Shown here: positions 1-64,000 of the stretch, one piece after another
Numbering within the stretch: position 1 is the stretch's first letter
How the letters are laid out: every line of letters starts with the position of its first letter
Virus record (IMG/VR): IMGVR_UViG_3300031420_000490
Source of the DNA: a virus
Reading direction: 5' to 3' (one strand)
DNA length: 64,000 nucleotides
Made by a program: the position numbers and the translations under genes
The notes under the pieces: generated by a model
Database searches by the model: none
What the model was told of the DNA's origin: nothing
What the model saw: only the letters and a program-made list of their open reading frames with translations

Positions 1-2
1 AA

Positions 3-188
3 CCTCGTAAGATCGGTGACCGCGCCGCAGAGTCCTTCGGCAACGCCTGGGGCACCATCATCGGTGTCTTCCCCCTCACGGGCGCCTTCGGCGACACCTA
101 CTACGAGTACGAGATCGAGTGGGATGACGGGGACTACGCAGGAGAGCGCTACACCGAGGACGAGCTCATGCCCATCCCCGTGGACTGA
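3..188 (+). CDS. 5'-truncated hypothetical protein (small beta/SH3-like)
   Basis: Open frame from the window edge, PRKIGDRAAESF...ELMPIPVD*, with typical codon usage; absent from the ORF track. Confidence 0.65.
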   Translation, partial: PRKIGDRAAESFGNAWGTIIGVFPLTGAFGDTYYEYEIEWDDGDYAGERYTEDELMPIPVD

Positions 189-280
189 GCGAACTCGAGC
201 TTCAGCGGCCCGCAGGAATCCTCTAGGGAAGGTTCCTGCGGGCCATTGTGCTGTGGAGATCGATGGTGTACGATTCTTCC

Positions 281-616
281 ATGACCACCGCATCCAAGAA
301 GCTCACCAACACCCTGAAGTTCGGCGAGATCGTTCAGCACGACGGCTACACCACGCAGGAAGCCGGCACCGTGGAGATCGCCGGTACGAGCTACCAGGTT
401 CGCATCCAGAACATTGAGCCCAAGGGCGACTTCGCCGGTGCACTCGAGACCTGGCTCGTGGGCCCCCGAGGCGCTGAGTATCTCCTGGAGCCGGTGTCGC
501 TCTTCGAGAACTCGGGTAAGTTCCACATCCAGTCCATCAAGTCGGGCGCCTACCTCCGCAAGGCCGGCAACCCGGTCAAGGTCTTCATGTTCGGCAACCT
601 CATCGAGGAGATCTAA
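281..616 (+). CDS. hypothetical protein, leaderless
   Basis: TTGTGC-17-TACGAT promoter ends 6 nt before ATG 281. Confidence 0.75.
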   Translation: MTTASKKLTNTLKFGEIVQHDGYTTQEAGTVEIAGTSYQVRIQNIEPKGDFAGALETWLVGPRGAEYLLEPVSLFENSGKFHIQSIKSGAYLRKAGNPVKVFMFGNLIEEI

Positions 617-620
617 GCAG

Positions 621-1604
621 ATGGTGGCAGCTTCAGCCTACAGCGAGGCCCGGTTCCAGAGAGCCTCCGAGGCCCTGGACAAGCTCGGGCTCTCCCCGGA
701 GTACCTGGAGCTCCTCGAAGCCAATCCTTCCAGGGATCTGCCCTACCACGGCAACGAGCACCAGCTCGCGGTGGCCAACCTCGCCTACCGGATGGGCTAC
801 ACGCTCCAGCTCGGTGAGAAGGAACGGCGAGCTCTCTTCCTCGCCGGACTCTTCCATGACCAGGGCTACGATCTCGAAGAGGAGGATTCGGCCAACATCG
901 GGCAGGCCATCGCCCTAGTGAGTACCATGATCGACGAGCTCAATCCCGAGCTCCTCGACCAGGTGGCTGAGCTCATCGTGGAGACGGAGGTTCCTCGCTC
1001 TCAACCCCAGAGCCTGGCAGCTTCCATCCTTCAGGATGCCGACCTCCTCATGGTGACGCAGCCCGACGCCGATGAGTTCCTCCAGGGTCTCGTGGAGGAA
1101 CGACCGGGCACCGTCGCTGACCCCACCTTCCCGGGTGAGAGTGCGCTCCACAACGAGATCTCCCGGCGGCTCTACAGGACGGCCATGGAACTGCGAGAGT
1201 CCGGCCGGAAGGTCGAAGACCCTCTCCTGGCGGTGTCGGTGGGCAATACTCACCACCAGCAGGCGCTCTCCTCCAAGGGCTTCCTCGTGGATGCCGACAT
1301 CCTGGAGATCCTGGAACTCCTCTGGGCCCACGGCTACGAGACCGCCTACTCCTGCGCTGGTGACCCGCCCGGTGAGATCGCCCTGGGCTTCGATGAGCCG
1401 ATCCGAAGCTACATCGCCTTCGTGAACACCACGGAGGAGCAGGAAGAGCTCCTTCTGAGCCTGGCCTTCGCCATGGGCAGTGGCCTGGAGCACTTCGATG
1501 GCTCCGAGGGCTCCCTGAAGGGCACAGTGCTGCGCTTCTACCACTGGCGGCTCGCTGATCTTCTGAAGATCCTTCGCTACCGGCTCGAGGGCATCGAGTT
1601 CTGA
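621..1604 (+). CDS. HD-domain hydrolase with C-terminal TYW3-like domain
   Basis: PYHGNEH...GLFHDQG...QDADL HD motifs; C-terminal VDADI...GYETAYSCAG. Confidence 0.7.
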   Translation: MVAASAYSEARFQRASEALDKLGLSPEYLELLEANPSRDLPYHGNEHQLAVANLAYRMGYTLQLGEKERRALFLAGLFHDQGYDLEEEDSANIGQAIALVSTMIDELNPELLDQVAELIVETEVPRSQPQSLAASILQDADLLMVTQPDADEFLQGLVEERPGTVADPTFPGESALHNEISRRLYRTAMELRESGRKVEDPLLAVSVGNTHHQQALSSKGFLVDADILEILELLWAHGYETAYSCAGDPPGEIALGFDEPIRSYIAFVNTTEEQEELLLSLAFAMGSGLEHFDGSEGSLKGTVLRFYHWRLADLLKILRYRLEGIEF

Positions 1605-1658
1605 GTCTCCTCTAGCTGAGGGTTGCGCGAGCCTAGAGCACCGCGTAGGGTGAATCCC

Positions 1659-1943
1659 ATGGAACAGACCCCGAAGAACGCCTACCTCATCACCAAGACC
1701 GACGCCGGCCACGGTGGCGGCCCCGTGGAGACCATCGGCCTCTACCTCTGCAGCTACGAGCAGGCTCAGGAAGTGGCCGACGAGGATCGTCGCAGCGAGG
1801 AGGCGGACCGGCGAGTTCGCTTCGAGCGAGACAAGGGCCGCGGTCTCTCCATGGACTTCGAGGAGTACATGGAGATGTACCGGATGCGCTACCGCATCGA
1901 GCGGCTCCAGCTCCAGGACCTCGGTAGCCGGGACGAGGACTGA
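1659..1943 (+). CDS. hypothetical protein, leaderless
   Basis: TTGCGC-17-TAGGGT, then 7 nt, then ATG. Confidence 0.7.
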   Translation: MEQTPKNAYLITKTDAGHGGGPVETIGLYLCSYEQAQEVADEDRRSEEADRRVRFERDKGRGLSMDFEEYMEMYRMRYRIERLQLQDLGSRDED

Positions 1944-2083
1944 TCGCTTTCTACCTCTCCGTTAACAGCCTCTGGCCTCGAAGCTCTTCGGAACTTTGGG
2001 CCAGAGCTCGTTGAGCCAGCAGGCTGAGGAAAAGTTTGGACAGACTGTTGCGGTGCTGAGATCGAGGGTGTACCATGGAACTC

Positions 2084-2476
2084 ATGAACGCCACCGCGAA
2101 CACCACCGCAACCGCCGAGACCCTCACCGCTGCCAACGGCACGGTAGTCCCCCGCCCCGAAGTTGGGCAGGGCGCCACCCTCCACTACCCGCAGGACACC
2201 TACGGCTTCGTCGTCACCAAGGTCTCCGACTCCGGCAAGACCGTGACCCTGGCCGAGCTCACCAGCCCGAGCCTCGCAACCGGCCACACGGTGGATCGCC
2301 ACGACGGCCCCTTCCCGATCTGGGACCACACCTACACCGAGGGCGAGCTCAAGTCCATGGTCGACCCCCAGGGCAAGACCACCACGATCCGCCTCAACAA
2401 GAACGGTCGCTGGATGAGCAAGGGCACGCCCTTCACCGTCGGCAAGGCTCGCTACTACCGCAACTACTCCTACTGA
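2084..2476 (+). CDS. hypothetical protein, leaderless (MNATANTT start)
   Basis: TTGCGG-17-TACCAT, 7 nt, ATG; UUCG hairpin follows. Confidence 0.8.
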   Translation: MNATANTTATAETLTAANGTVVPRPEVGQGATLHYPQDTYGFVVTKVSDSGKTVTLAELTSPSLATGHTVDRHDGPFPIWDHTYTEGELKSMVDPQGKTTTIRLNKNGRWMSKGTPFTVGKARYYRNYSY

Positions 2477-2488
2477 TCCATCCCCTCG

Positions 2489-2517
2489 GGGAGGGTCGCC
2501 TTCGGGTGGCTCTCTCC
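2489..2517 (+). terminator. UUCG stem-loop terminator
   Basis: GC stem with TTCG loop and pyrimidine tail after the stop codon. Confidence 0.6.
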
Positions 2518-2575
2518 TCCCTCTCTTTCCCGCAGCTTCCTTCAGCTTCATCATAGACCACTAGGAGATCCTCCA

Positions 2576-2869
2576 ATGCCTCTCAATCGCTCAAAGAACG
2601 ACGGTGGCCTCTACGGCACCACGCCCGCAATCGTGGCCAAGGAGAAGAACGGCCGCGTCGAGTTCCTCATCGGCTCTGTCTCACCCTTCGGCCCCGTGCT
2701 CTTCCAGGAGTTCGAGGGCAAGCGCTTCGTCGAGGTCTACATCGAGGACCTCGAGGCCAAGGGCTACACGGTCACCGTGCCCGAGGCACTGGAAGAGGCT
2801 CGCCGGCTCAGCCGGGAGCGCAGCGCTCAGAGCAAGCCGCAGCCCACGAAGAACTTCCGGGTCAAGTAG
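2576..2869 (+). CDS. hypothetical protein
   Basis: AGGAG RBS; typical codon usage. Confidence 0.7.
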   Translation: MPLNRSKNDGGLYGTTPAIVAKEKNGRVEFLIGSVSPFGPVLFQEFEGKRFVEVYIEDLEAKGYTVTVPEALEEARRLSRERSAQSKPQPTKNFRVK

Positions 2870-2889
2870 TAGAAAGTAGAAAGGCAACC

Positions 2890-3135
2890 ATGACACAGCA
2901 GATCCCCGGCAGAGCAGAGGCCATCGCCTTTGCCCGGAAGGCCGGCGAGGAGATCGGCAAGATCCTCGAGGATGGTAGGGCCCATCGGATCAACGATGTG
3001 CTCAAGGAGGCAGCCCAGCACTGCCACACCATCGCCGATGACCTGGCCTCACCCCTGAGCACCATGATCGCCAAGGGCAGGGTAGTGGCTGACATGGTCA
3101 GGGGCACCGTTCGCAAGCCCGGCTCGAAGGACTGA
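2890..3135 (+). CDS. hypothetical protein
   Basis: RBS; operon spacing. Confidence 0.65.
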   Translation: MTQQIPGRAEAIAFARKAGEEIGKILEDGRAHRINDVLKEAAQHCHTIADDLASPLSTMIAKGRVVADMVRGTVRKPGSKD

Positions 3136-3141
3136 TCGCAG

Positions 3142-3543
3142 ATGACCAAGACTGTTCGACGGATCGCCGCAGGTATCGCGGTGGCTCTGGGTGCTGCGGT
3201 GGCGCTCACAGGCTGCATGGCGAAGGTCCCCGCGGACGAGCTCCCGAGCTACACGATCTACCAGAAGAAGGTCGGCGCTTTCGAACAACGCGCCTTCGGC
3301 TACATTGACTCCTCCGGCAAGCGTGAAGATCTCAAGTGTGGCAAGCCTGGACCGTTCACTCGATGGCACTGTGAATCCAAGGACGGCGTGCTGAAGTTCG
3401 ACTACACGGTCCACAAGTCGAGCACCTACCTCAGGGATGTGACCGTGGACGGGGCTGCTCGTAAGATGGAGCGAGTGGACTCACCCCAGGAGGGTGTCCG
3501 CAAGACCTGGGTGCCTAAGGACAGCCTTTCGGCCGATCAGTAG
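3142..3543 (+). CDS. lipoprotein (paralogue of 55285)
   Basis: Signal peptide with ALTG-C lipobox; C..SKDG..F.Y.V.K motif shared with 55285. Confidence 0.7.
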   Translation: MTKTVRRIAAGIAVALGAAVALTGCMAKVPADELPSYTIYQKKVGAFEQRAFGYIDSSGKREDLKCGKPGPFTRWHCESKDGVLKFDYTVHKSSTYLRDVTVDGAARKMERVDSPQEGVRKTWVPKDSLSADQ

Positions 3544-3576
3544 GTCGTAGATCGCGTTCTAAGGCGCTTTCTTGGT

Positions 3577-3610
3577 GCAACTATAGTTGCTAACTGCACA
3601 CTATAATTGC
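3577..3610. promoter_or_regulatory. tandem palindromic operator
   Basis: Perfect GCAACTATAGTTGC palindrome plus a second ACTATAATTGC copy 20 bp downstream containing TATAAT. Confidence 0.55.
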
Positions 3611-3698
3611 ACAGTCAGGCTGTCGCTGAGCGGCGCTCTTGGTAGCGTGGGCTGCACGAGGGCTCACAGGTTGAACCCCAGGGAATGGAGAACTGACC

Positions 3699-3983
3699 AT
3701 GGCACGCAGAGAACCCGAGCAGTTCAAGTTCCAGGATGAGGACTTCCTCGTTCCCCTCTGGCTCGTCCAGGAGGTCCTGGAAGAGGCGAACTTCGGCTCT
3801 GACTTCGGTGAGACCACCACGGCTGACGAGCGGCTCAAGGAAGCTCTGGGTGCCATCGAAGCCCGGGCAGATCGCTACATTGAGATCAGCCGAGAGAGCC
3901 GAAGAGACCGCACGAGGCGGCTCGCGGACCAGCTTCGCTGGACAGCTCAGCGTAACATCGAGCGACTCCAGCGAGACAAGTAG
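3699..3983 (+). CDS. hypothetical helical protein
   Basis: GGAGA RBS. Confidence 0.7.
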   Translation: MARREPEQFKFQDEDFLVPLWLVQEVLEEANFGSDFGETTTADERLKEALGAIEARADRYIEISRESRRDRTRRLADQLRWTAQRNIERLQRDK

Positions 3984-4050
3984 GACTGACCTCAGACTGT
4001 TTCCAAACTGGGGGTTGTGCACTTCGTCGAGCGCGGATTACAATGATTCC

Positions 4051-4485
4051 ATGAACGCCACCGCGAACACCACCGCCACCGCCTTCCCCCGTCCGCTCTT
4101 CACGCCGACCACCGCCGACCTCAAGCTCGTCCCCGCCGGCTCCCTCGTCACGGAGCTCTTCTACGGCGACCGGCTCGCTGTCAAGATCATCGGTCGCCAC
4201 AACGAGATCGAGAGCTCCCCCACGAGCTTCACCGCTGGCTCCGTCGCCGGCTACGCCGCCTCCTACAACGAGGACCCGGAGGCGAAGGTCGCCTGGGCAC
4301 GCAGCCTCGGCCACAACATCCACTACCTCAACGCGGAGGTGACGATGATCGCTCTCCACCCGGAGAAGCAGCCGGAGCGCAAGGTCATCGAGCTCGGCTC
4401 CCTGGTGACCTTCGATGGCCACCTCTACCAGGTCCTCCAGGCACCGAACCGCAACCTCACCCTCGTCCCGGTCATCAACGGCTGA
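4051..4485 (+). CDS. hypothetical protein, leaderless (MNATANTT start)
   Basis: TTGTGC-18-TACAAT, 6 nt, ATG; first 26 nt identical to the gene at 2084. Confidence 0.8.
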   Translation: MNATANTTATAFPRPLFTPTTADLKLVPAGSLVTELFYGDRLAVKIIGRHNEIESSPTSFTAGSVAGYAASYNEDPEAKVAWARSLGHNIHYLNAEVTMIALHPEKQPERKVIELGSLVTFDGHLYQVLQAPNRNLTLVPVING

Positions 4486-4630
4486 TCGGAACACCCCAGC
4501 CGCCCGGCTCGCTCCCAGGAGGAGTAGCCGGGCGACTTCCTTTGGCCTGGGCCTTCGATAAGTTGACACTGAGCATCCTCAGAGCTGCTCCCTAACCGGC
4601 AGGTCAGCCGGCCGACTGAAGGAGCCTCCC

Positions 4631-5584
4631 ATGGCAGAAGACAGCATCGATCTAGAGCGCGTCCGCGTTCGCTACGACCGCCGGGATGGGGCCTTCAGGC
4701 TCACCTCCGCAGATCCTCGGCTCAAGGGTCGGTCCTTCCGGCTCACGCTCTCCAGGGGCAGCGATGCCGTGGACAGCCTCATGGATGTCTTCGAGGAAGA
4801 GGGTATACTGAGCCCGGAGGATCGCATTCCCACGGTGGTTCAGCTCCGAGAGCTCGGAGGACTCAGCCAGGAAGTCGATGAGTACAGCTTCACTGGCGAG
4901 GAGCGGCCTGTGCAGGACAGCCGGCTGGTCTTCCCCGTGGGTCAGCACATGGGTGGAGCGGCCATGAGCGTGGACCTCGGCTACTCGCCCCACACGCTGG
5001 TCACCGGCGAGGCCGGAACCGGCAAAACTCAGACGCTCCGCATCTTCGCTCGGCAGGCACGGAAGCTTGCTCTCAGCAGCAAGGCCAGCCTCCTCATCGT
5101 GAGCTCCTCCGAGAGCGACGGGAGTAAGTACGCCACCCTGGGGAAGCTCACCGGCATCCTCAGGGCTCGCATTCAGATGCTCCAGTCCACCGGAGCCATG
5201 GATTCCAGGAACTACGAGGCGCGAGTGGGAAGCATGGCCCCTCTCTTCCTCTTCGTGGACGGCCTGGATCGGCTGAAGCTCAGCGACTGGCTTCCCGAGC
5301 TCTTGAGCTTCGGTGAAAAGGTGGGCATCTACCTCTTCGCCACCGTGCGGGCAACTGAGGACATTCCTCGCTTTGCCGACGAGTACACGCTCCTTCACAT
5401 CGGCCGGCGCATCGAGATGGGGCTCCCCAGCGAGGGATCACCCGGGAGCTTCCTCAGCAAGCGACTCTTCGACAGCCTCGGCCGGGGCACCATCAGCACC
5501 AACGGCTTCGCTGCGGAGCTCCTACAGTTCGCAGACATCAGCAGAGATGTGGACGGCAAGGTTCTAGAGAGGATGCTCCCATGA
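4631..5584 (+). CDS. FtsK/HerA-like P-loop ATPase with shared N-terminal domain
   Basis: PHTLVTGEAGTGKT Walker A; LFLFVDG degenerate Walker B; G.KVGI.L. Confidence 0.7.
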   Translation: MAEDSIDLERVRVRYDRRDGAFRLTSADPRLKGRSFRLTLSRGSDAVDSLMDVFEEEGILSPEDRIPTVVQLRELGGLSQEVDEYSFTGEERPVQDSRLVFPVGQHMGGAAMSVDLGYSPHTLVTGEAGTGKTQTLRIFARQARKLALSSKASLLIVSSSESDGSKYATLGKLTGILRARIQMLQSTGAMDSRNYEARVGSMAPLFLFVDGLDRLKLSDWLPELLSFGEKVGIYLFATVRATEDIPRFADEYTLLHIGRRIEMGLPSEGSPGSFLSKRLFDSLGRGTISTNGFAAELLQFADISRDVDGKVLERMLP

Positions 5585-6270
5585 GCGCGATTCACAGCCT
5601 GCCGCGGCCGGAGGAAGATCAGCCCTTCGACTGGTCGGCCTTCCTCTGGAGCAAGCACAACGCTGCGGGAACTCGAGGAGTGGTCTTCACGCCCCATCCT
5701 CAGCTCGTGATCCTTGACCGGAGTCGCATCAGCTTCGTAGTGAGCTCGGGCTTCCTCTTCGTCTTGGTGCTGATGGCGATGGCAGTCACATTCCTCTCGC
5801 TCTTTCGGGATGGGCTAGTAGCCGAAGGGCTGATTTCCTACACGCCGTCTTTGATCGATGGAGGATCTGGCTGGCTATTGGGCTGGAGCTTCGCTCTGGC
5901 GGTTACACTAGCAGGGCTGATCCACGAGACTGGCCACTGGATAGCTTTCAAGCTCACGGGCCGTAGGCTCGTGGCACTCACCCTCGCTGCTCGCATGTCG
6001 GTTACTGCAGATCGTGGACCCTCTAACAGCTACCAGCGGCTCCTGACTTCAGCTGCTGGAGGACTCCTAGAGGCACTCGGGGGAGTCTGTCTGCTCGCAA
6101 CCCAGGGAGGCTTCGGCTGGAACGGAGTGCAGTTCATCGCCGCAGCTGTGATCTTCGACGGGATCGCCAATGTGGTCCTCCCCGTCCGTCGAGGCTCGGA
6201 TGGTTGGAGGGTCTGGAGCTCGATTCTGGCCATCCTCATCGGCCGGGGCGCGAGGAGCCTAGAGCGCTAG
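5581..6270 (+). CDS. M50 (site-2 protease-like) membrane metallopeptidase
   Basis: TM segments, HETGH, AAG and NVVLP...SDG motifs; 4-nt overlap with the upstream gene. Confidence 0.7.
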   Translation: MSAIHSLPRPEEDQPFDWSAFLWSKHNAAGTRGVVFTPHPQLVILDRSRISFVVSSGFLFVLVLMAMAVTFLSLFRDGLVAEGLISYTPSLIDGGSGWLLGWSFALAVTLAGLIHETGHWIAFKLTGRRLVALTLAARMSVTADRGPSNSYQRLLTSAAGGLLEALGGVCLLATQGGFGWNGVQFIAAAVIFDGIANVVLPVRRGSDGWRVWSSILAILIGRGARSLER

Positions 6271-6438
6271 GTGCCCTCCTAAGCCCTCGGAGATGGCTCA
6301 CCGCACATACACTGATCTTCGGGGACTTCCTCACCGCTGAGGGCCGCCGGAGGCGCATCTTCGTGAGTCCGACTCGAGCTCTGGGCACAATAGGCTGCAC
6401 AGCTAGAGTAGATATTCACAGACCGAAGGGAAGGGACC

Positions 6439-6750
6439 ATGACTCAGAAGCCGGAAGCGAACAGCGAGCTCGAGGGCTACCGGAGGATGGCCGGAGAGGT
6501 CTACGAGATCCTTCAGCGGACCCGCCCTCAGCAGGAGCCCCACGAGTACAGCGATGAGTCCAAGCGTCTTGCCGGAAAGCTTGCCCAGACGGTCAAGCGC
6601 AAGCTCGAAAGGGAGGGAAGAACGCTGACCCGGGACCCACAGACCGGACGCTACACCATCGTGGATCTTCCGGCAGCTGTTCCCGGTATTCCAGCAGATC
6701 CTCAGCCCACCCCTCGGCGCTCATTCTGGAGCCGACTCCTCGGTCGATAG
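6439..6750 (+). CDS. hypothetical protein
   Basis: AAGGGA RBS. Confidence 0.65.
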   Translation: MTQKPEANSELEGYRRMAGEVYEILQRTRPQQEPHEYSDESKRLAGKLAQTVKRKLEREGRTLTRDPQTGRYTIVDLPAAVPGIPADPQPTPRRSFWSRLLGR

Positions 6751-6819
6751 TGGAGTGTAGCTCCGGAATCTCCGGACTCTCCCACCGGTGAGCAACCGGC
6801 CAAAAGGAAAGGCCACACC

Positions 6820-7701
6820 ATGGCACAAGACAGCATCGATCTCAACCTTCGGGCTCGCTACGACAGACGGGCCGGCGTCTTCCGGCTCACGGCGGCCGAT
6901 CCACGGCTCCAGGGACTTCCCTTCCAGGTCACTCTCTCCCGGGGAAGCGAGTCCGTCGACTCCCTACAGGAGCTCTTTATTCGAGAATCAGCCATCGAGG
7001 CTGAGGACAGCGTGCCATCCCGCCCCAACCTTCTCAAGTCCAGTGACTTTCCACAGGCAGCCTTGAAGCAGAAGGCTAAGCGTGATGAGCCCACGAGCGC
7101 GATCTTCGTGGGGCCTGCTGCAGTTGAAGACGCGATTGCCCACATGAAGTCGGACTGGAAGTTTCAGCCTCGCCAGTCCACCCTGGAGGACTTCGAGCGC
7201 AATCTCAATGAGGGGACGATCAGCAACGAGATCAGCGTGGTGCTCATCGTGGACATTTTCTTCAACCTCCGAAGCGATTCGGAGCTCTTCATGAAGACCA
7301 TCGCGAGACTCGCTCCCCATGCGCTCGTAGCAGTAGTTTCCTACAGTCCACACTTCCGCAGTGAGATCGTGGTGAAGGTGGCTGAGTACTGCTATGAGAA
7401 CAGCATCTCCAGCGCACCCTTCTACTTCATCGATTCCAAGCGTCCTCTAGTCACCCTCGACGAGGCCGTGGAGGACTTTCTCAGCAGAGATAAGCTCGCA
7501 GCAGATGCTCGCCAGGGACTGAGAAACTCCCGGCTCGATGGAGCTAAGTCGCAGGAAGAACTCCCCTCGGGTGAGCCGAAGCTCAATCCCGTCAACGGCG
7601 CTGTGGTGGTGGGCTACTCGGAGCTCATGGAACGGCTCGGGGTTCCGGCCTTCGACGAGCTCGGCAACCGACGAACGCTCACCATCGATCCCAACGGCTG
7701 A
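6820..7701 (+). CDS. protein sharing its N-terminal domain with 4631, plus a receiver-like alpha/beta domain
   Basis: MAQDSIDL...RYDRR.G.FRLT.ADPRL.G..F..TLSRGS shared with 4631. Confidence 0.7.
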   Translation: MAQDSIDLNLRARYDRRAGVFRLTAADPRLQGLPFQVTLSRGSESVDSLQELFIRESAIEAEDSVPSRPNLLKSSDFPQAALKQKAKRDEPTSAIFVGPAAVEDAIAHMKSDWKFQPRQSTLEDFERNLNEGTISNEISVVLIVDIFFNLRSDSELFMKTIARLAPHALVAVVSYSPHFRSEIVVKVAEYCYENSISSAPFYFIDSKRPLVTLDEAVEDFLSRDKLAADARQGLRNSRLDGAKSQEELPSGEPKLNPVNGAVVVGYSELMERLGVPAFDELGNRRTLTIDPNG

Positions 7702-7916
7702 TCCCAGCTCGTAGCTAGCCAGGTCGAGCATTTCTCAAGAGCTAAGATGGGCCCCTGATCTCCTTCCAGGGCTATTGGAACATGAGGGATGAGCTCTAAA
7801 GGCCTGGGACAGGTGGTTCGAAGCTGCCTGCCTCCAGCCCTCCCCCAATGTCATAGCCACCGTGATAGGATGAATCTCGAGGGCGCAGGATCGCAGCGCC
7901 TCAGGAAGGATGCCCC

Positions 7917-8555
7917 ATGGGCCACCAGATCATCGATGCTATGGAACCCGAGGGCGCTCTCTTCACTCCCGGACACACATTCACCACCCACGCCATCGGC
8001 TGGGGAGAGCCTCAGACCCTCTCGGCCGACTGCAGCTGCGGTCAGGCTGCCATCCCGGTAGAAGAAGACTACGGAGACAGCGGCCCCTCGCTGATTCCCA
8101 CCCTGGTATCCTTCGTGGAAAAGTACGGTCGGGATGCGCTCCTCCACGGAGCGAGCGTCTACGGTAACTGGGACACTCTCGCTCGGCAATGCCTCGGCCA
8201 CATCGAGGCCATGGGTGGAACCCTGGATGAGCGCATCTCCGAAGCCATGGACCGGCTCAAGAACGCCAGCGCCACGCTCCAAGCAGAGCTCGCAGGCAAC
8301 TTCAGCAGCGGAGCTCAGGGCCATCCGGTGCTATCTGCATCTGCCGTAGGCGTGGCCGCTCGAGACCTCGAAGTGCTTACCATGGCACAGGAGCTCAAGG
8401 ATCGTGTTCCTCTCCCTAAGCCCGTTCCCGTGACGGCCGAGAGCGAGGCAGCCTACGAGGCTGCCCTGGAGGCTCAGTATCCCGGCTGGCACGCGAGGAT
8501 CGAGGAAGACCAGCGAAAGATCGAGGGGAGCGGGCAGGAGCTCGCGGAGGGTTGA
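7917..8555 (+). CDS. hypothetical protein
   Basis: RBS; TAGGAT -10 at 7866. Confidence 0.65.
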   Translation: MGHQIIDAMEPEGALFTPGHTFTTHAIGWGEPQTLSADCSCGQAAIPVEEDYGDSGPSLIPTLVSFVEKYGRDALLHGASVYGNWDTLARQCLGHIEAMGGTLDERISEAMDRLKNASATLQAELAGNFSSGAQGHPVLSASAVGVAARDLEVLTMAQELKDRVPLPKPVPVTAESEAAYEAALEAQYPGWHARIEEDQRKIEGSGQELAEG

Positions 8556-8587
8556 CAGCTGACTCCATGGTGACATAGGATCGTCCC

Positions 8588-9337
8588 ATGCTGAACACCA
8601 CCGTCAAGCTCAACGACTTTGCCTCGGCCCGCGTGATCTCCGACACGACCGCCGAGGATCCCCGGCTCACCAACCTCAAGGGCGACGCAGCAGAAGGCAT
8701 CTTCATCCTCAACCTCGAGGACCGCAGGGCCAACGCCGATCTCATCGTCCCCTCCTGGTTCAAGAGCTTCCAGGAGATCGACATTCGCCTCGGCTCTGAG
8801 CGGGCCACTCGGGCCATGAGCATCCTTCGCTCCCTGGGCGCCGACATCCCCGCCTACATCAGCAAGAGGCTCTACCAGGGCTACAGCCAGGGCGACTGGG
8901 CCGATCTCGTGATCTCCGGCCCCAGCGCTGAGATCGCCCAGGGTGCCTACGAGCGCTTCGCTGCCTGGACTCGAGGGGATGTCTACGGCATCATCGTCGA
9001 GCGCAAGTGCCCGGTGACCGGCGACTGGTTCACGGTCGAGGATGAGCTCCCGCTCTTCGGCATCTACTGCACCAAGGACCTCGAGTTCTACGGCGAGGTC
9101 CGAGCCGTGGCAGCCGAGCACTTCGACCTCGATGCTCGACCGGTCTCCGAAGCCGGCAAGCTCACCGAAGAGCGCCAGCTCTCCAAGAACACGGTGGTGG
9201 AGCTCGGCGTACTTCTCACGCTCCTCGAGGACCAGGCCGGTGGGAGCAGCGAGCTCAGCCGCACCGCCCGGGAGATCATCGCCGAGCAGGACAAGATCAT
9301 CGCATCCCTGGAGGAAGAGGTCGCGGAGCTCCGCTGA
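8588..9337 (+). CDS. hypothetical protein, leaderless
   Basis: TTGACA-18-TAGGAT, 6 nt, ATG. Confidence 0.8.
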   Translation: MLNTTVKLNDFASARVISDTTAEDPRLTNLKGDAAEGIFILNLEDRRANADLIVPSWFKSFQEIDIRLGSERATRAMSILRSLGADIPAYISKRLYQGYSQGDWADLVISGPSAEIAQGAYERFAAWTRGDVYGIIVERKCPVTGDWFTVEDELPLFGIYCTKDLEFYGEVRAVAAEHFDLDARPVSEAGKLTEERQLSKNTVVELGVLLTLLEDQAGGSSELSRTAREIIAEQDKIIASLEEEVAELR

Positions 9338-9398
9338 GCGATAGCTCTTCGCTCCGCCCCTCCCCTCAGACTTTCAGCAGCTTTCAGAAGGAGAACCG

Positions 9399-10055
9399 AT
9401 GTCCGACATCCACCGGCAGAACGCAGATGGGCTCACCACTCTGCCCTCCGAGGAGAAGCTCCGAGCGCTGGGCTTCACCGACCGAGACCCCGAAGTCTGG
9501 TACTTCAGCAGCCACCTGGCCTCGGACATCTTCTTCACGGTGAGAGTGGCTAAGAGGATCCAGGACACTCCCCTCGCGGAAGAGCTCTACCCCTACCAGG
9601 AGCTCATCATCGACAACAGCTTCGGACAACCCGCGCCCCTGGGCGCCATGAATCAAGAGTTCCGAGGAGTCGTTCTCCAGAGACTCGTCGAGGCGCTCCG
9701 CAGGCTTCGAGGGGCGGGGCTCACGGTCTTCGTGGATCCGGCGGAGTACTACTGGGAGGACTGGAAGGGCGGCAAGCTCACCGGCCGGGATGGGGAGGAT
9801 CTCATCGCATCCACCCAGAACGCGGCCGATGTCGATTCCGAAGCTCTAGATGTCGAGCCCCTTCGGCTCTCCCCCTCAGAGGAGCTCGTGCCCCTGGGCA
9901 TCGATGCCCGGGATCTCAAGCGACTCGGTGAGCTCATCGACCGGGAGATCGACAACGCGGGCTGGGACTCCCTGGCCCATGGGATGACCGCAGGTGAGTA
10001 CATCGCTCCCACGGTGATCCGAGCCTACCTGAAGCTCATCGGCGAGAAGAAGTAG
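9399..10055 (+). CDS. hypothetical protein
   Basis: AAGGAG RBS. Confidence 0.75.
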   Translation: MSDIHRQNADGLTTLPSEEKLRALGFTDRDPEVWYFSSHLASDIFFTVRVAKRIQDTPLAEELYPYQELIIDNSFGQPAPLGAMNQEFRGVVLQRLVEALRRLRGAGLTVFVDPAEYYWEDWKGGKLTGRDGEDLIASTQNAADVDSEALDVEPLRLSPSEELVPLGIDARDLKRLGELIDREIDNAGWDSLAHGMTAGEYIAPTVIRAYLKLIGEKK

Positions 10056-10110
10056 CCTTCGATAGGTTAGGTACCGGATCACAGACGCACGCCTAGAGAG
10101 GGAGCTCACC

Positions 10111-10455
10111 ATGCCAGATCTACAGCACTACGGTCTCATCCTCACCGATCCCCTCGGCGAGGACATCTACGCCTACAGCTTCACCGACGAGGAGCTCTGG
10201 CTCTGGGTGGATGAGCATGTGAGCTTCGAGGATGGGGAGAGCAGCAAGCGCATCCCGATCCCCGGGCTCGATGGCACGGTCTTCGTGACGGCGGGCTCCT
10301 GGTACAACGACAAGCTGCTGGCGCTGACCTCAGCCGACGGCGGCCACCCCCACCCCAATCTCAGCGAGGTCGAGGGCTACGACTACGATACGGTCTTCAG
10401 CAAGCTCCTCAATCTCGCAGGTCGAGACTACATCCTCGAGGGCCTGATCTACTAG
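10111..10455 (+). CDS. hypothetical protein
   Basis: GAGGGAG RBS. Confidence 0.7.
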   Translation: MPDLQHYGLILTDPLGEDIYAYSFTDEELWLWVDEHVSFEDGESSKRIPIPGLDGTVFVTAGSWYNDKLLALTSADGGHPHPNLSEVEGYDYDTVFSKLLNLAGRDYILEGLIY

Positions 10456-10514
10456 GCTTCGAGCCACGGCTGACACACTACGGCACATCGAACCCGACTC
10501 CAGGAGAAATCCCC

Positions 10515-10826
10515 ATGAAGCTCTCAGAGGCACAGGCCGACTACCGGCCCAAGAGCTCCGCCTCCAAGCCCAACGACAACCGGCGGCTCAAGAGCTACCT
10601 CAAGGCACAGCTCCGCAGCGAGGCAGAGCGCACCCTGGGCGAGTCCTGGCAGGAGATCCTGGAAAACTACCGGGACGAGTTCCTCATCGAGGGGTCTCCG
10701 GCAGACGGCACGGCTACCCTGGTGCTCCGAGTTCGCAGTGGCTGCACGGGCTTCGGCGGCAACCGGCGACCCCGCTCCGACCTCTGGCTGAAGCATGCCC
10801 AGAGCGAGCTCTTCGAGAGAGGCTGA
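10515..10826 (+). CDS. hypothetical protein (tandem paralogue of 10836)
   Basis: DNRR...LIEG.P..GTAT.VL...Q.ELFE shared. Confidence 0.75.
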   Translation: MKLSEAQADYRPKSSASKPNDNRRLKSYLKAQLRSEAERTLGESWQEILENYRDEFLIEGSPADGTATLVLRVRSGCTGFGGNRRPRSDLWLKHAQSELFERG

Positions 10827-10835
10827 GGAGAGAAC

Positions 10836-11180
10836 ATGCCCAACCTGGCTCGCGGCCGAGCGAATCTCAGCCTGACCTTGGAAGAGGCGCGACTAATCTA
10901 CAGGCCGCGAACAGCTGACTCCAGGCCCCTGGATAACCGCCGCATCCGCACTCAGCTCAGGAAGAGCCTACGGAGAAGAGCTGAGCTCGCTCTAGCCATG
11001 AGCTGGAATGAGATCTCGATGATCTACAGACACTACTACCTCATCGAGGGCACGCCAGACCGCGGAACAGCTACCATTGTTCTAGACCCCGACCAGCTGA
11101 TGCGCTACATCCCCCGGGAAGAGCGACGGCCTCAGGTTCGTATCGGCCTCTACCAGCGTGAGCTCTTCGAGAAGAACTGA
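10836..11180 (+). CDS. hypothetical protein (tandem paralogue of 10515)
   Basis: Same shared motifs as 10515. Confidence 0.75.
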   Translation: MPNLARGRANLSLTLEEARLIYRPRTADSRPLDNRRIRTQLRKSLRRRAELALAMSWNEISMIYRHYYLIEGTPDRGTATIVLDPDQLMRYIPREERRPQVRIGLYQRELFEKN

Positions 11181-11224
11181 CCACAGACTGTCCTCAAGTG
11201 AGGGCCTACAGAGAGAAGATCGCC

Positions 11225-12166
11225 ATGGTGTCCTACCTCTTCCCAGCGAACCCTCTAGGAGGTCACTCCTGGACCGTGGACGACCACTTCTCCCTGGAAT
11301 GTGCAACCGTCGCGGGCTCCAATCCCGTCGCTCTCCTGGACAGCTACAGCCTCAGCGACCGCATCCCCAAGATGAAGATCTCCGAGGACTTCAGCAACCC
11401 AGTGGTCTATCGAGGCTGGATGCTCACAGAGGCTGAGTACCGAACGCTCGAAAGGGCAATCACAGCTCGAGGACTTGCGCTGGCAACCAGCACTGAGAGC
11501 TACATGCGAGCCCACAGTATCCGAGGCTGGATCGACTCCTTCGAGGGGCTGACGGCGCCCACTGTGCTCATTCCAGTGAGCGCAGATGAGGCTACCATCC
11601 TGGCTGCAGCTGACTCCATTCCCTTTGAGCACGGCTTCTTCCTCAAGGGAGAGTCCAAGTCAGAGCGAGGAATGAACCACGCTGCTGATGCTGGAGAGCT
11701 CCCTGGGCTCGTTCGGCGCTTCCTTGAGCGCTCGGGAACTCCTGAGGACGGCACACTGGCGCTTCGTAGCTTCCTGCCTCTGGATAGTCGCGTTGCGGAA
11801 GTTCGAAGCTGGTGGATCGGTGGAGAGCTCGCCTTCAGTCCGGTTCATCCGAACTTCGAGGGTATAGACCGAATCTCTCCGCTGACCGATTCCATGGAGC
11901 TTCGGCGTTCCATGAGGGATTTCCTCGACAGCCTTCAGCCAGGGATCCGAAGCCTCGAGAACCGCTTCCTTACGGCCGACATCGCTCTCACCGAATCTGG
12001 CGAGTGGACGCTCATCGAGATCGGCGATGGTCAGGTTTCAGGCTTCTCCCGGGACTACGGTGCTCAGGAGTACAGCTACTTCTACAGGATCATCGGCCAT
12101 GAGATCGAGGAGAGCTATCTCCCTGAGAGCGAGAGACTCATCAACCTGACGAGACATTTGGGCTGA
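11225..12166 (+). CDS. ATP-grasp protein, R2K-like
   Basis: FFLKGESKS, LRSF.PL, EVRSWWIGGEL, TADIA...GEW.LIEIGDGQVSG. Confidence 0.75.
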   Translation: MVSYLFPANPLGGHSWTVDDHFSLECATVAGSNPVALLDSYSLSDRIPKMKISEDFSNPVVYRGWMLTEAEYRTLERAITARGLALATSTESYMRAHSIRGWIDSFEGLTAPTVLIPVSADEATILAAADSIPFEHGFFLKGESKSERGMNHAADAGELPGLVRRFLERSGTPEDGTLALRSFLPLDSRVAEVRSWWIGGELAFSPVHPNFEGIDRISPLTDSMELRRSMRDFLDSLQPGIRSLENRFLTADIALTESGEWTLIEIGDGQVSGFSRDYGAQEYSYFYRIIGHEIEESYLPESERLINLTRHLG

Positions 12167-12205
12167 GCCGTTGACAGGCTGTGGGCAGAGGGTTAGCATT
12201 GAACC

Positions 12206-12469
12206 ATGCCGAACAACACCACTGCTTCCGCCCCCGTCGTCGCGGACATCGAGTTCGCTCTCACCGTCATCAACGACCGCCTCGAGGACTTCTCCCGAGA
12301 GATGAGCAACCAGGGCTTCCCCGTGATCAGCGCCAATCTCGAGCTCGGCGTTGTCCGAGTGGACGCCGGCTCGGACCCCGACGACTACAGCGTGCTCATG
12401 GCTGCCTCGGAGGCCGCGCAGGCCGTGGGCATCCACGAGAACGACCTCCTCTACGCCGAAGTCGTCTGA
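12206..12469 (+). CDS. hypothetical protein, leaderless
   Basis: TTGACA-17-TAGCAT, 6 nt, ATG. Confidence 0.8.
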   Translation: MPNNTTASAPVVADIEFALTVINDRLEDFSREMSNQGFPVISANLELGVVRVDAGSDPDDYSVLMAASEAAQAVGIHENDLLYAEVV

Positions 12470-12552
12470 GCGAACACGCACCAACAGCCGAGGGGCCGCC
12501 GACCTGCTGAAAGATGCAGATTGGCGGCCCCTCGGCTCTAGGACTAGATCTT

Positions 12553-13050
12553 CTAGCGGTACCGCGCTGCTCGCTCCTCCATCTCGAGCTCAGTTCGGTA
12601 GAGGTTGGCCATCAACCTTATGCCATCAATGCTACCTGAGTTCGTGGTCCTGACAACCTCGGGGAACACTCCCCTGAATGCGTTGGGTCGAAGCTCCATG
12701 AGGTCCGCTAGCTCACGGCGAGGCTCCCTCTCAGAGAGCTCCCGGGCTCTTTCGGACAGCACAAAGTTGAGAGCCTCCTTGAGCACGGGATCGCTAGTGT
12801 GAGGAGCCGTGAGCTTCATGGCGTACTCGATGGTGTGCCCCATGCTAGAGAAAAGCGTAGCGCGCTCACAGAACACGATGAGGGCGCCGTAGTCGGCTAG
12901 ATCTTTCACCGCGCTAGACGGGTAGACGGGAGCCGCCTTGGGCTCTTCGGTCGCACTTTCGGCGAGCGCTCGAGCGGCCACGGAGTAGGGCTCACCGGTC
13001 TCTTCCATGCGGGCCCTGATGGCGCTCTTGGAGAAGCTGTTCTTGGTCAT
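12553..13050 (-). CDS. hypothetical protein with actinobacterial IRARM.ETGE.YS.A N-terminus
   Basis: N-terminal motif; RBS; own promoter. Confidence 0.7.
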   Translation of the reverse strand: MTKNSFSKSAIRARMEETGEPYSVAARALAESATEEPKAAPVYPSSAVKDLADYGALIVFCERATLFSSMGHTIEYAMKLTAPHTSDPVLKEALNFVLSERARELSEREPRRELADLMELRPNAFRGVFPEVVRTTNSGSIDGIRLMANLYRTELEMEERAARYR

Positions 13051-13338
13051 GGTCTTCTGCTCTCTGGGTATCAGCCTACACCTGATCCCGGAACTCGAAG
13101 GAATGAACTACTGGGAACAGTCGGTGGACAGGATCCGCGGGACCTTGCTCTTCAGATGAGCTCTGCCGTGTAGGAGCGCCGCTCTGAGACGGGCCACTGC
13201 CTGGCCCATGGAAGCACCCTATCAAGGCCTAGAGGAACCGTCTTCGGGACCTTCGGACAGTTGGTTGACAGGCTGCGGACCGGAGCGTAGGATCGAACTA
13301 CACCACACCACCACCGAATCTTCCTGAGGAGCAATCCC

Positions 13339-13527
13339 ATGGCCACCACCATCGCCACCCCGATCACCGCCCCGTGCTTCGAGCGCGCTCCGCTCTGTGC
13401 CGCCTGCGGTGCGAACCACCCCACGGCCGCTCAGCGCATGGACCGGGGCGAGGCGCTCACCGACTACGAGCGCACCTGCGTCATCGCGCTCCGGGAGGGT
13501 ATCAGCTACGCAGAGGCTGCCGCCTAA
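13339..13527 (+). CDS. small CxxC...H putative Zn-binding protein
   Basis: TTGACA-17-TAGGAT promoter, GAGGAG RBS, CAACGANH. Confidence 0.7.
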   Translation: MATTIATPITAPCFERAPLCAACGANHPTAAQRMDRGEALTDYERTCVIALREGISYAEAAA

Positions 13528-13649
13528 GGCGCTTTGAGCCCACTTCCGCACAACCTCACCGATCGAGTCTACTAAGGGCTTAGGCTCCAAAAGTCACGAT
13601 AGAGCCTCTGGTATCATCTTCCCCTCGTCCACCGATCCAAGGAGTACCC

Positions 13650-13784
13650 ATGAGCAAGACCCTGGGCAAGCACGCCTTCATCGAAACCAAGGGCTGGCGC
13701 CACCGGGCCGCCTTGAAGATCAAGCAGCGGCGCATCAACCGCCGCCGGGAGGCCAAGGACTGGAAGCAGACCTCGGAGGACTAA
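13650..13784 (+). CDS. 44-aa basic peptide
   Basis: AAGGAG RBS; MSKTLGKHAF...; below the ORF-track cutoff. Confidence 0.55.
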   Translation: MSKTLGKHAFIETKGWRHRAALKIKQRRINRRREAKDWKQTSED

Positions 13785-13859
13785 ACTCCCACCTAGCTTC
13801 GCACCATCGGCTTTGGCCGTCTCGATAGAATGACCTCGAGACGGCCAAAGACCTTTGAG

Positions 13860-14426
13860 ATGGAGCAAGAACAGATGCGAGTAGCCACAGACGGATCCTG
13901 CCTGAAGAATCCGGGCGGTAAGACCGGCTGGGCCTGGGTGGCCGAGGATGGGCGCTGGCAGTCCGGTAGCCTCCCCGAGGGCTCCAACAACATCGGCGAG
14001 CTCATGGCCGCCATCGCAGCACTCCACGCACACCGGAAGGTCGAGAAGCTCCACCTGGAGATCGATTCCCAGTATGTGCTCAACATCGCCCAGAAGTGGG
14101 GTGTGGCCTGGCGCAGAAAGGGCTGGAAGAAGGCCAACGGTGAGCCCGTGGCCAACATCAAGCTCGTTTCCCGGCTCCTCGATCTCGTGGACCGAGAGGG
14201 GCTCACCATGGAGTGGGTCCGGGGCCACAACGGCCACTGGCTCAACGAGCTCACCGATGAGCGCGCGGGTTCGGCGGCTCGACTTCAGACACCCACCACC
14301 AAGGGGCGCTTCACTCCGGACGAGATCGCAGACGCCATCCTCGCCGACGGAGATCCCAAGGCTGCAGCAGCCAAGAAGCGCGCCGCCAAGAAGGCTGCAG
14401 CGAAGCCCAAGCCCAAGCGCTCCTAG
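13860..14426 (+). CDS. rnhA: ribonuclease HI
   Basis: TDGS, NNIGE, DSQY, W..KGWK, WVRGH.GH..NE..D catalytic set. Confidence 0.92.
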   Translation: MEQEQMRVATDGSCLKNPGGKTGWAWVAEDGRWQSGSLPEGSNNIGELMAAIAALHAHRKVEKLHLEIDSQYVLNIAQKWGVAWRRKGWKKANGEPVANIKLVSRLLDLVDREGLTMEWVRGHNGHWLNELTDERAGSAARLQTPTTKGRFTPDEIADAILADGDPKAAAAKKRAAKKAAAKPKPKRS

Positions 14427-14474
14427 TAGTCTCCTCGATTAGATAGGCTCTCGTAGCCAATCGAGGGAGTAGCC

Positions 14475-15929
14475 GTGGCCAAAGGACAGATCCATCTCAC
14501 ACCCGATGGACCAGCGCCCTGCTCGGCCGACCCCTCGAAGCCCGGCGCTCGAGGCTGCCCCTACGGAGCCGGAGGTCACTTCGCCACGGAGCAGGAAGCC
14601 GAGAAGGCCTACGCTGAGCTCATGGAGTCCCAGGGCCTCGACGCACTGAGTGCCAGTTCGTCGTCCCTCGGCGGATTGCGCCGGGAGCTGGAGGCATTGA
14701 GAAAAGGTGGCGCTCCGAAGCTCTCTGAGCTCCAGGAGATCGGCGGACGCATCGAGGATGAGATCCTCAGCCGGGCCGGCGTGGAGGTAGATCGGAAGGA
14801 TCTGAGCTCAGAGGAGCTCGCGGCCCTCGCCAGCAGCGCATCGAGCGTGCTCCGGGAGCTCCAGGGTGAGCCCGTAGCCCTCCGCAGTAAGTTTCACGGT
14901 CCCTTCGCCAGGCAGCTCAAGGAAGCCCTGGCTCCAGTTCCCAGCGGTGCTGCCTACCTGGTCTACGGGGATGTCCACACGGAGACGGTGAACGCTCGCA
15001 ACGGATCCCGGGATGGATTCCACATCCAGCAGGCTGCTATCATGGCACCAGCAGCCGTGGAGGCACGAAGCCCGCTGAGAATCGGATCGGAGGCCAGGCG
15101 CGGAGACTTCGTGGTGGACCGATCCATCGCTCTGCGCCGGGAGATCGAGGGCGGGGAGCTCCTGGGCTTCGCCGTGGATCGCATCGAGCGTGGTTCGGGA
15201 GAGCAGCTCCAGGATGGGGACAGCGTGCTCCACGCAATCCGGCAGAACCGGGCCGATGATCGCTTCATCGAGCTCCTCCAGGAGAAGGTCCTGGACACGG
15301 ACGGAGTGATCCTCCCAGGTCAGGCTGAGCGCTTCCGGGAGCTCGCACCTGAGCTCCTGGAGTCCGCAGAGGCTTCGGCAGTTGTCTCCAGCTTCTACGC
15401 CGGGAAGAAGCCCACCGGCGCCATCGCTCGAGGAAAGCGCTACCGGAAGGTGGCCAAGGACTTCGAGCTCCGGGACTCCAGCGGCGAGAGCTACGCCGTG
15501 GGACTCGATCTCTATGAGGTCCAGGAGAAGCGACTGAGCTTCCGAGACCACACCATCGGCACGAAGCGCTACGGAGGCGACGGCAACGCTCAGAACTCGG
15601 TGCTCCTCCATGAGTTCAGCCACGCCATTCAATCAGCTCGACCCGGTGGCATTCCCGGCGAGAGGGAGCTCTTCCAGGAGATCTATCCCCAGGGTGAGCG
15701 CATCAAGGAGGATGGCTACGAGCGCTTCAGCGGCTTCCCCGACGACTACATGGGCGATGTGGGTGGCCGGGAGGTCTTCACCCGGGCAACCGAGGGACTC
15801 TTCTACCCGCAGTACTCAGGCAACGAGTACCTCTACGACGGCTCCGAGCGCAGCCAGGAGGTTCGCCGCTGGGCCCTGGGAACCTGGGCGCTCCTGGGAG
15901 CCGAAGGACTCAAGCTCAGCAAGGGCTGA
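14475..15929 (+). CDS. HCCH N-terminal domain plus C-terminal zincin-like metallopeptidase
   Basis: H-x8-C-x11-C-x6-H at the N-terminus; LLHEFSH...EVF at the C-terminus. Confidence 0.7.
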   Translation: MAKGQIHLTPDGPAPCSADPSKPGARGCPYGAGGHFATEQEAEKAYAELMESQGLDALSASSSSLGGLRRELEALRKGGAPKLSELQEIGGRIEDEILSRAGVEVDRKDLSSEELAALASSASSVLRELQGEPVALRSKFHGPFARQLKEALAPVPSGAAYLVYGDVHTETVNARNGSRDGFHIQQAAIMAPAAVEARSPLRIGSEARRGDFVVDRSIALRREIEGGELLGFAVDRIERGSGEQLQDGDSVLHAIRQNRADDRFIELLQEKVLDTDGVILPGQAERFRELAPELLESAEASAVVSSFYAGKKPTGAIARGKRYRKVAKDFELRDSSGESYAVGLDLYEVQEKRLSFRDHTIGTKRYGGDGNAQNSVLLHEFSHAIQSARPGGIPGERELFQEIYPQGERIKEDGYERFSGFPDDYMGDVGGREVFTRATEGLFYPQYSGNEYLYDGSERSQEVRRWALGTWALLGAEGLKLSKG

Positions 15930-16006
15930 GAGTTGCTAGAGTCGCGATCTCGTGATAGGGTCGGCCTGAAGCCACTGCCCAGATCAAGCCGAAACGAGAC
16001 TCATCC

Positions 16007-16411
16007 ATGGTCGACATCGCACCCGAAGATCACGATCCAGCCAACTGGAAGTCCTGGCTCGAGGACGACAACGGCAACCTCAACGAGGACGAGCTCCCCT
16101 GGTACGGCCGCAGGGACGAGAGTCCGAACTACGGTCCAGATGCTCCTCCGGCTGCTCAGGTCGAGGCAGCTCGACGCTTCGTGAGCCACTGGCTCAACGA
16201 GGACGGTCACGGCTTCGTCATCCCCGGTGGAGAGTGGGGAGTCTCACTGAAGCACTGGCTGCACATCCTGGTTGCTCGCCCCGCCGTAGACGCTCAGCGC
16301 CCGCAGGAGGCAGCTGCAACCCACCGGTCACAGGATGTTGGGACTGAGGTCGCAGAGGGCTTCAGCCGGGCAGACCTGGCTCCTCTGACCACAGATGGAG
16401 AGGCCGACTGA
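16007..16411 (+). CDS. hypothetical protein
   Basis: TTGCTA-17-TAGGGT promoter upstream. Confidence 0.65.
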   Translation: MVDIAPEDHDPANWKSWLEDDNGNLNEDELPWYGRRDESPNYGPDAPPAAQVEAARRFVSHWLNEDGHGFVIPGGEWGVSLKHWLHILVARPAVDAQRPQEAAATHRSQDVGTEVAEGFSRADLAPLTTDGEAD

Positions 16412-16782
16412 TGGAAGAGAGCCAGATCAGCGACGGTGCCAAGAAGCGCTTCGCGGAGATCAAGCCCGAGAACTACATCCGGGAGTACAAGCGCATCGGC
16501 CGGAAGCTCCTGCGCACGCAGTTCGTCTACGCACTGATCATGCTCATGGGCTTCCTGGTGCCCTTCTTCCTGGTCTACATGGTGCAAATCAATCCCTTCT
16601 TCTCCCTGGCCTGGGCTGGATTCATGGGCTATGCCCTGGTGATGGCCTTCAAGCACACCGAGTGGCCCCTGGAGAACCTGGAGGTCCAGAACCTGATCCT
16701 GAAGGCCCGCACCCGGGCGGCGCAGGAGGAGACAGCAGCCCTGGAGGCTGAGATCGAAGCCCGAGAGAAGGCCCAGCGATGA
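16411..16782 (+). CDS. 2-TM membrane protein (paralogue of 16779)
   Basis: S..A.KRF.EI.P..Y.R...KL..., two TM helices. Confidence 0.75.
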   Translation: MEESQISDGAKKRFAEIKPENYIREYKRIGRKLLRTQFVYALIMLMGFLVPFFLVYMVQINPFFSLAWAGFMGYALVMAFKHTEWPLENLEVQNLILKARTRAAQEETAALEAEIEAREKAQR

Positions 16783-17180
16783 GCGACGAGCAAGAACTCG
16801 AGTTCAGCGATGAGGCTCGAAAGCGCTTCCGGGAGATCGATCCAAAGGACTACGATCGGACTCTCAGGAAGCTGAGCTGGAAGGCATCCCGGCTGCAGCT
16901 CGGCTACAGCTTCCTCTTCTTCCTGGTATCCGCAACCCTGATCCTCGCCATGACCATGGCAGCCACGGCTAGCTCCGGATTCACGCTGATCTGGGTCGTC
17001 GTCATAGCCGTCTCCCTATTCCAGGCCTTCAAGCGCATGGATAGCCTAACAGTAGTCGGAGAGGTTCGCCATCTCATCCTTCGAGAGCGACTCAAGAAGA
17101 CTCCAGTGAGCCCGTCTTTGGGTGAAAGCCTCAGCCAGATTCGCAGGAACAAGGAAAGAAGCAAGGACGCCGATGACTGA
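16779..17180 (+). CDS. 2-TM membrane protein (paralogue of 16411)
   Basis: Same shared motifs as 16411. Confidence 0.75.
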   Translation: MSDEQELEFSDEARKRFREIDPKDYDRTLRKLSWKASRLQLGYSFLFFLVSATLILAMTMAATASSGFTLIWVVVIAVSLFQAFKRMDSLTVVGEVRHLILRERLKKTPVSPSLGESLSQIRRNKERSKDADD

Positions 17181-17421
17181 TCCCCAGCAGATCCAGCCCG
17201 CAGCTGATCACAGCCTCCTCCAGGGTGGAGCCATCACGCTGATTGTGGGCTTCTTCGCCACGGTCGCAGGCTCCATCTGGACCATACTCAGCCCCATCGG
17301 TGGAGGCGTGAACTTCGGAGCGGGACTTCTCTACGAGGGTGGCATGCTCGCCGGGCTCGTCGGCTCGGTGCTCACCATCGTGGGGCTCGTCGGCCTTCGC
17401 AGGACCGGCAGGAAGCACTAG
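17173..17421 (+). CDS. small 2-TM membrane protein
   Basis: Hydrophobic helices; overlaps the upstream stop. Confidence 0.65.
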   Translation: MTDPQQIQPAADHSLLQGGAITLIVGFFATVAGSIWTILSPIGGGVNFGAGLLYEGGMLAGLVGSVLTIVGLVGLRRTGRKH

Positions 17422-17470
17422 ATCAGCCGTTGATCTTGGTATTCTAGCCCCGAAAAGAAGGAGACCACCC

Positions 17471-17764
17471 GTGGACGCATCGCAGCCCCTCGAGGACCCC
17501 CGCCCGCTTGTTGAGCAGGTCCGTGCTCGCAACGCCACGCCCTACCGCTGGATGGACATCCTCGTCTGGGAGCAGCCCTGGCTCAAGCTCAAGGGCCACA
17601 CTCAGGAAGAGATCGATGAGGCACTGGAGCTCGCCCGGAAGCTCAATCGTCAGGACATGCTGACGGAGGCCGCTGACTACAAGAAGCACCGGGAGCGCAT
17701 TCGAGCCATCCAGGCGGCAGAGCGCAGCGCTCTGGGAGTTGACCAGAGCCCCACAAGCGCGTAG
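17471..17764 (+). CDS. hypothetical protein
   Basis: AAGGAG RBS, GTG start. Confidence 0.65.
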   Translation: MDASQPLEDPRPLVEQVRARNATPYRWMDILVWEQPWLKLKGHTQEEIDEALELARKLNRQDMLTEAADYKKHRERIRAIQAAERSALGVDQSPTSA

Positions 17765-17832
17765 GATGATGATGCGGGAAAGCTGAAGTCAGCTTTCCCG
17801 TTCCCTAGCTTCCCCGACGACAGGAGCCAGCC

Positions 17833-18198
17833 ATGGCAGAGAACGAAGCACCCAAGGGCCTCGTGATCCTTTTCGATGACGAGCGTGAGTTCGTTCCCGG
17901 CTTTCGGGACGGAGCGGTGATCGTTCGCACGGCGGAAGAGGCCCGGGAGCTCTTCGATGAGCTCAAGGCCAATCCGCAGCCCGTGGCTGAGCTCTGGCTC
18001 GACTATGTGCTCCGCCGAGGTTCCACGGACGACGCCCTGAGCGACCTTCCGGGTCACCTCGTGGAGCGAGTGATCTACTGCTCCAGCTCCAGCAGCGCCT
18101 TCAGCCTCCTCGCCATGATCCTCAAGGAGGATACGGGCTTCTCGGGTGAGATGGAGCATGGCTGGACGGTCTTCCCGAAGGCCTTCAAGAAGCTCTAG
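17833..18198 (+). CDS. cyclic-phosphate-processing receiver-like domain protein
   Basis: LFDDER...VRTAEEA.EL...ELWLD pattern. Confidence 0.6.
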   Translation: MAENEAPKGLVILFDDEREFVPGFRDGAVIVRTAEEARELFDELKANPQPVAELWLDYVLRRGSTDDALSDLPGHLVERVIYCSSSSSAFSLLAMILKEDTGFSGEMEHGWTVFPKAFKKL

Positions 18199-18281
18199 GC
18201 TTCCGACAGCAACAGACAGCAGCTAGACCGGCCAGATCCGGTCCTCTAGCTCCACAGCACACAGACAGAGAGGGGCCTCCC

Positions 18282-18620
18282 ATGGCCACAGAGACAGTGA
18301 TGATCTACGGCTCGAGCGATGACCTCGTAGAGATCGAAGGTAAGATCAAGGGTGCCGACGAGTACTCCTACAACGACGGAACCTGGGAGGGTGTTCTCGA
18401 GGCCCCCAACGGTGAGACTGCTCTGGTCTTCGTGGACTTCCGCAGCAACGGCTTCTGGACTGTGAGCCTCACGCCCTACGAGGAGGGCTACAAGCTCCAT
18501 TGGCCCGTCGACTACGCGGTCATCGACGCCAACTGCCGCTACTCGATCACGGCAACGGTGGAGGTTCCCCAGGGCACCACCTTTAAGTCCCTGTCCAACA
18601 GGGATGAAGACGAGGACTGA
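18282..18620 (+). CDS. hypothetical protein
   Basis: IYG.SDDL.EIEG motif; RBS. Confidence 0.75.
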   Translation: MATETVMIYGSSDDLVEIEGKIKGADEYSYNDGTWEGVLEAPNGETALVFVDFRSNGFWTVSLTPYEEGYKLHWPVDYAVIDANCRYSITATVEVPQGTTFKSLSNRDEDED

Positions 18621-18622
18621 GC

Positions 18623-18805
18623 TTGCTCATCCGGGACCGGGACTATCCGGGCAAGGAAGACGGACTGGAGCCTCCTAAGCACGCGGTAATCTACTACAAC
18701 GGCGTCAGGAAGAGCTTCTGGTATCGAGACGGGGAAGAGGTCTTCATGCCGCCCTACTACGACGAGCCAGATGACGATGAGGAAGAAGACGAGGAACAGC
18801 CATGA
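18623..18805 (+). CDS. small acidic hypothetical protein
   Basis: Operon coupling; TTG start. Confidence 0.5.
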   Translation: MLIRDRDYPGKEDGLEPPKHAVIYYNGVRKSFWYRDGEEVFMPPYYDEPDDDEEEDEEQP

Positions 18806-19278
18806 GCAGCGAGAACATCAGAAGGGTTGCCTCCGTAGAGGTGATCTCAGAGGACGAGCGCCGGGATCTTCCCGGGCTTTCCGAGATCGATCCAGCCTTC
18901 AATCAGATGGACCCCACCTACAATGTTGAGATGGGAAGAAGGCAACCGGAAGAACCCCACGCAACTGTGGATCGCTACGCTCAGGCTGCAAAGCTGACCT
19001 GGAGTGTGGATGAGGGCGTCGGGCTCATTGCTCTTGACGGAACCTACCTGAATCCTGATGATCCCTATGGTCAGCTTTCTCTGGGTGAGCTCTTCGATCT
19101 CGCTCGACGCTATGAGGCCGTCAAGCTCGCAGAGCGCAGAGAGCTATCCCTGGATCCTCTCCCCTGGGTCAATTCCTACGATCTCCTCGAGCGCAGAGAG
19201 CAGGGTGGTTTGAACCGGGACTTCAGTCCACGGCTCGGCTATGCTCAGGATCGCAGTGACTACGGAATCGATGGCTAG
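18802..19278 (+). CDS. hypothetical protein
   Basis: ATGA overlap with the upstream gene. Confidence 0.6.
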   Translation: MSSENIRRVASVEVISEDERRDLPGLSEIDPAFNQMDPTYNVEMGRRQPEEPHATVDRYAQAAKLTWSVDEGVGLIALDGTYLNPDDPYGQLSLGELFDLARRYEAVKLAERRELSLDPLPWVNSYDLLERREQGGLNRDFSPRLGYAQDRSDYGIDG

Positions 19279-19337
19279 CTCACTCTGCCATCGGGAGACG
19301 GTTGCACGGTCCTAGGGATCCGTGTACAGTGATCCCC

Positions 19338-19616
19338 ATGACCAACGCAACTGCCACCGTCCAGGACTCCGTCAACCACATGCGCGATGTGGTGGCCGAC
19401 GAGCTCGTCTTCGCTGCTCGGCGCGCCGAGCTCAAGGGTGTCATCGCTGAGATCGAGGCCTCGGAGCTCGGCGGAGAGTTCATCCCCGGCTCCTTCGAGA
19501 TGGCCCGGGACGGCCTGGGCTTCAACGCCCGAGTTCGCAACGCATTCGGCTACCGCTTCCGTACCTTCAAGCGAGGCGACATCGTCTTCTTCGACCAGCA
19601 CGGTGAGATCATCTGA
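19338..19616 (+). CDS. hypothetical protein, leaderless
   Basis: TTGCAC-17-TACAGT, 7 nt, ATG. Confidence 0.8.
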   Translation: MTNATATVQDSVNHMRDVVADELVFAARRAELKGVIAEIEASELGGEFIPGSFEMARDGLGFNARVRNAFGYRFRTFKRGDIVFFDQHGEII

Positions 19617-19630
19617 GCTCAGCTCCACCG

Positions 19631-19666
19631 GAACAGCCTGCTACCCTTCGGGGTGGTGGGCTGTTC
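19631..19666 (+). terminator. UUCG stem-loop terminator
   Basis: 16-bp stem with TTCG loop. Confidence 0.7.
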
Positions 19667-19719
19667 TGCTTTGGCGCACCCGGTTGCGAGCTCGAGCCTA
19701 TCCATGTAGGGTGGCATCC

Positions 19720-20520
19720 ATGAACGGACACGAGCACATCATCACTGAGATCTCCCACGGCGTGGAGGTGATCTCCGGGGATGTCGCGGTGAGCGACTTC
19801 CTCAAGGAGGCCGTCGCCAAGACCGGCGGCAACCGGAAGTACTCCGGCACCTTCGAGGAGCTCGAGGATCTCACCATGGCCCACATGGAGAACTGGAAGC
19901 CCGGCACCGGATCCGTGGACGGGGATGTCCGCATCGTCATCGTCCCCACGGAGGGCTTCTTCACCGAGGTCGTCCGGATCACCGAGGAGAACCAGCGCTC
20001 CCTGGAAGTCGTCTACAACGCCCGCCGGAAGGGCGAGGAGCCGGTGCCCACGCTCATCCTCCGGGGCATCGACCCCTCTCCCGCAGAATCTGTGGGCATC
20101 GTGATCTACCGGGCCGATGTGCTCCAGAAGGACAACGACCGCTCATCCCTGGCCGAGTGGGAGATCGTGGCCATCCTTACGGACCCCGAGCTCCCGGACG
20201 GCGGCACCGTGCCCATGAACCCGGCCACCATGGCCCGCAACGCTGCCGACCTCCGGGGTGGCACCCACCGGGAGTACAGCGCCGAGCAGTGGCTTGAGGC
20301 CACCCTGTTCTGGCAGCGCCATGCTCGAGTCGCTCCGGCGCTCCAGCCCGCAGAGCCCACGGAGGAGGCCATCGCAGCCCTGGCCGACGAGCTCCCCCTG
20401 GGCTACACGGCCCGGGACCGGGACTCCAACACCTTCGAGGCCGCTGAGCGCATCATCCGTGCCGGCTGGGAGCACCCGGACTACCCGCTCCCCCGCAAGT
20501 CCTCGGTGGAGATGCTCTAG
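19720..20520 (+). CDS. DUF3228-like protein, leaderless
   Basis: IVIYR.DVL, WEIVAI, VPMNP.TMARNA...GGT...W motifs; TTGCGA-17-TAGGGT. Confidence 0.65.
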   Translation: MNGHEHIITEISHGVEVISGDVAVSDFLKEAVAKTGGNRKYSGTFEELEDLTMAHMENWKPGTGSVDGDVRIVIVPTEGFFTEVVRITEENQRSLEVVYNARRKGEEPVPTLILRGIDPSPAESVGIVIYRADVLQKDNDRSSLAEWEIVAILTDPELPDGGTVPMNPATMARNAADLRGGTHREYSAEQWLEATLFWQRHARVAPALQPAEPTEEAIAALADELPLGYTARDRDSNTFEAAERIIRAGWEHPDYPLPRKSSVEML

Positions 20521-20555
20521 CAGGCTGCTGCCAATCTAAGAGAAAGATCAGCTCC

Positions 20556-21275
20556 TTGGCCATCGTCTATCGAGTGGAGAACTGGGAGGGCTTCGGCCCC
20601 TACTCCCCCATAGCGCCGACTGTGAGCCCTGACCTCGAGCTTCGACCGGAGCCGGACTTCAATGAGCTGACGGTCTTCCTTGCCGACTGGGTCTTCGGCT
20701 TCGATTCCCTCACCGCTCTCTCCAGCTGGTTCTCTAGCGATGTGATCGAGTCCCTGAGCCGGGATGGAGAGCACTGGCTCATCAGCCGCTACGAGCTCCA
20801 CGATGCTCGAGTTGATCGGGGAAAGCTCCAGCTCGTCTTCGACAAGGAGCAGGCTGAGCTCCTCGGCTGCTTTCCCCTCAGCGAGCTACTCCAGCTCAAC
20901 GGTGCCTCAGCTGAGACTCTGATGGATCAGTTCGAAGCCCACGAGCCCTGCGTGGCCCATCCCCAGCACAGCGCCTTCGCCGAAGATCTCAAGTCTGGAA
21001 TCCACACGGAGGAGGAGAGGCGGGCCATCATCGACGCCTGCTTCGAGAACTTCGTCCTGGGCTCCTACTACCGGATCAACAGCCGCTGGTATGGCTATAG
21101 GGTAGACGGACTCCAGCCGATCGGCGAGGGCAGGCGCTGCGAAGCAATCGATCCTCGAGAGCTCCGACCTACCGCCAGGTTCGTAGAGCCAGTTCGTCCG
21201 CCGGGAACTAGACCTCCGAAGCGAGATCCCCGTTGGACCATGGGAAAGTCCCTCGAGACTCTGGAGCTGATCTGA
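20556..21275 (+). CDS. YRVE...GFGPY family protein (possible ART-like fold)
   Basis: Paralogue of 21277. Confidence 0.65.
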   Translation: MAIVYRVENWEGFGPYSPIAPTVSPDLELRPEPDFNELTVFLADWVFGFDSLTALSSWFSSDVIESLSRDGEHWLISRYELHDARVDRGKLQLVFDKEQAELLGCFPLSELLQLNGASAETLMDQFEAHEPCVAHPQHSAFAEDLKSGIHTEEERRAIIDACFENFVLGSYYRINSRWYGYRVDGLQPIGEGRRCEAIDPRELRPTARFVEPVRPPGTRPPKRDPRWTMGKSLETLELI

Positions 21276-21276
21276 G

Positions 21277-21816
21277 ATGGCCGTCGTCTACCGGGTCGAG
21301 ACTCCCGAGGGCTTCGGTCCCTACTCGAGGATTGCCCCCGAGCTCACGGCCCACGAGAACCACCGCAGTCCTAAGAGTGAGGGTATCGAGTTTCCCTACT
21401 ACTGGTACTTCGGCTTCCAGGATCTCAGCTTGTTGACACTCTGGTTCTCAGCGGTGGAGATCGAGGAGCTCAAGGAGTACGGCGAGAGCTGGCTTCTGAG
21501 CAAGTACGAGGTCCCGGAGAACCGGCTCAAGAGCACAGTCCACCAGACCGTCTTCGACCGGCACAGCTCACAGTCGACGCTCCTCGGATGTCTAGCTCTG
21601 GACGCACTGGCCGGAGCACCCCGAGAGAGGCTCTCCGAGGAGCGGATCGCTGAACTCGACCGGCTCTTTGAGCCCCACGAGCCCTGTGAGCCACGACCTC
21701 GCTTCGGCCTGTTCGAGAAGACCGGAACGCTCAAGCTGGACGATAGGTACGAGCTTCATGAGATCATCGACAGCCTGGAGGAGGGGGCGCTACTACAGCG
21801 CCGTGCTGAAGTCTGA
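21277..21816 (+). CDS. YRVE...GFGPY family protein
   Basis: Paralogue of 20556. Confidence 0.7.
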   Translation: MAVVYRVETPEGFGPYSRIAPELTAHENHRSPKSEGIEFPYYWYFGFQDLSLLTLWFSAVEIEELKEYGESWLLSKYEVPENRLKSTVHQTVFDRHSSQSTLLGCLALDALAGAPRERLSEERIAELDRLFEPHEPCEPRPRFGLFEKTGTLKLDDRYELHEIIDSLEEGALLQRRAEV

Positions 21817-21883
21817 GGCTCGAGAGGATCCCAAAACATACCCCATCAGGTTCTTCCTCTTCAGGAGCGGATCACTCTATCCC

Positions 21884-21935
21884 CTGAGAGGGGCCAAGTT
21901 CCAGCCTTATTCAGCTGAGTTTGGACCCCTCTCAG
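21884..21935. terminator. long hairpin between convergent genes
   Basis: CTGAGAGGGG/CCCCTCTCAG outer stem with inner stems. Confidence 0.55.
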
Positions 21936-21981
21936 TGGAGGAAGCTCTGGCCGATAAACTCGACCTGAGCGTCTTTGGAGC

Positions 21982-22737
21982 TTAGTCCTCGTCGGCCTCG
22001 ACGGTGTCCGCAGCGCTGCTATCAGCTACGACAGGAGCCTGTGGCTCGAAGCGGGCCTTGAGCGCATCGTAGATCAGCCGAAGGTCTGCCTCGTCGCCGT
22101 AGTAGGCCGATGGGTCCTCGGCGAACTTCAGCGGGTTCGGCACCGTTGGGAGTCCGTTGTCATCGAAGATGTAGCGGTCTCGATAGGAGCGGTTGATTTC
22201 GTAGGGCTGCATGACGAGATTGCTATCCGAGAGTGGGAGCCGTGGATCCTTGTGGCCTTTCTCGAACTTCCCCTTGGCCATTGCAGCGAAGAGCTTCCGT
22301 GAGCGAGAAACGCTCTCCTGTCTACCCACCTCAGTAGTGAGATCCTGACTGGAGTGGAGGTACTTGTCGCTGAATGTGAGATCAGCAAAACCATAGGAAG
22401 GCTTCTTCTCAGGGGTCTTGTCGAGCTTGATTCCCACTCGCTCAATCTTGTTGGCCCACTGAATTGAGTCTCCACCCACGCGGTCTGGATCGATCTTCTC
22501 GCCGAAGGCCGTGAGCTGTGCGCGGTCGAAGGCCAGACCCAGGTTGGAGGCGAAGAGTGCGATGACCTGCTGACTGATACTGCGATTGCTTGGCTTGGCT
22601 GGAAGCTTGACTCGAGGATTGGCTGCGATGAAGTCCTGCAGGCCCTTGGGCCAAGCGGTGGCCTTGGTGAAACCTGCGAGAATGGTGGCGAACTGTGTGT
22701 CGCTAGCCTTCTGAAGAATGCGATTGTTCTTTGTCAT
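21982..22737 (-). CDS. putative His-Me finger (HNH-like) endonuclease
   Basis: GHKDP...SNL.MQ...IN...RD motif; lower GC; AAGGA RBS before ATG 22737. Confidence 0.55.
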   Translation of the reverse strand: MTKNNRILQKASDTQFATILAGFTKATAWPKGLQDFIAANPRVKLPAKPSNRSISQQVIALFASNLGLAFDRAQLTAFGEKIDPDRVGGDSIQWANKIERVGIKLDKTPEKKPSYGFADLTFSDKYLHSSQDLTTEVGRQESVSRSRKLFAAMAKGKFEKGHKDPRLPLSDSNLVMQPYEINRSYRDRYIFDDNGLPTVPNPLKFAEDPSAYYGDEADLRLIYDALKARFEPQAPVVADSSAADTVEADED

Positions 22738-22845
22738 TGTTGTATTTCCTTCTGCCATTCAAGGCGATTAGTTAAGGACATTTGCCTTACATTGAATATC
22801 GGCTTAAATGCGATCTAAAGTGCATTTCCAGAGAAAAAGTTTGTG

Positions 22846-22861
22846 AGTTTCATGTGAAACT
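22846..22861. promoter_or_regulatory. parS-like palindrome
   Basis: AGTTTCATGTGAAACT versus consensus TGTTTCACGTGAAACA. Confidence 0.6.
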
Positions 22862-23087
22862 GCGTTCTATGGCTATTTCGGCCTAGAGCCACGAGCCTGT
22901 CGTACCGAAGCCCGCGGAGGACGCGCTGCAAGCACCGCTCCTAAGACAGTAGGAGGCCGCCTAAGACGGTCACAGCGCCCAGACATGCGACGAATCGCTC
23001 CGGAGCTAGCGAGGGCTCAGGCGGGCGCTGATGAAAGCCTGTAGTCAGCCGGTTGTGCTGCCTCGGGCTCCCGTGTACTGTTGCCCC

Positions 23088-23491
23088 ATGGACACCACCA
23101 AGAGCCTTCGCCTCCGGGCAGCCGCAGTCGCCGTCGGTGCTGCAGCGCTCCTCTCCACGCTCACCGGCTGCACCGTGGGCTACACGGAGACGCAGACCGC
23201 CGATCCCAGCGCTCCCATCAGCGTCGAGGACACTCGCTACGACAGCACCTACACCAGGGTCCCGGGCGTGGACTTCATCGTGACCTGTCTTGAGGCCGGC
23301 ATCGGCAAGTCGGCGACCCTGAGCTGTTTCAAGGGCTCCCAGGACATCCCAAGGACAGGATCACCGACTTCGACGAGCTCCGCTACGACGCGAGCTTCCT
23401 GAAGGTGAATGGGGTCACCGTCGGCTGCCTCGATGCGGGTGTCGGCAAGAGCGCTGTGGTGAGCTGCTTCCCCGTCGAGGACTCCAAGTAG
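23088..23491 (+). pseudogene. two-repeat lipoprotein split by a 1-nt frameshift near 23347
   Basis: LTG-C lipobox; repeat RYD...V....C L.AG.GKSA..SCF continues in another frame to TAG at 23491. Confidence 0.7.
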
Positions 23492-23543
23492 GCGGTCAGA
23501 TCTCACCGTTGCGCTGAGCCAAAAGAGGGTATAGGATCATCCC

Positions 23544-24041
23544 ATGGACACCACCACAAACACCAAGATCAAGGACCTCACCGTCTCCGGTGACCCCTAC
23601 AACCACTACCGGATCTACGACAGGAACGGCCACCGGCTCGTCTTCAACGGCGAGGTCGTGGGTAAGTTCACTGACCTGCACGACGCGGAGCGCTTCGCCT
23701 TCGAGTACAACCGTAAGATGGAGGACCCGGAGCCCTACATCGACCCGCAGACCATGGAGCGTTCCGCCACCGGCGACGGGAGCTGGCGCTCCTACTACAA
23801 CCCGCGCATCGTCTGGCCCACCCACGGTGGCCGCATGGTCCGCCGGGACCACCTCCGGGCAGGCGACATGGCGGTCTCCAGCCACTACGGTCCCCGCAAG
23901 GTCGAGTCCGTGAGCCAGGCTGGCTTCGCCGGGCAGACCACCACCATCGTCTGGGAGGGCGGCACTAAGGACCGTCCCTTCAGCGAGGTCTACCCGAGCG
24001 ACCTCTCCATTGAGATGCTCCCGGAGGGCTGGACTCGCTGA
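23544..24041 (+). CDS. hypothetical protein, leaderless MDTT start
   Basis: TTGCGC-17-TAGGAT, 6 nt, ATG. Confidence 0.8.
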   Translation: MDTTTNTKIKDLTVSGDPYNHYRIYDRNGHRLVFNGEVVGKFTDLHDAERFAFEYNRKMEDPEPYIDPQTMERSATGDGSWRSYYNPRIVWPTHGGRMVRRDHLRAGDMAVSSHYGPRKVESVSQAGFAGQTTTIVWEGGTKDRPFSEVYPSDLSIEMLPEGWTR

Positions 24042-24188
24042 CCCTGTTCTTCTAGGAGCCTCCAGGCGCCCCGGACCTTACCTAGGGTTCGGGGCGCTTT
24101 CCCATGGAGCTGCCCGCACCAGCAGGCTGGGCTCCCGCACGACCAGCAGGCTGTTGACGGATTGCTGCCAGTGGTATAGCATTGCCCC

Positions 24189-24587
24189 ATGGACACCACA
24201 CAGACCAGCAAGCGCCCCGCTCGCTCGATCCACATCTTCTGTGAGATCGACAAGCACGAGTATTGCTCCCGGGACCGGGACCGCGATGGCTTCTGCGAGT
24301 GCAGCTGCCACTTCGACACGAAGATCTCCTACGGTAAGCACCTGGGGGACCTGGCCTACGCCTTCTTCGAGCTCGAGCGCGCGCTCAAGGACACGCCCCT
24401 GAGCCGGGACGAGCGCCAGGAGCGCTACCTCATGCTCCTCAAGGCGGCCGACGGTACCGTAGACTTCGAAGGCCGCAGTGCCGAAGAGGTCCTCGCCGCC
24501 CTGGAGGGCACGCTCCAGCGCAGCCGGGAGGGCTACTGGTCCATGGGTGAGACCCTGGAGGACCTCGGCATGCCCGGCCGCTACTAG
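24189..24587 (+). CDS. Cys/His-rich putative Zn-binding protein, leaderless
   Basis: C...KH..C...CECSCH; TTGACG-17-TAGCAT. Confidence 0.75.
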   Translation: MDTTQTSKRPARSIHIFCEIDKHEYCSRDRDRDGFCECSCHFDTKISYGKHLGDLAYAFFELERALKDTPLSRDERQERYLMLLKAADGTVDFEGRSAEEVLAALEGTLQRSREGYWSMGETLEDLGMPGRY

Positions 24588-24624
24588 GCCACAACAGACA
24601 GCTAACCGCAGAATCGGAGACACC

Positions 24625-25221
24625 ATGACGGCAGTACCAGAGATCTCGAAGGAACAGATCGAGGGCCTCGGTAGGCGACTCTACCTCGCAGAGGAGAACC
24701 CCAGCGACGAGGACATCGCCGAGTACGAGGACTTCGTCAAGGCCACCTCCGAGGCTGTGGCTGAGCACGAGAGCGCCCGGATCCTCCTGGCGAGCTACCT
24801 CGGCATCATCGAGCGAGGCGAAGCCGAGAAGCTCGCCGCAGCTAATCGGCCCTCCGAGGCTGAGATCGCTGCCCGGCGCGCAGAGGATCGGGCAGAGGCA
24901 GCAGAGGAGGCCGAGGAGGATCTCATCGAGGAGCTTCGAGTGCTTGTCAGTGAGGCAACCGAGTTCGATGTGGACTTCGCCGTGGCCGACAAGATCTTCG
25001 TGGAGGATGAGTACACCCTCCACCAGGCCAAGTACTGGGGCTCCAGCGACACCGTGGTCCGCGAGGGCGCCTACAGCGCGTTCTCCCGGGCGCTCATCGG
25101 TAGGGACTGGCCCACCTACGGTGACGGACTCACCGACGAGGAGCTCGAGGGCTTCATCGCAGAGCTCAAGGTCGCCCACGACGGGCTCCTCGGGGAGCTC
25201 CAGCAGACGCAGACAGACTGA
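24625..25221 (+). CDS. acidic hypothetical protein
   Basis: GGAGA RBS. Confidence 0.7.
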   Translation: MTAVPEISKEQIEGLGRRLYLAEENPSDEDIAEYEDFVKATSEAVAEHESARILLASYLGIIERGEAEKLAAANRPSEAEIAARRAEDRAEAAEEAEEDLIEELRVLVSEATEFDVDFAVADKIFVEDEYTLHQAKYWGSSDTVVREGAYSAFSRALIGRDWPTYGDGLTDEELEGFIAELKVAHDGLLGELQQTQTD

Positions 25222-25238
25222 AGGAACAGAGCAACATC

Positions 25239-25742
25239 ATGGTAGCAGACTTCTCCCGGGAGCTCGTCGAGGACATCGCGGGCAGGATCTACGGAGCCAA
25301 CAGGAAGACGGATTCGGCCTCAAAGGCAGTTGTTCGGAACTTCCTCAAGGCTCTAGCTGAGAGCCCCCTCGCCCAGAAGGAGCTCGGTCTGCGCTTCGGC
25401 CCCCAGGCGGTTGCCGCCCAGCAGGCTCAGGAGCTCTCCGAGGACCTCGAGTCTATCCGTAGGCTCGTCGAAAAGGAGGGTGGCTTCGAGGTCTCCCCGA
25501 AGGTCATCGAGCATGTCTTCCAGCACGAGGACTTCGTACTTCAGGAAGTCAGCTACTACACGGTGGACGAACCCGAGACCCGGGAGCTCGTTCTCAATCG
25601 CTTCGCCATCAACATCAGCGGAACAGGAATGATCTGGCCCTACGACTCAGGGCTGCCCTCCGAGAGGACACAGTACCTGGAGGGGCTGGCCCGGCTCAAG
25701 GGGATGCATGATAGTCTCCTCTCGATCATTGAGCGCCACTGA
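25239..25742 (+). CDS. hypothetical protein
   Basis: RBS; operon position. Confidence 0.65.
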   Translation: MVADFSRELVEDIAGRIYGANRKTDSASKAVVRNFLKALAESPLAQKELGLRFGPQAVAAQQAQELSEDLESIRRLVEKEGGFEVSPKVIEHVFQHEDFVLQEVSYYTVDEPETRELVLNRFAINISGTGMIWPYDSGLPSERTQYLEGLARLKGMHDSLLSIIERH

Positions 25743-25760
25743 GAGAGGGAGGAACTCACC

Positions 25761-26024
25761 ATGACCAGTCCAGTAGCAGAGAACTTCAGCCGCGGTCAGG
25801 AACTCGCGGGGCTCATGGAGGCTGTCAACGCGGCCTCCGACTTCGAGGAGTACTACGAGGCGAGCTCCCGGGCTCGCACCTACGGGCTCTACCTCCGACC
25901 TGGCTTCTACGGCCAGAAGCGTAAGATCCCCTCGACCCAGATCGAGGATGTGCGCAGTGCAAAGGATCAGCCTGCGCTCACGGGCATCCTCCTCGAGATC
26001 AACTACGGCGAGCAGGCATTCTAG
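25761..26024 (+). CDS. hypothetical protein
   Basis: GGAGG RBS. Confidence 0.7.
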   Translation: MTSPVAENFSRGQELAGLMEAVNAASDFEEYYEASSRARTYGLYLRPGFYGQKRKIPSTQIEDVRSAKDQPALTGILLEINYGEQAF

Positions 26025-26133
26025 GTCACTCGGCCTGAAGACAGGTCCATCCAGGCTGTTGCATCTCCGGCGAAAAGCGGTGTAGTGTGTTGCTACACCG
26101 CTTTTTCGCTCCGTTCGATCCTAGGAGGCACCC

Positions 26134-26382
26134 GTGAACTTCACCACCGTCACCGTTCCCATGGTCACCGTCGAGGACATCAAGGCTGCCAAGAAGAGCC
26201 TGGGGCTGCTCGGCCAGTTCTTCACGGCTCCCCTCATCGAGACGGAAGAGGCAGCTGTTCGCTACGCCATCAGGGAGACCAACGACCGGCTCCCCACCCA
26301 GAACTGCGTCACGGGCACCAGGTCGGTAGCCTTCGACGAGGCTCGCAAGGTCTGGGAGATCGAGCTCATCATCCTGGACTAG
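26134..26382 (+). CDS. hypothetical protein
   Basis: AGGAGG RBS, GTG start; TTGCAT-18-TAGTGT promoter. Confidence 0.7.
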   Translation: MNFTTVTVPMVTVEDIKAAKKSLGLLGQFFTAPLIETEEAAVRYAIRETNDRLPTQNCVTGTRSVAFDEARKVWEIELIILD

Positions 26383-26576
26383 CGCCCTCCGCTGAGGCCC
26401 TGAGGCTTCGCCCGATCCTGCGTACCACCTGATCGGTCGGGGCCTCAGCTCACGCCAGGAGGGACTTGATCCTCGAGGAAACTTCTTTCCCGGAGAGTTG
26501 CACGGCCGCCAGCCACCGTGTAATGTTCCTACTACACCGCACAAACACCACGCAGAACTTCAAGGAGAAACACATC

Positions 26577-26873
26577 ATGGCAGTCCACACCTCGTTCCAG
26601 GCCCGCATCGACGCACTGGTCTACCCGGGCTACCGCAGCCCGGAGATCCCGGCCTACGACACCGCCGTCCGTGAGATCGACGCGGAGTTCCGGGAGGCCC
26701 TGGCAGCCGAGTACCTCGGTGACATCGCCGAGTCCCGGGTCCAGCCCATCGCCGACGCGATCTGGATCCGCGCCGAGTCGGAGGGTCACGCCTCGGGTCG
26801 CTACGAGATCGAGGACCAGTACTCGGAGCTCGCGGCCATCGCCAACCTCGCCTACACGGCGGCCACGAACTGA
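26577..26873 (+). CDS. hypothetical protein
   Basis: TTGCAC-17-TAATGT promoter, CA-rich leader, AAGGAG RBS. Confidence 0.8.
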   Translation: MAVHTSFQARIDALVYPGYRSPEIPAYDTAVREIDAEFREALAAEYLGDIAESRVQPIADAIWIRAESEGHASGRYEIEDQYSELAAIANLAYTAATN

Positions 26874-27020
26874 CCGTAGTTCGAACCCTCGAGGCCCACA
26901 GTCCCCCAATGGATTGTGGGCCTCGGCTCGTTTGCGTAGCCGGTTGTGGATAGTGTTTCCGGGGTGTACAGTTGGCCATGACAAGGCCTTTCCGGTCGAG
27001 CTTCCAGAAGGAGTAAGCAG

Positions 27021-27179
27021 ATGCCCACAGCAATCGACCCCGAGGTTCCCGTCGAGGATCGACCGAAGCCCCTCACGGATCTCGTCGCACAGTGTTCCCT
27101 CTGCGAGGACGAGTTCCCCACGGCCTACGAGGCCTACACGCACGAGCAGCTCGACCACGAGGGCGACGCTCCCGAGTGA
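27021..27179 (+). CDS. 52-aa C2H2 zinc-finger-like protein
   Basis: C-x2-C-x3-F-x8-H-x4-H; AAGGAG RBS; not in the ORF track. Confidence 0.65.
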   Translation: MPTAIDPEVPVEDRPKPLTDLVAQCSLCEDEFPTAYEAYTHEQLDHEGDAPE

Positions 27180-27250
27180 GCGCAGCACTCCCGCCGGGCG
27201 GGTCGATAGGATGGCTCCACCACAGGAAGAGCTACCGAGGGAGATCCGCC

Positions 27251-27610
27251 ATGGCCACAGCAACCGACTCCAGGATCGAGGTCTGGGAGGGCGTGGACGG
27301 AGGCTACCTCTCCGCCAGCAACGCTCGCAGCCTTCGCGAGTTCGCAGAAGCAGTGATCTTCGGAGAGGATCGTGGACAGCTCGACATCCTCTTCGGCGAG
27401 GATCGGGACTACGACCGGATCACTCCAGAGGAGCTCATCGCAGAGGGCGAGGCCTGGCTTCGCGACCGAAATCCTCAGGGCTACCAGCTCCCTCCTGAGC
27501 TCCTCGACCGGGAGCGCTGGAGCGATGAGGATGAGGCTCGTATCCTCGAGGCTGGGATCGAGGATGGCCCTCTCCCCGGCTATGTGAAGATCATCTCGGT
27601 GAGCTACTGA
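27251..27610 (+). CDS. hypothetical protein
   Basis: GGGAG RBS; TAGGAT at 27207. Confidence 0.7.
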   Translation: MATATDSRIEVWEGVDGGYLSASNARSLREFAEAVIFGEDRGQLDILFGEDRDYDRITPEELIAEGEAWLRDRNPQGYQLPPELLDRERWSDEDEARILEAGIEDGPLPGYVKIISVSY

Positions 27611-27612
27611 CC

Positions 27613-27888
27613 ATGGAATCGACAGCCATGCTTACGGGTCTCGCAGCGGCCGAAGTACGGGAGCGAAGGCTCGCCGAGGAAGAACGCATCGAGATCGAGC
27701 GCATCACCGATCGAGCCCGGGAAGAGCTTCCCAGTGACGGGGTTCCCATCCCACTGCAGGAGTACCTCTTCGCCGTGAGCCGGTCGGCTCGAGTGGATCT
27801 CCTCGACGCAAAGCGAGCCCTGAGCCGGCTTCGACACTTCGGCGAGGCGGACTACAGGTTCGGTGTGGGAGTCTCTCGCAGGAACTGA
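27613..27888 (+). CDS. hypothetical protein
   Basis: Operon coupling. Confidence 0.6.
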   Translation: MESTAMLTGLAAAEVRERRLAEEERIEIERITDRAREELPSDGVPIPLQEYLFAVSRSARVDLLDAKRALSRLRHFGEADYRFGVGVSRRN

Positions 27889-28116
27889 ATCTCAGCACCA
27901 CCTAGCAGGCCCCAGGCGCGACTCTCAGCGCCCGGGGCCTTTGCCGTGCACATGCTCATGGGTAGGAAGATCCAAGGGCTTAGCCGGGCAGCTAGCGTAG
28001 CCCAACTGACTGACCACAGCCCGTTGACAGGACTGTTCCCGTGGCATAGGATCGAACTTCGAAGCACCATAGAAGTGTCTTCCATCCGATCCTCCTGAAG
28101 GGGAGTACACCACACC

Positions 28117-28300
28117 TTGACATCCCCGCTCAACTAGCGAGCGGTTCTCGACTCAAATCGAAGCTTGAGCTTTGAGTGAGACTCTGCGAGCCTGACTCTT
28201 GGCGCGAGTGCGCCGCCTACGAGGCCTGTAGGCCTTGTAGCTAGTTGTCCCTTCAGTGGACACTGCAAGATCGGCTGGCTTCGCCAGCTCCTCTCGGCTT
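28117..28300 (-). ncRNA. putative TnpB omega-RNA scaffold (5' limit unknown)
   Basis: Established TnpB biology: the scaffold overlaps the tnpB 3' end and ends at the right end. Confidence 0.5.
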
Positions 28301-29451
28301 ACTCGTCCTCCAGGGCCGTTTAGCCTCTCCGAGTGTCCCCCGGCGAGGAGCAGCACATTGAGTGCTGCGTTGTAGTCTCGGTCCAGTCGCGCGCCGCAGT
28401 CGCACTGCCACTCTCTGATGGAGAGCGATTTCGGACCGTCGATTGTGCCACAGACCGCGCAGGCCTGTGAGGTGTAAGCTGGATTGACTCGCTCGACGCG
28501 AGTACCCAACCTCTTAGCCGCCTGTTCCACACAGGCAGCGAGCTGGCCAAGACCAGCGTCCATGAAGCTCTTGCTGAGCTTCGCTCTCACCAGCCCCTTG
28601 AGATTCAACGCCTCAAGGCTCACTGCTTGGTTTTCGCTAGCGAGCCTATAGGCGATCTTTCGAGATTGGTCAAGTCTCTGCGCAGCCACATGGGCATGTT
28701 GTTTTGCGAGCGCAAGTCGAGCTCGCTCTCGATTCTTTGAACCCTTCTGCTTGCGCGAGTGTTCTCGATTCAGCCGCGCGAGCTTTCGTTCTGCTCGACG
28801 GTAATGCTTCGGCGCAGCAACCTTATAGCGTGAACCGTCCTCTTTGACGACTGCAGCGAGATCAGTAAGCCCCAAGTCGATACCGGCTACTGGTCCTTCG
28901 AGCTTCGGCTCAGACAGCTGTTGTTGTACGGTGAAGCTCACAGTGTACTCGCCAGAAGGTGACAGCTTGAGTGTGACTCCAGTTGGTTCGCTGGGCAGCT
29001 CTCGCGTGAGCCGAAACTTCAGCCACGAACCCTGCTTAGGAATGCGTACTGCAGCCCACTTCCTGTTGAGCCGTTTCAACTTCAGACTACCGACACCATT
29101 CCAGGTGATGGAGCCGCCACTTCGCTTCCTCTTGAAGTGAGGTTTACCAGGCCGATTCCTACGCTGGCCAGCTAGACCCTTGAAGAATTCGTTGTAGGCA
29201 CTTTCAGCCTGTCGTCGAGCCTGTTCGGCTATTTTCTGTGGATACTTACGCATCCAAGCATAGTTAGATGGAAGCATGCCGTACCGGTCGAGTGGAACTA
29301 CCTTGGGCTGCTCTTTCCGATACACTCGTTCTTTCTGCCAGAGGTAGTCGTTGTAGACAGCGCGGGCTGCACCAAAGGCTCCAGCAAGCCATTCTTGCTG
29401 CACAAAAGTTGGTTGCGCGCAATAGCTGTACTTAACCGTTTGAGTATACAT
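28153..29451 (-). CDS. tnpB: RNA-guided endonuclease TnpB
   Basis: N-terminal HTH; GIDLG, LEALN and DRDYNAA RuvC residues; CxxC/CxC zinc finger. Confidence 0.93.
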   Translation of the reverse strand: MYTQTVKYSYCAQPTFVQQEWLAGAFGAARAVYNDYLWQKERVYRKEQPKVVPLDRYGMLPSNYAWMRKYPQKIAEQARRQAESAYNEFFKGLAGQRRNRPGKPHFKRKRSGGSITWNGVGSLKLKRLNRKWAAVRIPKQGSWLKFRLTRELPSEPTGVTLKLSPSGEYTVSFTVQQQLSEPKLEGPVAGIDLGLTDLAAVVKEDGSRYKVAAPKHYRRAERKLARLNREHSRKQKGSKNRERARLALAKQHAHVAAQRLDQSRKIAYRLASENQAVSLEALNLKGLVRAKLSKSFMDAGLGQLAACVEQAAKRLGTRVERVNPAYTSQACAVCGTIDGPKSLSIREWQCDCGARLDRDYNAALNVLLLAGGHSERLNGPGGRVSREELAKPADLAVSTEGTTSYKAYRPRRRRTRAKSQARRVSLKAQASI

Positions 29452-29545
29452 CGCTTCCCAACTGACTCCATTTCACAATACCAAACCGACACCTTTAGCT
29501 AAGACTCCATTGACAAGTCATGTTCGATCAGTGTAAGATCCGTCC

Positions 29546-30064
29546 ATGACCACCATGACCACCATGAACGCCAGCGCCGAAGCGCGAGAGAAGATCTACC
29601 TCAACCAGCTCCGCAACCACGCGATCCGCAGCCCGCAGGATCTCACTCCGGGCGAGCGAGTGATCTTCGCCCACATCCCGGAGCACCTCGACGGTGACTC
29701 CTTCGAGGGCACCAAGGACATCAGCGGAGAGCTCGTCACCATCGAGGAGATCGTGGAGAAGTCCCGCCACGAGCTCCATCCCCGCAAGGAGCGCTACGAG
29801 GGCGACGAGAAGAAGAGCCTCGTGGTGATCTTCACCGATCAGCGAGGTCGCCAGGGCTACCACTACGCCACCGACTGCGGCCTCGAGCTCTACAACGGGG
29901 TGCTCAACACCACCAACATCGTGGCGAGTGCTGACAGGCTCGAGGAGCGCGGCTGGGAGCCCGTCCTCGAACCCTCCAAGGGCTATGCCAAGGACCTCAA
30001 GCGCTACAACAAGCGCTTCAACCGCTGGAACGGCCAGGTTGCTGGCTACGACCGAAACCGCTAG
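29546..30064 (+). CDS. hypothetical protein, one copy of a repeated domain, leaderless
   Basis: TTGACA-18-TAAGAT, 6 nt, ATG. Confidence 0.8.
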   Translation: MTTMTTMNASAEAREKIYLNQLRNHAIRSPQDLTPGERVIFAHIPEHLDGDSFEGTKDISGELVTIEEIVEKSRHELHPRKERYEGDEKKSLVVIFTDQRGRQGYHYATDCGLELYNGVLNTTNIVASADRLEERGWEPVLEPSKGYAKDLKRYNKRFNRWNGQVAGYDRNR

Positions 30065-30076
30065 AAGGAGAAGGCC

Positions 30077-31099
30077 ATGAAGACACTGCACATCGATGAG
30101 CTCCAGGAGTTCGCTCTCCGGGATCTGAACCGGCTCAAGCCCGGCGCTGAAGCACTCCAGCTCCACATCCCCGACCTCTCCGAGGAACCGGGTATCTTCG
30201 CTTCCATGCGGGCAGCCTGGGCTACTCGGATCACCGTTCACCGGGCTGGGGAGATCGCCTACCACGAGCTCGAGCCCGACGCGCCTCGCAGCCCCGGCGA
30301 CGAGGATCGGAAGCTCCCGGTCTACACCTTCACGGACGAGAACGGCCACTCGGACTACCGCTTCTCCTCGGATGCGGGCATCGAGCCCTACGGCTCGGGG
30401 ATCTACAACTCCACCAACAGCCTGGTGCTTCTCGAGGACCTGGAGAAGGCCGGAGTCGAGGTTCTCATGGAGCCCTCGCCAGCTCTTCAGGCAGCCCTCG
30501 ACGCTGACCGGGAGGCCCGGGAGGCTAAGCAGCGCGCCGAAGAGGCCAAGGATGCTCCCGAGGCCGTCGCGGCCCGAGCCGCCGAGGCCATGGAGAAGGC
30601 TGCCGACAGGGGCAGCATCTACCTCGACGAGCTCAAGGACCTAGCGGTTCGCAACAGCGAGGAGCTCACTCCTGGCACCGAGGTGATCTTCGTCCACCTC
30701 CCGGATCTGCGCCACCCGGAGAACCGGGACTCCAAGGACTCCGCCCACGGCCAGGTCGGCGTCATCACTGAGGTTGGGCTCATGTATCCGAGCGACCTCT
30801 CGGGACTCAAGCGCCTCGATAACGAGGAGCAGCACACCATGATCCTCTACACCGAGGGCGACGACAGGCAGCGCCACCGCTACGCGGCTGACTCGGGTGT
30901 GGAGCCCTACAGCCACTCCGGAGGCGCTAGGCCCTGGTACAACCCCACCAACTTCACGGTGCTCCTCGCTCCCCTCAACGAGGCTGGCATCTCGGTCGAG
31001 CTCGATGTGACTCCGGAGTTCGCCGAGAAGCTCGAGGCCTACAACAGGCAGATCGTCGTTCGGGACTACAGCGACTACTACCTGGACACTGAGTACTGA
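30077..31099 (+). CDS. hypothetical protein with two copies of the 29546 domain
   Basis: I.L.EL...A.R....L.PG....H.P / D.G.E.Y...N.TN repeats. Confidence 0.8.
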   Translation: MKTLHIDELQEFALRDLNRLKPGAEALQLHIPDLSEEPGIFASMRAAWATRITVHRAGEIAYHELEPDAPRSPGDEDRKLPVYTFTDENGHSDYRFSSDAGIEPYGSGIYNSTNSLVLLEDLEKAGVEVLMEPSPALQAALDADREAREAKQRAEEAKDAPEAVAARAAEAMEKAADRGSIYLDELKDLAVRNSEELTPGTEVIFVHLPDLRHPENRDSKDSAHGQVGVITEVGLMYPSDLSGLKRLDNEEQHTMILYTEGDDRQRHRYAADSGVEPYSHSGGARPWYNPTNFTVLLAPLNEAGISVELDVTPEFAEKLEAYNRQIVVRDYSDYYLDTEY

Positions 31100-31167
31100 A
31101 CCCCTCCGCTCGTAGCCATAGCCTCAGCCCACAGAATCCGTCAGAACTGAGCTCAGAAAGCAGACAG

Positions 31168-31470
31168 ATGTTCGATAGTCAGCGCATCCTCCACCACATC
31201 CCCAGCGGCAACCGCTGGATCATCCACCCGGATGACTATGAGGCCATCCTCGAGGACCAGGGCTACGCCCAGGAAGACACTGAACTCCTCACCGTGGATC
31301 AGGCGAAGCCCGATGAGATCGCTGAGATGGTGGGCAACTACTTCGAGGACGAGAACTACCACTCCCTGGCGGGAGCTCCCCGCAGCTTCCTCAGGGAGAT
31401 GCGGGAGGACGGCAGCTTCAGCGAGGAGCAGCAGGTCAAGGTTCTGAAGATGATCGCGGGGCTCATGTGA
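31168..31470 (+). CDS. hypothetical protein
   Basis: Typical codon usage. Confidence 0.65.
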   Translation: MFDSQRILHHIPSGNRWIIHPDDYEAILEDQGYAQEDTELLTVDQAKPDEIAEMVGNYFEDENYHSLAGAPRSFLREMREDGSFSEEQQVKVLKMIAGLM

Positions 31471-31715
31471 GCGGCCAGCAGAAGCTCAAGCTCCCCGTGA
31501 TCCGAGCCTCCCTGGTGAAGCTCGGCTCGGAGATGATCCGCCGTCAGAGTAGCGGCGAGCCCGTGGTCTTCCGGGCCGTGAAGCTCACCACCTACTGGAC
31601 GGGGGTGCCCTCGAAGCTCGACGGCTACGCATCGGACTGGCACAGTAGCGAGCGCCGCTGGGTACCAGTGACAGAGCTCGAAGATGGACAGGTCGAGCTG
31701 GAGCGTTTGGTCTGA
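31467..31715 (+). CDS. hypothetical protein
   Basis: GTGA overlap. Confidence 0.6.
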   Translation: MSGQQKLKLPVIRASLVKLGSEMIRRQSSGEPVVFRAVKLTTYWTGVPSKLDGYASDWHSSERRWVPVTELEDGQVELERLV

Positions 31716-31929
31716 GAGGATTCTGCATCTGAGATTCCACATGTGTCATTAGAGATCGGTGCCACAATGGCCCGGAAGCGAACTGGTTGATAGCTTAGGC
31801 TGACACCGGATTTCGCTTTCGGGCCATCTGTGATGTATATTGCCACTGTAAACCGGCACCAACGGCAACCATGCACCACAGCTCCGTTCAACCAGCGGAG
31901 CTCGTCTCTCTCAAGGAAACCTACTTCAG

Positions 31930-33294
31930 ATGATCTCCAAGTACCTCGTGCCAGCTCTGGCCGCGACAGTCCTCCTCGCGGGACTCACCGCAACCCCAGC
32001 TTCGGCGCTCACGGGCTCCGAAAGCACTCCGTCGCCGACAGCTACGGCCACTGACAGCTCGACGCCTACTCAGAGCCCGACAGCGACCTCCACAGCTCAG
32101 CCCGTGGCGCCTTCCCCCACGGCTACCGCCCAGCCAGTGGCTCCCACCAAGAGCGCTGCACCGGCACCCACACAGACGACGGCCACGGAACAGCCAGCAC
32201 CTTCTCCCACGCAGGCGCCATCGCTGAAGTCGACGGTGCTCACCGGAGATCTCTCTGGCAAGGGCTTCGCTTTCCCCAAGCGCGAGTGGAAGAAGATCCA
32301 GGGCACCGCATCGAGCGCAGCTTCGGGCCGCTACTTCGAGATCCAGGTCTACAGGCCCGCCACCAAGGGCTGGGAGAAGCTCACCTACGGCTACACCTCC
32401 GCCAATGGAGCCTGGTACGCCTACCTCGACTCGACCACGGACGACAGCCAGATCCTGAGATTCACCTTCCCGAAGGCTGACAGCAGCTACGCTGCCTACA
32501 CGGGACCGAGCACAACGGTGACCCGCACCAAGGGCACCTTCGCCATCAACACCACCCAGAATCCGACCACCATCCACGGCGTTCCCTGGGAGCAGCGCGA
32601 GTTCAAGATCTGGACCTCGATCTACACGGACAAGCTCACCGCTCAGCTCGAGCGCTACGACGGGAAGAAGTGGATCAAGGTCTCCAGCCTTACTACCAAC
32701 AGGTCGCAGTACCAGTACAGCTTCAAGCTCCCCAAGGGCAACAGCAAGTCCAAGGATCAGACACTGAAGTACCGGGTCACCATGCCCGCCTCGACCTACT
32801 ACGGTGCGGTGAGCTCTAAGGCCATCGATGTGCGCTGGGAGAACCCCAACTTCTACAAGGGTACTCAGAAGACCGCCTACGGCTACGCTGCGAGCAAGTG
32901 CCCTGCCATGCTGGTCCGCATGGACGCTGGCCTTGCTAAGAAGAACCGCTGGGGCGAGGCAGCGCTGAGCTACAATGGCACCAAGTACTACAAGATTTAC
33001 ACGAAGATCCCCGCGAAGCACCTGAAGACAGTGGTGCTCCACGAGTGCAGCCACTTCTACCAGTTCGCCACCTCCATCAACGCCAACAACAAGGGCTGGG
33101 ATGCCTACAAGGCAGCTGCCAACAAGCTCATGGGCACCAAGGGCGACATGGGCATGGAGCGAGTCAACGAGTGCATGTCCGACACCTGGGCGAAGCACAG
33201 CTACTGGAGCTACGGTGCCTCGGCCAAGCTCTGCAGTCAGCCCAAGGTCAAGGACTTCGTGCAGAAGTCGCTGAAGGGGCAGAAGGTCACCTAG
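31930..33294 (+). CDS. secreted protein: Thr/Pro linker, Ig-like domains, C-terminal HExxH metallopeptidase-like domain
   Basis: Signal peptide ...PASA; VLHECSH...ERVNE. Confidence 0.75.
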   Translation: MISKYLVPALAATVLLAGLTATPASALTGSESTPSPTATATDSSTPTQSPTATSTAQPVAPSPTATAQPVAPTKSAAPAPTQTTATEQPAPSPTQAPSLKSTVLTGDLSGKGFAFPKREWKKIQGTASSAASGRYFEIQVYRPATKGWEKLTYGYTSANGAWYAYLDSTTDDSQILRFTFPKADSSYAAYTGPSTTVTRTKGTFAINTTQNPTTIHGVPWEQREFKIWTSIYTDKLTAQLERYDGKKWIKVSSLTTNRSQYQYSFKLPKGNSKSKDQTLKYRVTMPASTYYGAVSSKAIDVRWENPNFYKGTQKTAYGYAASKCPAMLVRMDAGLAKKNRWGEAALSYNGTKYYKIYTKIPAKHLKTVVLHECSHFYQFATSINANNKGWDAYKAAANKLMGTKGDMGMERVNECMSDTWAKHSYWSYGASAKLCSQPKVKDFVQKSLKGQKVT

Positions 33295-33320
33295 GACCTG
33301 AACTCGTCTAGAAGAACTAC

Positions 33321-33366
33321 GAGCGAGGCCGCAACTTTTCTCTTCGGAGGGGTTGCGGCCTCGCTC
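33321..33366 (+). terminator. hairpin terminator containing the next -35
   Basis: Perfect 15-bp inverted repeat with UUCG core; TTGCGG in the 3' arm. Confidence 0.7.
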
Positions 33367-33430
33367 GGTCTTCGTATAGGTTAGAAACACCACCACATCA
33401 GCACGACCTGTCCTCGAAGGAGAGCCCCTC

Positions 33431-33637
33431 ATGGAAACCACCCCGATCCACACCGGCATGATCCCCGTGCAGCTCATCAAGATCAACGAGGATCAAGAGA
33501 TCGCGGTGATCCTCGAGGAGGGTGAGAAGTTCAACCGGGGTGTGAACCTCTGGCAGGTCGAGGGCCACGAGCGCAAGTCCGACGGCCTCCGCTCCTGGAA
33601 GTACCGGATCACGGACTCCCTGGTTGCCGCGAACTGA
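33431..33637 (+). CDS. small hypothetical protein
   Basis: AAGGAG RBS; TTGCGG-18-TAGGTT promoter. Confidence 0.7.
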   Translation: METTPIHTGMIPVQLIKINEDQEIAVILEEGEKFNRGVNLWQVEGHERKSDGLRSWKYRITDSLVAAN

Positions 33638-33753
33638 TAGTCCGACTTCTTCCTCCAGGAAGATCAGTTTGCCAGGAAGGTTGACCCCTCCGCTCATCCT
33701 GTGTACAGTTGCTGTCACACCACACTCCGCCACAAACTCTCCGGGAGCATCCC

Positions 33754-34056
33754 ATGGCCACCGCCACCGTCCTCGACACCTCGAAGCCCGTCCTCTACAT
33801 CGACCCCGCCCTGAGCTCCGACTCCTCGGTACTCCGCAAGGCTCTCTTCGACCTCAAGTCGGTGGAGAAAGTCCTGGACACCGTCTCAGAGCACGACGGG
33901 CGCCGCTCGGACGCTCTGGATGAGTCCCTGGACTCGGCTCGAGTCGCTCTGGGCACCACGAAGGAAGCGCTCATCGAGGCCTACTCCATCGCCGCCACCG
34001 AGGAGGCCTACGGCGAGGACTTCGACGCGAAGCTCCTCGAGGCCGTCGCAGCCTAA
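33754..34056 (+). CDS. hypothetical protein
   Basis: TTGACC-17-TACAGT promoter; GGGAG RBS. Confidence 0.75.
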   Translation: MATATVLDTSKPVLYIDPALSSDSSVLRKALFDLKSVEKVLDTVSEHDGRRSDALDESLDSARVALGTTKEALIEAYSIAATEEAYGEDFDAKLLEAVAA

Positions 34057-34073
34057 GTCCCCAGCAAGTCTCA

Positions 34074-34106
34074 AAGGTCCGGTAGCCTCAACGGTTGCCG
34101 GACCTT
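34074..34106 (+). terminator. stem-loop terminator
   Basis: AAGGTCCGGTAGC/GTTGCCGGACCTT. Confidence 0.6.
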
Positions 34107-34156
34107 CCTGCTGTTCGGGGGTTGCGGCCAAGGTCCAGAAGGCATATGATGCATCC

Positions 34157-34366
34157 ATGGACAACATCACCAACTACTACATTATGACCAGCGGCACCAC
34201 TGGTCAGCCGGGAGTAGACGATGCGCAGATCGGCTACATCATCCTCGCGATCCTCGGGGTAGTCATCCTCATCGGCCTTGTGTCCGTAGCCATCCTCACA
34301 ATCAAAGACCTTCGCCCCACATTCCGCTACCCTCGCCTCCGCATGTTCCGCCGCATCAAGAGGTAG
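34157..34366 (+). CDS. small single-pass membrane protein, leaderless
   Basis: TTGCGG...TATGAT, 6 nt, ATG; one TM helix and a basic tail. Confidence 0.7.
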   Translation: MDNITNYYIMTSGTTGQPGVDDAQIGYIILAILGVVILIGLVSVAILTIKDLRPTFRYPRLRMFRRIKR

Positions 34367-34406
34367 CTCCACAGCTCAGGATCGCAATGGGCTGAACCCA
34401 CAGCAC

Positions 34407-34450
34407 AGCACGGAAGCCCGGTAGCTATTTGGCCGCCGGGCTTCCGTGCT
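34407..34450 (+). terminator. stem-loop terminator
   Basis: AGCACGGAAGCCCGG/CCGGGCTTCCGTGCT. Confidence 0.65.
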
Positions 34451-34526
34451 CTTCGAGAGCTCCGGCGAGAGTGAACCCCTTCGACTATGGGTTGCGAGGA
34501 GTGAGCCGAAGGCATATGATGGACCC

Positions 34527-34871
34527 ATGACCGCCGAATCGAAGCCCACCACCGACCGCTGGGGTATCCCCGAGCCCGTCGTGCCCGTGATCCCTCAGGA
34601 ACAGGTCCTGGACTTCCTCCAGAACGCTCCCGGTGGTTCGCTCATCGAGATCTACGATGACATCTACCAGAAGGGCTACTCGGCCTCGAAGAACGAGTGG
34701 CTCCACCTCAACGAGATCATGGACTACGAGTACCACAGCTCCACTCCCGAGCGACTCCTGGAGAACTCGGGGTCCATCCCGGTCTTCCTGGTTCGCTTCG
34801 GCGAGGGGAACCACAGCAAGGCCATGGAGGCGGAGCGAGAGGCTCGACTCAAGGCCGAGAACAACTCCTAA
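34527..34871 (+). CDS. hypothetical protein, leaderless
   Basis: TTGCGA...TATGAT, 6 nt, ATG. Confidence 0.75.
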   Translation: MTAESKPTTDRWGIPEPVVPVIPQEQVLDFLQNAPGGSLIEIYDDIYQKGYSASKNEWLHLNEIMDYEYHSSTPERLLENSGSIPVFLVRFGEGNHSKAMEAEREARLKAENNS

Positions 34872-34920
34872 GCATCTCCACCACACAGCAACTTCACTCA
34901 CCACAGGAATCGAGAGACAG

Positions 34921-35313
34921 ATGTCCGAAACGCTGACAGCTCAGCGCAAGATCACCATCGGCCCCGAGGGTGCCCCGACCTACATCGGTGAGTTCCACGC
35001 CCGCTACGGCGACGAGGAGCAGTCCTACCACAGCTACTGCAGCGACCACCCCGACTTCGGCACCTGCGGCTTCGAGGACGAGGCTCGGCGTGCGGCAGAG
35101 GCTCACCTCCGCCGAGCCCACGCAGAGCTCCTTCCCATCGAAGGAGGCATCGTGGTCATCGAAGACGAGCTCAAGACCGAGTTTCTCTACCGGCTTCGGA
35201 CGGCGGCGGCTCTGGCTCTGGGTCGAGGCAAGCGCGGCGAGAAGCTCCCGGAGAGCTTCATCGAGGACGAGGCGATCTCCGCCGTGGAGACCCTGAAGGC
35301 GAAGGGGGAGTAG
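34921..35313 (+). CDS. hypothetical protein with a C/H cluster
   Basis: C..H....C...H...H; RBS. Confidence 0.65.
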   Translation: MSETLTAQRKITIGPEGAPTYIGEFHARYGDEEQSYHSYCSDHPDFGTCGFEDEARRAAEAHLRRAHAELLPIEGGIVVIEDELKTEFLYRLRTAAALALGRGKRGEKLPESFIEDEAISAVETLKAKGE

Positions 35314-35316
35314 CCC

Positions 35317-36192
35317 ATGTCCCGTGAGGTCCGTCGAGTACCCCTCGACTTCCAGTGGCCCCTCCACAAGGTCTGGGAGGGCTACATCATGCCCGAGTCC
35401 CTCTCCGAGGAGGACTGCCCCGACTGTGAGCTCGGCTACACCCCCGAGGCGCAGCGCTTCTACGATCAGTGGTGGTACAACCGAGTACCCTTCGATCCCG
35501 CCGACACGGGCTCCACACCCTTCCTCCCAGAAGGTCCCGAGGCACAGCGCTGGGCGAAACGCCAGATCGAGCAGTCTCCCGAGTTCTATGGCACTGGTGA
35601 GCTCGCCATCGCCCGGGAGGCGAAGCGCATCACCGATCTCTGGAACAGCGGCTGGGGCCATCACCTGAGCCAGGAAGATGTGGACGCGCTCGTCGAGGCC
35701 GATCAGCTCCTCGACTTCACCCACGAGTTCATCTCCGGCCAGGGCTGGGTCAAGCGCGAGGACGCTCCCCACCCCACGGCGGCAGAGGTCAACAGCTGGG
35801 GACTCTTCGGCCTCGGCCTCGGCTCCAGCGCTGCCTTCACCTGCGTGGCGGCTCGAGCGAAGCGGGAGGGTGTTCAGCTCCTCTGCTCAACCTGTGAGGG
35901 CCACGGATCGGTGGAAGCCTACCCCGGTCAGCGCGCGAAGGCCGAGGCCTGGGAACCCGTCGATCCTCCGGTGGGCGAGGGCTGGCAGCTCTGGGAGAGC
36001 ACCTCCGAGGGCTCCCCCATCACTCCGGTCTTCGAGAGCGCTGAGGCCCTCGGCGCCTATCTCTACGCCCACCCGAACCTCTTCGGCCCGGGCTGGAAGG
36101 TCCAGGACAAGGCATCTGTGATCAGCTGGGTTCAGGGTAACGGCTGGATCCCCAGTGGGATCTTCCCCGAGGAAAAGGCGGTCGTCCAGTGA
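35317..36192 (+). CDS. conserved hypothetical protein with two widely separated CxxC motifs
   Basis: CPDCELG and CSTCEGHG; GWQLWE..SEGSP..PVF. Confidence 0.8.
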   Translation: MSREVRRVPLDFQWPLHKVWEGYIMPESLSEEDCPDCELGYTPEAQRFYDQWWYNRVPFDPADTGSTPFLPEGPEAQRWAKRQIEQSPEFYGTGELAIAREAKRITDLWNSGWGHHLSQEDVDALVEADQLLDFTHEFISGQGWVKREDAPHPTAAEVNSWGLFGLGLGSSAAFTCVAARAKREGVQLLCSTCEGHGSVEAYPGQRAKAEAWEPVDPPVGEGWQLWESTSEGSPITPVFESAEALGAYLYAHPNLFGPGWKVQDKASVISWVQGNGWIPSGIFPEEKAVVQ

Positions 36193-36491
36193 GTGACAGC
36201 ATGGCCGGGAGCACGCCGAGCACCATCGAGGAGCTCATCGACTACCTCGAGGGGATCGCGCAGGAAGATCCGACGGCAGTGGCAACGACGAGGGTCGGAA
36301 CCTTCAACATGGAGCTCGAGTCCGAGCCGGAGTTCGAGGAGATAGCCGCTATGGTCCGGCTCAACGGCGGAATGGTGGCCTACACTCGCAGCCTGGAGGA
36401 AGATCGAGTCCACTGGACGGGGCTCACGATCCAGGCGAGCAACACGCTCACGGCCTGGTTCCTGCGTTCGGTTCTAGGCGACGGGCACTGA
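36189..36491 (+). CDS. hypothetical protein
   Basis: GTGA overlap. Confidence 0.6.
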   Translation: MSDSMAGSTPSTIEELIDYLEGIAQEDPTAVATTRVGTFNMELESEPEFEEIAAMVRLNGGMVAYTRSLEEDRVHWTGLTIQASNTLTAWFLRSVLGDGH

Positions 36492-36545
36492 CAGGATCAG
36501 TAGCTCGAATCCTCTGAGTTCAACTCTAGAGAAAGTAGCAAGCCA

Positions 36546-36620
36546 TTGGACACCACCATCAACAACAACATCTCAGTGAACAGCTTCGAGGAAATGGTCG
36601 AGATCCACAGGGGCAACTGA
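36546..36620 (+). CDS. 24-aa micro-ORF (MDTTINNNISVNSF...)
   Basis: TTG start in the same GACACCACC context as the MDTT genes; purine-rich RBS. Confidence 0.4.
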   Translation: MDTTINNNISVNSFEEMVEIHRGN

Positions 36621-36661
36621 GGCGACTGTTTCAGTCCTGTAAACACTGATTGCAGTGGACC

Positions 36662-36716
36662 CATGGCGGGTTCCTGACCGTTAGAGACTCTTCTCAAAGG
36701 TTAGGAGCCCGCCATG
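36662..36716 (+). promoter_or_regulatory. 18-bp hairpin sequestering the RBS and ATG of gene 36714
   Basis: CATGGCGGGTTCCTGACC pairs with GGTTAGGAGCCCGCCATG (two G-U pairs). Confidence 0.6.
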
Positions 36717-36998
36717 AGAACCATCCCCATCGAGAACATCCTCCAGGATCTTCAGTTCGTGGACCCGGAGCTGAGCTCCTTCATCGGCACCGAAGAGCTG
36801 CGACTCTCCGCGGATGAGCTCCAGCGTGCCGAAGAGCTCCTCGACCGGGCTCGCCGGGCTGGCGCCTCGGTGTCCTTCGACTCAGAGATAAGCTCAGGCA
36901 CGCTGATCTGGAGGAGCGTCTACTTTGCCGGGCCGACCACCGTGCTCCTCGCGCTCCTTCGGGGGCTCCAGGAGTGCACCGGAGGTCCGGGGCTCTAG
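36714..36998 (+). CDS. hypothetical protein
   Basis: AGGAG RBS. Confidence 0.65.
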   Translation: MRTIPIENILQDLQFVDPELSSFIGTEELRLSADELQRAEELLDRARRAGASVSFDSEISSGTLIWRSVYFAGPTTVLLALLRGLQECTGGPGL

Positions 36999-37240
36999 CT
37001 CGACTTCCGGGGTCGGGCTTTCGTGCTTTCTGCCGGTGTTCCTGGGGCTCTTTCGACAGCCTGAGCGCGCAGCCTAGAGCATCGACTACGGTGTTGCTCT
37101 AGGCTGCCTCGGCCGTCGATCTAGCCACACTTTCCCTCGAAGCGGTGCTTTCACATCACGATGCACCGAATGGCTGAACTGGTCAGAAGTTCACCTTCGG
37201 GGCTGTTAGATAGTTCTCCCAATACGAGGAGATCTACCCC

Positions 37241-37990
37241 ATGGCTCAGAAGCGCTTCCACCTCACTCCCGAGGGACCGATGCCCTGCTCAGTGGATTCG
37301 AGCAATCCTCTCTCCCGGGGATGCTTCTACGGCGGAGATCACTACGACACCCCGACCGCTGCTGAGGCTGCCTTCGCTGAGAAGATGGGTGGCGCTGTTC
37401 CTCCTGCTGAGACGAGGGTCGCCGGCAGTGCGGAGGCATTCAGCACCGAGGAGTTCGAAGCTGCGGCCAGGCACTTCTCATCTGCCAACGATCTTAGCGC
37501 TCCAGAGGCCCGGGCTCTGGCCCAGAAGCTCCGCTACGATCCTGAGCCCTCGGGCGAGGAAGCGATGTTCAGGGGAATGACCGGCTACGGTGGAATCTCG
37601 GGAGTCTCCTGGGAGGAGCTGCAGGAAGGGTCTCGGCTCCCCATGAAGCCCCGGTCCTGGACCAGCGACGAGCGAGTAGCCGACGAGTTCTCCTGGGACT
37701 CCAGTGCGGACGAGGATGATCCCTCCATCAAGAGCGTTCTCGTGGTTGCCGAGAGCGGCATCGAGGGAGTCTGGATCCACGAGCACTCCGAGTTCGACTG
37801 GCAGGCTGAGATGGTGTCCACATCTGGAGTCTTCGTCGTGGACAGCATCGAGTCCCGGGACGGCGGAGATGCCTCCCCGGAGGACTCCGAGTCCATCCTG
37901 ATCTCTGGCCATTGGGAGACCACAAGGCTCGACGACGAGGGCTGGCGGCTAGCCATCACGCCCTTCAGCGTAGACTTCCAGGAAGACTGA
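37241..37990 (+). CDS. HCCH N-terminal domain plus R-S-E class ADP-ribosyltransferase-like domain
   Basis: FRG, SWTS and QAE motifs. Confidence 0.7.
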   Translation: MAQKRFHLTPEGPMPCSVDSSNPLSRGCFYGGDHYDTPTAAEAAFAEKMGGAVPPAETRVAGSAEAFSTEEFEAAARHFSSANDLSAPEARALAQKLRYDPEPSGEEAMFRGMTGYGGISGVSWEELQEGSRLPMKPRSWTSDERVADEFSWDSSADEDDPSIKSVLVVAESGIEGVWIHEHSEFDWQAEMVSTSGVFVVDSIESRDGGDASPEDSESILISGHWETTRLDDEGWRLAITPFSVDFQED

Positions 37991-38029
37991 ATCGACCACC
38001 CATCACCCTACTAGCAAAGGAGCTCAACG

Positions 38030-38164
38030 ATGAGCGACAGCCTACTCTCCATCTCCGCCGCCTTCGGTGGAGCCTACGCCGAGGTCTGTGGAGCAGAACT
38101 CTCCCTACCGGGCATCGTGGACTCTCAGCTCCAGTCGGATCAGGGCGTAGGCTTCCAGCGCTAG
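38030..38164 (+). CDS. 44-aa peptide downstream of the ART gene
   Basis: AAAGGAG RBS; not in the ORF track. Confidence 0.45.
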   Translation: MSDSLLSISAAFGGAYAEVCGAELSLPGIVDSQLQSDQGVGFQR

Positions 38165-38265
38165 GAATTGCCCCGGAGCTAAAAACTTCGAGAAATTGTC
38201 GAAAGCTCGAAGTCTCGTTAGAGAACTCTGAGATCGATCGTTCAACAACCAGAGGGAATTCTGTT

Positions 38266-38802
38266 ATGCAGAGATACCACATTTCAGAAGACGGCCAGCC
38301 CCGTCCCTGCGACGCTGAATCCGCAGCAAGCTGCAGGCTCGGCGAGGGCACAAGCCACATCGAGTCGGACTCTCCAGCCGAGATCAGCGCCTTCGCTGAG
38401 TCCGTGAACGCAGAGCGCTTCGGTGCGGGTCACCTCTCGGGCGCATCGAAGCCTGCCAACCAGGGTAGCCCAGAGGCCAAGGCAGAGCTCGAAGAGCTTC
38501 TCAGAGATGAGGATGGGCTCGACGGAGCTCTCGACCACATCAGCGACAACATCCTCGGAGATGACGATGGCGAGGTCAAGAGCTTCCTCGCCAACTCTCG
38601 CTACAGCTATGGTTCGGTAAGGAATGCGGGCGGCGAGCGGATTGTCACCATCACCGCCGGAGAGCACGGAGGCTTCGCGGATAAGAAGAGCTACCGCGCG
38701 GCAGCCGAGAGGGCAGGCCAGAAGGTCTCTGAGTCCCTGAGCAGCTTCTTCGGCCAGAAGACCACAGTGAGCTTCGCAGCAGACGAGCTCAGTGAGGACT
38801 GA
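38266..38802 (+). CDS. HCCH N-terminal domain plus unknown domain
   Basis: MQRYHIS...C...C...H; AGAGGG RBS. Confidence 0.7.
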   Translation: MQRYHISEDGQPRPCDAESAASCRLGEGTSHIESDSPAEISAFAESVNAERFGAGHLSGASKPANQGSPEAKAELEELLRDEDGLDGALDHISDNILGDDDGEVKSFLANSRYSYGSVRNAGGERIVTITAGEHGGFADKKSYRAAAERAGQKVSESLSSFFGQKTTVSFAADELSED

Positions 38803-38822
38803 GCTCCAAGGCTCTTCAGCTC

Positions 38823-38859
38823 GAGGCGCAGGATCCCGATGGTTGGGATCCTGCGCCTC
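38823..38859 (+). terminator. stem-loop terminator
   Basis: Perfect 15-bp inverted repeat. Confidence 0.65.
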
Positions 38860-38954
38860 AGCTCATTTTCGGCCGCAAGAGCCTGTCTTCGCTCATGTTG
38901 GCTTCGGTACCATGAACGCACCAATGGATGAGCAGCTAAGCGAGAGAGTATCCC

Positions 38955-39305
38955 ATGGCCACCACAGACACTGATGACAGATTCCTCCAGGAGCTCAAGG
39001 AGATCCTCATCGAGGACTACTTCGCGCTCGCAGCAGAGGGCGACGAGCTCGCGTCAGAGATCGATCCCAGCCAGTCCTTCGTCACCGTGAAGGTCACTTC
39101 CCAGGGCAAGCGCCGCTGGACCGAGGGGTTCGAAGTCATCACTAAGCTCCCCGACGGCCGATTCTTCCGCTGGGAGTACGAGGAGGGCAACACTGAGAAC
39201 CAGGACAACACGGGTCCAGCCGAGTACGGAGACCCGGAGCTCACCGAGGTCTTCGAGCACAAGAAGGACACGGTGGTCTACGAGTACACCACCGAAGAGG
39301 TCTAA
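38955..39305 (+). CDS. acidic hypothetical protein
   Basis: FFRWEYEEG.TE.Q motif; RBS. Confidence 0.75.
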   Translation: MATTDTDDRFLQELKEILIEDYFALAAEGDELASEIDPSQSFVTVKVTSQGKRRWTEGFEVITKLPDGRFFRWEYEEGNTENQDNTGPAEYGDPELTEVFEHKKDTVVYEYTTEEV

Positions 39306-39341
39306 TTCCTTCGGGTTTAGCCACCCATTCCCGATTTCTTG

Positions 39342-39367
39342 CTAAGGGGCCATTCGTGGCCCCTTAG
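39342..39367 (+). terminator. UUCG stem-loop terminator
   Basis: 11-bp stem with TTCG loop. Confidence 0.65.
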
Positions 39368-39494
39368 TGCATTTTTGAAGAAATGAGCGCAAAGAAACGC
39401 CGCAAATGCGGTTCTAGATTTGACTTTCGTTAGGAAGTTCGATAATAGTGGTGCTATCCACAACGCACATGCACACCGAACAGGGAAAGTCAAT

Positions 39495-40721
39495 ATGGAA
39501 ACCGCAAAGAAGAGGTTCAGGCCCGCAGCCCTGAGCGCAGCAACAGCTGTTGCTCTGGTGGCAAGCCTTCTCTCCATCGCTCCCGCAGGCGCTGCAGTTG
39601 CAGCAGGGGATCCCTCCCAGCCCTGTGCCGCTCCTATCACGCTCTCCAACGAGGAGCAGCAGGCTCTCAACGAGCGTGCCTACAACTATGACAATGAGGC
39701 ACTGAGCTCTGAGCTCCTCTGCTTCAGCACGGCCGGAAGCGACCCCCGACCCGGCGGCGTCCTCAGAGTCGCTGTCAAGCCCGTCTACGCGGGCACTCAG
39801 ATCTCCTATCCCGCGATCAGCTGGGACCATGCCAGCGGCTATACGCTCTTCGGAGCAACATCGGCTGCCGATGGCAACGGTGGATGGGATGCCACCCTGA
39901 AGCTCTCCGAGGGCGAGAGCGGCAAGAGCATCCACGCGATGGTCTCGGAAGTTCATGCCTCCCTGCCGATCCACTACGAGCTCGCCGTTCCCCCAGTGCT
40001 CGATGAGGAGTGCATGGCCGATGAGACGGTCGAGGACAAGAGCTACTGCGTCGTCGAGCCCGAGAGCATCGAGGCCATGGACAACACGCTCCAGGTCTGG
40101 GACAGCGGCTTCAGAGGCGCTGACCAGAATGTGGGCTATGTGCCAGCAGCCCTGGGCGCTGTCTCCATCAGCGGAGAGGCTGTGGTCACGGGCACACTGA
40201 GCTCCAAGATTGCAGCTGGCACCAAGGCCCAAACGGTGTCCTACCAGTGGCTCCGCAACGGCACTCCCATCTCCAAGGCAACCGGCAAGCAGTATAAGCT
40301 GGTTGAGGCTGACCGGAACAGAACCGTGAGCCTTCGGGTCACCGCCTCCAACCCGGGTCAGCCTGCAGTGGTGAAGACCAGCAACGGAATCTCCAAGATC
40401 CTCGGCAAGCTCGTAGCGCCGAACCCCCGGGTTTCCCTGGTGAAGAACCGCATCGACTGCCCTGCCCACAACTGCACCGCCAAGCTCCAGAGCAAGGTCA
40501 ACGCCAACAATGGAGCTCGCTACGACTACCAGTGGTACCGCAATGGTAAGGCAATCAAGGGAGCCAACAAGAGTAGCTACCAGGTGAAGTACAAGTACTC
40601 CAAGAAGGCCAAGTACAATGTGGTCTACACCCTGAAGGTCACTGTCTCCAAGGCTGGCTACAAGACCGAGCGCCAGGTCAGCACGAGCACCTCAAATCCC
40701 TGGGTAAAGCTCCCGGTCTGA
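39495..40721 (+). CDS. secreted surface protein with two C-terminal Ig-like repeats
   Basis: Signal peptide; YQW.RNG..I..A....Y repeated twice. Confidence 0.8.
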   Translation: METAKKRFRPAALSAATAVALVASLLSIAPAGAAVAAGDPSQPCAAPITLSNEEQQALNERAYNYDNEALSSELLCFSTAGSDPRPGGVLRVAVKPVYAGTQISYPAISWDHASGYTLFGATSAADGNGGWDATLKLSEGESGKSIHAMVSEVHASLPIHYELAVPPVLDEECMADETVEDKSYCVVEPESIEAMDNTLQVWDSGFRGADQNVGYVPAALGAVSISGEAVVTGTLSSKIAAGTKAQTVSYQWLRNGTPISKATGKQYKLVEADRNRTVSLRVTASNPGQPAVVKTSNGISKILGKLVAPNPRVSLVKNRIDCPAHNCTAKLQSKVNANNGARYDYQWYRNGKAIKGANKSSYQVKYKYSKKAKYNVVYTLKVTVSKAGYKTERQVSTSTSNPWVKLPV

Positions 40722-40773
40722 TCGATCTCCGGTAGCGGTTGCGCGGCGGGGTAGCTTGGTATAGGATCCATCC

Positions 40774-41097
40774 ATGGACACCACTGAGATACCCCGCCGT
40801 TCTGCTGCGTCCGCGAAGGCTACGGCAAAGCGCCAGAGTTCGGCACCCACCCTGATCTTCTACGGGGCGGTCTGCCTCGCCATCTGGTCCATCGGCCACG
40901 GGCTCAACGGCTTCCTCCTTCTGGCCCTGCTCATCATGGTCCCCTTCGGCTTCCTCCTGGTGGCAACTCCCCTCAGGGTCTACTTCGGCCTTCGCAGCAT
41001 GTACCGCCACCCGGAGCTCTACACCACGAAGATCATCGAGGACGAGCAGGGTAACTTCAGCTCGATCAGCTGGAATCGAGTCCACGGCAGTCGATAG
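40774..41097 (+). CDS. 2-TM membrane protein, leaderless MDTT start
   Basis: TTGCGC-17-TAGGAT, 6 nt, ATG. Confidence 0.75.
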   Translation: MDTTEIPRRSAASAKATAKRQSSAPTLIFYGAVCLAIWSIGHGLNGFLLLALLIMVPFGFLLVATPLRVYFGLRSMYRHPELYTTKIIEDEQGNFSSISWNRVHGSR

Positions 41098-41163
41098 CAT
41101 CGACTGCGACAGGGCTATCCAAGACCACCACCGAGAGCCAACGAAATCACCGAAGGATCTACC

Positions 41164-41469
41164 ATGGCAAAGAGCAAGGTCAGCCGCATCAAGAGCTTCT
41201 CCAACATCGACGAGCTCTTCGGTCGCATGTACGAGCAGGGGTACTTCATCAATGAGCGCCACCGGGACGAGGAGCTCGAGCGCGTCAAGGGGCCGACGCC
41301 CACCCACAGCGCCAACGAGTACTGGTACTCCAACGGAGCCGACGAGCTCAAGATCTTCAAGAAGATGTTTGGAGCCTTCGAGCTCTGCAACTTCCGAGGG
41401 ATCATCAGCCCGAAGCTCGAGGAGCTCTTCGAGCTCGCCGAGATTCCAAAAATCGGCGCTCGGCAGTAG
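41164..41469 (+). CDS. hypothetical protein
   Basis: AAGGA RBS. Confidence 0.7.
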   Translation: MAKSKVSRIKSFSNIDELFGRMYEQGYFINERHRDEELERVKGPTPTHSANEYWYSNGADELKIFKKMFGAFELCNFRGIISPKLEELFELAEIPKIGARQ

Positions 41470-41552
41470 GCTCAGCACCGGTTCTCCGAGTAGTATCGAT
41501 GTTCAAAATTTTAGCATTTGACATTCAGAACATCATCACATAGGATGTAAAT

Positions 41553-41855
41553 ATGAACACGCCGCTTCGCTCTCAGATCCTCCGCGACCAGCTCAGCCAG
41601 GCTCGCGCCTACCTCACCAACGCCGCAGGCACGGGTGATCTCGCCCTGGCTAAGTTCGCCCTGGGGTTCCTCACCGGAGCCGCCACGGCGGCTGCGCCCG
41701 TGGATGAGCACTACAACCTCTACGCCATGGGCCAGGACGGACTCCGCATGGAGTCCATCGAGCGCGTCATCGATGTGGCCGATGCGCTGACCCGGCGAAG
41801 CTACAGCTACGCCGAGCGCCTTGAGCAGATCGAGAGGGAGGCCCGCCGTGGTTAA
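41553..41855 (+). CDS. hypothetical protein, leaderless
   Basis: TTGACA-17-TAGGAT, 6 nt, ATG. Confidence 0.8.
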   Translation: MNTPLRSQILRDQLSQARAYLTNAAGTGDLALAKFALGFLTGAATAAAPVDEHYNLYAMGQDGLRMESIERVIDVADALTRRSYSYAERLEQIEREARRG

Positions 41856-42063
41856 GCGCTTCACTATCTCAGAGACCGAGGGTCGGAAGCGATCCTTCTC
41901 CTATCTCGTGGATGAGGATTTCCCCCTGGGATCCTGGGGTCCCAGCGAGCAGCCAGCCGATGCTGTCATCGGAGAGGTCGAATCCTTGAGCCAGAGCGAC
42001 AACTGCCCCTTCTTCGCCTTCGATCCCGCCGGCGAGATCATTGTCACAGTCTCGGAGGTCTAA
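41848..42063 (+). CDS. small hypothetical protein
   Basis: GGGAGG RBS, GTG start. Confidence 0.55.
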   Translation: MVKRFTISETEGRKRSFSYLVDEDFPLGSWGPSEQPADAVIGEVESLSQSDNCPFFAFDPAGEIIVTVSEV

Positions 42064-42067
42064 AAAT

Positions 42068-42724
42068 ATGGCATGGATCGACCAGAGACCCGAGGGTGGC
42101 TTCCGGGAGATGCTCCTCTTGGACATCATCCGGGACTACAGGCCCGTCTACCCCGAGGGCGCAACCTGGGAAGAGACCGCCACCATGCTCTACGAGGAGC
42201 AGCCCGAGCACATGGCTGCCCTGAAGGCTTCCCTGGAGCGCAGCGGCTGGCGGGATCCGATCCGGCTGTCGAGCGAGGAGGACATCGCCTCAGACGACGG
42301 CGTGGCCTTCGTCCTCGACGGCACCCACCGGGTCAGCCTCGCCATGCGAGAGGGTGTGATCTCCCTGCCGGTGGTCACCAGCGACGAGCTCCCCGAGTGG
42401 AATGGGTCACCCTCCAGCCTCACGGATCTTCTCATCGAGCATATCTCAGGGCCGCCTCTCAGCGAGGATGAGGACTTCGAAGTCTTCGAGCTCTTCGTCT
42501 CCCTGGAGCTCAATGCCGACATCTGGCTCAACTCTGACATCGGCTCTGGCCGCAGGGGAAGCTGGAGCTTCTACTACGACGAGCTCCAGGATGGTGTTCA
42601 CCACAAGCTCCTCGAGCGTGTGGCGCTGAAGCGACTTCGGAAGCACTTCCCGGGCCGGGACTTTCGGGTGACCGTGAGCCTCTTCGTGGACGAGGACGAG
42701 GAAGACTCCAGCCCCGAGGGCTAG
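42068..42724 (+). CDS. ParB/Srx N-terminal-like domain protein
   Basis: GW.DPI.L...VLDGTHR...LPV; no obvious HTH. Confidence 0.7.
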   Translation: MAWIDQRPEGGFREMLLLDIIRDYRPVYPEGATWEETATMLYEEQPEHMAALKASLERSGWRDPIRLSSEEDIASDDGVAFVLDGTHRVSLAMREGVISLPVVTSDELPEWNGSPSSLTDLLIEHISGPPLSEDEDFEVFELFVSLELNADIWLNSDIGSGRRGSWSFYYDELQDGVHHKLLERVALKRLRKHFPGRDFRVTVSLFVDEDEEDSSPEG

Positions 42725-42777
42725 CGGAGCGGCAGGACGCCTAGAGCCTACAGCCCCGGAGGGGTGATAGTAGCCCC

Positions 42778-43332
42778 ATGGACAGCACTGTTGAAAAGCG
42801 CTACCTCGAGCTCATGCGAGGATTCACGGCCGAAGAGACAGGGCGACTTCCCCTGGAGTACAGCCTCTATGCTCGCAACCTCGAAGCTCTCGTGCAGAGC
42901 TTCCTAGAGGGTGGTCCCCGATTCCACATGCCAGATCTCACCGTGCTCAACGGGCTCGCCGGAGAGCTGCGCTCGAGCATGAACCGGCAGCTCTTCCTCG
43001 CGGGACCCTGGAGGCCGCCACTGGTGCTCCTCCCCCGGGATCGCAGGCGCATTCGAGCGGCTCGAGCTGCAGGGCTCGTCGAGGCAACGGAGGTGAGCGC
43101 GGCGATCCATCGAAGGATCCTCCAGGAGTACTTCTTCCTCACCAACCTCCTTGAGCTCATGCTCCTCGTGCAGCGGGAGGTGGCCACAGCCCTCGGTGGA
43201 GCCCTCGATGAGGCCCAGGTGGCTGTCTATGGGACAGCGACGGCGAAGCTCGTGGAGGTCTTCCAGAAGACCGACGAGAGCTACGAGCAGACTCAGCTCG
43301 CCGTGGCCGAACAGGCCGTCATCGGAGTCTAG
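42778..43332 (+). CDS. helical family protein (paralogue of 43737 and 45307)
   Basis: YLEL...F......LPL.Y.LY...L..L; EY.FL..L.EL. Confidence 0.75.
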   Translation: MDSTVEKRYLELMRGFTAEETGRLPLEYSLYARNLEALVQSFLEGGPRFHMPDLTVLNGLAGELRSSMNRQLFLAGPWRPPLVLLPRDRRRIRAARAAGLVEATEVSAAIHRRILQEYFFLTNLLELMLLVQREVATALGGALDEAQVAVYGTATAKLVEVFQKTDESYEQTQLAVAEQAVIGV

Positions 43333-43458
43333 CTCGGAGCCTAGGGGCTTGAGCTCCTCTCCGGCACCGTTGACAGGCTGAGAGCACCGTGTAGTGTGAT
43401 GTCCATAGATCTCACCTGGAAATCCCAGAGCACTGAGACCCGTTAGGAAGCATCCACC

Positions 43459-43647
43459 ATGGCAGCAACCAAGCAGCAGAAGATCGAGGCGCTGAGCAAC
43501 TTCCTCGAGTACGAGGCGGCCGGACAGGTCCGGGGCCACAGCGCCCTGGATGGGATCGGCTGCCCGGATCACGACGCGGCCTTCCGGGCCAAGGCCGAAG
43601 AGCTCCTGAAGCTCGTCGAGGACGAGAACTACGGCTACGCTGAGTGA
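43459..43647 (+). CDS. small hypothetical protein
   Basis: TTGACA-16-TAGTGT promoter; AGGA RBS. Confidence 0.7.
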   Translation: MAATKQQKIEALSNFLEYEAAGQVRGHSALDGIGCPDHDAAFRAKAEELLKLVEDENYGYAE

Positions 43648-43677
43648 GCTCCAACCACTGAGCGGCCATCGCTCTTC

Positions 43678-43719
43678 GCAGGGGCCTGGGATGGCAGAGG
43701 CGCCATCCCAGGCCCCTGC
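43678..43719 (+). terminator. stem-loop terminator
   Basis: Perfect 18-bp inverted repeat. Confidence 0.7.
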
Positions 43720-43736
43720 TGCGTGATAGTGGATCC

Positions 43737-44195
43737 ATGAACCCAGCAGCGGAGCAGAGTTTTCGAGAGCTCATGGGGCGATTCTCCGAATCGGACCTCG
43801 AGGAGCTTCCCCTGGCCTACAGCCTCTACCGGGATGACCTCCCGGCGCTCGTAGAGCTCCTCCATGAGCAGAACCTGGCCATGCCCCTGGAGCGCCTCGA
43901 CATCCTCAAGGTCCTTCTCTACGAGGCCAAGAAGAACCAGAGCGACCGGCTCGAGGCCTCTTTCCACGGGGACGACGAGAAGCTCGCCGAGCTGGAGCTC
44001 TACAATCGGGCCATCGGCGAGATGGCGCTGAAGGAGTACTTCTTCTCCCTGAGCTATCTGGAGCTCGGCCATCTCCTTCAGCGCACGCAGTTCGAGCTCG
44101 AGGGCATCGAGGTTCCCGAGGAGATCCTGGAGCTCCAGGCTTCCGTCCGCGGATCCCTGGTGAATGCCTTCCGGCTCATCGAGGAGCTTCAGTAG
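43737..44195 (+). CDS. helical family protein (paralogue of 42778)
   Basis: Shared family motifs; GATAGT, 6 nt, ATG. Confidence 0.75.
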   Translation: MNPAAEQSFRELMGRFSESDLEELPLAYSLYRDDLPALVELLHEQNLAMPLERLDILKVLLYEAKKNQSDRLEASFHGDDEKLAELELYNRAIGEMALKEYFFSLSYLELGHLLQRTQFELEGIEVPEEILELQASVRGSLVNAFRLIEELQ

Positions 44196-44273
44196 GCTCA
44201 GTTCGAGTCCGATCTACGCGCTCTCCTCCGGAAACAGGTTGCGGAATCTGCCTCCATGGTGTAGGTTGTCCCC

Positions 44274-44636
44274 ATGGCCAACGAGACCGACCCGACCACT
44301 GCTCCCGACTCGAGCTCGCAGAAGCTCTGGGAGATCCTGGTGCCCACCGTCCGTAACCCCAATGATGAGGGCGAAGTGAGCCCCTATCGGACGCGCTACC
44401 ACCGGGTCTGGGATCAGAAGGTCAAGGCCATCGCCGGCGGGCTCACCGTGCTCACGCCGGTCCGGGGTACCTGGGTGTCGGAGGACGACGAGACCTTCCA
44501 CGAGCGCATGATTCCCGTGCGGATCATGTGTACCGAGGCCGAGATCCTCGAGATCGCCCACATGACCAAGAAGTACTACGACCAGCTCGCCGTGATGATC
44601 TACATGATCTCCTCGGATGTCCGCATCATCGGCTGA
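44274..44636 (+). CDS. conserved hypothetical protein, leaderless
   Basis: TTGCGG-17-TAGGTT, 6 nt, ATG; WEILVPT...GGLT...G.W. Confidence 0.8.
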   Translation: MANETDPTTAPDSSSQKLWEILVPTVRNPNDEGEVSPYRTRYHRVWDQKVKAIAGGLTVLTPVRGTWVSEDDETFHERMIPVRIMCTEAEILEIAHMTKKYYDQLAVMIYMISSDVRIIG

Positions 44637-44701
44637 GATCGACAGCACCACCATCCTTCGGGCCGTAGCTGCCCGGCCAACGACCGGAGAACGATCTACC
44701 C

Positions 44702-45283
44702 ATGAACCCGACCATCGACCACAGCCTGACGCTTAGAAAGCCTCTCAGCGCTGAGAAGCTCCCGAAGCCCAAGCGTTCTGCGGAGTTCCGGAAGCAGCTC
44801 TGGCTCTCCCCCATCGTCTTCGGAATCTCAGTGGCTGCAGCCTTCCTCTGGGAGCTCCTGGGGCTCCCCAAGTTCGGCCCCGAGGGCAACGAGCATCCCT
44901 GGATCTTCCCGCTCTACATCCTCGGCATCTTCTTCTCGGTGCAGAATGTGTTCTCCGCCTTCCGGGAGGAGTACCCTCGCCGCATGAGGCAGTGGAACCG
45001 GGAGCGCCAGGAAGCCTTCGAGCTCGAGGCCTTTCCCTTCCTGGAGGCAGAGCTGAAGGCAGTCGACCAGCGCTACGGCTACAGCATTCCCCTGGATCTA
45101 CCTCCCCGGGACTGGACGGTGGCACTCATGCTCGAGGATCCGGAGAACGGAGCGGGCTTCGGAGCACGCCACGAGGACAGCGACAAGTTCAGCCACTTCA
45201 AATTCACCCTGGAGAACGGCGGCCGGGAGGTGCGTTTCCGGGCTGAGATCCCCGGCGAGCTCGCGGCGGTTGACAACAGCTGA
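44702..45283 (+). CDS. 2-TM membrane protein
   Basis: Two hydrophobic helices; GGAGA RBS. Confidence 0.7.
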   Translation: MNPTIDHSLTLRKPLSAEKLPKPKRSAEFRKQLWLSPIVFGISVAAAFLWELLGLPKFGPEGNEHPWIFPLYILGIFFSVQNVFSAFREEYPRRMRQWNRERQEAFELEAFPFLEAELKAVDQRYGYSIPLDLPPRDWTVALMLEDPENGAGFGARHEDSDKFSHFKFTLENGGREVRFRAEIPGELAAVDNS

Positions 45284-45306
45284 GTTCAGGGTGTAGCATC
45301 GGTCCC

Positions 45307-45957
45307 ATGGACACCACACCTCAGCAGAAGTACCTCGAGCTCAAGGCCCGCTTCTCCGTCGATCAGTGGGAGCGACTCCCCCTGGAGCTTCAGCTCTACG
45401 GAGACAGCCTCGACAGCATCCTTCGCTACTTCGTGGGAAAGGCTAAGCTTCCAGTCCTGGACACCCGGATCTTCTCCGGCCTTTCCAAGGAACTCCAGTC
45501 GGCGGTGGAAACCGAAAGCAAGATCGCCAGCGAGATCGTCAGCGAACCGCTCACTGCTCGAGGATGGAGACTCTCCGAAGTCTTCAGCCGACCGAAGCGC
45601 CGGAGGGAGCTGCAGAAGAAGATGGAGCTCCACGCTGCCGCCCAGGCCCGCCGGGAGGCCGCATTCAGCGCTGTCATCGGAGAGTACGCATTCCTCGGCA
45701 ACCTCAAGGAACTCACTGAGCTCATCGACCGGGAGCTCATGGGGTTTGCCCTGACCCACGAGGAACTCTTCGATGGAGACCGCTCCGAGCGGCTCAGGAA
45801 CATCGAGCTCCGCTCCATCTCCAACCTCGCTGGCAATCGATCCATGGCCAGTGGGCTCTTCTCGGTTGTGCAGCACCTAGAGCGCGCCGTGGGGACCGTA
45901 GAGATGAGGTCCAGCCTCTCCGACACCCACCTCAGCATCCTCCAGAGGTGGAGCTGA
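45307..45957 (+). CDS. helical family protein (paralogue of 42778), leaderless MDTT start
   Basis: TTGACA-18-TAGCAT, 7 nt, ATG. Confidence 0.75.
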   Translation: MDTTPQQKYLELKARFSVDQWERLPLELQLYGDSLDSILRYFVGKAKLPVLDTRIFSGLSKELQSAVETESKIASEIVSEPLTARGWRLSEVFSRPKRRRELQKKMELHAAAQARREAAFSAVIGEYAFLGNLKELTELIDRELMGFALTHEELFDGDRSERLRNIELRSISNLAGNRSMASGLFSVVQHLERAVGTVEMRSSLSDTHLSILQRWS

Positions 45958-46001
45958 GTCCATCTCGTTCAGCATCCACTTCTACTCACAGAAAGAACAC
46001 C

Positions 46002-46322
46002 ATGAACTCGCAGCAGGACAGCTCTGCTCTCACCGACGAACACGCTCAGTCGGTGCTCATCGAGGCAGAGGAACATCTCTGGTCGCTCATCGAGGGTCGG
46101 AACATGGATGACTTCCCGCGGATCTGGATCGCCTTCACCAGCCTGCGGGCAGTTCGGATGCTCTCCAAGAGCTCCAACGGAATCCCTGGCTATCGGGGGC
46201 TCGGACTCCGAGAAGCCCTGGAGCTCGCCACGGCCATCAACGAGCACAAGCCCCAGAGCGACCGGGATCTCACCATCCACAGCTACAAGCCCATCGCTGC
46301 CGGCATCGCTGTCGGTGGCTAA
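46002..46322 (+). CDS. hypothetical protein
   Basis: AGAAAG RBS. Confidence 0.6.
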   Translation: MNSQQDSSALTDEHAQSVLIEAEEHLWSLIEGRNMDDFPRIWIAFTSLRAVRMLSKSSNGIPGYRGLGLREALELATAINEHKPQSDRDLTIHSYKPIAAGIAVGG

Positions 46323-46343
46323 TCACAGGAAGAAGAGAGAACC

Positions 46344-46745
46344 ATGGGAATCAGGGATCTGATCTACTTCGAGGTCACAGCCTTTCACCTTGCGCTCCTC
46401 AAGCGACTGCACTTTCAGGACGGCGAGGGCGTTCCCGAGGTCAGCGCCAAGCGCCCCTACGGAGACAGCGATGTGATCGGGGATCTCCAGGAGATCTACA
46501 GCGAGACCATGGGCTACGAGGTTCTCCGGCTCCGGGACGAGGGCACCATCGTGATCCAGGGCGACCGGGTGATCTCCCGGGGCGACGGCACTGGCCCGAT
46601 CAGCGAGGACATCGAGGCGCAGCTCTGGAAGGCCCATCGGGAGATGAGCACGGTGCTGCAGATCCTGGCCCACAACCTCAACATCCAGGAAGGTACCTAC
46701 AGCCGCGAGCAGTTCGGCGGCAAGTGGACCCTGCGAGAGGACTGA
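46344..46745 (+). CDS. hypothetical protein (paralogue of 50623)
   Basis: FE...FHL.LLK.L.F...PYG...LW..HR...TVL...GKW. Confidence 0.75.
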   Translation: MGIRDLIYFEVTAFHLALLKRLHFQDGEGVPEVSAKRPYGDSDVIGDLQEIYSETMGYEVLRLRDEGTIVIQGDRVISRGDGTGPISEDIEAQLWKAHREMSTVLQILAHNLNIQEGTYSREQFGGKWTLRED

Positions 46746-46827
46746 GCAGTCGAAGCGAAGCGGTGGTTGCACGGTAGGAGCTTCGGATGTATGATGGTCT
46801 CACACCACACCACTTCCGGAGGCACTC

Positions 46828-47037
46828 ATGGCCATCACCACCGCTTCGTTCTTCACCGTCCGCACGATCACCGAGGATGGCGAGTTCTGCTCCCAGACCG
46901 AGCCCATGGACGAGTCCGAGGCTCTGGCGACCTTCGATGACACCGTGGAGAACTCCGGTGAGTCCATCTTCGTACAGATGATCGGCGAGGACGGCGCGGT
47001 GAGCACCGAGGCACGCGGGCAGCTCTCCGAGGACTGA
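46828..47037 (+). CDS. small acidic hypothetical protein
   Basis: TTGCAC-17-TATGAT promoter; GGAGG RBS. Confidence 0.75.
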   Translation: MAITTASFFTVRTITEDGEFCSQTEPMDESEALATFDDTVENSGESIFVQMIGEDGAVSTEARGQLSED

Positions 47038-47059
47038 TCCAGCTTCAACTCGACCTATC

Positions 47060-47103
47060 AGGCGGCCGGGAAGCATCCAGAGCGGGTGCTTTCCCGGCCG
47101 CCT
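47060..47103 (+). terminator. stem-loop terminator
   Basis: AGGCGGCCGGGAAGCA/TGCTTTCCCGGCCGCCT. Confidence 0.65.
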
Positions 47104-47165
47104 TCCTTCGTTAGAACCGGCTGTGAACACCTGATCCATAGACCTGATAGCAGCTGGAGATTCCC

Positions 47166-48083
47166 ATGGCAGAGCGCTTCCACTTCAACCCCGAGACGGG
47201 TCGCACCGGCAAGTGCGGCGCTGATCCCTCCAACCCGCGCTCTCGCGGATGCAAGTTCGGCCAGTCCGACGGTCAGCACGGTGCAACCCGGGAAGAGGCT
47301 CGAGCAAACTACGAACAGCAGATGGAGTCAGAGCTATTCTCCAACGCTCAGAGCAAGAGCACTGGCGAACAGGATTCGAGCTCGGCGAGCTGGCTCCCGC
47401 CCACAGGACCGAGAACACTCTGGTCTGACTACATCAACGACATCACAGACACAGTAGAAGCCCATCTGCCTCTCGATGATCAGTCTCGCAGAAAGATTCG
47501 ATGGAAGGCTAGCCACGATCTACCCGTCACCATGATGGACGGACTGGAGCTCAAGCTCAAGGGTAGAGACCTCTGGCAGAGGGACGCTCTCAAGCTGAAG
47601 ATCGAACCCAACGGTGCCGTCTCAGTCGAGGACCTGAGCGAAGCGGGACGAGTCGATCCCGGGACAATCAAGCGACTCAGCGAGGATCTAGAGAGCTACC
47701 GAGCTCAGTTCTCGGCTGAAATGCAGGAACGAGTCATCCCCAATAGCAAGATGAACAACGAGCGCTTCCTCGCGATCTGGGCTAAGGCGACCCCCTCAAA
47801 GGAAAGCGCTCCGAAGGCAGCCTACAATCGCTACAGCGACAGCGAGCTCCAGAGCGAGGACTGGGGACTCCAGGATGAGACCGGCTACAGCGCTGCTGAG
47901 CTCATGAGGCTTCGCAACATCGGTGAGGCTGAAATCGCAGAGGCTGAGCGAGGCGATGGCAGCATCTGGATGAAGGTTCCCGGTCGCTCCGAGACCACCA
48001 TCTCTGTGGAACTCGCTCGAAAGGAACTGCCCAATGTGAAGCAGCCCAATAGGGGCAGCATCGGTGGAGGCTACTTCTTCTGA
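47166..48083 (+). CDS. HCCH N-terminal domain plus unknown C-terminal domain(s)
   Basis: MAERFHFNPETG...C...C...H; GGAGA RBS. Confidence 0.75.
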   Translation: MAERFHFNPETGRTGKCGADPSNPRSRGCKFGQSDGQHGATREEARANYEQQMESELFSNAQSKSTGEQDSSSASWLPPTGPRTLWSDYINDITDTVEAHLPLDDQSRRKIRWKASHDLPVTMMDGLELKLKGRDLWQRDALKLKIEPNGAVSVEDLSEAGRVDPGTIKRLSEDLESYRAQFSAEMQERVIPNSKMNNERFLAIWAKATPSKESAPKAAYNRYSDSELQSEDWGLQDETGYSAAELMRLRNIGEAEIAEAERGDGSIWMKVPGRSETTISVELARKELPNVKQPNRGSIGGGYFF

Positions 48084-48148
48084 TCCGATCTGCACCAATA
48101 GCGGCCAGGAGGTTGACAGGAACCTCCTGGCCGTTGTACGATTTCCCC

Positions 48149-48451
48149 ATGACCAAGAGCACCACTGTCCAGACCATCGTCGAGGCCGAGATCGTCGTCG
48201 AGTACGGCCCCGTCCGGCCGAACCACGAGAACCGCCTCCTCACCGCCCTGACCGAGTTCAACGACGCGGGCCTCGTCATCGAGAGCTCCTTCGAGACCGG
48301 CCAGTTCAGCGTCTGCATCGAGCTCACCGGATCCGAGGACGAGCTCGCCCTGCGGGAGATCATCAAGAACACCCTCAACGAGGCCTACGGCGAGGTCGCC
48401 GTGGCCAAGGCCAAGGTCTCGGTGGATTTCGACTCCTACGAGGCCGACTAA
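48149..48451 (+). CDS. hypothetical protein, leaderless
   Basis: TTGACA-18-TACGAT, 6 nt, ATG. Confidence 0.8.
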   Translation: MTKSTTVQTIVEAEIVVEYGPVRPNHENRLLTALTEFNDAGLVIESSFETGQFSVCIELTGSEDELALREIIKNTLNEAYGEVAVAKAKVSVDFDSYEAD

Positions 48452-48530
48452 CAGAACCCCTCAGGCTGCCGGAAGCTTTCGGCAGCCCCGACATCCAGCT
48501 CCAGCTCAATCTCATAGAACGGCAATCACC

Positions 48531-48965
48531 ATGGTGGATCTCTTCCGGGACCTCGGCTTCGACCCGAATTCGGAGGAGGTCCACCAGGCCCGTTTGGCGG
48601 CAGCGGAAGACGAGAAGCGCGCCCGCGCACTCGTCGAGGACATCGCAACCCGGCGCTACCGGCTCGCTGGCTCATCGGGCGTGAAAGAGGAGATCGCAGC
48701 CGCCATCGAGGACTACTCCCGGCTCTTCCCGCCGCCCTACTCCCTGGCTCCCAATCTCAGACTCGCTTCGGTAGCCCTGGCCGACTACCAGGCGCTCCGG
48801 GACGAGAAGGACGAGCTCCTCGCAGAAGTGGGACTCCCGCCGCAGGCCACGCTCCGGGAGCTCATCGGCCACCACCGGGCCAACGCCGCCCTGGCAGCGA
48901 CCTTCGAGGCCATGGCGGACGGATACCGGCCAACCACCCCGGAGGATCCGCAGGCTGCCTCCTGA
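48531..48965 (+). CDS. hypothetical helical protein
   Basis: Typical codon usage. Confidence 0.65.
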   Translation: MVDLFRDLGFDPNSEEVHQARLAAAEDEKRARALVEDIATRRYRLAGSSGVKEEIAAAIEDYSRLFPPPYSLAPNLRLASVALADYQALRDEKDELLAEVGLPPQATLRELIGHHRANAALAATFEAMADGYRPTTPEDPQAAS

Positions 48966-49076
48966 GCGCCTCTGACCGTCGGCGTCCATCGATGTGTGGC
49001 CTCCGGCTGCCGAGGGCTTAGATCGCCGCCTAGCACTTCCACCATCGTCCACAAATCGAGCTCAAGGAGTTAGCCC

Positions 49077-49529
49077 ATGAGAGTCTTTCGATACACCGTC
49101 GAGGGCAGCAACCATGCCCGGGAAGGCTGGGCCGTAGAGATCGGCCCCGGCGACTTCCGGGACACCTACTGGAGCTCGGATCGCTATCGGCTCAATGTGC
49201 GGGAAGTTGAGACCCTGGAGTTCCAGTTCGACACCGACGACTTCGAGAAGATCAAGGGTGACTACGGAAGCGGCATCCCTCCTCGCTGGACAGAGTATGC
49301 TCCGAAGGACCGGGCTCGAATTCCCTCCCAGCATGGACTGCGTCCCACCTGGTATCTCCGCCGGGGCTCCTCACCGGATCTCGACACTCAGATCGAGGCC
49401 CAGCGCAGCGTGCTGGAGCGAGAGGAGACCAACCTTCGGTCGGTGCAGGCCCGCAGAGACAGCGCCCTGGAACGGCTTCAGGGGCTCCTGGCGCAGAGGG
49501 ATGAGCTCATCGGCTCTCAGGAGAAGTAG
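49077..49529 (+). CDS. hypothetical protein with C-terminal coiled coil
   Basis: AAGGAG RBS. Confidence 0.7.
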   Translation: MRVFRYTVEGSNHAREGWAVEIGPGDFRDTYWSSDRYRLNVREVETLEFQFDTDDFEKIKGDYGSGIPPRWTEYAPKDRARIPSQHGLRPTWYLRRGSSPDLDTQIEAQRSVLEREETNLRSVQARRDSALERLQGLLAQRDELIGSQEK

Positions 49530-49606
49530 TTCAGGCTCTCAGGTAGCAAGAACAGAGGCGGCCCGGGGTATTGCCCTTGGCCGCCTCGCCGTGTATAGTG
49601 ATGCCC

Positions 49607-49813
49607 ATGGACACCACAGACCGCTACATGGTTCGCTACTCCAAGGCCGGCGAGTTCCTCGACGAGGACCGAGATTTCTCCGACGACGGCCGCTTCGAGT
49701 GGTTCGACCAGGCCGTACAGCTCGCCGAGGTCGGTGAGACCATCGAGCTCGTTGACCTCGAGAGTGGCGTGGTCCTCGAGACCGTCACCAAGGAGGCCGC
49801 TACGAAGCTCTGA
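49607..49813 (+). CDS. small protein, leaderless MDTT start
   Basis: TTGCCC-17-TATAGT, 7 nt, ATG. Confidence 0.75.
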   Translation: MDTTDRYMVRYSKAGEFLDEDRDFSDDGRFEWFDQAVQLAEVGETIELVDLESGVVLETVTKEAATKL

Positions 49814-49890
49814 GCATCGCTGCTCGCGCTTCGATAGTTGGCAGAATCCGAAGACAGACTTTTTCACAGATTTCAGTAAGGAACACCATC

Positions 49891-50547
49891 ATGGCAACAG
49901 CATCCCAGCCCCGGGAGCTCGGCGAGCTCCTCCCCGTCCCCTCGGGGAACTTCATCGTCCTCGACTTCGAGGCAACCTGCTCCAACCCCGGCAACTCCAT
50001 CCAGGTCCCTCGAGGCGAGATGGAGATCATCGAGATCGGCGCCCTCGCCGTCTCCCCGGAGCTCGAGGTCCTCGGTGAGTTCCCGCGCTTCGTGCGCCCC
50101 GTGCGGAACCCGATCCTCTCGGAGTTCGCCACCGAGCTCACCACCATCACCCAGGCCGAGGTGGACGGCGCAGAGGACTTCCCCACCGTGGCCGCAGAGC
50201 TCGCCTTCTGGGCAGCTGAGCACGAGATCTCCTGGTGGGGATCCTGGGGCAAGTACGACAGGGGACAGCTCACCCAGGATGTGCGCTTCCACCGGGTCCC
50301 GGACCCGCTGCCGCAGGAGCACTTCAACATCAAGGAGGCCTTCAGCGCCCGGCAGAACATCAAGCGCCGGCTCGGCCTCGGAGGCGCCGTGAAGCTCGCT
50401 GGGCTCAACTTCGCTGGCACCGCCCACCGGGCCATCGATGACACTCGGAACATCGCTCGCATCCTGCCCTTCGTCCTCGGAGACGCTGCGGTGAAGAACC
50501 CCGCTGGCTTCTCGAAGGACTCCATCGAGGAGGGCCGGGTGGCCTGA
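49891..50547 (+). CDS. DEDDh 3'-5' exonuclease (ERI-1/KapD-like)
   Basis: LDFEATC, EIIEIGA, LT.ITQ..VD, WG.YD, HRAIDD. Confidence 0.88.
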   Translation: MATASQPRELGELLPVPSGNFIVLDFEATCSNPGNSIQVPRGEMEIIEIGALAVSPELEVLGEFPRFVRPVRNPILSEFATELTTITQAEVDGAEDFPTVAAELAFWAAEHEISWWGSWGKYDRGQLTQDVRFHRVPDPLPQEHFNIKEAFSARQNIKRRLGLGGAVKLAGLNFAGTAHRAIDDTRNIARILPFVLGDAAVKNPAGFSKDSIEEGRVA

Positions 50548-50622
50548 GCTTCGGCTCGGGGCTCCGACCCTCTCTCGACCTAGCTCTACAGCTTCCAGCA
50601 CTGCCGAAAGGAAACCACCACC

Positions 50623-51003
50623 ATGGCCTCACCGACCTTCGAGCTCAAGGAGTTCCACCTGGAGCTCCTCAAGGAGCTCCGCTTCCAGTGGAACGACCAG
50701 ACGGGCTCGCCTGAGCTCAGGGAGGGCGATCCCTACGGAGGCGCCTTCAACGATCTCCTGGCATCGATCTACGAGATCTACGCTCGCTTCGAGGGCTACG
50801 AGCTCCTTTCCAACGAGATCGGAGAGTCGAGCTTCGTGGCCAAGGACGGTCGAGTCATCGACGCCGAGGACATCGCCGAGGAGCTCTGGCGCTACCACCG
50901 GGATCTTCCCACCGTGTTGGAGATCGTGGCCAGCGATCCCCTCCGTGGCGTCACCTTCGGGGACTACCGGCGCGGCGCTCGCGGCAAGTGGGAAGCGATC
51001 TGA
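50623..51003 (+). CDS. hypothetical protein (paralogue of 46344)
   Basis: Same shared motifs as 46344. Confidence 0.75.
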   Translation: MASPTFELKEFHLELLKELRFQWNDQTGSPELREGDPYGGAFNDLLASIYEIYARFEGYELLSNEIGESSFVAKDGRVIDAEDIAEELWRYHRDLPTVLEIVASDPLRGVTFGDYRRGARGKWEAI

Positions 51004-51542
51004 TGGGCGAGGTCATCGACTCCAAGTTCGAGCAGTTTGAACCACAGGCTTTCTACATCGTCGAGCCCCACGAGGCCTGGGTCAAGGAGGGACAGGTTCC
51101 CATCAGCGCCATCGCTGAGCGGGTCTACGGCAAGCCCTTCAACGCTCTGCGAGCCTGCCAGGCAGGTGACGACAGTGTCCGCAACGACTCAGTGGTGCTC
51201 TACGACTTCAGCGATGAGAAGTCCCTGAAGTGGCAGCTCGAGGACTTCGACGAGCCTCGCGTCTATCTCGGCTATGATGCTCAAAAGGGTGAGGGTGTCT
51301 ACAAGGAAGGTGTGACTTCCCTGGACTACTGGCTCTCGATCTCCTGGGTCGGCCGGGACGGAGCAACTCGAGCGACCGTGGACGCCAATCCTCGAGAGGG
51401 CAGCGACCTTCAGGGAGCGATCTTCCCGGAGGACTTCTATGCCCAGCGAGCCTACTCTCCGAACCTGAGCGGCATCCTCGCGGACCTGATCCGTCGAGGT
51501 GAGCTTCCTCAGGGTCGCTATCTCTTCAAGCACTGGTGGTGA
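51003..51542 (+). CDS. hypothetical protein
   Basis: TGATG coupling. Confidence 0.7.
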   Translation: MGEVIDSKFEQFEPQAFYIVEPHEAWVKEGQVPISAIAERVYGKPFNALRACQAGDDSVRNDSVVLYDFSDEKSLKWQLEDFDEPRVYLGYDAQKGEGVYKEGVTSLDYWLSISWVGRDGATRATVDANPREGSDLQGAIFPEDFYAQRAYSPNLSGILADLIRRGELPQGRYLFKHWW

Positions 51543-51552
51543 AAGGAAAGCC

Positions 51553-52092
51553 ATGATTCAGGTCGGCGCAGAGGACACCGAGGCTCAGAGCTCCATGAGG
51601 GACCTTACAGAGCTCCATGAGCGGCTGAGCTACCACATCGGAGCCATCGTCTCCGTCGAGATCGACCGTGACAGAGAGCGTAGACTCAAGAGTAGCACAA
51701 AGGGAATCGGAAGCTTTGTCTACAGCGAAAATGGAACCCCTCTGGGCAGCCGAACCGTTACCTCAGGTCGCCTTGAGCGTGTGAAGCTCACCGAAGGCAT
51801 TCCCGGTCAGTCCACATTTGGCTATTGCTTCGAGGGGGACACGGCAATCCGAGAGGACATCTCCCTCGCGGACTCTAGCGTGAAGGTACTCCTCGACGGA
51901 GTCTGGAAGATCATCCACGAGCCCGAAGCCTGGAGGGTCGCTGATCAGGAGGAGAGCGCAGCCGCTGAGCTCAAGCGGCTCGCAATCACTCCCCTGAGCC
52001 AGTGGACTGAAGATGAGCGCCGGCGCCACGGTCAGCCCTCTCTACTGGAGACCTACCTCAAGCGAGACTCCGAGACTTCCTGGAGCGAGTAG
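51553..52092 (+). CDS. hypothetical protein
   Basis: AAAGGA RBS. Confidence 0.65.
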   Translation: MIQVGAEDTEAQSSMRDLTELHERLSYHIGAIVSVEIDRDRERRLKSSTKGIGSFVYSENGTPLGSRTVTSGRLERVKLTEGIPGQSTFGYCFEGDTAIREDISLADSSVKVLLDGVWKIIHEPEAWRVADQEESAAAELKRLAITPLSQWTEDERRRHGQPSLLETYLKRDSETSWSE

Positions 52093-52146
52093 CGTTTTTC
52101 ATGCTAGATTTCAGCATTTCAACATTCTGATGTGAGGAATACCAAT

Positions 52147-52461
52147 ATGCAGTACATCACCGTGACTAAACCCCGGATGCTCACCGAGGGCCAGGAGCTC
52201 CTCCTGGCGATCTATGCTGAGTTCGAGTCCTCCACGAGCTACTACGCTCGAGTGAGCGAGGCCATCACCGGCTCAGAGAGCGATGTGAGCGGCAGAACCC
52301 TGGGAGAGGCCGTGAACTCAGCCCTCGAGTGGGCAGGGGTAGCAGACTTCCGGGTCTCGGTTCACGGCGCAGCAGAGTCCATCCGCGGCGAGCTCCAGGC
52401 GGCCGGGGAGCTCATGGAGGACGCCGGGGACTTCGAGATTCGACTCTTCACAGACTTCTGA
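52147..52461 (+). CDS. hypothetical protein
   Basis: GAGGA RBS; upstream palindromic box. Confidence 0.7.
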   Translation: MQYITVTKPRMLTEGQELLLAIYAEFESSTSYYARVSEAITGSESDVSGRTLGEAVNSALEWAGVADFRVSVHGAAESIRGELQAAGELMEDAGDFEIRLFTDF

Positions 52462-52516
52462 GCTCGGGCAATCGCGCCTTCGCTGACCTCCATCCAAACT
52501 CTAGAAAGGAAAGACC

Positions 52517-52918
52517 ATGGGCTACAGCTCAAGGATCACCAGCTTCCAGCAGCGTGAGCTCCGGCTCAAGGAGGGCACAACAGAGAAGCAAGTTCTCGCA
52601 GCGCTGAACAAGATGGACGAGGACCACGGAGAGTTCCTCGGCTATATCTTCGACATCGAGCTCGATGAGGAGACGGGAGAGTTCTTCATCACGCCCAATG
52701 GCGAAGGCGGCAAGCTCTACGATCTCGATTCAGCGCTTCAGGGCCTCCTGAACATGCTCCAGTCCTTTGCTCCCGCTGGCGGCTTCAAGGGCGGTGGGCT
52801 GCAGCTGCGCTTCGAGGTCATCGGCGAGGACGGGGATCATCGACTCTTTCAGAGCGACGGAAAGACCGTCCAGGTCTTCGAGGGAGAGATCACCTACCCG
52901 GACGCTCCCGCCTGGTAG
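52517..52918 (+). CDS. hypothetical protein
   Basis: AAAGGA RBS. Confidence 0.75.
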   Translation: MGYSSRITSFQQRELRLKEGTTEKQVLAALNKMDEDHGEFLGYIFDIELDEETGEFFITPNGEGGKLYDLDSALQGLLNMLQSFAPAGGFKGGGLQLRFEVIGEDGDHRLFQSDGKTVQVFEGEITYPDAPAW

Positions 52919-53003
52919 AGGCCGCGAAAGGGACTCCTTAGATATGGGACTGTGATACTCAAGGGTGAGACCACAGTTCCGTAGCACAGCAAGGAGGCCG
53001 ACG

Positions 53004-54110
53004 ATGGCCACAGACAGCACCAGCGATCCCGTGAAGGATGCCTCAGAGCGCGAGCTCGACGAGCTCCGGGGTGAGACGCTCCAGGGTAGGCTCAACAGCC
53101 TCGCCAACGCAACCCTAGAGAGCGGAGGCGCGGATCTCCTTCCGCCAGCGCTCATCGGCACGGATCAGCTCCCCCGGCCCGTGCGAAAGGCGGTGGTCCC
53201 AGCGGCCGGCCTCGGCACTCGCTTCCTACCGGCCACCAAGTCCATGCCCAAGGAGATGCTGCCAGTTGTGGACAAGCCCGCGATCCACTATGTGGTGGAG
53301 GAGGCTGCCAAGGCTGGGCTCGACGATGTGCTCATCATCACGGGCCGCAACAAGAACTCCATCAACGACCACTTCGACAGCGTGCCCGAGCTCGAGGCAA
53401 CCCTGGAGGCCAAGGGTGACACCACGAAGCTCTCCAAGGTCCAGGAGCCCACGGAGCTCGCTCGGATCCACACGCTGCGCCAGGGCCGGCCCCTGGGCCT
53501 AGGTCACGCCGTGTCCACGGCTGAGCTCCACACGGGCGACGAGCCCTTCGCTGTGCTCCTCGGAGACGACCTCATCGACGGCCGGGATGCGCTCCTCACT
53601 GAGATGGTGCGAGTTCACGGGGAGACAGGCGGCACCGTGGTTGCGCTCATGGAGGTACCCGAGGACTCGATCCACCTCTACGGGTGCGCTGCGGTGGAGC
53701 ACTGTGGCTACACCACTGCCTCGGACGCCGAGGTCGTCCGCATCACGGACCTCGTGGAGAAGCCTGCGGCTGCTGACGCACCCTCCAACCTTGCGGTCAT
53801 CGGCCGCTATGTGCTCACGCCCGGCATCTACCCGGTGCTCAGGAACACCGCTCCAGGCAAGGGCAACGAGATCCAGCTCACGGATGCGCTCCGCACCATC
53901 GCCCAGGGCAACGGAGAGGCTGGAGAGGCGCCCGTCTATGGCGTGATCTTCCGGGGTCGGCGCTACGACACTGGAGATCGGGCGGACTGGATCAAGGCCA
54001 ATGTGCTCCTGGGAGTCGATCACCCTGAGATCGGGGCTGAGCTCCGAGAGTGGATCCTGAGCTACGCCACTCTCCTTCAGACCGAGGACGACTGCGAAGC
54101 GCTCGAGTAG
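53004..54110 (+). CDS. galU: UTP--glucose-1-phosphate uridylyltransferase with N-terminal extension
   Basis: KAVVPAAGLGTRFLPATK..PKEMLPVVDKP, Q..PLGLGHAV, LGDD, VEKP, EIQLTDA, RYDTG; AAGGAGG RBS. Confidence 0.93.
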   Translation: MATDSTSDPVKDASERELDELRGETLQGRLNSLANATLESGGADLLPPALIGTDQLPRPVRKAVVPAAGLGTRFLPATKSMPKEMLPVVDKPAIHYVVEEAAKAGLDDVLIITGRNKNSINDHFDSVPELEATLEAKGDTTKLSKVQEPTELARIHTLRQGRPLGLGHAVSTAELHTGDEPFAVLLGDDLIDGRDALLTEMVRVHGETGGTVVALMEVPEDSIHLYGCAAVEHCGYTTASDAEVVRITDLVEKPAAADAPSNLAVIGRYVLTPGIYPVLRNTAPGKGNEIQLTDALRTIAQGNGEAGEAPVYGVIFRGRRYDTGDRADWIKANVLLGVDHPEIGAELREWILSYATLLQTEDDCEALE

Positions 54111-54251
54111 AATATATTGGAATTTGTGTGCTGAATTTTAGCATACCTAATTTCTTGTCTTACATTTCAATTTCAGAGCGTTGTTGAGCCCCTGGGGCCA
54201 AGATGGTTGATAGTATGCGGGCCTACATGGCCAGTACCCAGGAGAACCATC

Positions 54252-55190
54252 TTGGCCCCTAAGCTCAAATCAGCTCCCAAGATCGCTGCAGTCGCTCTGG
54301 CCGCAGCAGCAATCGGCACCGTTGCCGTACCGTCCGCCTCCGCAGCTGGAGGTCCCGCCTACTTCGGCGTGAAGACCGTCTACAGCGAGACTCCCTCGAT
54401 CTTTGGATTCAGGGGCTACTTCGGCGGAAGCAACGAGGGTACCAACCCAGGCGGAGGCAGCACCGATCCGGGCAACGGATCCGATCCCGGGGATGGAACT
54501 AACCCAGGCGACGGCACAGGACCCGGCGACGGTGGAACTGGTGGCGGGAACCTTCCCTATCCGGCTGAGTGCACTGTCTCCAATCAGATCAGCAGCTGGT
54601 TTGTCAGCGTGGGTACTACCGACGGAAAGCTCTACCTCGTCCCCACGAGCGATGCCGACTACAGCAGCTCCAACCCCAACGCCTATTCCAAGTGGATGAG
54701 CGAGGCTCGAGAACAGGGAGCCACCATCAGTGTGGGCAAACCCAAGTCGAGCTTCGACCGGCTCTCCATCGAGCACTACGATCCGTCCAGCGGAGAGTCC
54801 ACCTATGACACACGCTACGATGTGGACTTCAGCGAGTTCGACTCCAGTGCTGGCACTGGCAAGGCCGTGTCTGCCGGAACCATAGATTCCACGAAGTTCC
54901 CGTCCTACTACAAGGCCACTGACCGAGACGCTGTCAACTACGACACGGTCGAGGTAACGGGCCTCAACACTGACTCCGTCCGGGATCTCATGAACACTCC
55001 TGAGTTCTACGAGAAGGTGGGAGCAACCTACTCCACGAGTAGCGATCCCAAGGCTCCCTACTACTCGCTCTACCCTCGGGCGCTCAATGTGAGCTACCCG
55101 GTGACTGTGGACTGGCCGGCCGATTCGAAGTACTCCAGGTGCTCCGCAACCACTGAGGCAGTCTACAGCCTGAGGCTCGATGCAGCCTAA
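54252..55190 (+). CDS. secreted protein with xPGxG-repeat linker
   Basis: Signal peptide ...PSASA from TTG 54252 (AGGAGA RBS); NPGGG/DPGNG/DPGDG/NPGDG/GPGDG. Confidence 0.7.
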   Translation: MAPKLKSAPKIAAVALAAAAIGTVAVPSASAAGGPAYFGVKTVYSETPSIFGFRGYFGGSNEGTNPGGGSTDPGNGSDPGDGTNPGDGTGPGDGGTGGGNLPYPAECTVSNQISSWFVSVGTTDGKLYLVPTSDADYSSSNPNAYSKWMSEAREQGATISVGKPKSSFDRLSIEHYDPSSGESTYDTRYDVDFSEFDSSAGTGKAVSAGTIDSTKFPSYYKATDRDAVNYDTVEVTGLNTDSVRDLMNTPEFYEKVGATYSTSSDPKAPYYSLYPRALNVSYPVTVDWPADSKYSRCSATTEAVYSLRLDAA

Positions 55191-55284
55191 GCCCTTAGAC
55201 CAGAGACGCCTGATCCCAGGAGATTTAGCCTCGAGCTGAACTAGCCGGTTGCGAAAGGCCCGGCGGAGATGTAGGGTGGATCCC

Positions 55285-55704
55285 ATGACCACCACTCGTT
55301 TCCGCCGGGCCTCTGCTCTGGGCGCCCTCGTCCTCGCAGCCTTCGCTGTCTTCGTGCTCACGGGCTGCTCTGCTGAGCTCACCCGGGAAGAGGCTCAGGC
55401 CTCGGACCACCAGGTCATCGAGGTGGGCAGCAAGTTCTGGTCCGGCTACGAGTGGGCCTACCGGGGCGCGGACGGTAAGAAGGTCCCCCTCACCGAGGAC
55501 TGCCACGAGGGCGCCTTCTCCCTGTCCTGCAAGGGCTCCAAGGATGGGCTCATCCAGTTCTACTACTCCGTCACCAAGTACGGGGTCGAGGCGGACTCCA
55601 TCACCATCGATGGAGTCGAGTGGGACGCGGATTGCACCCAGAAGCCCGGACTCGCCGGAGGCGACTACATCTGTGCTCCCCTGGCGGACGCTGGCAAGGA
55701 GTAG
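55285..55704 (+). CDS. lipoprotein (paralogue of 3142), leaderless
   Basis: LTG-C lipobox; TTGCGA-17-TAGGGT, 7 nt, ATG. Confidence 0.75.
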   Translation: MTTTRFRRASALGALVLAAFAVFVLTGCSAELTREEAQASDHQVIEVGSKFWSGYEWAYRGADGKKVPLTEDCHEGAFSLSCKGSKDGLIQFYYSVTKYGVEADSITIDGVEWDADCTQKPGLAGGDYICAPLADAGKE

Positions 55705-55809
55705 CCTGCCCACCTGGAGGTCGCGCTGAGGTGTTAGAGCATCTGAGACCAGGTTCCCCGCCGGTGAACAGCAACCCGGCGAGGGACCTGTTCCAATGGG
55801 GCCGGATTC

Positions 55810-56100
55810 TCAGATCTCTTCCCGGGCCTCCGCGAGGTAGCTCAGCACGGCCTCATCCGCAGCGCGACCGGCAGCACGGGCATCGCTCGCTCTCACTCCC
55901 CAGCCGCTCTCCCGGCTCTTGGGAGCCTTCCGGATCCCCTCGGTGTAGACTCCCCACCAGTGGTTGTAGGCCCGGGTCAGCGTCTCATCGCTGAGATCCT
56001 CCGCCGCGAGGGCTCCTCGCAGCTTATCCGAGCTGTTGTTCTGCTTCGCCAGGGTCTGGGATCGCCAGGCCTTAGCCTCTACGATGATGTCTCGGGCCAT
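55810..56100 (-). CDS. hypothetical protein
   Basis: AGAGGG RBS before ATG 56100. Confidence 0.6.
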   Translation of the reverse strand: MARDIIVEAKAWRSQTLAKQNNSSDKLRGALAAEDLSDETLTRAYNHWWGVYTEGIRKAPKSRESGWGVRASDARAAGRAADEAVLSYLAEAREEI

Positions 56101-56258
56101 TGCTATGTTCCCTCTCCGGGGCTCCAGGAAGAAGCCACTCACAGTCGATGGTACACGGATCTGCCTGGGGATTCAATGCTCTGACTCGCTGAAGCAGAGT
56201 CTACAGGTTGAGCTCATCTGCCAGTTGACAGGAGCTCCGGACCATGTAGGTTGGATCC

Positions 56259-56528
56259 ATGCACACCACCTCCACGGTTCACCACACCTCCCAGTCCCTG
56301 ATCTACCGCAGCACCCAGAAGGTCGGCAACTTCGCTGCCTACAGCTTCTGGGCGACCGTGCCCTTCCTCGTCGTCGGCTTCTTCGTCGTGCTCTTCACCT
56401 TCGACGGTCCCGCGGGTGAGGTCATCGGCTACATCTATGCTTCCATCGGAGCGGCTGCCCTGCTCTCCATCGTCGTGATGTCGATCTCCATGGATCTCCT
56501 CAAGAAGATGCGCAGCTTCAACCCGTAG
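56259..56528 (+). CDS. 2-TM membrane protein, leaderless
   Basis: TTGACA-16-TAGGTT, 6 nt, ATG. Confidence 0.75.
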   Translation: MHTTSTVHHTSQSLIYRSTQKVGNFAAYSFWATVPFLVVGFFVVLFTFDGPAGEVIGYIYASIGAAALLSIVVMSISMDLLKKMRSFNP

Positions 56529-56532
56529 GCCC

Positions 56533-56793
56533 ATGGAGTTCCTCATCGGCGCGGGAATCGCGCTCTACAGCATCGGCATCCTCTTCGGAGTCCTCTTCTT
56601 TTGCCTCCACATCGGCCTCGAGCCCAGCAGGCTTCCCTTCGCCCTGCGCTTAGCGGTGGCGATCCTCGCAGCGCTCCTCTGGCCCCTGGGCTTCGGCCTC
56701 TACAGGCCCTTCATGGGCTGGAAGCAGAGGCGGGACCGGAGCAGCTTCGAGGCAGAGCAGGATCGTTGGGAGGCCGACCGCTCCGTCGGCTGA
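56533..56793 (+). CDS. 2-TM membrane protein
   Basis: Hydrophobic helices. Confidence 0.65.
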   Translation: MEFLIGAGIALYSIGILFGVLFFCLHIGLEPSRLPFALRLAVAILAALLWPLGFGLYRPFMGWKQRRDRSSFEAEQDRWEADRSVG

Positions 56794-57209
56794 GGAGGCG
56801 TACCTCGTAGCTCAGCACCTCGATCTCCAATCGCGCACCGGAGCGCAGGCAGGAGGACCAATCAGGAGGCAGTAGGATCAGAACTGAGCGCCGAATACCC
56901 CGAAGACCCACAACGATTCGTCCGAAGGATCAGCCTCCCGCAGGCTGTCAGCTACTGTCTTCATCGATCCCAGAGGAACTTCCCGGCAAGATCGAGGTCC
57001 GGTCCCGAGAGCACTCGACTCGCCTCGGAGGGCTGTGAAGCTCCAGCCGGAGCCGTTCCGATCTGAGAGTCTAAGCCTCTGAATGGTCTGACTCCTACCT
57101 ACGGTTTACATCTGTAGTAAGGAGTCTAGAGTGTACTACTCTAGAGATCTGCTCCCCTAGCTTACCTGTACAAGTGCTATGATCTATGCTGTGTGTGTTT
57201 TTCGAGCTC

Positions 57210-57312
57210 GTCGCTACTTCTGAAACTCCGGGCTATAGCTACGATCTCCAGCTGATCATCAGATATTTCGGTGAGATTGGTCGCTACTTCTTAGGCTGTT
57301 GGTCGCTACTTC
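57210..57312. repeat. three copies of GTCGCTACTTC
   Basis: At 57210, 57280 and 57302, in a ~600-bp non-coding stretch. Confidence 0.75.
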
Positions 57313-57398
57313 CCCCACCGTGAGTGTCGCCGAGCCTAGAGCCGCGACAGGTCCGTGATAGTAGGCCGAGAGCGAGGCAGCTACAGAGGGGAAACACC

Positions 57399-57821
57399 GT
57401 GAGTCTCACCAAGATCGTGGCAATCACCGTGGGAGTGCTTGTGCTCCTGGGCTTGGGCTTCTCTATGGTGATGGCATCCCAGGGAAAGCCCACCATCTGG
57501 GGGCTCATCGGCGCCCCGAAGATCGCCAATACCGACAAGCTCATGGGTGCCGCCGATGAGGCCAACTACCCCTGGAAGGTCTACACCAACGACAAGACCC
57601 TGGGGCTCCTTCCCTGCGGTGACCTGACCCCAGACCAGCCCGGGGATGAGGAGCTCGGCGAGTGGTGTTCCTCCAAGGGCGAGGCCAAGCTCACTCGCAC
57701 CAACGACTCCAGCGTGCTCAATTTCAACGGCACCGCCTTCCACTACAGCTGCAAGCCCGGGAGCTCCCTGCCCGGTGCGCTCATGGAGTGCAGTCTCGAT
57801 CCCTGGGGTAGCCTCTTCTAA
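57399..57821 (+). CDS. membrane-anchored secreted protein with four Cys
   Basis: N-terminal TM helix; AGAGGGG RBS, GTG start. Confidence 0.7.
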   Translation: MSLTKIVAITVGVLVLLGLGFSMVMASQGKPTIWGLIGAPKIANTDKLMGAADEANYPWKVYTNDKTLGLLPCGDLTPDQPGDEELGEWCSSKGEAKLTRTNDSSVLNFNGTAFHYSCKPGSSLPGALMECSLDPWGSLF

Positions 57822-57896
57822 GCCATCCGAGAACTGAGAGCAGCGAGTTTCGAGGATCGGTTGCGCTGAGTAGCAAGCCCGTGTAGGTTCTCTTCC

Positions 57897-58403
57897 ATGA
57901 CCACCACCTCCGATGTCTGGCCGCCCGCTCATCTTCCCGCTGAGCTCCAGGCCATCGCCACCGCCGCTGACATCATCCGCCAGGAGACCGATCTCCAGTG
58001 GAACGGTGGAGCCGGCGTCTGCCTCGGCGTGAGCGCCTACCTGAGCTACCTCCTCGAGGACCTGGCCATCGACCACAGGCTCGCCAACGGGATCTACACG
58101 GACGAAGAGGGTGAGCACCCCCACTGGTGGATCGAGACGAGCTCCGGCTGGATCCTCGATGCATCTCGCGGCCAGTTCGACCACGGTGATGAGTACCGCT
58201 CCGGGATCGTGGGCCGCTTCGACCGGGCCTACAGCCTGCGGGCGTCCTGGGAGCCGGGTCACACCACCATGGAGCTCGTCGAGGCTGAGATCCTGCGCTG
58301 CTTCGGCGATGCAGGTGAGGCCTACGACTACCTCGACCTCTGCGAGGACACCTGGGCCCAGGTCGAGGACATGGTCCGCCGGGGCATCGTTTCCGTCGGC
58401 TAA
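57897..58403 (+). CDS. transglutaminase/papain-like fold protein, leaderless
   Basis: Candidate triad in GVCLGVS, PHWW and ILDAS; TTGCGC-17-TAGGTT. Confidence 0.55.
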   Translation: MTTTSDVWPPAHLPAELQAIATAADIIRQETDLQWNGGAGVCLGVSAYLSYLLEDLAIDHRLANGIYTDEEGEHPHWWIETSSGWILDASRGQFDHGDEYRSGIVGRFDRAYSLRASWEPGHTTMELVEAEILRCFGDAGEAYDYLDLCEDTWAQVEDMVRRGIVSVG

Positions 58404-58467
58404 GGAAAATCAGAACTCCAAGGCCGAAGCTGTTGACAGCCTGCGGTGTCCATGTAGGATGGGAACC

Positions 58468-58860
58468 ATGAACGCCATCATCACTGCCCCGGTCCTCGAC
58501 TTCTCCGAGCTCAAGCTCGAGGCGAAGCTCGTCTCCCGGGACTTCTCGGGGCTCAAGGGCTTCAACATCCACGACTTCCACCAGGAGACGAACCTCCGCA
58601 CGGTGACCGGCTGGGAGCTCACGCTCCAGGACGAGAGCATCGAGGAGGATGGCTCGGACATGTTCCTGCGCTTCGCCCTGACGGTGGAGTTCACCCGCGG
58701 TTCGGCCGGCATCTGGGACACCAGCGCGGTGCTCTGGATCAGCCAGAGCGAGGGTTTCGTGGAGCTCGGGGAGATCCCCGGCGACGAGGGCATGGCCTAT
58801 CGGATGGATCCCAAGGACTTCGAGTCGCTCTTCCGCAAGCTCAACATCAGTCAACACTGA
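58468..58860 (+). CDS. hypothetical protein, leaderless
   Basis: TTGACA-16-TAGGAT, 7 nt, ATG. Confidence 0.75.
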   Translation: MNAIITAPVLDFSELKLEAKLVSRDFSGLKGFNIHDFHQETNLRTVTGWELTLQDESIEEDGSDMFLRFALTVEFTRGSAGIWDTSAVLWISQSEGFVELGEIPGDEGMAYRMDPKDFESLFRKLNISQH

Positions 58861-58874
58861 AAGGCAGTAGAACC

Positions 58875-59234
58875 ATGGATCCCACCACCATCGCTCGCGC
58901 TCGAGCTCGAGTTGCGCTGGCTGAGCTCACCGGCACCACCGATCTGCCGGAGCGCGTTCGCAAGCTCGCCAGCTCTCCCCACACGCCCGCTCCAGATGCT
59001 CTCAAGATCGTGGAAGGTGTCCTCGCTGAGCCTGAGAACTCGCTCCACGGCTATCTCGCCGACGCCTTCACGGTGCTCGCCGAGGAGCTCACCGAGGCTC
59101 GCCGCAACCAGACCCGGATCATGGAGCTCATCGCTGACTCGGGCAACTGGGACAACCCCACCGATGCTCTGGAGCACATCGGAGACACCATCAACTCGGA
59201 GCAGTACCCCGTCTGGGAGCGCTACGAGGGCTGA
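58875..59234 (+). CDS. hypothetical protein
   Basis: Operon position. Confidence 0.7.
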   Translation: MDPTTIARARARVALAELTGTTDLPERVRKLASSPHTPAPDALKIVEGVLAEPENSLHGYLADAFTVLAEELTEARRNQTRIMELIADSGNWDNPTDALEHIGDTINSEQYPVWERYEG

Positions 59235-59283
59235 TAGCAGCCTGTAGACAGCCCTTCCCTCATTTCCCTAAGGAGAACTCACC

Positions 59284-59646
59284 ATGAAGGACTTCGATCT
59301 TGAGAAGATCCTCAAGGACCCGTCGAAGATCGAGCTCGATCCCACGAGCCCGCTGACCTGGGCGCTCGGCGCGGCAGCACTCCTCGCGCTGATCCTTCTC
59401 GCCACCATCCTCTTCTTCCTGATCCGAGCCATCAGGAGAAGCCTCGAGGCCCGGGGCCAGCGAAAGGCCGCAGAGCGCGCCGGAGCCCGCAGCCTCGCCC
59501 GTCGCAGCGAGCTTCCCGTCGAGGGCGAATCAACAGCTGTTCGCACTCCCCTGGCCGATCCCGACGAGCCCAAGACCTGGCCCCTGGAGCCCTTCGGAGC
59601 TCCTTCAGTGGAGGATGCCGGCGATGGAGAGCTTGCTCGAGCGTAG
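59284..59646 (+). CDS. single-pass membrane protein
   Basis: AAGGAG RBS; TM helix then basic/disordered tail. Confidence 0.7.
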   Translation: MKDFDLEKILKDPSKIELDPTSPLTWALGAAALLALILLATILFFLIRAIRRSLEARGQRKAAERAGARSLARRSELPVEGESTAVRTPLADPDEPKTWPLEPFGAPSVEDAGDGELARA

Positions 59647-59694
59647 CTGCGTCGTTAGAGCAGATGTTCCACTCGAGGGAGAGGTAGGAAGACC

Positions 59695-59862
59695 ATGGAG
59701 CCCTGGGAGATAGTCAATCTCGTCGTTCTGCTGATCATCGTCGGAGCTGTGATACTGTGGTGGTGCAGGGAAGCTGCAGCACGCAGGGTCCAGGAGGCCC
59801 ACGGTGCAGGTTCTTCGGCAGAGTCCGGTGGACTTTCGGCGGGGCGACACGCCGACGAGTAG
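59695..59862 (+). CDS. 55-aa single-pass membrane protein
   Basis: AGGAAG RBS; MEPWEIVNLVVLLIIVG...; not in the ORF track. Confidence 0.6.
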   Translation: MEPWEIVNLVVLLIIVGAVILWWCREAAARRVQEAHGAGSSAESGGLSAGRHADE

Positions 59863-59930
59863 CCGAAATCATCCGAAGGACAGCCAAATCGATAGGTTTC
59901 CCGACGAAACCACTGTCTTAAGGAGACACC

Positions 59931-60176
59931 TTGGAACCCTCTCAGATCATCATCGTAGCCATCTGCGCCATCGTCGCAGTGGGTGGAATCATCATCCTCA
60001 TCAAGAGGAACTACAAGCCCAAGAACAAGGGCGTGGCCGCTCCTCGCAGGGCAGCTACTCCCGTGGCCGGTCCTCGCAACCCGGCAGCAGGCAGTGGTAC
60101 CGGACCCGCCCGTCGGAGCTACGGCGCCGGCAGCACCGACACCCAGCCCACCCGTCGCCAGCGCGGCGACAGCTGA
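59931..60176 (+). CDS. single-pass membrane protein
   Basis: AAGGAG RBS, TTG start; TM helix and basic tail. Confidence 0.7.
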   Translation: MEPSQIIIVAICAIVAVGGIIILIKRNYKPKNKGVAAPRRAATPVAGPRNPAAGSGTGPARRSYGAGSTDTQPTRRQRGDS

Positions 60177-60332
60177 GAGCTCCGGAGGCTGACATCCTCA
60201 GCCCCGGGCTCCACCGTGTCCCACGGATACTCACAGATTCCCCAAGGAGCTGTGAGCAGGGCAGCTAGGGACTATCCGACCCGGTCTATCCCCATCTTGT
60301 CGCATAGATGAGGACAGGCCTCCGGTAACACA

Positions 60333-60367
60333 GGGCGGCGGCGAACCTTCTGGTTCGCCGCCGCTTT
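60333..60367. terminator. terminator of the converging minus-strand genes
   Basis: GCGGCGGCGAACC/GGTTCGCCGCCGC. Confidence 0.65.
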
Positions 60368-60389
60368 GCTGTGTCCTGGGAATCGGGGA

Positions 60390-60701
60390 TTAGATGGTAC
60401 CCACGCGCTCGCCGCCCATGAGGCCGGAGCCCCGGAAGACCACAGCATGGAAGTCCTCCACATCCGGACCCTGCACATCCTCGTCCGAGGGGAGCTCGAT
60501 GCGGCCCACGATCATGGAGGAGTCGCTCGAAGCGTCGCCGCGGAGGAAGTAGACGGCCTTGGTGCCGAAGACCTTCACCGTAGCGCCCACCACGCCCGGA
60601 CCGAACTCGGTCACATTGCTGTAGCTGATGGGCCCCTCGGCGAAGCGCTTGAGGTCGGCCAGGGTGTTGGACGACTTGAAGGGCGCGAGGATGTCGCTCA
60701 T
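60390..60701 (-). CDS. hypothetical protein (paralogue of 60834)
   Basis: L.DL...AEG.I...Y.LRG......GRIELP; GGAG RBS. Confidence 0.75.
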   Translation of the reverse strand: MSDILAPFKSSNTLADLKRFAEGPISYSNVTEFGPGVVGATVKVFGTKAVYFLRGDASSDSSMIVGRIELPSDEDVQGPDVEDFHAVVFRGSGLMGGERVGTI

Positions 60702-60833
60702 GGGAGTGCTCCGAGTGGTGTTCGATGTGGTGTAGTTCAATCATACACCATGAGCTGACCTCAGCGCACTTTCTTCCACGGCGAAAAGGCCACGGACCCA
60801 CTGTCCGCAGCCTGATCGCAGTTTCCTAGGAGC

Positions 60834-61154
60834 TTAGCCGATGATCTCCAGCATCTTGGCGTCCATGGACTCGCTCACGGCGCCGAGGAAGTAGCCACCC
60901 TTGAGTCCGCTACCCCGGTAGCCCAGCGCCGGGCCCTCGTCGCCTCGGGTGAGCAGGGGGAGTTCGATGCGGCCGATGACCTCGGAGTCCTCGTTGGCCT
61001 GCTCACCGCGGAGGAGGTAGATCGTGGTGATCCCGAGGAACTTCATGGTCACCGAGAAGATGCCCTCGGGGAGCCGGGGCTCGTCGCCGAAGAAGATGTC
61101 ACCCTCGGCGTGCTTGTGGAGGTCGCTGAGACTGAGGTCATTGAGCTTGTTCAT
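60834..61154 (-). CDS. hypothetical protein (paralogue of 60390), leaderless
   Basis: - strand TTGCGG-17-TAGGTT, 6 nt, ATG. Confidence 0.8.
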   Translation of the reverse strand: MNKLNDLSLSDLHKHAEGDIFFGDEPRLPEGIFSVTMKFLGITTIYLLRGEQANEDSEVIGRIELPLLTRGDEGPALGYRGSGLKGGYFLGAVSESMDAKMLEIIG

Positions 61155-61246
61155 GGTTCGAACCTACACTGCGTTTGTAGAAACCGCAACCGTGCAATGT
61201 TAGGATTGATCTAGACCACTGAGAACAGAAGAGGATTTCGTTACAG

Positions 61247-61699
61247 ATGACCGAAGAGCTTTCCCGAGTTGAGCAGCGTAGGAAGCGCAAGCGCAAGCTG
61301 TTCTGGGGCCGTATTCAAGCCGTACTCATCATCCTGTTGGTCATCGTCCTTCCCACGGTTTTCTTCGGCATTCTCCCCTGGGTCAGTGGGATCTATGACA
61401 GGAGCCACCATCACACCATCGAGTGCGAGGTAGAGAAGGTATACTGGGAGTCCACATCTACTCGTTCAGCTAAGGGAATCGGCGCATCGGGTCGACAGAT
61501 CGTCTTCGATACTAAGGACTGCCGGGGTCACATCCTTCTCACCGAAGGAGTCTACTCGGACAATGTGAAAGAGCTCGCCAAGTCCCTGAAGCCCGGTCGC
61601 TATCGATTCACCGTGGGTGATGCTGAGTGGGCGATTGCTCCCTACTACAAGATTCTCAAGGTTGCGCCCACAGCTCAGAAGTACAAGTACCTAGGATAG
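61247..61699 (+). CDS. membrane-anchored protein (tandem paralogue of 61704)
   Basis: RRKRKRKLFWG, TM helix, I.C.V...YWE...SGKGIGAS.RQIVFDT.DC. Confidence 0.8.
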   Translation: MTEELSRVEQRRKRKRKLFWGRIQAVLIILLVIVLPTVFFGILPWVSGIYDRSHHHTIECEVEKVYWESTSTRSAKGIGASGRQIVFDTKDCRGHILLTEGVYSDNVKELAKSLKPGRYRFTVGDAEWAIAPYYKILKVAPTAQKYKYLG

Positions 61700-61703
61700 G
61701 CAG

Positions 61704-62174
61704 ATGGTGGAAGAGCTCTCCCGAAGCGAGCAGCGCAGGAAACGCAAGCGTAAGCTGTTCTGGGGCCGCGTTCAGGCGATCCTCGTTCTTTCGGCTGTGA
61801 TCCTATTACCGCTGATGGTCTTCGTAGTCGGTCCTCTTGGGATGGAGTCCTACGACAGCAATCACCAGCTCACGATCAAGTGCCATGTGAAAGATATCTA
61901 CTGGGAGCGTACCTCCACCCACTCCGGGAAGGGGATCGGAGCTTCCAGCCGACAGATCGTCTTCGACACCACCGATTGCAACGGCCACCTTCTCCTTCAG
62001 GATGGAGTCTACTGGGACAATGTGGAAGAGCTCACCGACTCGCTGAAGACAGATCGGAACTATGAGTTCCGAGTCGGAAGGATCGAGTGGAAGCTCGCGG
62101 GTACCCCGATCTACACCTGGACGAAGCTTTCCCCCGAGGCGAAGAGCTATAGGTTCCTCCCGAGCACCGATTAG
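61704..62174 (+). CDS. membrane-anchored protein (tandem paralogue of 61247)
   Basis: Same shared motifs as 61247. Confidence 0.8.
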   Translation: MVEELSRSEQRRKRKRKLFWGRVQAILVLSAVILLPLMVFVVGPLGMESYDSNHQLTIKCHVKDIYWERTSTHSGKGIGASSRQIVFDTTDCNGHLLLQDGVYWDNVEELTDSLKTDRNYEFRVGRIEWKLAGTPIYTWTKLSPEAKSYRFLPSTD

Positions 62175-62259
62175 GAGATCTCTAGCTTTATCACTGGCTG
62201 CGACACGCCGAAGCGACAGCACGGTTGCGCAGAGCTGAGCGGTTGTGATAGAGTGTTCT

Positions 62260-62321
62260 TGCAGGCACCTTGAGGTGGCTACTTTTATATGGAAAATGCA
62301 CGCCGTCTCGCCTTTCCTGCA
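62260..62321 (+). ncRNA. stand-alone structured small RNA, copy 1
   Basis: TTGCGC-18-TAGAGT promoter directly upstream; outer and inner stems; terminator downstream. Confidence 0.7.
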
Positions 62322-62328
62322 CCTGAAC

Positions 62329-62369
62329 GCCCCGGACTCACGAGTATCGAGTCCGGGGCTTCTCCTTTT
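62329..62369 (+). terminator. intrinsic terminator after RNA copy 1
   Basis: GCCCCGGACTC/GAGTCCGGGGC followed by TTCTCCTTTT. Confidence 0.75.
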
Positions 62370-62422
62370 GTGCGATCAGCTAAGGCTGAGGTAGTTCGCC
62401 AGCTCCGTAGGGACAGTAGTTC

Positions 62423-62499
62423 ATCAACCCAGGAGGGTTGATTCCACCGAAATCAACCCAGGATGGTTGATAGTGCGAGATCAACGCTCTAGCATTGAT
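62423..62499. repeat. three 20-bp palindromic boxes ATCAAC-N8-RTTGAT
   Basis: Starts at 62423, 62452 and 62480. Confidence 0.8.
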
Positions 62500-62559
62500 T
62501 CCGCCCAAGATGGCGCTGCCCGTTGACAGCTGCCAGCACCCTGTGATAGGATCGATGCT

Positions 62560-62620
62560 GTCAGGCTCCTTGAGGTGGCTACTCACTATTACTGAATCCC
62601 GCCGTCTCGCCTTTCCTGAC
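62560..62620 (+). ncRNA. structured RNA copy 2, in the 5' UTR of ORF 62650
   Basis: TTGACA-18-TAGGAT promoter; same inner stem and internal loop as copy 1, compensatory outer stem. Confidence 0.7.
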
Positions 62621-62649
62621 CTTAGCTTTTCACCCGAAGGAAACACCAC

Positions 62650-64000
62650 ATGGCTACCATCACAGCCACCCTCCGTCAGGCCGCCCTCCGCCGCGGCATC
62701 CTCATCGAGAACCTCACGGGGACCAGCCCCGCCAGCGATGCTGTGCGCTACGCTGCTGTGCTCGAGCTCGCCAACCTGGGTTTCCTCGTGCAGCCCGACG
62801 ATCTCAAGGGCTTCTCCACCAAGGCACTCACTTCCACCATCGAGGGTGCCCGCAAGGTCATCGGCGCTGATCGGAACATGAAGCCGATCTACCCGGGCTT
62901 CCCGAAGCAGGTCGAGGAGCTCTCCACGCTGCAGCTCCTCATGGAGCAGATCCTCCATTACTGGACCGCCGGTCGCTTCCTTCCCAGCCACCCGGACGAG
63001 GTCCGCGAGGGCCTTCCCCTGGAGGACATGCTGCGCAGTGCTCGACAGCTGCGACTCCTGTCGGCAGATGTGGCCCTGGAGGAGCTCCTCAGTGAGCTCG
63101 TCAAGGCTCCTGTCGCGCTCTCCTCGGACGACCGGGAGCTCCTCGCAGAGCTCACCAAGGTGGTCTACGGTGAGGGCTTCCACCGGACCCTCAGCACCGC
63201 CGACCTCGTGCGCAGCTCCACCAACGGCGAGAACATCCAGGTCTTCGGCGAGGCGCTCCGAGACCATGCCTCCAAGGCTGTGCACAGCAAGGATGACTAC
63301 TTCACCGCGGTGAGCTTCGGTATCCGCAACAGCGACCACCTCCTGCGAGTGATCCTGTCCTTCTACGGCGCTCCGGCAGCCGACCGCTGGGTTGAGAACT
63401 ACAAGCTCGCCGTGGGCACCCTGGCCGACCGGCACTTCCGGGCAGTGCGCTTCTCGAGCGTTCCTCGCCACCAGCGCCAGCGCATCGTGGACGCCCTGGG
63501 TAAGCTCACCGAGGGCTACCAGGCCGACCGGCTCGTGGCCCGTCAGAACCTCTGGCGTCGAGTCTTCAAGGGTCTCCACCCCTACGACCTGAAGCTTTCG
63601 GTAGAGTCGAAGCGCGCCCTGGACATCGTCCACAGCAACATCGACTACCGGACCCTGAACTCGGTCATCGAGGAGGCCCTGGAGAGCCGCAGGATCTCTG
63701 AGGCCGTGGAGCTCCTCGCAGAGCACCAGCCGGGCAACCTCCTCCGGCGTCTCGTGGCCATCCTCCGGCTCACGAAGAAGAAGGCGGACGCCAAGGTCCT
63801 CGCGAAGCGCGTGGCTGAGGTCGGTTCGAGGGCTACGCTCTCCACGCTGATCTCTTCCTACAACGGTGTCCTCGGCGCCAACGACGAGCACGCTCGCGTG
63901 AACCGGGTTGCCGAGCTCAACAACACCATGCTGGATCGGGGCGAGGTCGAGAAGATCGACGCGAACTTCCAGGCTGAGATCCTCGGAGCTCTGGATGAGG
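62650..64000 (+). CDS. large alpha-helical protein, 3'-truncated; resembles the MXAN_6230/SCO0854-like (TerD-associated) family without the RING insert
   Basis: Open frame to the window end, AAGGA RBS; LRRG, ELANLGF, PIYPGFPKQV, ILHYW, W.R...LHPY and G.LLRRL motifs. Family call is from memory. Confidence 0.7.
   Translation, partial: MATITATLRQAALRRGILIENLTGTSPASDAVRYAAVLELANLGFLVQPDDLKGFSTKALTSTIEGARKVIGADRNMKPIYPGFPKQVEELSTLQLLMEQILHYWTAGRFLPSHPDEVREGLPLEDMLRSARQLRLLSADVALEELLSELVKAPVALSSDDRELLAELTKVVYGEGFHRTLSTADLVRSSTNGENIQVFGEALRDHASKAVHSKDDYFTAVSFGIRNSDHLLRVILSFYGAPAADRWVENYKLAVGTLADRHFRAVRFSSVPRHQRQRIVDALGKLTEGYQADRLVARQNLWRRVFKGLHPYDLKLSVESKRALDIVHSNIDYRTLNSVIEEALESRRISEAVELLAEHQPGNLLRRLVAILRLTKKKADAKVLAKRVAEVGSRATLSTLISSYNGVLGANDEHARVNRVAELNNTMLDRGEVEKIDANFQAEILGALDE

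Follow-up and report, generated by a model that had tools for sequence, protein, structure and literature searches.

The tetranucleotide ACGT is completely absent from the DNA studied here, and its avoidance is maintained by purifying selection. The explanation that we consider probable is classical restriction-site avoidance directed at an ACGT-specific Type II enzyme in the host, this enzyme being the presumed agent. An exact search of the window, i.e. the whole stretch of 64,000 bp that was analysed, returned 0 matches on both strands, just as an earlier note on this DNA had claimed.

1..64000, no strand: ACGT-free stretch, the whole window

Dinucleotide-preserving shuffling (100 replicates) predicts 125.4 ACGT in the window (sd 11.8), a maximal-order Markov model 99 and a zero-order model 222. 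The comparison with Markov and codon-aware nulls that the earlier note had proposed, run for the window, gives 0 against 99 and against the 60.8 sites (sd 5.5, minimum 47) expected from synonymous-codon shuffles within each gene (n = 300). The count is nowhere near expectation but far below every null, and the deficit exceeds compositional as well as codon-aware nulls by far. The previous estimate of ~200 sites fits the zero-order value and also the 3.14 sites per kb of Mycobacterium phage WXIN, but the GC content of ~65% that went with it has to be corrected to 61.7%. Among the 256 tetranucleotides only ACGT has a count of 0, the next-lowest observed/expected (O/E) ratio being 0.45-0.5. With the downstream extension of the window (via L009, L011 and L123), the ACGT-free DNA reaches 101,357 contiguous bp, for which 154 sites are expected; this length is a lower bound, the stretch without ACGT measuring at least that much.

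The manner in which sites are avoided is apparent from codon usage. Before GTN codons NAC never occurs while NAT occurs 51 times, to be compared with an overall NAC:NAT ratio of 1797:535. The codon ACG is followed by T in 0 of 222 cases and CGT is preceded by A in 0 of 76. A breakdown by frame detects the purge in all three codon frames, and the 11,250 bp of non-coding or unassigned DNA contain 0 ACGT where 13-42 are expected. Since all three frames and the non-coding DNA are affected, the purge operates on the DNA itself. The switch from C-ending to NAT codons before Val that had been pointed out previously is thus real, and so are the AAT GTG and TAT GTG pairs quoted from a galU gene.

52965..54110, plus strand: GalU-like UTP-glucose-1-phosphate uridylyltransferase (NCBIfam galU, 3.9e-95)

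TAT GTG (twice), GAT GTG and AAT GTG are all present in this gene, the switch to NAT before GTG being found at positions 53289, 53325, 53808 and 54000, and its sole AAT codon is precisely the one that precedes GTG. An inserted IS element is free of ACGT as well.

28153..29451, minus strand: TnpB (IS200/IS605-type) of the inserted IS (Pfam OrfB_IS605 and TNB domains)

The composition of tnpB is foreign, with a GC3 of 0.57 versus about 0.8 in the rest, and still the gene has 0 ACGT; the whole IS region (27861-29520) contains none, where 1.6 (Markov) to 6.2 (zero-order) sites would be predicted.

Relatives of the element were traced with a conserved protein encoded at the end of the window.

62650..64000, plus strand: 5′ part of a 714-aa conserved protein with actinophage homologs, the marker for relatives

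The marker protein is 43% identical to a protein of phage WXIN and 26% identical to one of Rhodococcus phage Weasels2. It has more than 221 homologs, and the relatives' loci examined were L106-L119. A further ~70 kb of DNA from at least three related lineages is also ACGT-free, which brings the total, together with the window and its extension, to about 170 kb. No ACGT occurs in 22 kb plus 7 kb of lineage C, whose marker identity is as low as 61-63%, and one ACGT-free lineage with this level of marker identity sits on the 673,773-bp contig Ga0308157_10000029. The window lineage and L106, which are 66-82% identical in nucleotides, differ by 3,103 substitutions, and these created 0 ACGT; random placement of as many substitutions is expected to create 28.6 (sd 5.3, minimum 15). 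Since not one site arose from all these changes, selection is ongoing. Strong and continuing selection against ACGT at the DNA level is well supported: of the earlier inference of selection against an ACGT-targeting enzyme, the selection holds in all frames, in non-coding DNA and in the lack of new sites, and the enzyme is its presumed agent.

A technical artefact of sequencing, assembly or library preparation deserves hardly any weight as an explanation. Independent assemblies (ENA k141, JGI and Logan contigs), made from several samples by several pipelines, contain the same sequence, and a single metagenome (Ga0308157) gives both an ACGT-free contig (L114) and an ACGT-bearing one (L119). Moreover, the reading frames are intact and the avoidance is made by synonymous codons. 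We also regard as very improbable a mutational or compositional bias acting without selection on individual sites, for instance deamination of 5-methylcytosine within ACGT or a host-like oligonucleotide bias. The deamination products ATGT and ACAT are indeed in mild excess (O/E 1.13 and 1.10), but other one-step neighbours of ACGT are enriched equally or more (CCGT 1.37, ACGG 1.26, TCGT 1.24). The replacement chosen is whatever is synonymous in the given frame, and an exact zero in all the ACGT-free DNA would not be attainable given back-mutation. The candidate host chromosomes are also without such a bias. About 790 Microbacteriaceae or order-level genomes from the candidate host group all carry ACGT and none is depleted, and 20-kb samples from candidate host genera give O/E ratios of 0.8-1.3. 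The question raised previously of an equal depletion in the host chromosome, asked here of the likely host group, is therefore answered in the negative for every chromosome sampled. Some small Microbacteriaceae genomes with ACGT/TGCA ratios of 0.12-0.2 were considered as hosts and discarded, the low ratio being an effect of composition (proper O/E 0.75-1.4).

The four cultured actinophages compared and the more distant relatives likewise keep the word. Phage WXIN (GC 0.62) has 314 ACGT per 100 kb (O/E 1.1), and the ACGT sub-pattern is at control level in Curtobacterium phage Yappy, Microbacterium phage Vitas, WXIN and Weasels2. In relatives whose marker is 54-57% identical the ACGT O/E ratios are 0.58-0.86, and distant relatives avoid palindromes other than ACGT. 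The absence of ACGT is a trait of the clade of the element and not of composition nor, among the genomes sampled, of the likely host group.

The element that carries this signature is a very large uncultured, phage-like one. Proteins identical to those of the window are found on contigs of 297,614 and 346,375 bp, and the source metagenomes come from the phyllosphere (leaf surface). Its size of at least 346 kb, above the 200 kb that define jumbo phages, is judged on contig sizes alone. Besides the 346-kb contigs, the element shares with jumbo phages small and densely packed genes that mostly run in one direction and are mostly ORFans (about 87% of the ORFs are without recognisable family), and some ORFs have PHROG and actinophage homologs. 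Unlike jumbo phages, it presents no capsid, portal, terminase or tail gene in 101 kb, where the Hoc-like Ig and tail-like matches obtained are all weak, and three of the window proteins have no relatives in IMG/VR. Because no virion genes are seen in these 101 kb, it may be that we are dealing with a giant plasmid and not with a phage, and restriction avoidance would apply in that case too. Nucleotide comparison of the window with phage and plasmid collections gave no similarity, and tRNA scans of the window and the related loci gave nothing useful. The host probably belongs to the Micrococcales. The evidence for this consists of the GalU-like protein, which is the best clue and whose closest cellular homologs (61-66% identical) are found in Microbacteriaceae and Arthrobacter, and of weak phage-protein matches. 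The IS was of no help in this respect, relatives of its TnpB being just 29-35% identical and mostly from Actinomycetota, which is not diagnostic; in L108, the TnpB adjoining the marker shares just 28% identity with that of the window, too little for a site-by-site comparison. Within NCBI genomes a marker homolog was present just on a 3.7-kb fragment that had been binned with a Lysobacter MAG and is not informative.

According to the explanation by restriction-site avoidance, an ACGT-specific orthodox Type II restriction endonuclease would be common in the host population, and one unmethylated ACGT on incoming DNA would suffice as a cleavage target. The element lineage would have eliminated every ACGT and would keep eliminating newly arising ones. 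Within genes, sites would be lost synonymously, by using NAT in place of NAC before Val, ACC, ACA or ACT in place of ACG before T, and other Arg codons in place of CGT after A. Non-coding sites would be removed by point changes, so that the proteins would remain unaffected. As a 4-bp palindrome, ACGT belongs to the short palindromes that are typical targets of orthodox Type II enzymes. MaeII, HpyCH4IV and TaiI are ACGT-specific Type II systems from a methanogen, Helicobacter and Thermus. Their recognition word is exactly the one avoided here, with no visible preference for flanking bases, since without ACGT none of the 16 NACGTN contexts can occur. The window is also poor in several 6-bp palindromes (CGATCG, CGTACG, TCGCGA, TCATGA, GTCGAC and GCATGC). 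Depletion of further palindromes that differ among relatives is the multi-enzyme, lineage-specific pattern expected of restriction-modification (R-M) pressure.

Site avoidance in itself is a known phenomenon; here it is unusually complete and deep-rooted. A phage survey found it chiefly at orthodox Type II sites, the elimination being complete or nearly so in roughly one viral genome out of ten (Rusinov et al. 2018, PMC6286503), and GATC (Sau3A) has been eliminated from the 140-kb genome of Staphylococcus phage K (PMC6532042). The present case resembles both in that a large mobile dsDNA genome has wholly lost a 4-bp Type II palindrome while the proteins are unchanged and further palindromes are more weakly avoided alongside. 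It differs from phage K, for which the enzyme is known to be Sau3A, in that the word is ACGT and the enzyme has to be deduced, in the size of the element (at least 346 kb versus 140 kb), and in that the purge is common to lineages down to 61% marker identity, including that on the 674-kb contig. Since R-M systems are usually patchy among strains, a 100% purge across such diverged lineages needs unusually constant pressure. Our literature searches on ACGT avoidance in phages or actinophage-like elements, and on ACGT-specific R-M or methylation in Actinobacteria/Microbacteriaceae, found nothing specific.

It was suggested earlier that the enzyme could also be encoded by the element itself. A search for R-M genes with Pfam, PADLOC and NCBIfam, which covered 92 kb of the element and 148 ORFs, found neither a methyltransferase nor a restriction endonuclease, nor any member of the PD-(D/E)xK, HNH or GIY-YIG families, and the gene tables of L106, L123 and L114 list no methyltransferase or restriction endonuclease. 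The inspected part of the element amounts to about 101 kb of at least 346 kb (~30%). Because of precedent, a host-encoded enzyme would be favoured over an element-encoded one. It is nonetheless conceivable, if unlikely, that the element produces its own ACGT-specific endonuclease without a methyltransferase, shreds host or competitor DNA with it, and is immune by having no sites. A complete purge that deeply diverged lineages have all inherited would be easier to reconcile with an element-borne factor than with host R-M, which is patchy, thousands of ACGT targets remain in the candidate host chromosomes, and restriction endonucleases are often missed by profile searches, which matters with so many ORFs lacking a family. 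Against such a nuclease, no restriction endonuclease-like family was detected among the 148 ORFs, with about 30% of the element covered, and we know of no precedent for protection through site absence alone. The phage-encoded nucleases that are known to shred host DNA rely on modified bases or methylation. That there is an entire clade of actinobacterial phage-like elements of 346-674 kb, wholly ACGT-free by virtue of their own methylase-less nuclease, appears quite improbable; if it were true, this nuclease would destroy host or rival DNA, and self would be told from non-self purely by the absence of sites.

A different pressure could come from methylation rather than from cleavage of the unmodified site. 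Some host strains might possess an ACGT methyltransferase, as an orphan or within an R-M system, and others a methylation-dependent (Type IV) restriction enzyme; DNA without ACGT could not gain the mark and would be safe in both types of strain. Site absence would protect equally well here, and all the evidence for selection is compatible with it. One report describes methyl-specific Type IV restriction as important in Actinobacteria (PMC6769113), and a GmrSD-type Type IV gene adjoins the marker in L108, a distant relative. We nevertheless give methylation avoidance little chance, as it depends on the host population supplying two components and neither was observed, and as surveys credit avoidance chiefly to orthodox Type II systems (PMC6286503).

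If we return to restriction-site avoidance, the complete purge predicts an ACGT-specific restriction activity in the host population that has been stable over long evolutionary time. The signature of ACGT = 0 at 60-63% GC could serve to recruit further contigs of the clade from phyllosphere metagenomes, and the purge may help to link the element to its host, for instance by way of a MAG that carries an ACGT-type R-M system or of further phages purged in the same manner. Site avoidance can evidently stay perfect across hundreds of kilobases, and from this perfection follows a minimum for what a single site costs.

An exact search of both strands of the 64,000-bp window found no ACGT, which bears out the claim of the earlier note that the word is missing throughout; all nulls predict between 61 and 222 occurrences. 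With dinucleotide-preserving shuffles the expectation is 125.4 ± 11.8, with a maximal-order Markov model 99 and with a zero-order model 222. Among the 256 tetranucleotides, ACGT alone has a zero count; the next most depleted words have observed/expected ratios (O/E) of 0.45-0.5, and palindromes with CpG other than ACGT occur at normal levels (O/E of 1.11 for TCGA, 1.12 for CCGG, 1.28 for GCGC and 0.68 for CGCG). A further null relied on a rough gene map. Long ORFs of high GC3 were taken as genes, which gave 104 ORFs, almost all of them on the plus strand, over 81% of the window; synonymous codons were then shuffled 300 times within each gene while the proteins and the per-gene codon usage were kept. 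From this already depleted codon pool the shuffles still yield 60.8 ± 5.5 ACGT (minimum 47), and the Poisson probability of zero at an expectation of 60.8 is about 4e-27. The plus strand of the window is also skewed in composition (C 20,552 vs G 18,912; A 13,179 vs T 11,357), which goes together with the almost uniform gene orientation.

Features of the window referred to in the text
27861-29520, minus strand: IS200/IS605-type TnpB element inside an otherwise plus-strand gene array
52965-54110: GalU-like gene
62650-64000, plus strand: 5′ part of the gene for a 714-aa conserved protein, the marker used to find relatives

According to the gene map, ACGT is purged in all three reading frames. None of the 222 ACG codons is followed by T, threonine before a T-starting codon being encoded by ACC (74), ACA (16) or ACT (15), and none of the 76 CGT codons is preceded by A. 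NAC|GTN never occurs while NAT|GTN occurs 51 times, despite an overall NAC:NAT ratio of 1797:535. The proposed switch of C-ending codons to NAT before valine can be read directly in the GalU-like gene, where TAT GTG is present twice together with GAT GTG and AAT GTG, the latter containing the sole AAT of the gene. The 11,250 bp outside assigned genes likewise contain no ACGT, with 13 (Markov) to 42 (zero-order) expected. Since all frames and the non-gene DNA are affected, the constraint lies on the word in the DNA and not on codon pairs in translation. Synonymous escape is possible in every frame, hence at no cost to the proteins.

Overlapping contigs, found by exact-protein look-up in phyllosphere metagenomes assembled independently (ENA, JGI and Logan), extend the window to 101,357 contiguous bp, still with no ACGT where 154 are expected (Markov) and where about 318 would be present at the ACGT density of an equal-GC phage. 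Exact window proteins are present on contigs of up to 346,375 bp, and the count thus covers about 30% of an element of at least this size. The look-up gave no match for four ORFs in window 1-5600, although one of them (4631-5584) is annotated as a gene on an identical contig; the probable cause is a gap in the index, not the biology. An artefact of library or assembly is excluded for practical purposes, because contigs without ACGT (L114) and with it (L119) come from the same metagenome, Ga0308157, and because independent assemblies are identical base for base. The purge is due neither to composition nor to phage group: Mycobacterium phage WXIN, of the same GC (0.62), has 314 ACGT in 100 kb (O/E 1.1), Rhodococcus phage Weasels2 has an O/E of 0.88, and in Curtobacterium phage Yappy and Microbacterium phage Vitas, whose proteins show weak similarity to window proteins, the ACGT sub-pattern is at about the control-word level.

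Homologs of the marker are encoded by WXIN (43% identity), Weasels2 (26%) and hundreds of metagenomic contigs. The contigs with markers 86-93% identical that are listed below are devoid of ACGT, and so is a deeper lineage in which the marker is only 61-63% identical. Relatives at 54-57% marker identity, with a GC content of 0.37-0.56, retain the word (O/E 0.58-0.86).

ACGT in metagenomic loci of relatives (locus, length: observed; expected)
L004, 15.8 kb: 0; 25.5
L106 / L112, 22 kb: 0; 34
L110 and L116, 13.6 kb non-redundant: 0; 18.6 and 16.6
L109 and L111, 3.8 and 4.7 kb: 0; 7.5 and 8.7
L114 (deeper lineage), 22,139 bp on a 673,773-bp contig: 0; 29
L115 and L113 (deeper lineage), 7.2 and 4.8 kb: 0

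Non-overlapping alignments of the window lineage with L106 (66-82% identity) contain 3,103 substitutions. The same number and spectrum of changes placed randomly would create 28.6 ± 5.3 new ACGT (minimum 15); none is observed. As the purge is common to diverged lineages and no new site has arisen from these substitutions, it is an old property of the whole clade, maintained by purifying selection to this day. A mutational bias removing ACGT is very improbable: enrichment of the one-step neighbours of ACGT is mild throughout (O/E 0.86-1.37), its deamination products show no specific excess, replacements track synonymy, and an exact zero could not be sustained against back-mutation.

The best-supported reading, which we think probable, is classical restriction-site avoidance, in which an ACGT-specific orthodox Type II enzyme of the host population would select against every ACGT in the element. 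According to published surveys, the sites avoided are mostly those of orthodox Type II enzymes, and roughly one viral genome in ten shows a complete or nearly complete loss (PMC6286503). The textbook example is phage K, which has lost GATC (PMC6532042). Other palindromes are avoided in the 92-kb stretch formed by the window and its downstream contigs L009 and L011.

Further avoided palindromes in the 92-kb stretch (observed; expected)
CGATCG: 7; 46-84
CGTACG: 0; 16
TCGCGA: 9; 43
TCATGA: 7; 21-29
GTCGAC: 10; 25
GCATGC: 7; 23

In distant relatives the avoided words are different: TCGA, GGCC and AGCT in L117 (O/E 0.24, 0.28 and 0.30) and GTAC in L119 (O/E 0.33). Such lineage-specific sets are the outcome expected from changing restriction-modification repertoires.

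Selection against ACGT, as inferred in the earlier note, is thus upheld by all nulls and by the ACGT-free relatives, but the enzyme that it suggested the element might itself encode did not appear. Searches for families of DNA methyltransferases and restriction endonucleases were negative for 148 ORFs of the window, L009 and L011 (Pfam, PADLOC, NCBIfam), for the precomputed gene tables of further loci and for ten ORFs of L114 (Pfam). A self-encoded ACGT nuclease lacking a methylase, with immunity through absence of the site, would be novel and would account for the deep and perfect conservation of the purge. With no gene in its support we consider it unlikely, a judgement tempered by the fact that restriction enzymes are often missed by profile searches and that about 30% of the element is covered. 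Avoidance of ACGT methylation, and hence of sensitivity to Type IV restriction, agrees with all data; requiring two unobserved components, it too has a low probability.

The nearest cellular homologs of the GalU-like gene (61-66% identical) belong to Arthrobacter and to Microbacteriaceae (Cryobacterium, Parafrigoribacterium, Labedella, Glaciihabitans, Microbacterium and Herbiconiux), which fits the phyllosphere source and the weak matches to Curtobacterium and Microbacterium phages. These homologies suggest, without amounting to an assignment, a host in the Micrococcales. An equal depletion in the host chromosome, which would make the purge a host trait, was not seen in any candidate. In 20-kb chromosomal samples of Micrococcales among the GalU-homolog loci the ACGT O/E is 0.8-1.3. 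A wider census took in 401 genomes from the family and 401 from the order, about 790 different ones altogether, and compared the sub-pattern SSACGTSS with its reversed control. Every genome carries SSACGTSS, with between 62 and 18,613 matches; the 92-kb stretch has 0 vs 36 of the control. The lowest ratios to the control (0.12-0.2) belong to small, lower-GC genomes, which were ruled out as ACGT-poor chromosomes by their proper ACGT O/E of 0.75-1.4. Elsewhere, a Microbacteriaceae genome with a GC of 0.48 (G135) has GTAC twice in 20 kb (locus L131, O/E 0.11), which may be a GTAC purge in a family member with a small genome, and an unrelated gut contig of a Ruminococcus sp. MAG (L093, JBGUUL010000047.1) has one ACGT in 14 kb vs 21 expected, an apparent chromosomal purge in a Firmicute.

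We read the element as a giant phage-like element. Only about 13 of the 148 ORFs match Pfam families (HD, RNase H, RNase T-like exonuclease, GalU-like NTP transferase, R2K ATP-grasp, DUF3228, 2H phosphoesterase, M50-like peptidase, FtsK-like ATPase and TnpB), about 15 match PHROG families, and one matches NCBIfam NF041916 (MXAN_6230/SCO0854 family RING-domain protein) at 3.9e-46. Neither housekeeping genes nor capsid, portal, terminase or tail genes were found among the ORFs examined, a scan of the element sequence examined gave no tRNA, and searches of IMG/VR gave no relatives of three window proteins and none of the marker family. We lean towards a jumbo phage, with a giant plasmid as the alternative; restriction at entry would act on both alike. 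The TnpB element is of foreign composition (GC 0.56, GC3 0.57 vs about 0.8 in neighbouring genes), and TnpB adjoins the marker in the distant relative L108 too. Members of the marker family (window 62650-64000, L009:940-3084, L114, L108, L118 and L119) are encoded on contigs that are very large and rich in ORFans, other marker-bearing relatives lying on contigs of 436-830 kb with a GC of 0.37 to 0.63; giant phages or giant plasmid-like elements of this kind may form a widespread group.

We found no report in the literature of ACGT avoidance in such elements. Restriction-site avoidance is a known phenomenon, and what sets the present case apart is the word avoided, the scale (the elements measure 346-674 kb, and no site is present in about 170 kb examined across the element and its relatives) and how deep the purge goes in evolution.

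Follow-up and report, generated by a model that had tools for sequence, protein, structure and literature searches.

Four Dispersed Genes With a Common N-Terminal Module

The window, i.e., the whole stretch of 64,000 nt (64 kb) analyzed in this work, belongs to a contig of 346 kb that has unidirectional genes, includes RNase H and HD genes, and lacks ACGT. No structural genes were found in the 64-kb window. Four of its genes, located outside recognizable structural blocks, encode proteins (P0001–P0004) that start with the same H-C-C-H (HCCH) module:

14475..15929, + strand: HCCH-module protein P0001, 484 aa (module HMM E 3e-21)
14475-14642, + strand: module of P0001 (aa 1-56), followed by a Ser/Ala-rich linker
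15609-15623, + strand: HEFSH (aa 379-383) in the putative zincin-like C-terminal region of P0001
37241..37990, + strand: HCCH-module protein P0002, 249 aa (module HMM E 2e-20)
37241-37402, + strand: module of P0002 (aa 1-54)
37565-37576, 37655-37666, and 37799-37813, + strand: MFRG, SWTS, and WQAEM, respectively, in the predicted ADP-ribosyltransferase domain of P0002 (aa ~90-249)
38266..38802, + strand: HCCH-module protein P0003, 178 aa (module HMM E 4e-11)
38266-38427, + strand: module of P0003 (aa 1-54), a short-loop variant
47166..48083, + strand: HCCH-module protein P0004, 305 aa (module HMM E 9e-28)
47166-47339, + strand: module of P0004 (aa 1-58), followed by a linker predicted to be disordered (aa 63-82) and a variable middle part
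47838-48041, + strand: conserved C-terminal domain of P0004 of ~70 aa (aa 225-292), common to 14 clusters

The initial annotation had described these four genes, and its coordinates, strand, and motif strings proved exact throughout. Six positions are invariant in the four-way alignment (H7, C16, C28, G31, H35, and A42 in the numbering of P0001), and the other module copies in the window are 32–50% identical to that of P0001. At the DNA level the mean column identity of the four copies is only about 58%; the genes are thus old paralogs rather than recent repeats, and a recent duplication is excluded as their origin. An HMM of 149 family members recognizes exactly four sites in the six-frame translation of the window, which is far beyond chance, and detects no fifth copy. 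P0003 was matched at E 6e-18 by the four-copy profile used in the cluster search.

Each of the four genes is preceded by a Shine-Dalgarno-like motif at positions −9 to −15, and none has TTGACA within 120 nt upstream, as had been noted initially; the TTGACA leaderless-type promoter cassette was counted eight times on the + strand of the window. A 44-aa ORF adjoins the P0002 gene on its downstream side. Signal peptides are absent from all four proteins, since the module begins at residue 1–6.

The four C-termini are unrelated to each other, again in agreement with the initial annotation. The proposed R-S-E ADP-ribosyltransferase corresponds to P0002, in which MFRG, SWTS, and WQAEM are all present, and both the ESM Atlas features and the structure of aa 90-249 support this assignment (score of 0.94; TM 0.67 to ADPrib_exo_Tox/ART clusters). 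The zincin claimed for P0001 fared less well: the HEFSH motif is indeed there, whereas the ESM Atlas comparison yields only a lead (ATLF, Peptidase_M90, and DUF7211 clusters, 0.91–0.93). The two payloads that had been left without assignment are still unmatched in library scans. The C-terminus of P0003 is acidic, has no detected relatives, and forms a singleton among the C-terminal sequence groups described below; the payload of P0004 has no match in PDB.

Sequence and Predicted Fold of the Module

The module is an autonomous N-terminal domain of ~50–55 aa with the consensus [FY]-H-[ILF]-x-P-x(1,2)-G-x3-C-x-A-x(3-10)-C-x-[FY]-G-x(3-9)-H-[YF]-x-[TS]-x-E-A-x2-A-[YF]-E-x2-M. The four candidate ligands are single residues with the spacing H-x8-10-C-x5-12-C-x4-11-H. 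Five positions (H7, G12, C16, C28, and H35) are invariant in 149/149 aligned members, and A42 is kept in 146 of them. Since none of the four ligands varies in the 149 sequences, the module probably binds zinc, as the initial annotation had proposed; judging from this conservation, one Zn ion held by His-Cys-Cys-His would stabilize the fold.

The fold is predicted to consist of a β-hairpin, a loop, and an amphipathic helix. The AF2 model is compact (pLDDT 77.7), with strands at positions 6–9 and 12–15 and a helix at 39–61, in which A42, Y46, and M50 are spaced i, i+4, i+8, consistent with one face of the helix packing on the hairpin. The mean net charge of the module is about −1 (−1.1), and the helix is acidic. 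There is no conserved basic surface, and beyond the structural core the surface is only weakly conserved.

Searches for Known Relatives

No model for the module was found in Pfam, NCBIfam, or PHROGs when the four window proteins were scanned, and no sequence relative was found in PDB. A WGR domain was considered and rejected: the single match, to the WGR domain of PARP3 (E=1.1 over 29 residues), is noise. Paired CxxC/CxxH knuckles of a classical zinc ribbon or finger are absent, and the module matches no known domain, including the DNA-binding zinc ribbons and other zinc fingers, for which both profiles and folds were compared. The match to a zinc ribbon that the initial annotation had named as counter-evidence thus did not turn up. 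A Foldseek search of PDB with the module returned nothing at E≤0.001, only chance Kunitz-like rows; the best Z-score in the wide VIA-align search was 3.3; and the AFDB fold search retrieved one family member, the remainder being noise. When only the module served as query, the ESM Atlas feature search produced no usable match. Weak fold likeness (TM 0.43–0.53) was seen to small sheet-plus-helix DNA binders, namely AP2/HNH_3/NUMOD4 and CedA. The best likeness to a named fold is that to DUF3310 (PF11753) in ESM Atlas, with TM 0.63 and an rmsd of 2.2 Å over 55 residues. This ESM Atlas row represents a mixed cluster of bacterial and phage proteins. As a sequence relative, DUF3310 was rejected, its HMM matching 0/16 module ORFs from two genomes and 0/4 window proteins. 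We conclude that the domain family is new; the principle of its architecture is already known.

The actinobacterial plasmid or conjugation setting suggested in the initial annotation was not confirmed. With five module sequences as queries, tblastn detected no true match among 50,697 GenBank phages and 72,556 PLSDB plasmids and listed nothing but noise (29% identity to a mycobacteriophage nuclease); therefore, actinobacterial plasmids and conjugation are not the home of the family. A 20-kb part of the window had no megablast match in these two sets either. No confirmed loci of the FHFNP subfamily were found in GTDB genomes or IMG/VR, and neither P0001 nor the contig of the window was found in IMG/VR. 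A phylum-wide sweep of 401 genomes gave zero matches and missed its positive control as well; hence, it is not evidence of absence, and the cellular distribution of the module is poorly known.

Family Size, Architecture, and Payloads

The profile of the four copies retrieved 805 protein clusters at E≤1e-3, and the C-termini could be catalogued by this search, as envisaged initially. The module is N-terminal in 151/154 proteins; it is also found at the C-terminus, in tandem (with a second copy in P0072), and alone as complete ORFs of 64–71 aa. When tails of at least 50 aa were grouped by sequence, 141 C-termini fell into 85 groups, including 62 singletons, which extends the unrelatedness of the C-termini beyond the window.

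Recognized payloads comprise ADP-ribosyltransferases, GmrSD/HNH nucleases, CCA-adding enzymes, a zeta-toxin kinase, NUDIX, 2H, RNase T, RecE-like and DnaQ-like exonucleases, a methylase, and a clamp-loader-like AAA+ protein, as well as the YqaJ, PolyA_pol/CCA, and Rv2179c-like families and pentapeptide repeats, which are DNA mimics. The families listed (25 of 35, in 150 proteins) include ART-PolyVal (two), LPD1 (two), Zeta_toxin, N6_N4_Mtase, and GmrSD_C; Phage_Mu_F is absent among them, and no MuF, portal, or secretion domain was found on module proteins. One payload matches a minor-head-protein PHROG. By sequence assignment, the recognized payloads are enzymes whose substrates are NAD, nucleic acids, or nucleotides; most payloads are unassigned, so the term "enzymes" is established for a minority only. 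At most one recognized payload family was present per protein in the window and among the other proteins scanned individually. The neighborhoods of module genes contain many RNA-repair genes, e.g., HAD_SAK_2, T4 RNA ligase, and Macro.

Carriers of the Module

The highest number of module genes per genome (11) was observed in a jumbo phage of 309.5 kb with 35% GC, for which PHROGs identified a terminase, RIIA, DNA polymerase, and topoisomerase II, whereas the Pfam domains TerL_ATPase, HK97 capsid, tail sheath, and MuF were not found. Its module genes are located at 0, 26, 93, 164–169, 195–199, 234, 250, and 282 kb, apart from the terminase at 61–64 kb. A search of this phage for a T4-type (S77) head protease gave no match, but the control genomes were equally silent, so this outcome is uninformative. 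Four other gene families are common to the window and the 309.5-kb phage. A further contig of 475 kb carries two or three module copies within 6 kb.

We infer that the window derives from a phage-like element of at least 346 kb from phyllosphere metagenomes. Its host might be an actinobacterium, a guess prompted by the 61.7% GC content, the TTGACA leaderless-type cassettes, and matches to Nocardioidaceae genomes. A cellular version of the module is known from Aeromicrobium, where a chromosomal membrane protein combines an N-terminal HCCH module with two TM helices. The synteny of its gene is conserved (fadD-X-purS-purQ), and its 91 homologs are all annotated as hypothetical. This protein is core chromosomal and vertically inherited.

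Possible Functions of the Module

The reading that we prefer, at about an even chance of being correct, is that the module is a Zn-stabilized, non-catalytic adaptor or targeting domain, which takes varied phage enzymes to one common partner. A linker, predicted to be disordered in P0004, joins the N-terminal module to dozens of unrelated C-terminal domains, and the module would bring the accessory enzymes, among them an ADP-ribosyltransferase, a probable zincin, nucleases, and RNA-repair and tRNA enzymes, to this shared partner within the infected cell. As partner we envisage a conserved protein of the cytoplasm or a hub associated with nucleic acids, which the chromosomal version in Aeromicrobium would anchor at the membrane. 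A general binding domain fits the C-terminal, tandem, stand-alone, and chromosomal copies and the non-toxin payloads better than a leader-type delivery signal does.

Giant phages contain hundreds of genes without known function, and the module unites a part of these genes into one family of at least 805 clusters, which accounts for up to ~3% of ORFs of at least 100 aa in one genome. If the partner were found, it would point to a hub on which high-GC and low-GC phages converge or to a route of packaging or localization, and the module would become a function-agnostic finder of effector and counter-defense enzymes, since any protein fused to it would be a candidate. A small autonomous domain that may stand at either terminus might find use as a targeting tag as well, and a Pfam and PHROGs profile for the module is warranted.

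A more far-reaching but unlikely reading sees in the module a portable signal by which giant phages would route a dozen enzymes per genome to a single destination, either the capsid for co-injection or a phage-built compartment, the Aeromicrobium protein being a cellular receptor-type ancestor. If true, phages would possess a protein-targeting system that is both new and programmable.

Similarly improbable, in our estimate, is a virion-packaging and ejection tag, in which the module would be read at head assembly, in the manner of the T4 capsid-targeting sequence or a MuF fusion, so that enzymes would be loaded and injected with the DNA, the tag possibly being cleaved. The prevailing N-terminal position, the jumbo phage with its 11 copies as the type of carrier, and the match to a minor-head-protein PHROG are consistent with this, and the lack of the TTGACA cassette at the four window genes means that their timing may differ. 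Head proteases of the phiKZ type cleave at S/A/G-x-E, a pattern that the conserved A-Y-E in the helix would fit. ART-PolyVal and LPD1 are families established on the basis of putatively injected proteins, and the ART payloads are reminiscent of T4 Alt (PMC5512222). Against a tag of the leader type stand the C-terminal, tandem, and complete stand-alone copies and the core chromosomal membrane protein of Aeromicrobium. Furthermore, in the 309.5-kb phage MuF was not found and the module genes are dispersed and distant from the terminase, and a CCA-adding enzyme or RecE-like and DnaQ-like exonucleases would be atypical as injected proteins. Transfer through the virion or a conjugation pore, as put forward in the initial annotation, also finds no backing in MuF, portal, or secretion domains or in the position of the genes relative to structural blocks.

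It is equally doubtful that the module is a zinc knuckle that binds DNA, RNA, or tRNA directly and raises the local concentration of the substrate for the attached enzymes. Most recognizable payloads have nucleic acids or nucleotides as substrates, RNA-repair genes are abundant nearby, P0072 has a finger-like tandem copy, and there is the weak fold likeness to small DNA binders. However, the module is not basic, so direct nucleic-acid binding gets no support: the net charge is negative, the helix acidic, and a conserved basic surface absent. The module also matches no known zinc finger or ribbon by sequence or fold, and a membrane-anchored cellular version would be odd for a nucleic-acid binder.

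The least probable reading, which we regard as very unlikely, is a regulatory or stability cap, a Zn- or redox-sensitive element that would govern not where the attached protein goes but its activity, folding, or turnover, e.g., as an autoinhibitory lid or as a degron for a protease adaptor. The Cys/His site could sense oxidation or Zn, toxic payloads (ART, nucleases, zeta kinase) need holding back before use, and the conserved residues have a structural role and are not exposed. However, a single lid would have to suit at least 85 payload folds unrelated to each other, a long linker, predicted to be disordered in P0004, parts the module from the payload, and the stand-alone and membrane-anchored versions offer nothing to regulate in cis.

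Comparison With Known Systems

The adaptor reading can be set against several systems in which one small element recurs in many proteins. Polymorphic toxin systems, invoked in the initial annotation, likewise have one constant N-terminal module and many unrelated C-termini, some of which are of toxin type here as well (ART, HNH, zeta kinase). The swappable, conflict-enriched payloads thus stand, whereas the trafficking part finds no support: module proteins lack recognized secretion and trafficking domains as well as signal peptides, no immunity gene is established for them, and in contrast to polymorphic toxin systems, which are cellular secretion loci, their carriers are giant phages with many non-toxin payloads. 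The T4 capsid-targeting sequence (CTS) of internal proteins and T4 Alt offer a parallel in that several phage proteins, including an ADP-ribosyltransferase, have an N-terminal element in common. The T4 CTS, however, consists of ~10 unstructured residues that the head protease cleaves off, whereas the HCCH element is a folded, putatively metal-binding domain of ~55 aa that can also be C-terminal or part of a cellular protein. Effector-associated adaptor domains (EADs) have a helical fold and pair with a second copy carried by a core NTPase; a core partner bearing an HCCH copy was not seen here. Like these Death-like domains of bacterial conflict systems (for context, PMC8195603), the module would be a small non-catalytic adaptor that is spread across many effectors and recruits them to a common partner.

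Polyvalent proteins of phages and conjugative elements combine several (2–15) effector domains per polypeptide (Iyer et al., 2017; PMC5512222). They resemble the module proteins in their repertoire (ART-PolyVal, LPD1, zincin-like peptidase, Zeta_toxin, and N6_N4 methylase) and in the setting of mobile-element conflict, whereas the module proteins carry a single payload and no MuF or portal domain; the HCCH module does not appear among the mentions of zinc, cysteine, and histidine in the text of that study. Bacillus phage G has no true tblastn match to the HCCH module among the GenBank phages searched, and its lineage-specific expansion of a zinc ribbon, a possible transcription factor, is not described as an N-terminal fusion partner; the two cases are alike in that a small zinc module, present in ~35 copies in phage G, has multiplied within a jumbo phage (PMC7824862).

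Identification and Conservation of the HCCH Module

Four genes of the window encode proteins that begin with a common His-Cys-Cys-His mini-domain of about 55 aa (the HCCH module), to which different C-terminal parts (payloads) are fused:

14475-15929, + strand: module protein P0001, 484 aa
37241-37990, + strand: module protein P0002, 249 aa
38266-38802, + strand: module protein P0003, 178 aa
47166-48083, + strand: module protein P0004, 305 aa

The coordinates and strand proposed for these ORFs in the initial annotation proved exact, and its H..C..C..H letters were recovered at the same four stretches by a six-frame regular-expression scan. Within the first ~55 residues, H7, C16, C28, G31, H35, and A42 (P0001 numbering) are invariant among the four copies, and the other copies are 32-50% identical to P0001. 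An HMM built from 149 relatives, run on all six reading frames of the window, found the same four places (E-values from 9e-28 to 4e-11) and no fifth one. The four genes are old paralogues, since their DNA is only ~58% identical over the aligned stretch. As remarked earlier, the common TTGACA promoter is missing: the hexamer is absent within 120 nt upstream of all four genes, each of which (4/4) is preceded by a Shine-Dalgarno-like motif. The window contains just two copies of the sequence TTAGATAG (14439-14446 and 37206-37213), in both cases 35-36 nt upstream of the start of a module gene (14475 and 37241, respectively). It may represent a promoter element common to these two genes, which lack the TTGACA cassette; two matches were also reached in 5 of 100 shuffles, a weak signal on its own.

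A profile of the four window copies, searched against 1.84 billion representative proteins, retrieved 805 proteins at E ≤ 1e-3, including 27 at E ≤ 1e-10. Across 149 aligned family members, H7, G12, C16, C28, and H35 are invariant, A42 is kept in 146, and the ligands are spaced as H-x8-10-C-x5-12-C-x4-11-H. The AlphaFold2 model obtained from the family alignment is compact (pLDDT 77.7), with a hairpin (residues 6-9/12-15), a loop bearing both cysteines, and a helix (39-61). The module is an autonomous domain and a new one; its four invariant ligands are of the metal-binding type and presumably bind zinc. A known zinc ribbon, considered initially, was not found: the module has no match in Pfam, NCBIfam, or PHROGs, its fold model has no significant match in PDB, and no model lies over it among the Pfam and PHROGs matches listed for the 150 best full-length members of the 805 proteins. 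Fold searches returned a single uncharacterised family member in AFDB, whereas ESM Atlas yielded viral hypothetical clusters (TM 0.67-0.74), which are probably family members, and DUF3310 (TM 0.63). The latter was rejected as a sequence relative, since the DUF3310 HMM fails to match the module ORFs. A term search of comparative-genomics papers on polyvalent proteins, viral NAD-ADPr systems, and jumbo phages found no description of the module.

Domain Architecture and Payload Repertoire

The module is fused promiscuously, mostly at the N-terminus, to many unrelated domains. Of 154 proteins, 151 have the module start somewhere in residues 1-15, three carry it C-terminally, and one has a tandem double module. 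Module proteins are 64 to 598 aa long (median 260 aa); seven short members have 64-81 aa, two of them being confirmed as complete ORFs inside their contigs. The C-termini of at least 50 aa (141 proteins) fall into 85 BLASTP groups, including 62 singletons.

Among the window payloads, residues 90-249 of P0002 are predicted to form an ADP-ribosyltransferase (ART), in line with the R-S-E motif reported previously: their ESM Atlas features score 0.94 to ADPrib_exo_Tox and Mod_ADP_RT clusters (mostly viral), the Atlas model has TM 0.67 to ART clusters, and the MFRG, SWTS, and WQAEM motifs follow in the expected order. The payload of P0001 had been called a zincin. Its HEFSH motif is present (aa 379-383) and, among named Atlas clusters, those closest to it belong to zincin families (ATLF, Peptidase_M90, and DUF7211 'peptidase', 0.91-0.93), so the zincin-like identity is a lead rather than proven. 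No relatives of P0003 exist beyond its own cluster. The P0004 family comprises 14 clusters of HCCH proteins that have, besides the module, a second common domain of ~70 aa at the C-terminus:

47838-48041, + strand: second conserved domain of P0004, aa 225-292 (confident model, pLDDT ~90)

This domain has the consensus ...VKxPSxSExxISxELARRELK... and matches neither a Pfam family nor a PDB fold; the proteins carrying it terminate in an aromatic residue (W, F, or Y).

Among the Pfam matches listed for the 150 best full-length members, ADPrib_exo_Tox and GmrSD_C payloads occur in at least four members each, and ART-PolyVal, PolyA_pol/CCA-adding, and LPD1 in at least two each. The same matches include LRV, HNH_4, AAA, 2H-SAK, Zeta_toxin, pentapeptide repeats, NUDIX, RNase_T, YqaJ, Rv2179c-like, HD_4, and N6_N4_Mtase, and PHROGs matches add a tRNA nucleotidyltransferase, one minor head protein, a clamp-loader-like ATPase, and exonucleases of DnaQ-like and RecE-like type. 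In most long members, no domain is recognisable. Judging from these lists, the repertoire overlaps that of polyvalent, injected proteins, and it also includes ordinary phage nucleic-acid enzymes.

Polymorphic toxins, MuF fusions, polyvalent proteins, and effector-associated domains already exemplify the principle of joining variable effectors to one constant handle. From the hallmark of polymorphic toxins invoked in the initial annotation, the constant module and varied C-termini stand, whereas the trafficking domain that defines such toxins was not recognised in HCCH proteins. Polyvalent proteins are defined by several payloads, whereas HCCH proteins carry a single one, and MuF, the defining domain of MuF fusions, is not among the matches listed for them. 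New to the libraries searched are the handle itself and its setting, i.e., single-payload paralogues multiplied in jumbo phages and a core actinobacterial membrane protein.

Phage Carriers of the Module

The window DNA (GC content 61.7%) was found in phyllosphere metagenomes, the longest contig bearing P0002 being 346 kb; P0001 was not found in IMG/VR. Nearly all genes are small and lie on a single strand, and they include RNase H, HD, R2K ATP-grasp, FtsK-like ATPase, DUF3228, RNase T, and nucleotidyltransferase genes; no tRNA or structural genes were found in the 64-kb window.

A pattern scan of IMG/VR identified a virus genome of 309,534 bp and 35% GC (G404) from a sister sample. Its large terminase (1e-33), RIIA (2e-45), DNA polymerase (4e-170), and topoisomerase II, all identified with PHROGs, mark it as a genuine jumbo phage. 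The module is expanded in this giant phage, where it occupies the N-terminus of each of 11 ORFs (10 strong ones); two are ART fusions, one is a CCA-adding enzyme, and the others have no known function. Four window ORFs have homologues in G404 (25-43% identity, E-values from 1e-11 to 1e-18):

6820-7701: ORF with a G404 homologue
41821-42063: ORF with a G404 homologue
42041-42724: ORF with a G404 homologue
52132-52461: ORF with a G404 homologue

Because these four further gene families are common to both, the window element is likely of jumbo-phage nature, and the common families hint that giant elements in the phyllosphere, whether of high or low GC, share a gene pool.

Contigs of 475 kb and 82 kb also carry module genes, and they have many genes for RNA repair or related to NAD (HAD_SAK_2, T4 RNA ligase, Zeta-like kinase, Macro, NAPRTase, and GmrSD_N). 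The 82-kb contig also encodes a 658-aa ParB-like and endonuclease VII protein (L007:758-2734), whose gene adjoins those of T4 RNA ligase 1, HAD_SAK_2, Zeta-like kinase, and Macro around the HCCH gene. Searches of PLSDB plasmids and GenBank phages with tblastn gave no true match.

Cellular Version of the Module

The pattern of a single subfamily, scanned against the species genomes of GTDB, revealed 13 loci, 12 of which encode a Nocardioidaceae protein of ~171-185 aa, including that of an isolate:

L018:7983-8498 (locus set L009-L021): cellular HCCH protein of Aeromicrobium panaciterrae JCM 16926

This protein consists of the N-terminal module, a charged linker, two hydrophobic (TM) helices, and a basic tail; its module helix has A-W-K vs. 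A-Y-E in phages. The gene is flanked by fadD (acyl-CoA ligase) upstream and purS downstream in eight loci, six of which also have purQ. Given this conserved neighbourhood, the gene is chromosomal and inherited vertically, and the product is a core protein of Aeromicrobium/Nocardioidaceae. All 91 homologues are annotated as 'hypothetical protein' and have no Pfam domain. The family has one conserved, membrane-anchored cellular member. The 13th locus belongs to a MAG labelled Lysobacter sp. (G003), with five HCCH ORFs on small contigs C2, C33, C89, and C97; these contigs, one of which (L010) was examined and has 56% GC, are probably mis-binned giant-phage fragments.

Possible Role of the Module

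We infer a non-catalytic adaptor or targeting role. As an intracellular adaptor, the module would bind one common, conserved partner, a reading that we favor with about an even chance of its being correct, since the domain works N- or C-terminally, as a tandem pair, by itself, and when joined to a membrane anchor, and since its conserved residues are of a structural kind and the linker between module and payloads is disordered. The packaging or transfer tag proposed initially accords with the marked preference for the N-terminus, with payloads of the ART and polyvalent types, and with the phage setting, but sits poorly with the cellular, C-terminal, and stand-alone forms; no link to head genes was seen, and the module genes of G404 are dispersed along the genome, none adjoining the terminase. 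We regard such a tag as unlikely. Direct binding of nucleic acid by the module would suit the range of payloads but is at odds with the acidic composition (mean charge -1.1), and is likewise doubtful. A regulatory cap is the least likely of the readings and quite improbable.

Additional Features of the Window

The ACGT tetranucleotide is absent from the window (0 in 1-64000 vs. ~222 expected from base composition) and ~3-fold depleted in the unrelated jumbo phage G404 (315 vs. ~987 expected), which suggests avoidance of an ACGT-specific restriction/modification system. A 132-aa ORF at 24189-24587 contains a dense Cys/His stretch (H-x2-C-x7-C-x9-C-x-C-x-C-H) and is a candidate metal-binding protein, unrelated to the HCCH module. 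The 433-aa protein encoded at 39420-40721 has a hydrophobic, signal-peptide-like stretch near the N-terminus, and its Ig-like repeats resemble Hoc-like head-decoration and tail proteins (PHROGs, E-value 2e-6); nothing else in the window hints at a virion.

What the first reader, a model, noticed from the sequence alone, without database searches (positions are those of the whole stretch)
62225..62650. Twin ~61-nt structured RNAs: one free sRNA and one in the 5' UTR of the downstream gene
Seen, copy 1: UGCAGG-CACCUU-GAGGUGGC-UACUU(loop)-GCCGUCUC-GCCUUU-CCUGCA. Copy 2: GUCAGG-CUCCUU-GAGGUGGC-UACUC(loop)-GCCGUCUC-GCCUUU-CCUGAC. The copies are 300 bp apart. The inner stem (with G-U pairs) and internal loop are conserved, the loops differ, and the outer stems co-vary. 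Each starts 5-7 nt after its own -10. Copy 1 has a terminator; copy 2 ends 29 nt before ATG 62650. Inference: a protein-binding RNA element giving autoregulation with a decoy or partner sRNA. From memory, the stem/internal loop/stem/UACUU layout resembles the Ro60-binding end of bacterial YrlA-type Y RNAs without the tRNA-like domain. This would make it a new RNP system built on the 62650 protein.
Basis: partly seen in the sequence, partly recalled or inferred. Interest (0 to 1): 0.9.

Follow-up and report, generated by a model that had tools for sequence, protein, structure and literature searches.

The report
Small RNAs partnered with Ro60-like protein
The two look-alike ~62-nt hairpins are real members of a widespread, previously undescribed family of structured small RNAs that always sit beside one large uncharacterised phage protein (helical ring-like domain plus TerD domain), most likely forming an RNA-protein particle comparable to Ro60 with its Y RNAs.

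Summary
Both copies (62260-62321, 62560-62620) are present with the stated spacing, promoters and terminator. Only the "loop" is wrong: it is about 21 nt, not 5.

The element is a genuine structured RNA. In 56 distinct copies, 96.7% of cells pair and 12 of 14 pairs show compensatory changes. An independently retrieved distant subfamily gives 92.9% pairing.

The RNA is tightly coupled to the downstream gene. All 62 model hits in 365 kb lie just upstream of a homologue on its strand. All 8 distant homologues examined carry divergent copies, upstream or downstream. An RNA-only pattern search in viral contigs landed beside the gene in 23 of 36 loci.

The protein (~714 aa, no Pfam hit, at least 2117 clusters) models as a helical domain plus a TerD fold. 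The helical domain's three best solved matches are the three Ro60 representatives, but only at Z about 8. It is closer to predicted DUF4132/ZorC-EH-like proteins.

In two lineages one copy carries a YrlA-type tRNA-like insert (sub-threshold Rfam hits). Neighbours include 2H and HAD "RNA repair" enzymes and RtcB.

Best reading: a new Y-RNA-like RNP. It is not a member of YrlA or TROVE. Binding and expression are untested.

The parts
62225..62254 (+). Promoter of copy 1: TTGCGC, 18-nt spacer, extended -10 TGa-TAGAGT
   Evidence: Read. The same layout (TTGNNN -35 with TGNTANNNT) precedes nearly every non-tandem copy in the related loci. The -35 is too weak for the consensus scan.
62260..62321 (+). 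RNA copy 1: P1 (6 bp), 6x6 pyrimidine-rich internal loop, P2 (8 bp with tandem G-U/U-G), 22-nt A/U-rich apical loop
   Evidence: cmsearch 70.4 bits, E 4e-16. The MFE fold reproduces the structure. Covariation.
62330..62372 (+). Intrinsic terminator of copy 1: 10-bp GC-rich stem, 9-nt loop, U-tract. This would give a free sRNA of about 105-112 nt.
   Evidence: Fold. Equivalent terminators follow distal or single copies in most related loci. The simple scan missed it because the loop exceeds 8 nt.
62423..62499 (.). Three 20-bp palindromes (ATCAAC-N8-GTTGAT type) between the terminator and the copy-2 promoter. Possible operator sites for the copy-2/gene promoter.
Evidence: Read. Not analysed further.
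62523..62552 (+). Promoter of copy 2 and the gene: TTGACA, 18-nt spacer, TGa-TAGGAT
   Evidence: Consensus scan, 10 of 12 matches with TG.
62560..62620 (+). RNA copy 2, at the 5' end of the mRNA leader
   Evidence: cmsearch 63.0 bits, E 4e-14. Fold.
62636..62641 (+). Shine-Dalgarno GAAGGA, 16 nt after copy 2 and 8 nt before the ATG
   Evidence: Read. Proximal copies in relatives end 23-33 nt before the start codon.
62650..64000 (+). Partner protein gene, first 450 codons (it runs off the window). It is 714 aa in the 97%-identical relative P0001/L002. Domains: N-terminal part, helical Ro60-like/DUF4132-like domain (residues ~138-460), TerD fold (~490-680).
   Evidence: The 503-aa ORF on the minus strand (62380-63891) is its antisense shadow.

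Best explanation
The two elements belong to a conserved family of ~60-75-nt structured small RNAs. These RNAs are most likely the cognate ligands of the adjacent ~700-aa protein.

RNA anatomy: a closing helix P1 that ends in GG/CC; an internal loop with invariant C8, C10, U84 and U85; an 8-bp helix P2 with a conserved tandem G-U/U-G; and a variable A/U-rich apical region that starts U-A-C-U-U.

Protein anatomy: a nucleic-acid-binding helical domain resembling the Ro60 ring and DUF4132/ZorC-EH domains, followed by a TerD domain where Ro60 has its vWA domain.

In this window, copy 1 is transcribed from its own promoter and terminated, giving a free sRNA of about 105-110 nt. Copy 2 forms the 5' end of the protein's mRNA.

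Inferred mechanism:
- The protein binds the stem / internal-loop / stem module, as Ro60 binds the Y RNA stem. The apical region is a swappable effector module, which in some relatives is a YrlA-type tRNA mimic.
- Binding to copy 2, 16 nt upstream of the SD, would feed back on translation. The free copy would supply RNA in excess of protein.
- The particle probably acts in phage RNA repair or quality control, or as a counter-measure to RNA-targeting host defence.

Shown here: the structure, its conservation, the genomic coupling and the transcription-unit layout. Inferred: binding, autoregulation and biological role.
For: 1. The RNA is real.
- Seed alignment: 94.6% of cells paired, against 38-55% when partners are slid.
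- 56 distinct copies: 96.7% paired, 12 of 14 pairs with compensatory changes, 0 of 500 shuffles as good.
- Distant subfamily, retrieved by a pattern that left 12 of the 14 pairs unconstrained and aligned by MAFFT only: 92.9% paired against 53% shuffled, covariation score 0.99 against 0.20.
- Conserved G-U pairs and single-strand occurrence point to RNA rather than DNA.

2. The coupling is real.
- 62 of 62 CM hits in 365 kb, both strands searched, are on the gene's strand and upstream of a homologue (61 within ~660 nt, one at -1.1 kb), 1-5 copies per locus, in 37 of 37 loci with upstream sequence.
- The complete 115-kb phage WXIN genome holds only the 5 tandem copies before its homologue.
- All 8 distant homologues examined have divergent copies nearby: Weasels2, XacN1 and L054-L059. 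16 of 18 fold to the same architecture.
- Reciprocal test from an RNA-only pattern: 23 of 36 viral loci encode the protein next to the match.

3. Copies sit downstream of the gene in Weasels2, L054, L057, L058, L063, L064 and L092. Most have their own promoter and terminator. They are therefore RNA genes, not merely leaders.

4. The conserved unpaired nucleotides change with the protein subfamily: CUCCUU/GCYUUU + UACUU; AUUAAG/CGCUCA + UUACUUC; CUAU/GCUUU + UUCCUUCUAA. This is as expected for a co-evolving partner.

5. Protein fold.
- The Ro60 representatives rank 1-3 of 48,161 chains: Z 8.2, 7.8 and 7.6, with 258-265 residues aligned over the HEAT ring.
- TerD fold at Z 13.2. Pfam TerD scores above cutoff in distant member P0191.
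- The closest predicted-structure relative is named a ZorC EH-domain protein, and E. coli ZorC binds nucleic acid (PMC11946911).

6. Y-RNA parallels.
- One copy in Weasels2 and one in L058 carry a T-arm / acceptor-like hairpin / D-arm in YrlA order. Rfam YrlA scores 26.4 and 32.8 bits.
- These phages lack a canonical TROVE gene, and the positive controls for that search worked.
- Bacterial Y RNAs are likewise multi-copy, lie within 4 kb on the Ro60 strand, and include one tRNA-like member plus simpler hairpins (PMC4201824).

7. Neighbours: 2H-SAK phosphoesterase in 5 loci, HAD_SAK_2, R2K ATP-grasp, RtcB and tRNA clusters.
Against: - No binding or expression data exist. No usable RNA-seq was found.
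- Similarity to Ro60 is structural only and moderate (Z about 8, inside the range that helical repeats can reach by chance). In AFDB, TROVE is only rank 22, behind DUF4132/ZorC-EH-like proteins. No profile-level link to TROVE was found.
- The YrlA hits are far below the gathering score of 69 bits. That model also gives sub-threshold hits in 13 of 14 control genomes.
- The GNCGAAN0-1G Ro60-contact motif is absent in 52 of 56 copies.
- ZorC binds dsDNA, so the helical domain could be a DNA binder.
- Tight linkage is also what a purely regulatory element of the gene would show.
Confidence: 0.6

Rival explanations
1. A purely cis-acting leader. The hairpin would be a 5'-UTR element (mRNA stabiliser, attenuator or riboswitch-like sensor) controlling expression of the downstream gene, with no trans-acting RNP role.
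For: The proximal copy always ends 23-33 nt before the start codon. Single-copy loci have the order promoter, motif, terminator-like hairpin, RBS, which is the classic attenuator layout. The motif starts at the predicted transcription start.
Against: Copies lie downstream of the gene in Weasels2, L054, L057, L058, L063, L064 and L092. Distal copies have their own promoter and terminator. Arrays reach 4-5 copies, some with tRNA-like inserts. No alternative pairing between motif and terminator was seen.
Confidence: 0.12
2. An RNA inhibitor of the protein, resembling a type III toxin-antitoxin pair. The repeats would be processed into units that neutralise a harmful TerD protein, and the terminator would set the RNA:protein ratio.
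For: Tandem repeats directly upstream (5 in WXIN, 3 in L018 and L032). A terminator lies between RNA and gene in single-copy loci.
Against: The repeats are not identical; they differ by compensatory changes. Units are 60-75 nt rather than about 36 nt. The protein is 700 aa with no recognisable nuclease and no PADLOC hit. Copies can be downstream or carry their own promoter.
Confidence: 0.08
3. The RNAs act on host or phage targets independently of the neighbouring protein. Examples would be decoys for tRNA- or rRNA-targeting nucleases, or tRNA-like scaffolds for RtcB or other repair enzymes. The gene linkage would then reflect only a shared module.
For: tRNA-like inserts, tRNA clusters, and RtcB and 2H enzymes nearby. 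The invariant apical UUCCUUCUAA / UACUU could be a recognition or pairing site.
Against: The RNA is linked to this one gene far more consistently than to any repair enzyme: 2H-SAK appears in only 5 of 21 long loci. RNA subtype tracks protein subfamily.
Confidence: 0.1
4. A DNA-level repeat, such as an operator, a recombination site or a promoter-linked element, rather than an RNA.
For: It is closely tied to promoters. Palindromic operators also lie nearby (62423-62499).
Against: Pairs are kept through G-U and U-G wobbles, which are not complementary in DNA. Compensatory changes preserve pairing rather than sequence. All copies are on the gene's strand.
Confidence: 0.02

Closest known systems
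Ro60 (Rsr/TROVE) with bacterial and phage Y RNAs (YrlA/YrlB, Yrn1/2; phage phiLo Yrl1/2)
   Same: Several small RNAs are encoded next to, and on the strand of, a large helical RNA-binding protein. The RNA has a stem / internal loop / stem protein-binding module with a variable distal module. One family member carries a permuted tRNA-like T/D-arm domain and the others are simple hairpins. The context is RNA repair (RtcB, end-healing enzymes). The protein's best solved-structure matches are Ro60 (PMC4201824, PMC12135203).
   Different: No TROVE sequence signature. A TerD domain replaces vWA/MIDAS, and there is an extra ~137-aa N-terminal part. The RNA lacks the GNCGAAN0-1G/GGUCCGA contact motif and does not match Rfam YrlA or Y_RNA. 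The conserved internal loop is pyrimidine-rich on both strands. The window's copies have no tRNA-like domain.
MXAN_6230/SCO0854 family (NCBIfam NF041916), with DUF4132/ZorC-EH-like helical proteins
   Same: Homologous over ~354 residues of helical domain plus TerD (155 bits, E 3e-45). AFDB neighbours are named TerD family, RING finger family, DUF4132 and ZorC EH domain. ZorC binds nucleic acid (PMC11946911).
   Different: The score is well below the family cutoff of 600 bits. The match starts at profile position 372 of 842, so the N-terminal part of the family profile is not matched, and no RING domain was detected. No ZorA/B/D partners and no PADLOC hit. No RNA partner has been reported for these families in the literature searched.
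Type III toxin-antitoxin loci (ToxIN-like)
   Same: The order promoter, tandem RNA repeats, terminator, protein gene, as seen in some loci.
   Different: Repeats are non-identical and longer. The protein is large and not a known endoRNase. RNAs are often downstream or independently transcribed.

Membership tests
YrlA / Y RNA (Rfam RF02553, RF00019) | Match to the covariance model at or above the gathering score | tested here: not met
   No Rfam hit over either copy, even at E<=10. Two relatives' inserts score 26.4 and 32.8 bits against a gathering score of 69. The model gives sub-threshold hits in 13 of 14 control genomes.
YrlA / Y RNA | GNCGAAN0-1G (or GGUCCGA) Ro60-contact motif near the 5' end | tested here: not met
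   CGAA is present in 4 of 56 distinct copies. The consensus is CUCCUU-GARG.
YrlA / Y RNA | tRNA-like domain (T arm, acceptor-like stem, D arm) | tested here: not met
   Absent from both window copies. Present in one copy each in Weasels2 and L058.
YrlA / Y RNA | Encoded within ~4 kb of, and on the same strand as, a Ro60 orthologue, and bound by it | tested here: inconclusive
   The RNA is always adjacent to, and on the strand of, a protein whose fold is only Ro60-like. No canonical TROVE gene in WXIN, Weasels2 or XacN1. Binding cannot be tested with these tools.
Ro60 / TROVE (PF05731) | TROVE sequence profile match | tested here: not met
   No Pfam hit at E<=0.1 for the window protein or the WXIN protein, nor at E<=10 for 36 family members. 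An HMM search against PDB sequences found no Ro60.
Ro60 / TROVE | HEAT-repeat ring fold | tested here: inconclusive
   The three Ro60 representatives are ranks 1-3 of 48,161 chains, but at Z 7.6-8.2 and rmsd 4.8-6.4 over 258-265 residues. In AFDB, TROVE is rank 22 with TM 0.35.
Ro60 / TROVE | C-terminal vWA domain with MIDAS closing the ring | tested here: not met
   The C-terminal domain is a TerD fold: 3ibz Z 13.2; TerZ/TerD at probability 1.0.
TerD domain (PF02342) | TerD beta-sandwich fold or profile | tested here: met
   Structure: Z 12.5-13.2 to four TerD-family structures. Sequence: distant member P0191 scores 26.6 bits, above the 25.3 cutoff. P0001 itself shows no Pfam hit.
MXAN_6230/SCO0854 RING-domain family (NF041916) | Full-length equivalog score (>=600 bits), including the N-terminal RING | tested here: not met
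   155 bits, covering only profile positions 372-725 of 842.
Type III toxin-antitoxin | Near-identical tandem RNA repeats, processed by a small adjacent endoRNase toxin | tested here: not met
   Copies differ by compensatory changes. The protein is ~700 aa with no nuclease or defence-family hit.

The most novel reading that the evidence does not exclude
A second, previously unrecognised class of Y-RNA-like ribonucleoprotein. It would be built on a DUF4132/ZorC-EH-like (Ro60-like) helical domain fused to TerD, rather than on TROVE-vWA. Its own RNA family is modular: an invariant protein-binding stem carries interchangeable apical modules, including YrlA-type tRNA mimics. The system would be widespread in actinophages, jumbo phages and some bacteria (at least 2117 protein clusters at 50% identity) and would work with RNA-repair enzymes against RNA-targeting defences. 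It would also give the first molecular ligand for a branch of the enigmatic TerD and DUF4132/ZorC-EH protein families.
Probability: 0.5. Interest if true: 0.88.

Novelty: new variant of a known kind. Interest (0 to 1): 0.82.

Why it matters
- Y RNAs and Ro60 are the paradigm for RNA-gated RNA quality control. A parallel system with a different protein architecture and a different RNA scaffold, but the same modular logic down to a tRNA-mimic module, would show that this design evolved or diversified more than once.
- It would assign a partner, and a testable function, to a large orphan protein family found in phages (including jumbo phages) and in actinobacteria.
- It would link TerD and DUF4132/ZorC-EH-like domains to RNA.
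- It adds a well-supported RNA family that is absent from Rfam 15.
- It offers tractable models: Mycobacterium phage WXIN, Rhodococcus phage Weasels2 and Xanthomonas phage XacN1.

Tried and rejected
- A third small hairpin (P3) in the apical loop. The best stems average 3.98 bp against 3.93 in shuffled loops, so it is not supported.
- Rfam scan of the window region: nothing.
- Whole-genome search: no genome is held for this window.
- Plasmid collection: no match.
- Protein-pattern scan of IMG/VR: 40 pattern stretches, none confirmed.
- Genome contigs: a single MAG contig.
- Window-type RNA pattern in IMG/VR: 0 hits. The distant-type pattern worked.
- Expression data: only DNA holders, plus two RNA-labelled runs with short coding fragments of relatives. 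Nothing covers the RNAs.
- Sequence-level links of the helical domain to solved structures, Pfam and PADLOC: none.
- The Burroughs & Aravind 2016 RNA-repair paper could not be read. What is said about the "SAK" domains rests on the Pfam descriptions.
- Literature searches for SCO0854/MXAN_6230, for TerD with an RNA motif, and for phage Y RNAs found no prior description.
- Considered and dropped for lack of evidence: the apical loop as a tRNA anticodon-loop mimic or anti-SD mimic; put-like antitermination RNA; retron or guide-RNA systems (no RT or nuclease).
- 13 of the 36 RNA-pattern loci showed no protein in the stored fragment. Some lie on the same contigs as positive loci, and by my own rough estimate about 8 chance matches were expected. 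These were not followed up.
Full report
**1. Observation**

The sequence contains both copies as described.
- Copy 1 is 62260-62321 and copy 2 is 62560-62620, 300 nt apart start to start.
- Both share CCUUGAGGUGGCUACU and CGCCGUCUCGCCUUUCCUG exactly. These blocks occur nowhere else in the window, and none of 100 shuffles reached the observed counts.
- The outer stems (UGCAGG/CCUGCA against GUCAGG/CCUGAC) differ by two compensatory changes.
- Each copy begins 5-7 nt after an actinobacterial-type extended -10: TGa-TAGAGT for copy 1 and TGa-TAGGAT for copy 2. The consensus scan found the copy-2 promoter.
- Copy 1 is followed by a strong intrinsic terminator. Motif plus terminator fold to -44.3 kcal/mol, z -3.25.
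- Copy 2 ends 29 nt before ATG 62650, with GAAGGA as the SD.
- One correction: the "loop" is 21-22 nt and A/U-rich. A further hairpin inside it is not better than chance.

**2. Is it a real structured RNA?**

The downstream ORF has a homologue in Mycobacterium phage WXIN. Five tandem related hairpins fill the 414-nt gap upstream of that gene.

A 20-sequence seed alignment supports P1 (6 bp) and P2 (8 bp). 94.6% of cells pair, against 38-55% when partners are slid.

A covariance model was built from the seed and run over the window plus 38 loci, 365 kb on both strands. It found 62 hits. All are on the gene's strand and all lie upstream of a homologue (61 within ~660 nt, one at -1.1 kb), with 1-5 copies per locus.

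On the 56 distinct copies, 96.7% of cells pair and 12 of 14 pairs show compensatory changes.

Invariant unpaired positions are C8, C10, U84, U85 and U22, with C24 nearly invariant. A tandem G-U/U-G in P2 is also conserved. This pattern is typical of a protein- or tertiary-contact surface.

In the complete WXIN genome the only matches are the five copies.

**3. The protein**

The family is large.
- 196 word-indexed hits at about 705-720 aa, none with a Pfam domain.
- 2117 clusters at 50% identity with E<=1e-3 in the exhaustive profile search.

NCBIfam links it to the MXAN_6230/SCO0854 family, at 155 bits and far below the 600-bit cutoff. The match covers only profile positions 372-725 of 842, so the N-terminal part of that family's profile, where its RING would be, is not matched.

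The AF2 model (pLDDT 82.6) has a C-terminal TerD fold, with Z 13.2 to 3ibz. Pfam TerD scores above cutoff in distant member P0191.

The helical domain was modelled alone (pLDDT 90.4) and compared without Foldseek to 48,161 PDB representatives. The three Ro60 representatives rank first, second and third:
- phage phiLo Ro60, Z 8.2;
- D. radiodurans Rsr, Z 7.8;
- Xenopus Ro, Z 7.6.

Each aligns 258-265 residues across the HEAT ring.

This similarity is specific in rank but modest in Z. Among predicted structures the nearest are proteins named ZorC-EH-domain, DUF4132, TerD-family and RING-finger, with TM 0.52-0.60 for the top four. TROVE appears only at rank 22, and the ESM Atlas search agrees. 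No sequence-level TROVE signal exists.

ZorC's EH domain binds nucleic acid (PMC11946911). I therefore call the domain "Ro60-like/DUF4132-like, probably nucleic-acid binding", not TROVE.

**4. How far does the RNA-protein coupling extend?**

Isolated phages that carry the protein are WXIN, Rhodococcus phage Weasels2 and Xanthomonas jumbo phage XacN1, with partial matches in two more.

*Weasels2.* Four divergent copies lie immediately downstream of the gene. The third copy holds, inside the same P1 / internal-loop / P2 scaffold, a T arm, an acceptor-like hairpin and a D arm in the permuted order typical of YrlA. Rfam YrlA scores it at 26.4 bits, covering model positions 23-86.

*XacN1.* Three divergent copies lie in the 500-nt gap upstream of the gene.

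*Distant metagenomic homologues.* Six were fetched and all have copies, upstream or downstream, usually with their own promoter and terminator. In L058, one of four copies again carries a YrlA-like insert, scoring 32.8 bits across the full model.

None of WXIN, Weasels2 or XacN1 encodes a canonical TROVE protein, and the positive controls for that search worked.

*Caveat.* The YrlA hits are sub-threshold. That model also gives sub-threshold hits in 13 of 14 control genomes.

*Reciprocal test.* An RNA-only pattern was scanned over IMG/VR. It fixed only GGCUAT, TTCCTTCTA and CTTTCC. It returned 36 loci, and 23 of them encode the protein directly beside the match on the same strand. Many lie on contigs of 150-480 kb.

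In a MAFFT alignment of these sequences, the unconstrained stem positions pair in 92.9% of cells, against 53% when shuffled. The covariation score is 0.99 against 0.20.

The conserved single-stranded nucleotides differ between protein subfamilies but keep three features: GGCU at the 5' junction, GCUUUCC at the 3' junction and U-N-CUU at the start of the apical region.

**5. Context**

- Neighbours include a 2H "Swiss Army Knife" phosphoesterase in five loci, a HAD_SAK_2 phosphatase and an R2K ATP-grasp enzyme.
- RtcB lies 3 kb downstream in Weasels2, and tRNA gene clusters are nearby.
- A conserved ~230-aa unknown protein accompanies the gene in nine loci.
- The window itself has no tRNA.
- It comes from a phyllosphere metagenome.

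**6. Interpretation**

The evidence fits cognate small RNAs of the adjacent protein forming an RNP analogous to Ro60-Y RNA.
- Several RNAs sit per locus on the protein's strand.
- There is a conserved stem module and a variable distal module.
- One member of the array can be a tRNA mimic.
- The genomic context is RNA repair.

This matches the published description of bacterial and phage Y RNAs (PMC4201824, PMC12135203).

In this window, copy 1 is a free sRNA and copy 2 is the mRNA's 5' end. Protein binding there would plausibly repress translation. In single-copy loci the terminator would set an excess of RNA over protein.

These mechanistic steps are inferences. Neither binding nor expression could be tested.

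Rival readings:
- A pure cis-regulatory leader is disfavoured by downstream and independently transcribed copies.
- A type III TA-like reading is disfavoured by non-identical repeats and by the nature of the protein.
- A DNA element is disfavoured by the conserved wobble pairs.

**7. Known or new?**

The RNA is not in Rfam 15. It fails the defining tests for YrlA. The protein fails the tests for TROVE and for the SCO0854 equivalog.

No paper found here describes an RNA partner for TerD, SCO0854 or DUF4132 proteins. A jumbo-phage survey lists standalone TerD genes in actinobacterial phages and reads them only as Ter-system components (PMC7824862).

I therefore rate this a new variant of a known kind, a Y-RNA-like RNP. 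There is a substantial chance that it deserves to be treated as a distinct RNP class.

The earlier notes from this scan came from the same window. The scan has not reported this element on other DNA.

Noticed in passing
window 62423-62499: Three 20-bp palindromes of the form ATCAAC-N8-GTTGAT, spaced about 28-29 bp apart. They sit between the copy-1 terminator and the copy-2 promoter. They are probably operator sites for an unidentified regulator of the copy-2/gene promoter.
   Followed up: partly
window 61247-61699 and 61704-62174 (+): Two tandem paralogous genes (150 and 156 aa). Both have the same basic N-terminus (EELSR.EQRRKRKRKLFWGR) and one transmembrane helix, and neither has a meaningful Pfam hit. 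They lie directly upstream of the RNA locus and are also present in the close relatives L002, L006 and L008.
   Followed up: partly
window 60390-60740 and 60834-61154 (-): Two paralogous small ORFs on the opposite strand (116 and 106 aa) that share motifs (RGD/RGE...IGRIELP...GSGL.GG). No Pfam hit.
   Followed up: no
window 62380-63891 (-): The 503-aa ORF is an antisense shadow of the real plus-strand gene. It should not be annotated as a gene.
   Followed up: yes
L008:9464-10174, L003:3202-3885, L012:1745-2452, L038:9218-9895 and five more loci: A conserved ~230-aa protein of unknown function accompanies the RNA-protein locus in 9 of 21 long loci. It has only faint LOR/tubby-like hints. It is a candidate third component.
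   Followed up: partly
L045 (XacN1) about 5484-5559: By eye, a tRNA-like sequence ending in CCA lies between the divergent RNA copies upstream of ORF396. Neither ARAGORN nor Rfam tRNA called it.
   Followed up: no
L058:3862-3999: A tRNA-model hit 138 nt long (34.5 bits), so with a large insertion, lies just before the downstream RNA array of a distant homologue.
   Followed up: no
L003, L012, L016, L036, L038 and several IMG/VR loci: Many homologues lie on contigs of 0.2-0.83 Mb with dense small unannotated ORFs. These may be jumbo or mega-phages, or large actinobacterial elements. Their nature was not established.
   Followed up: no
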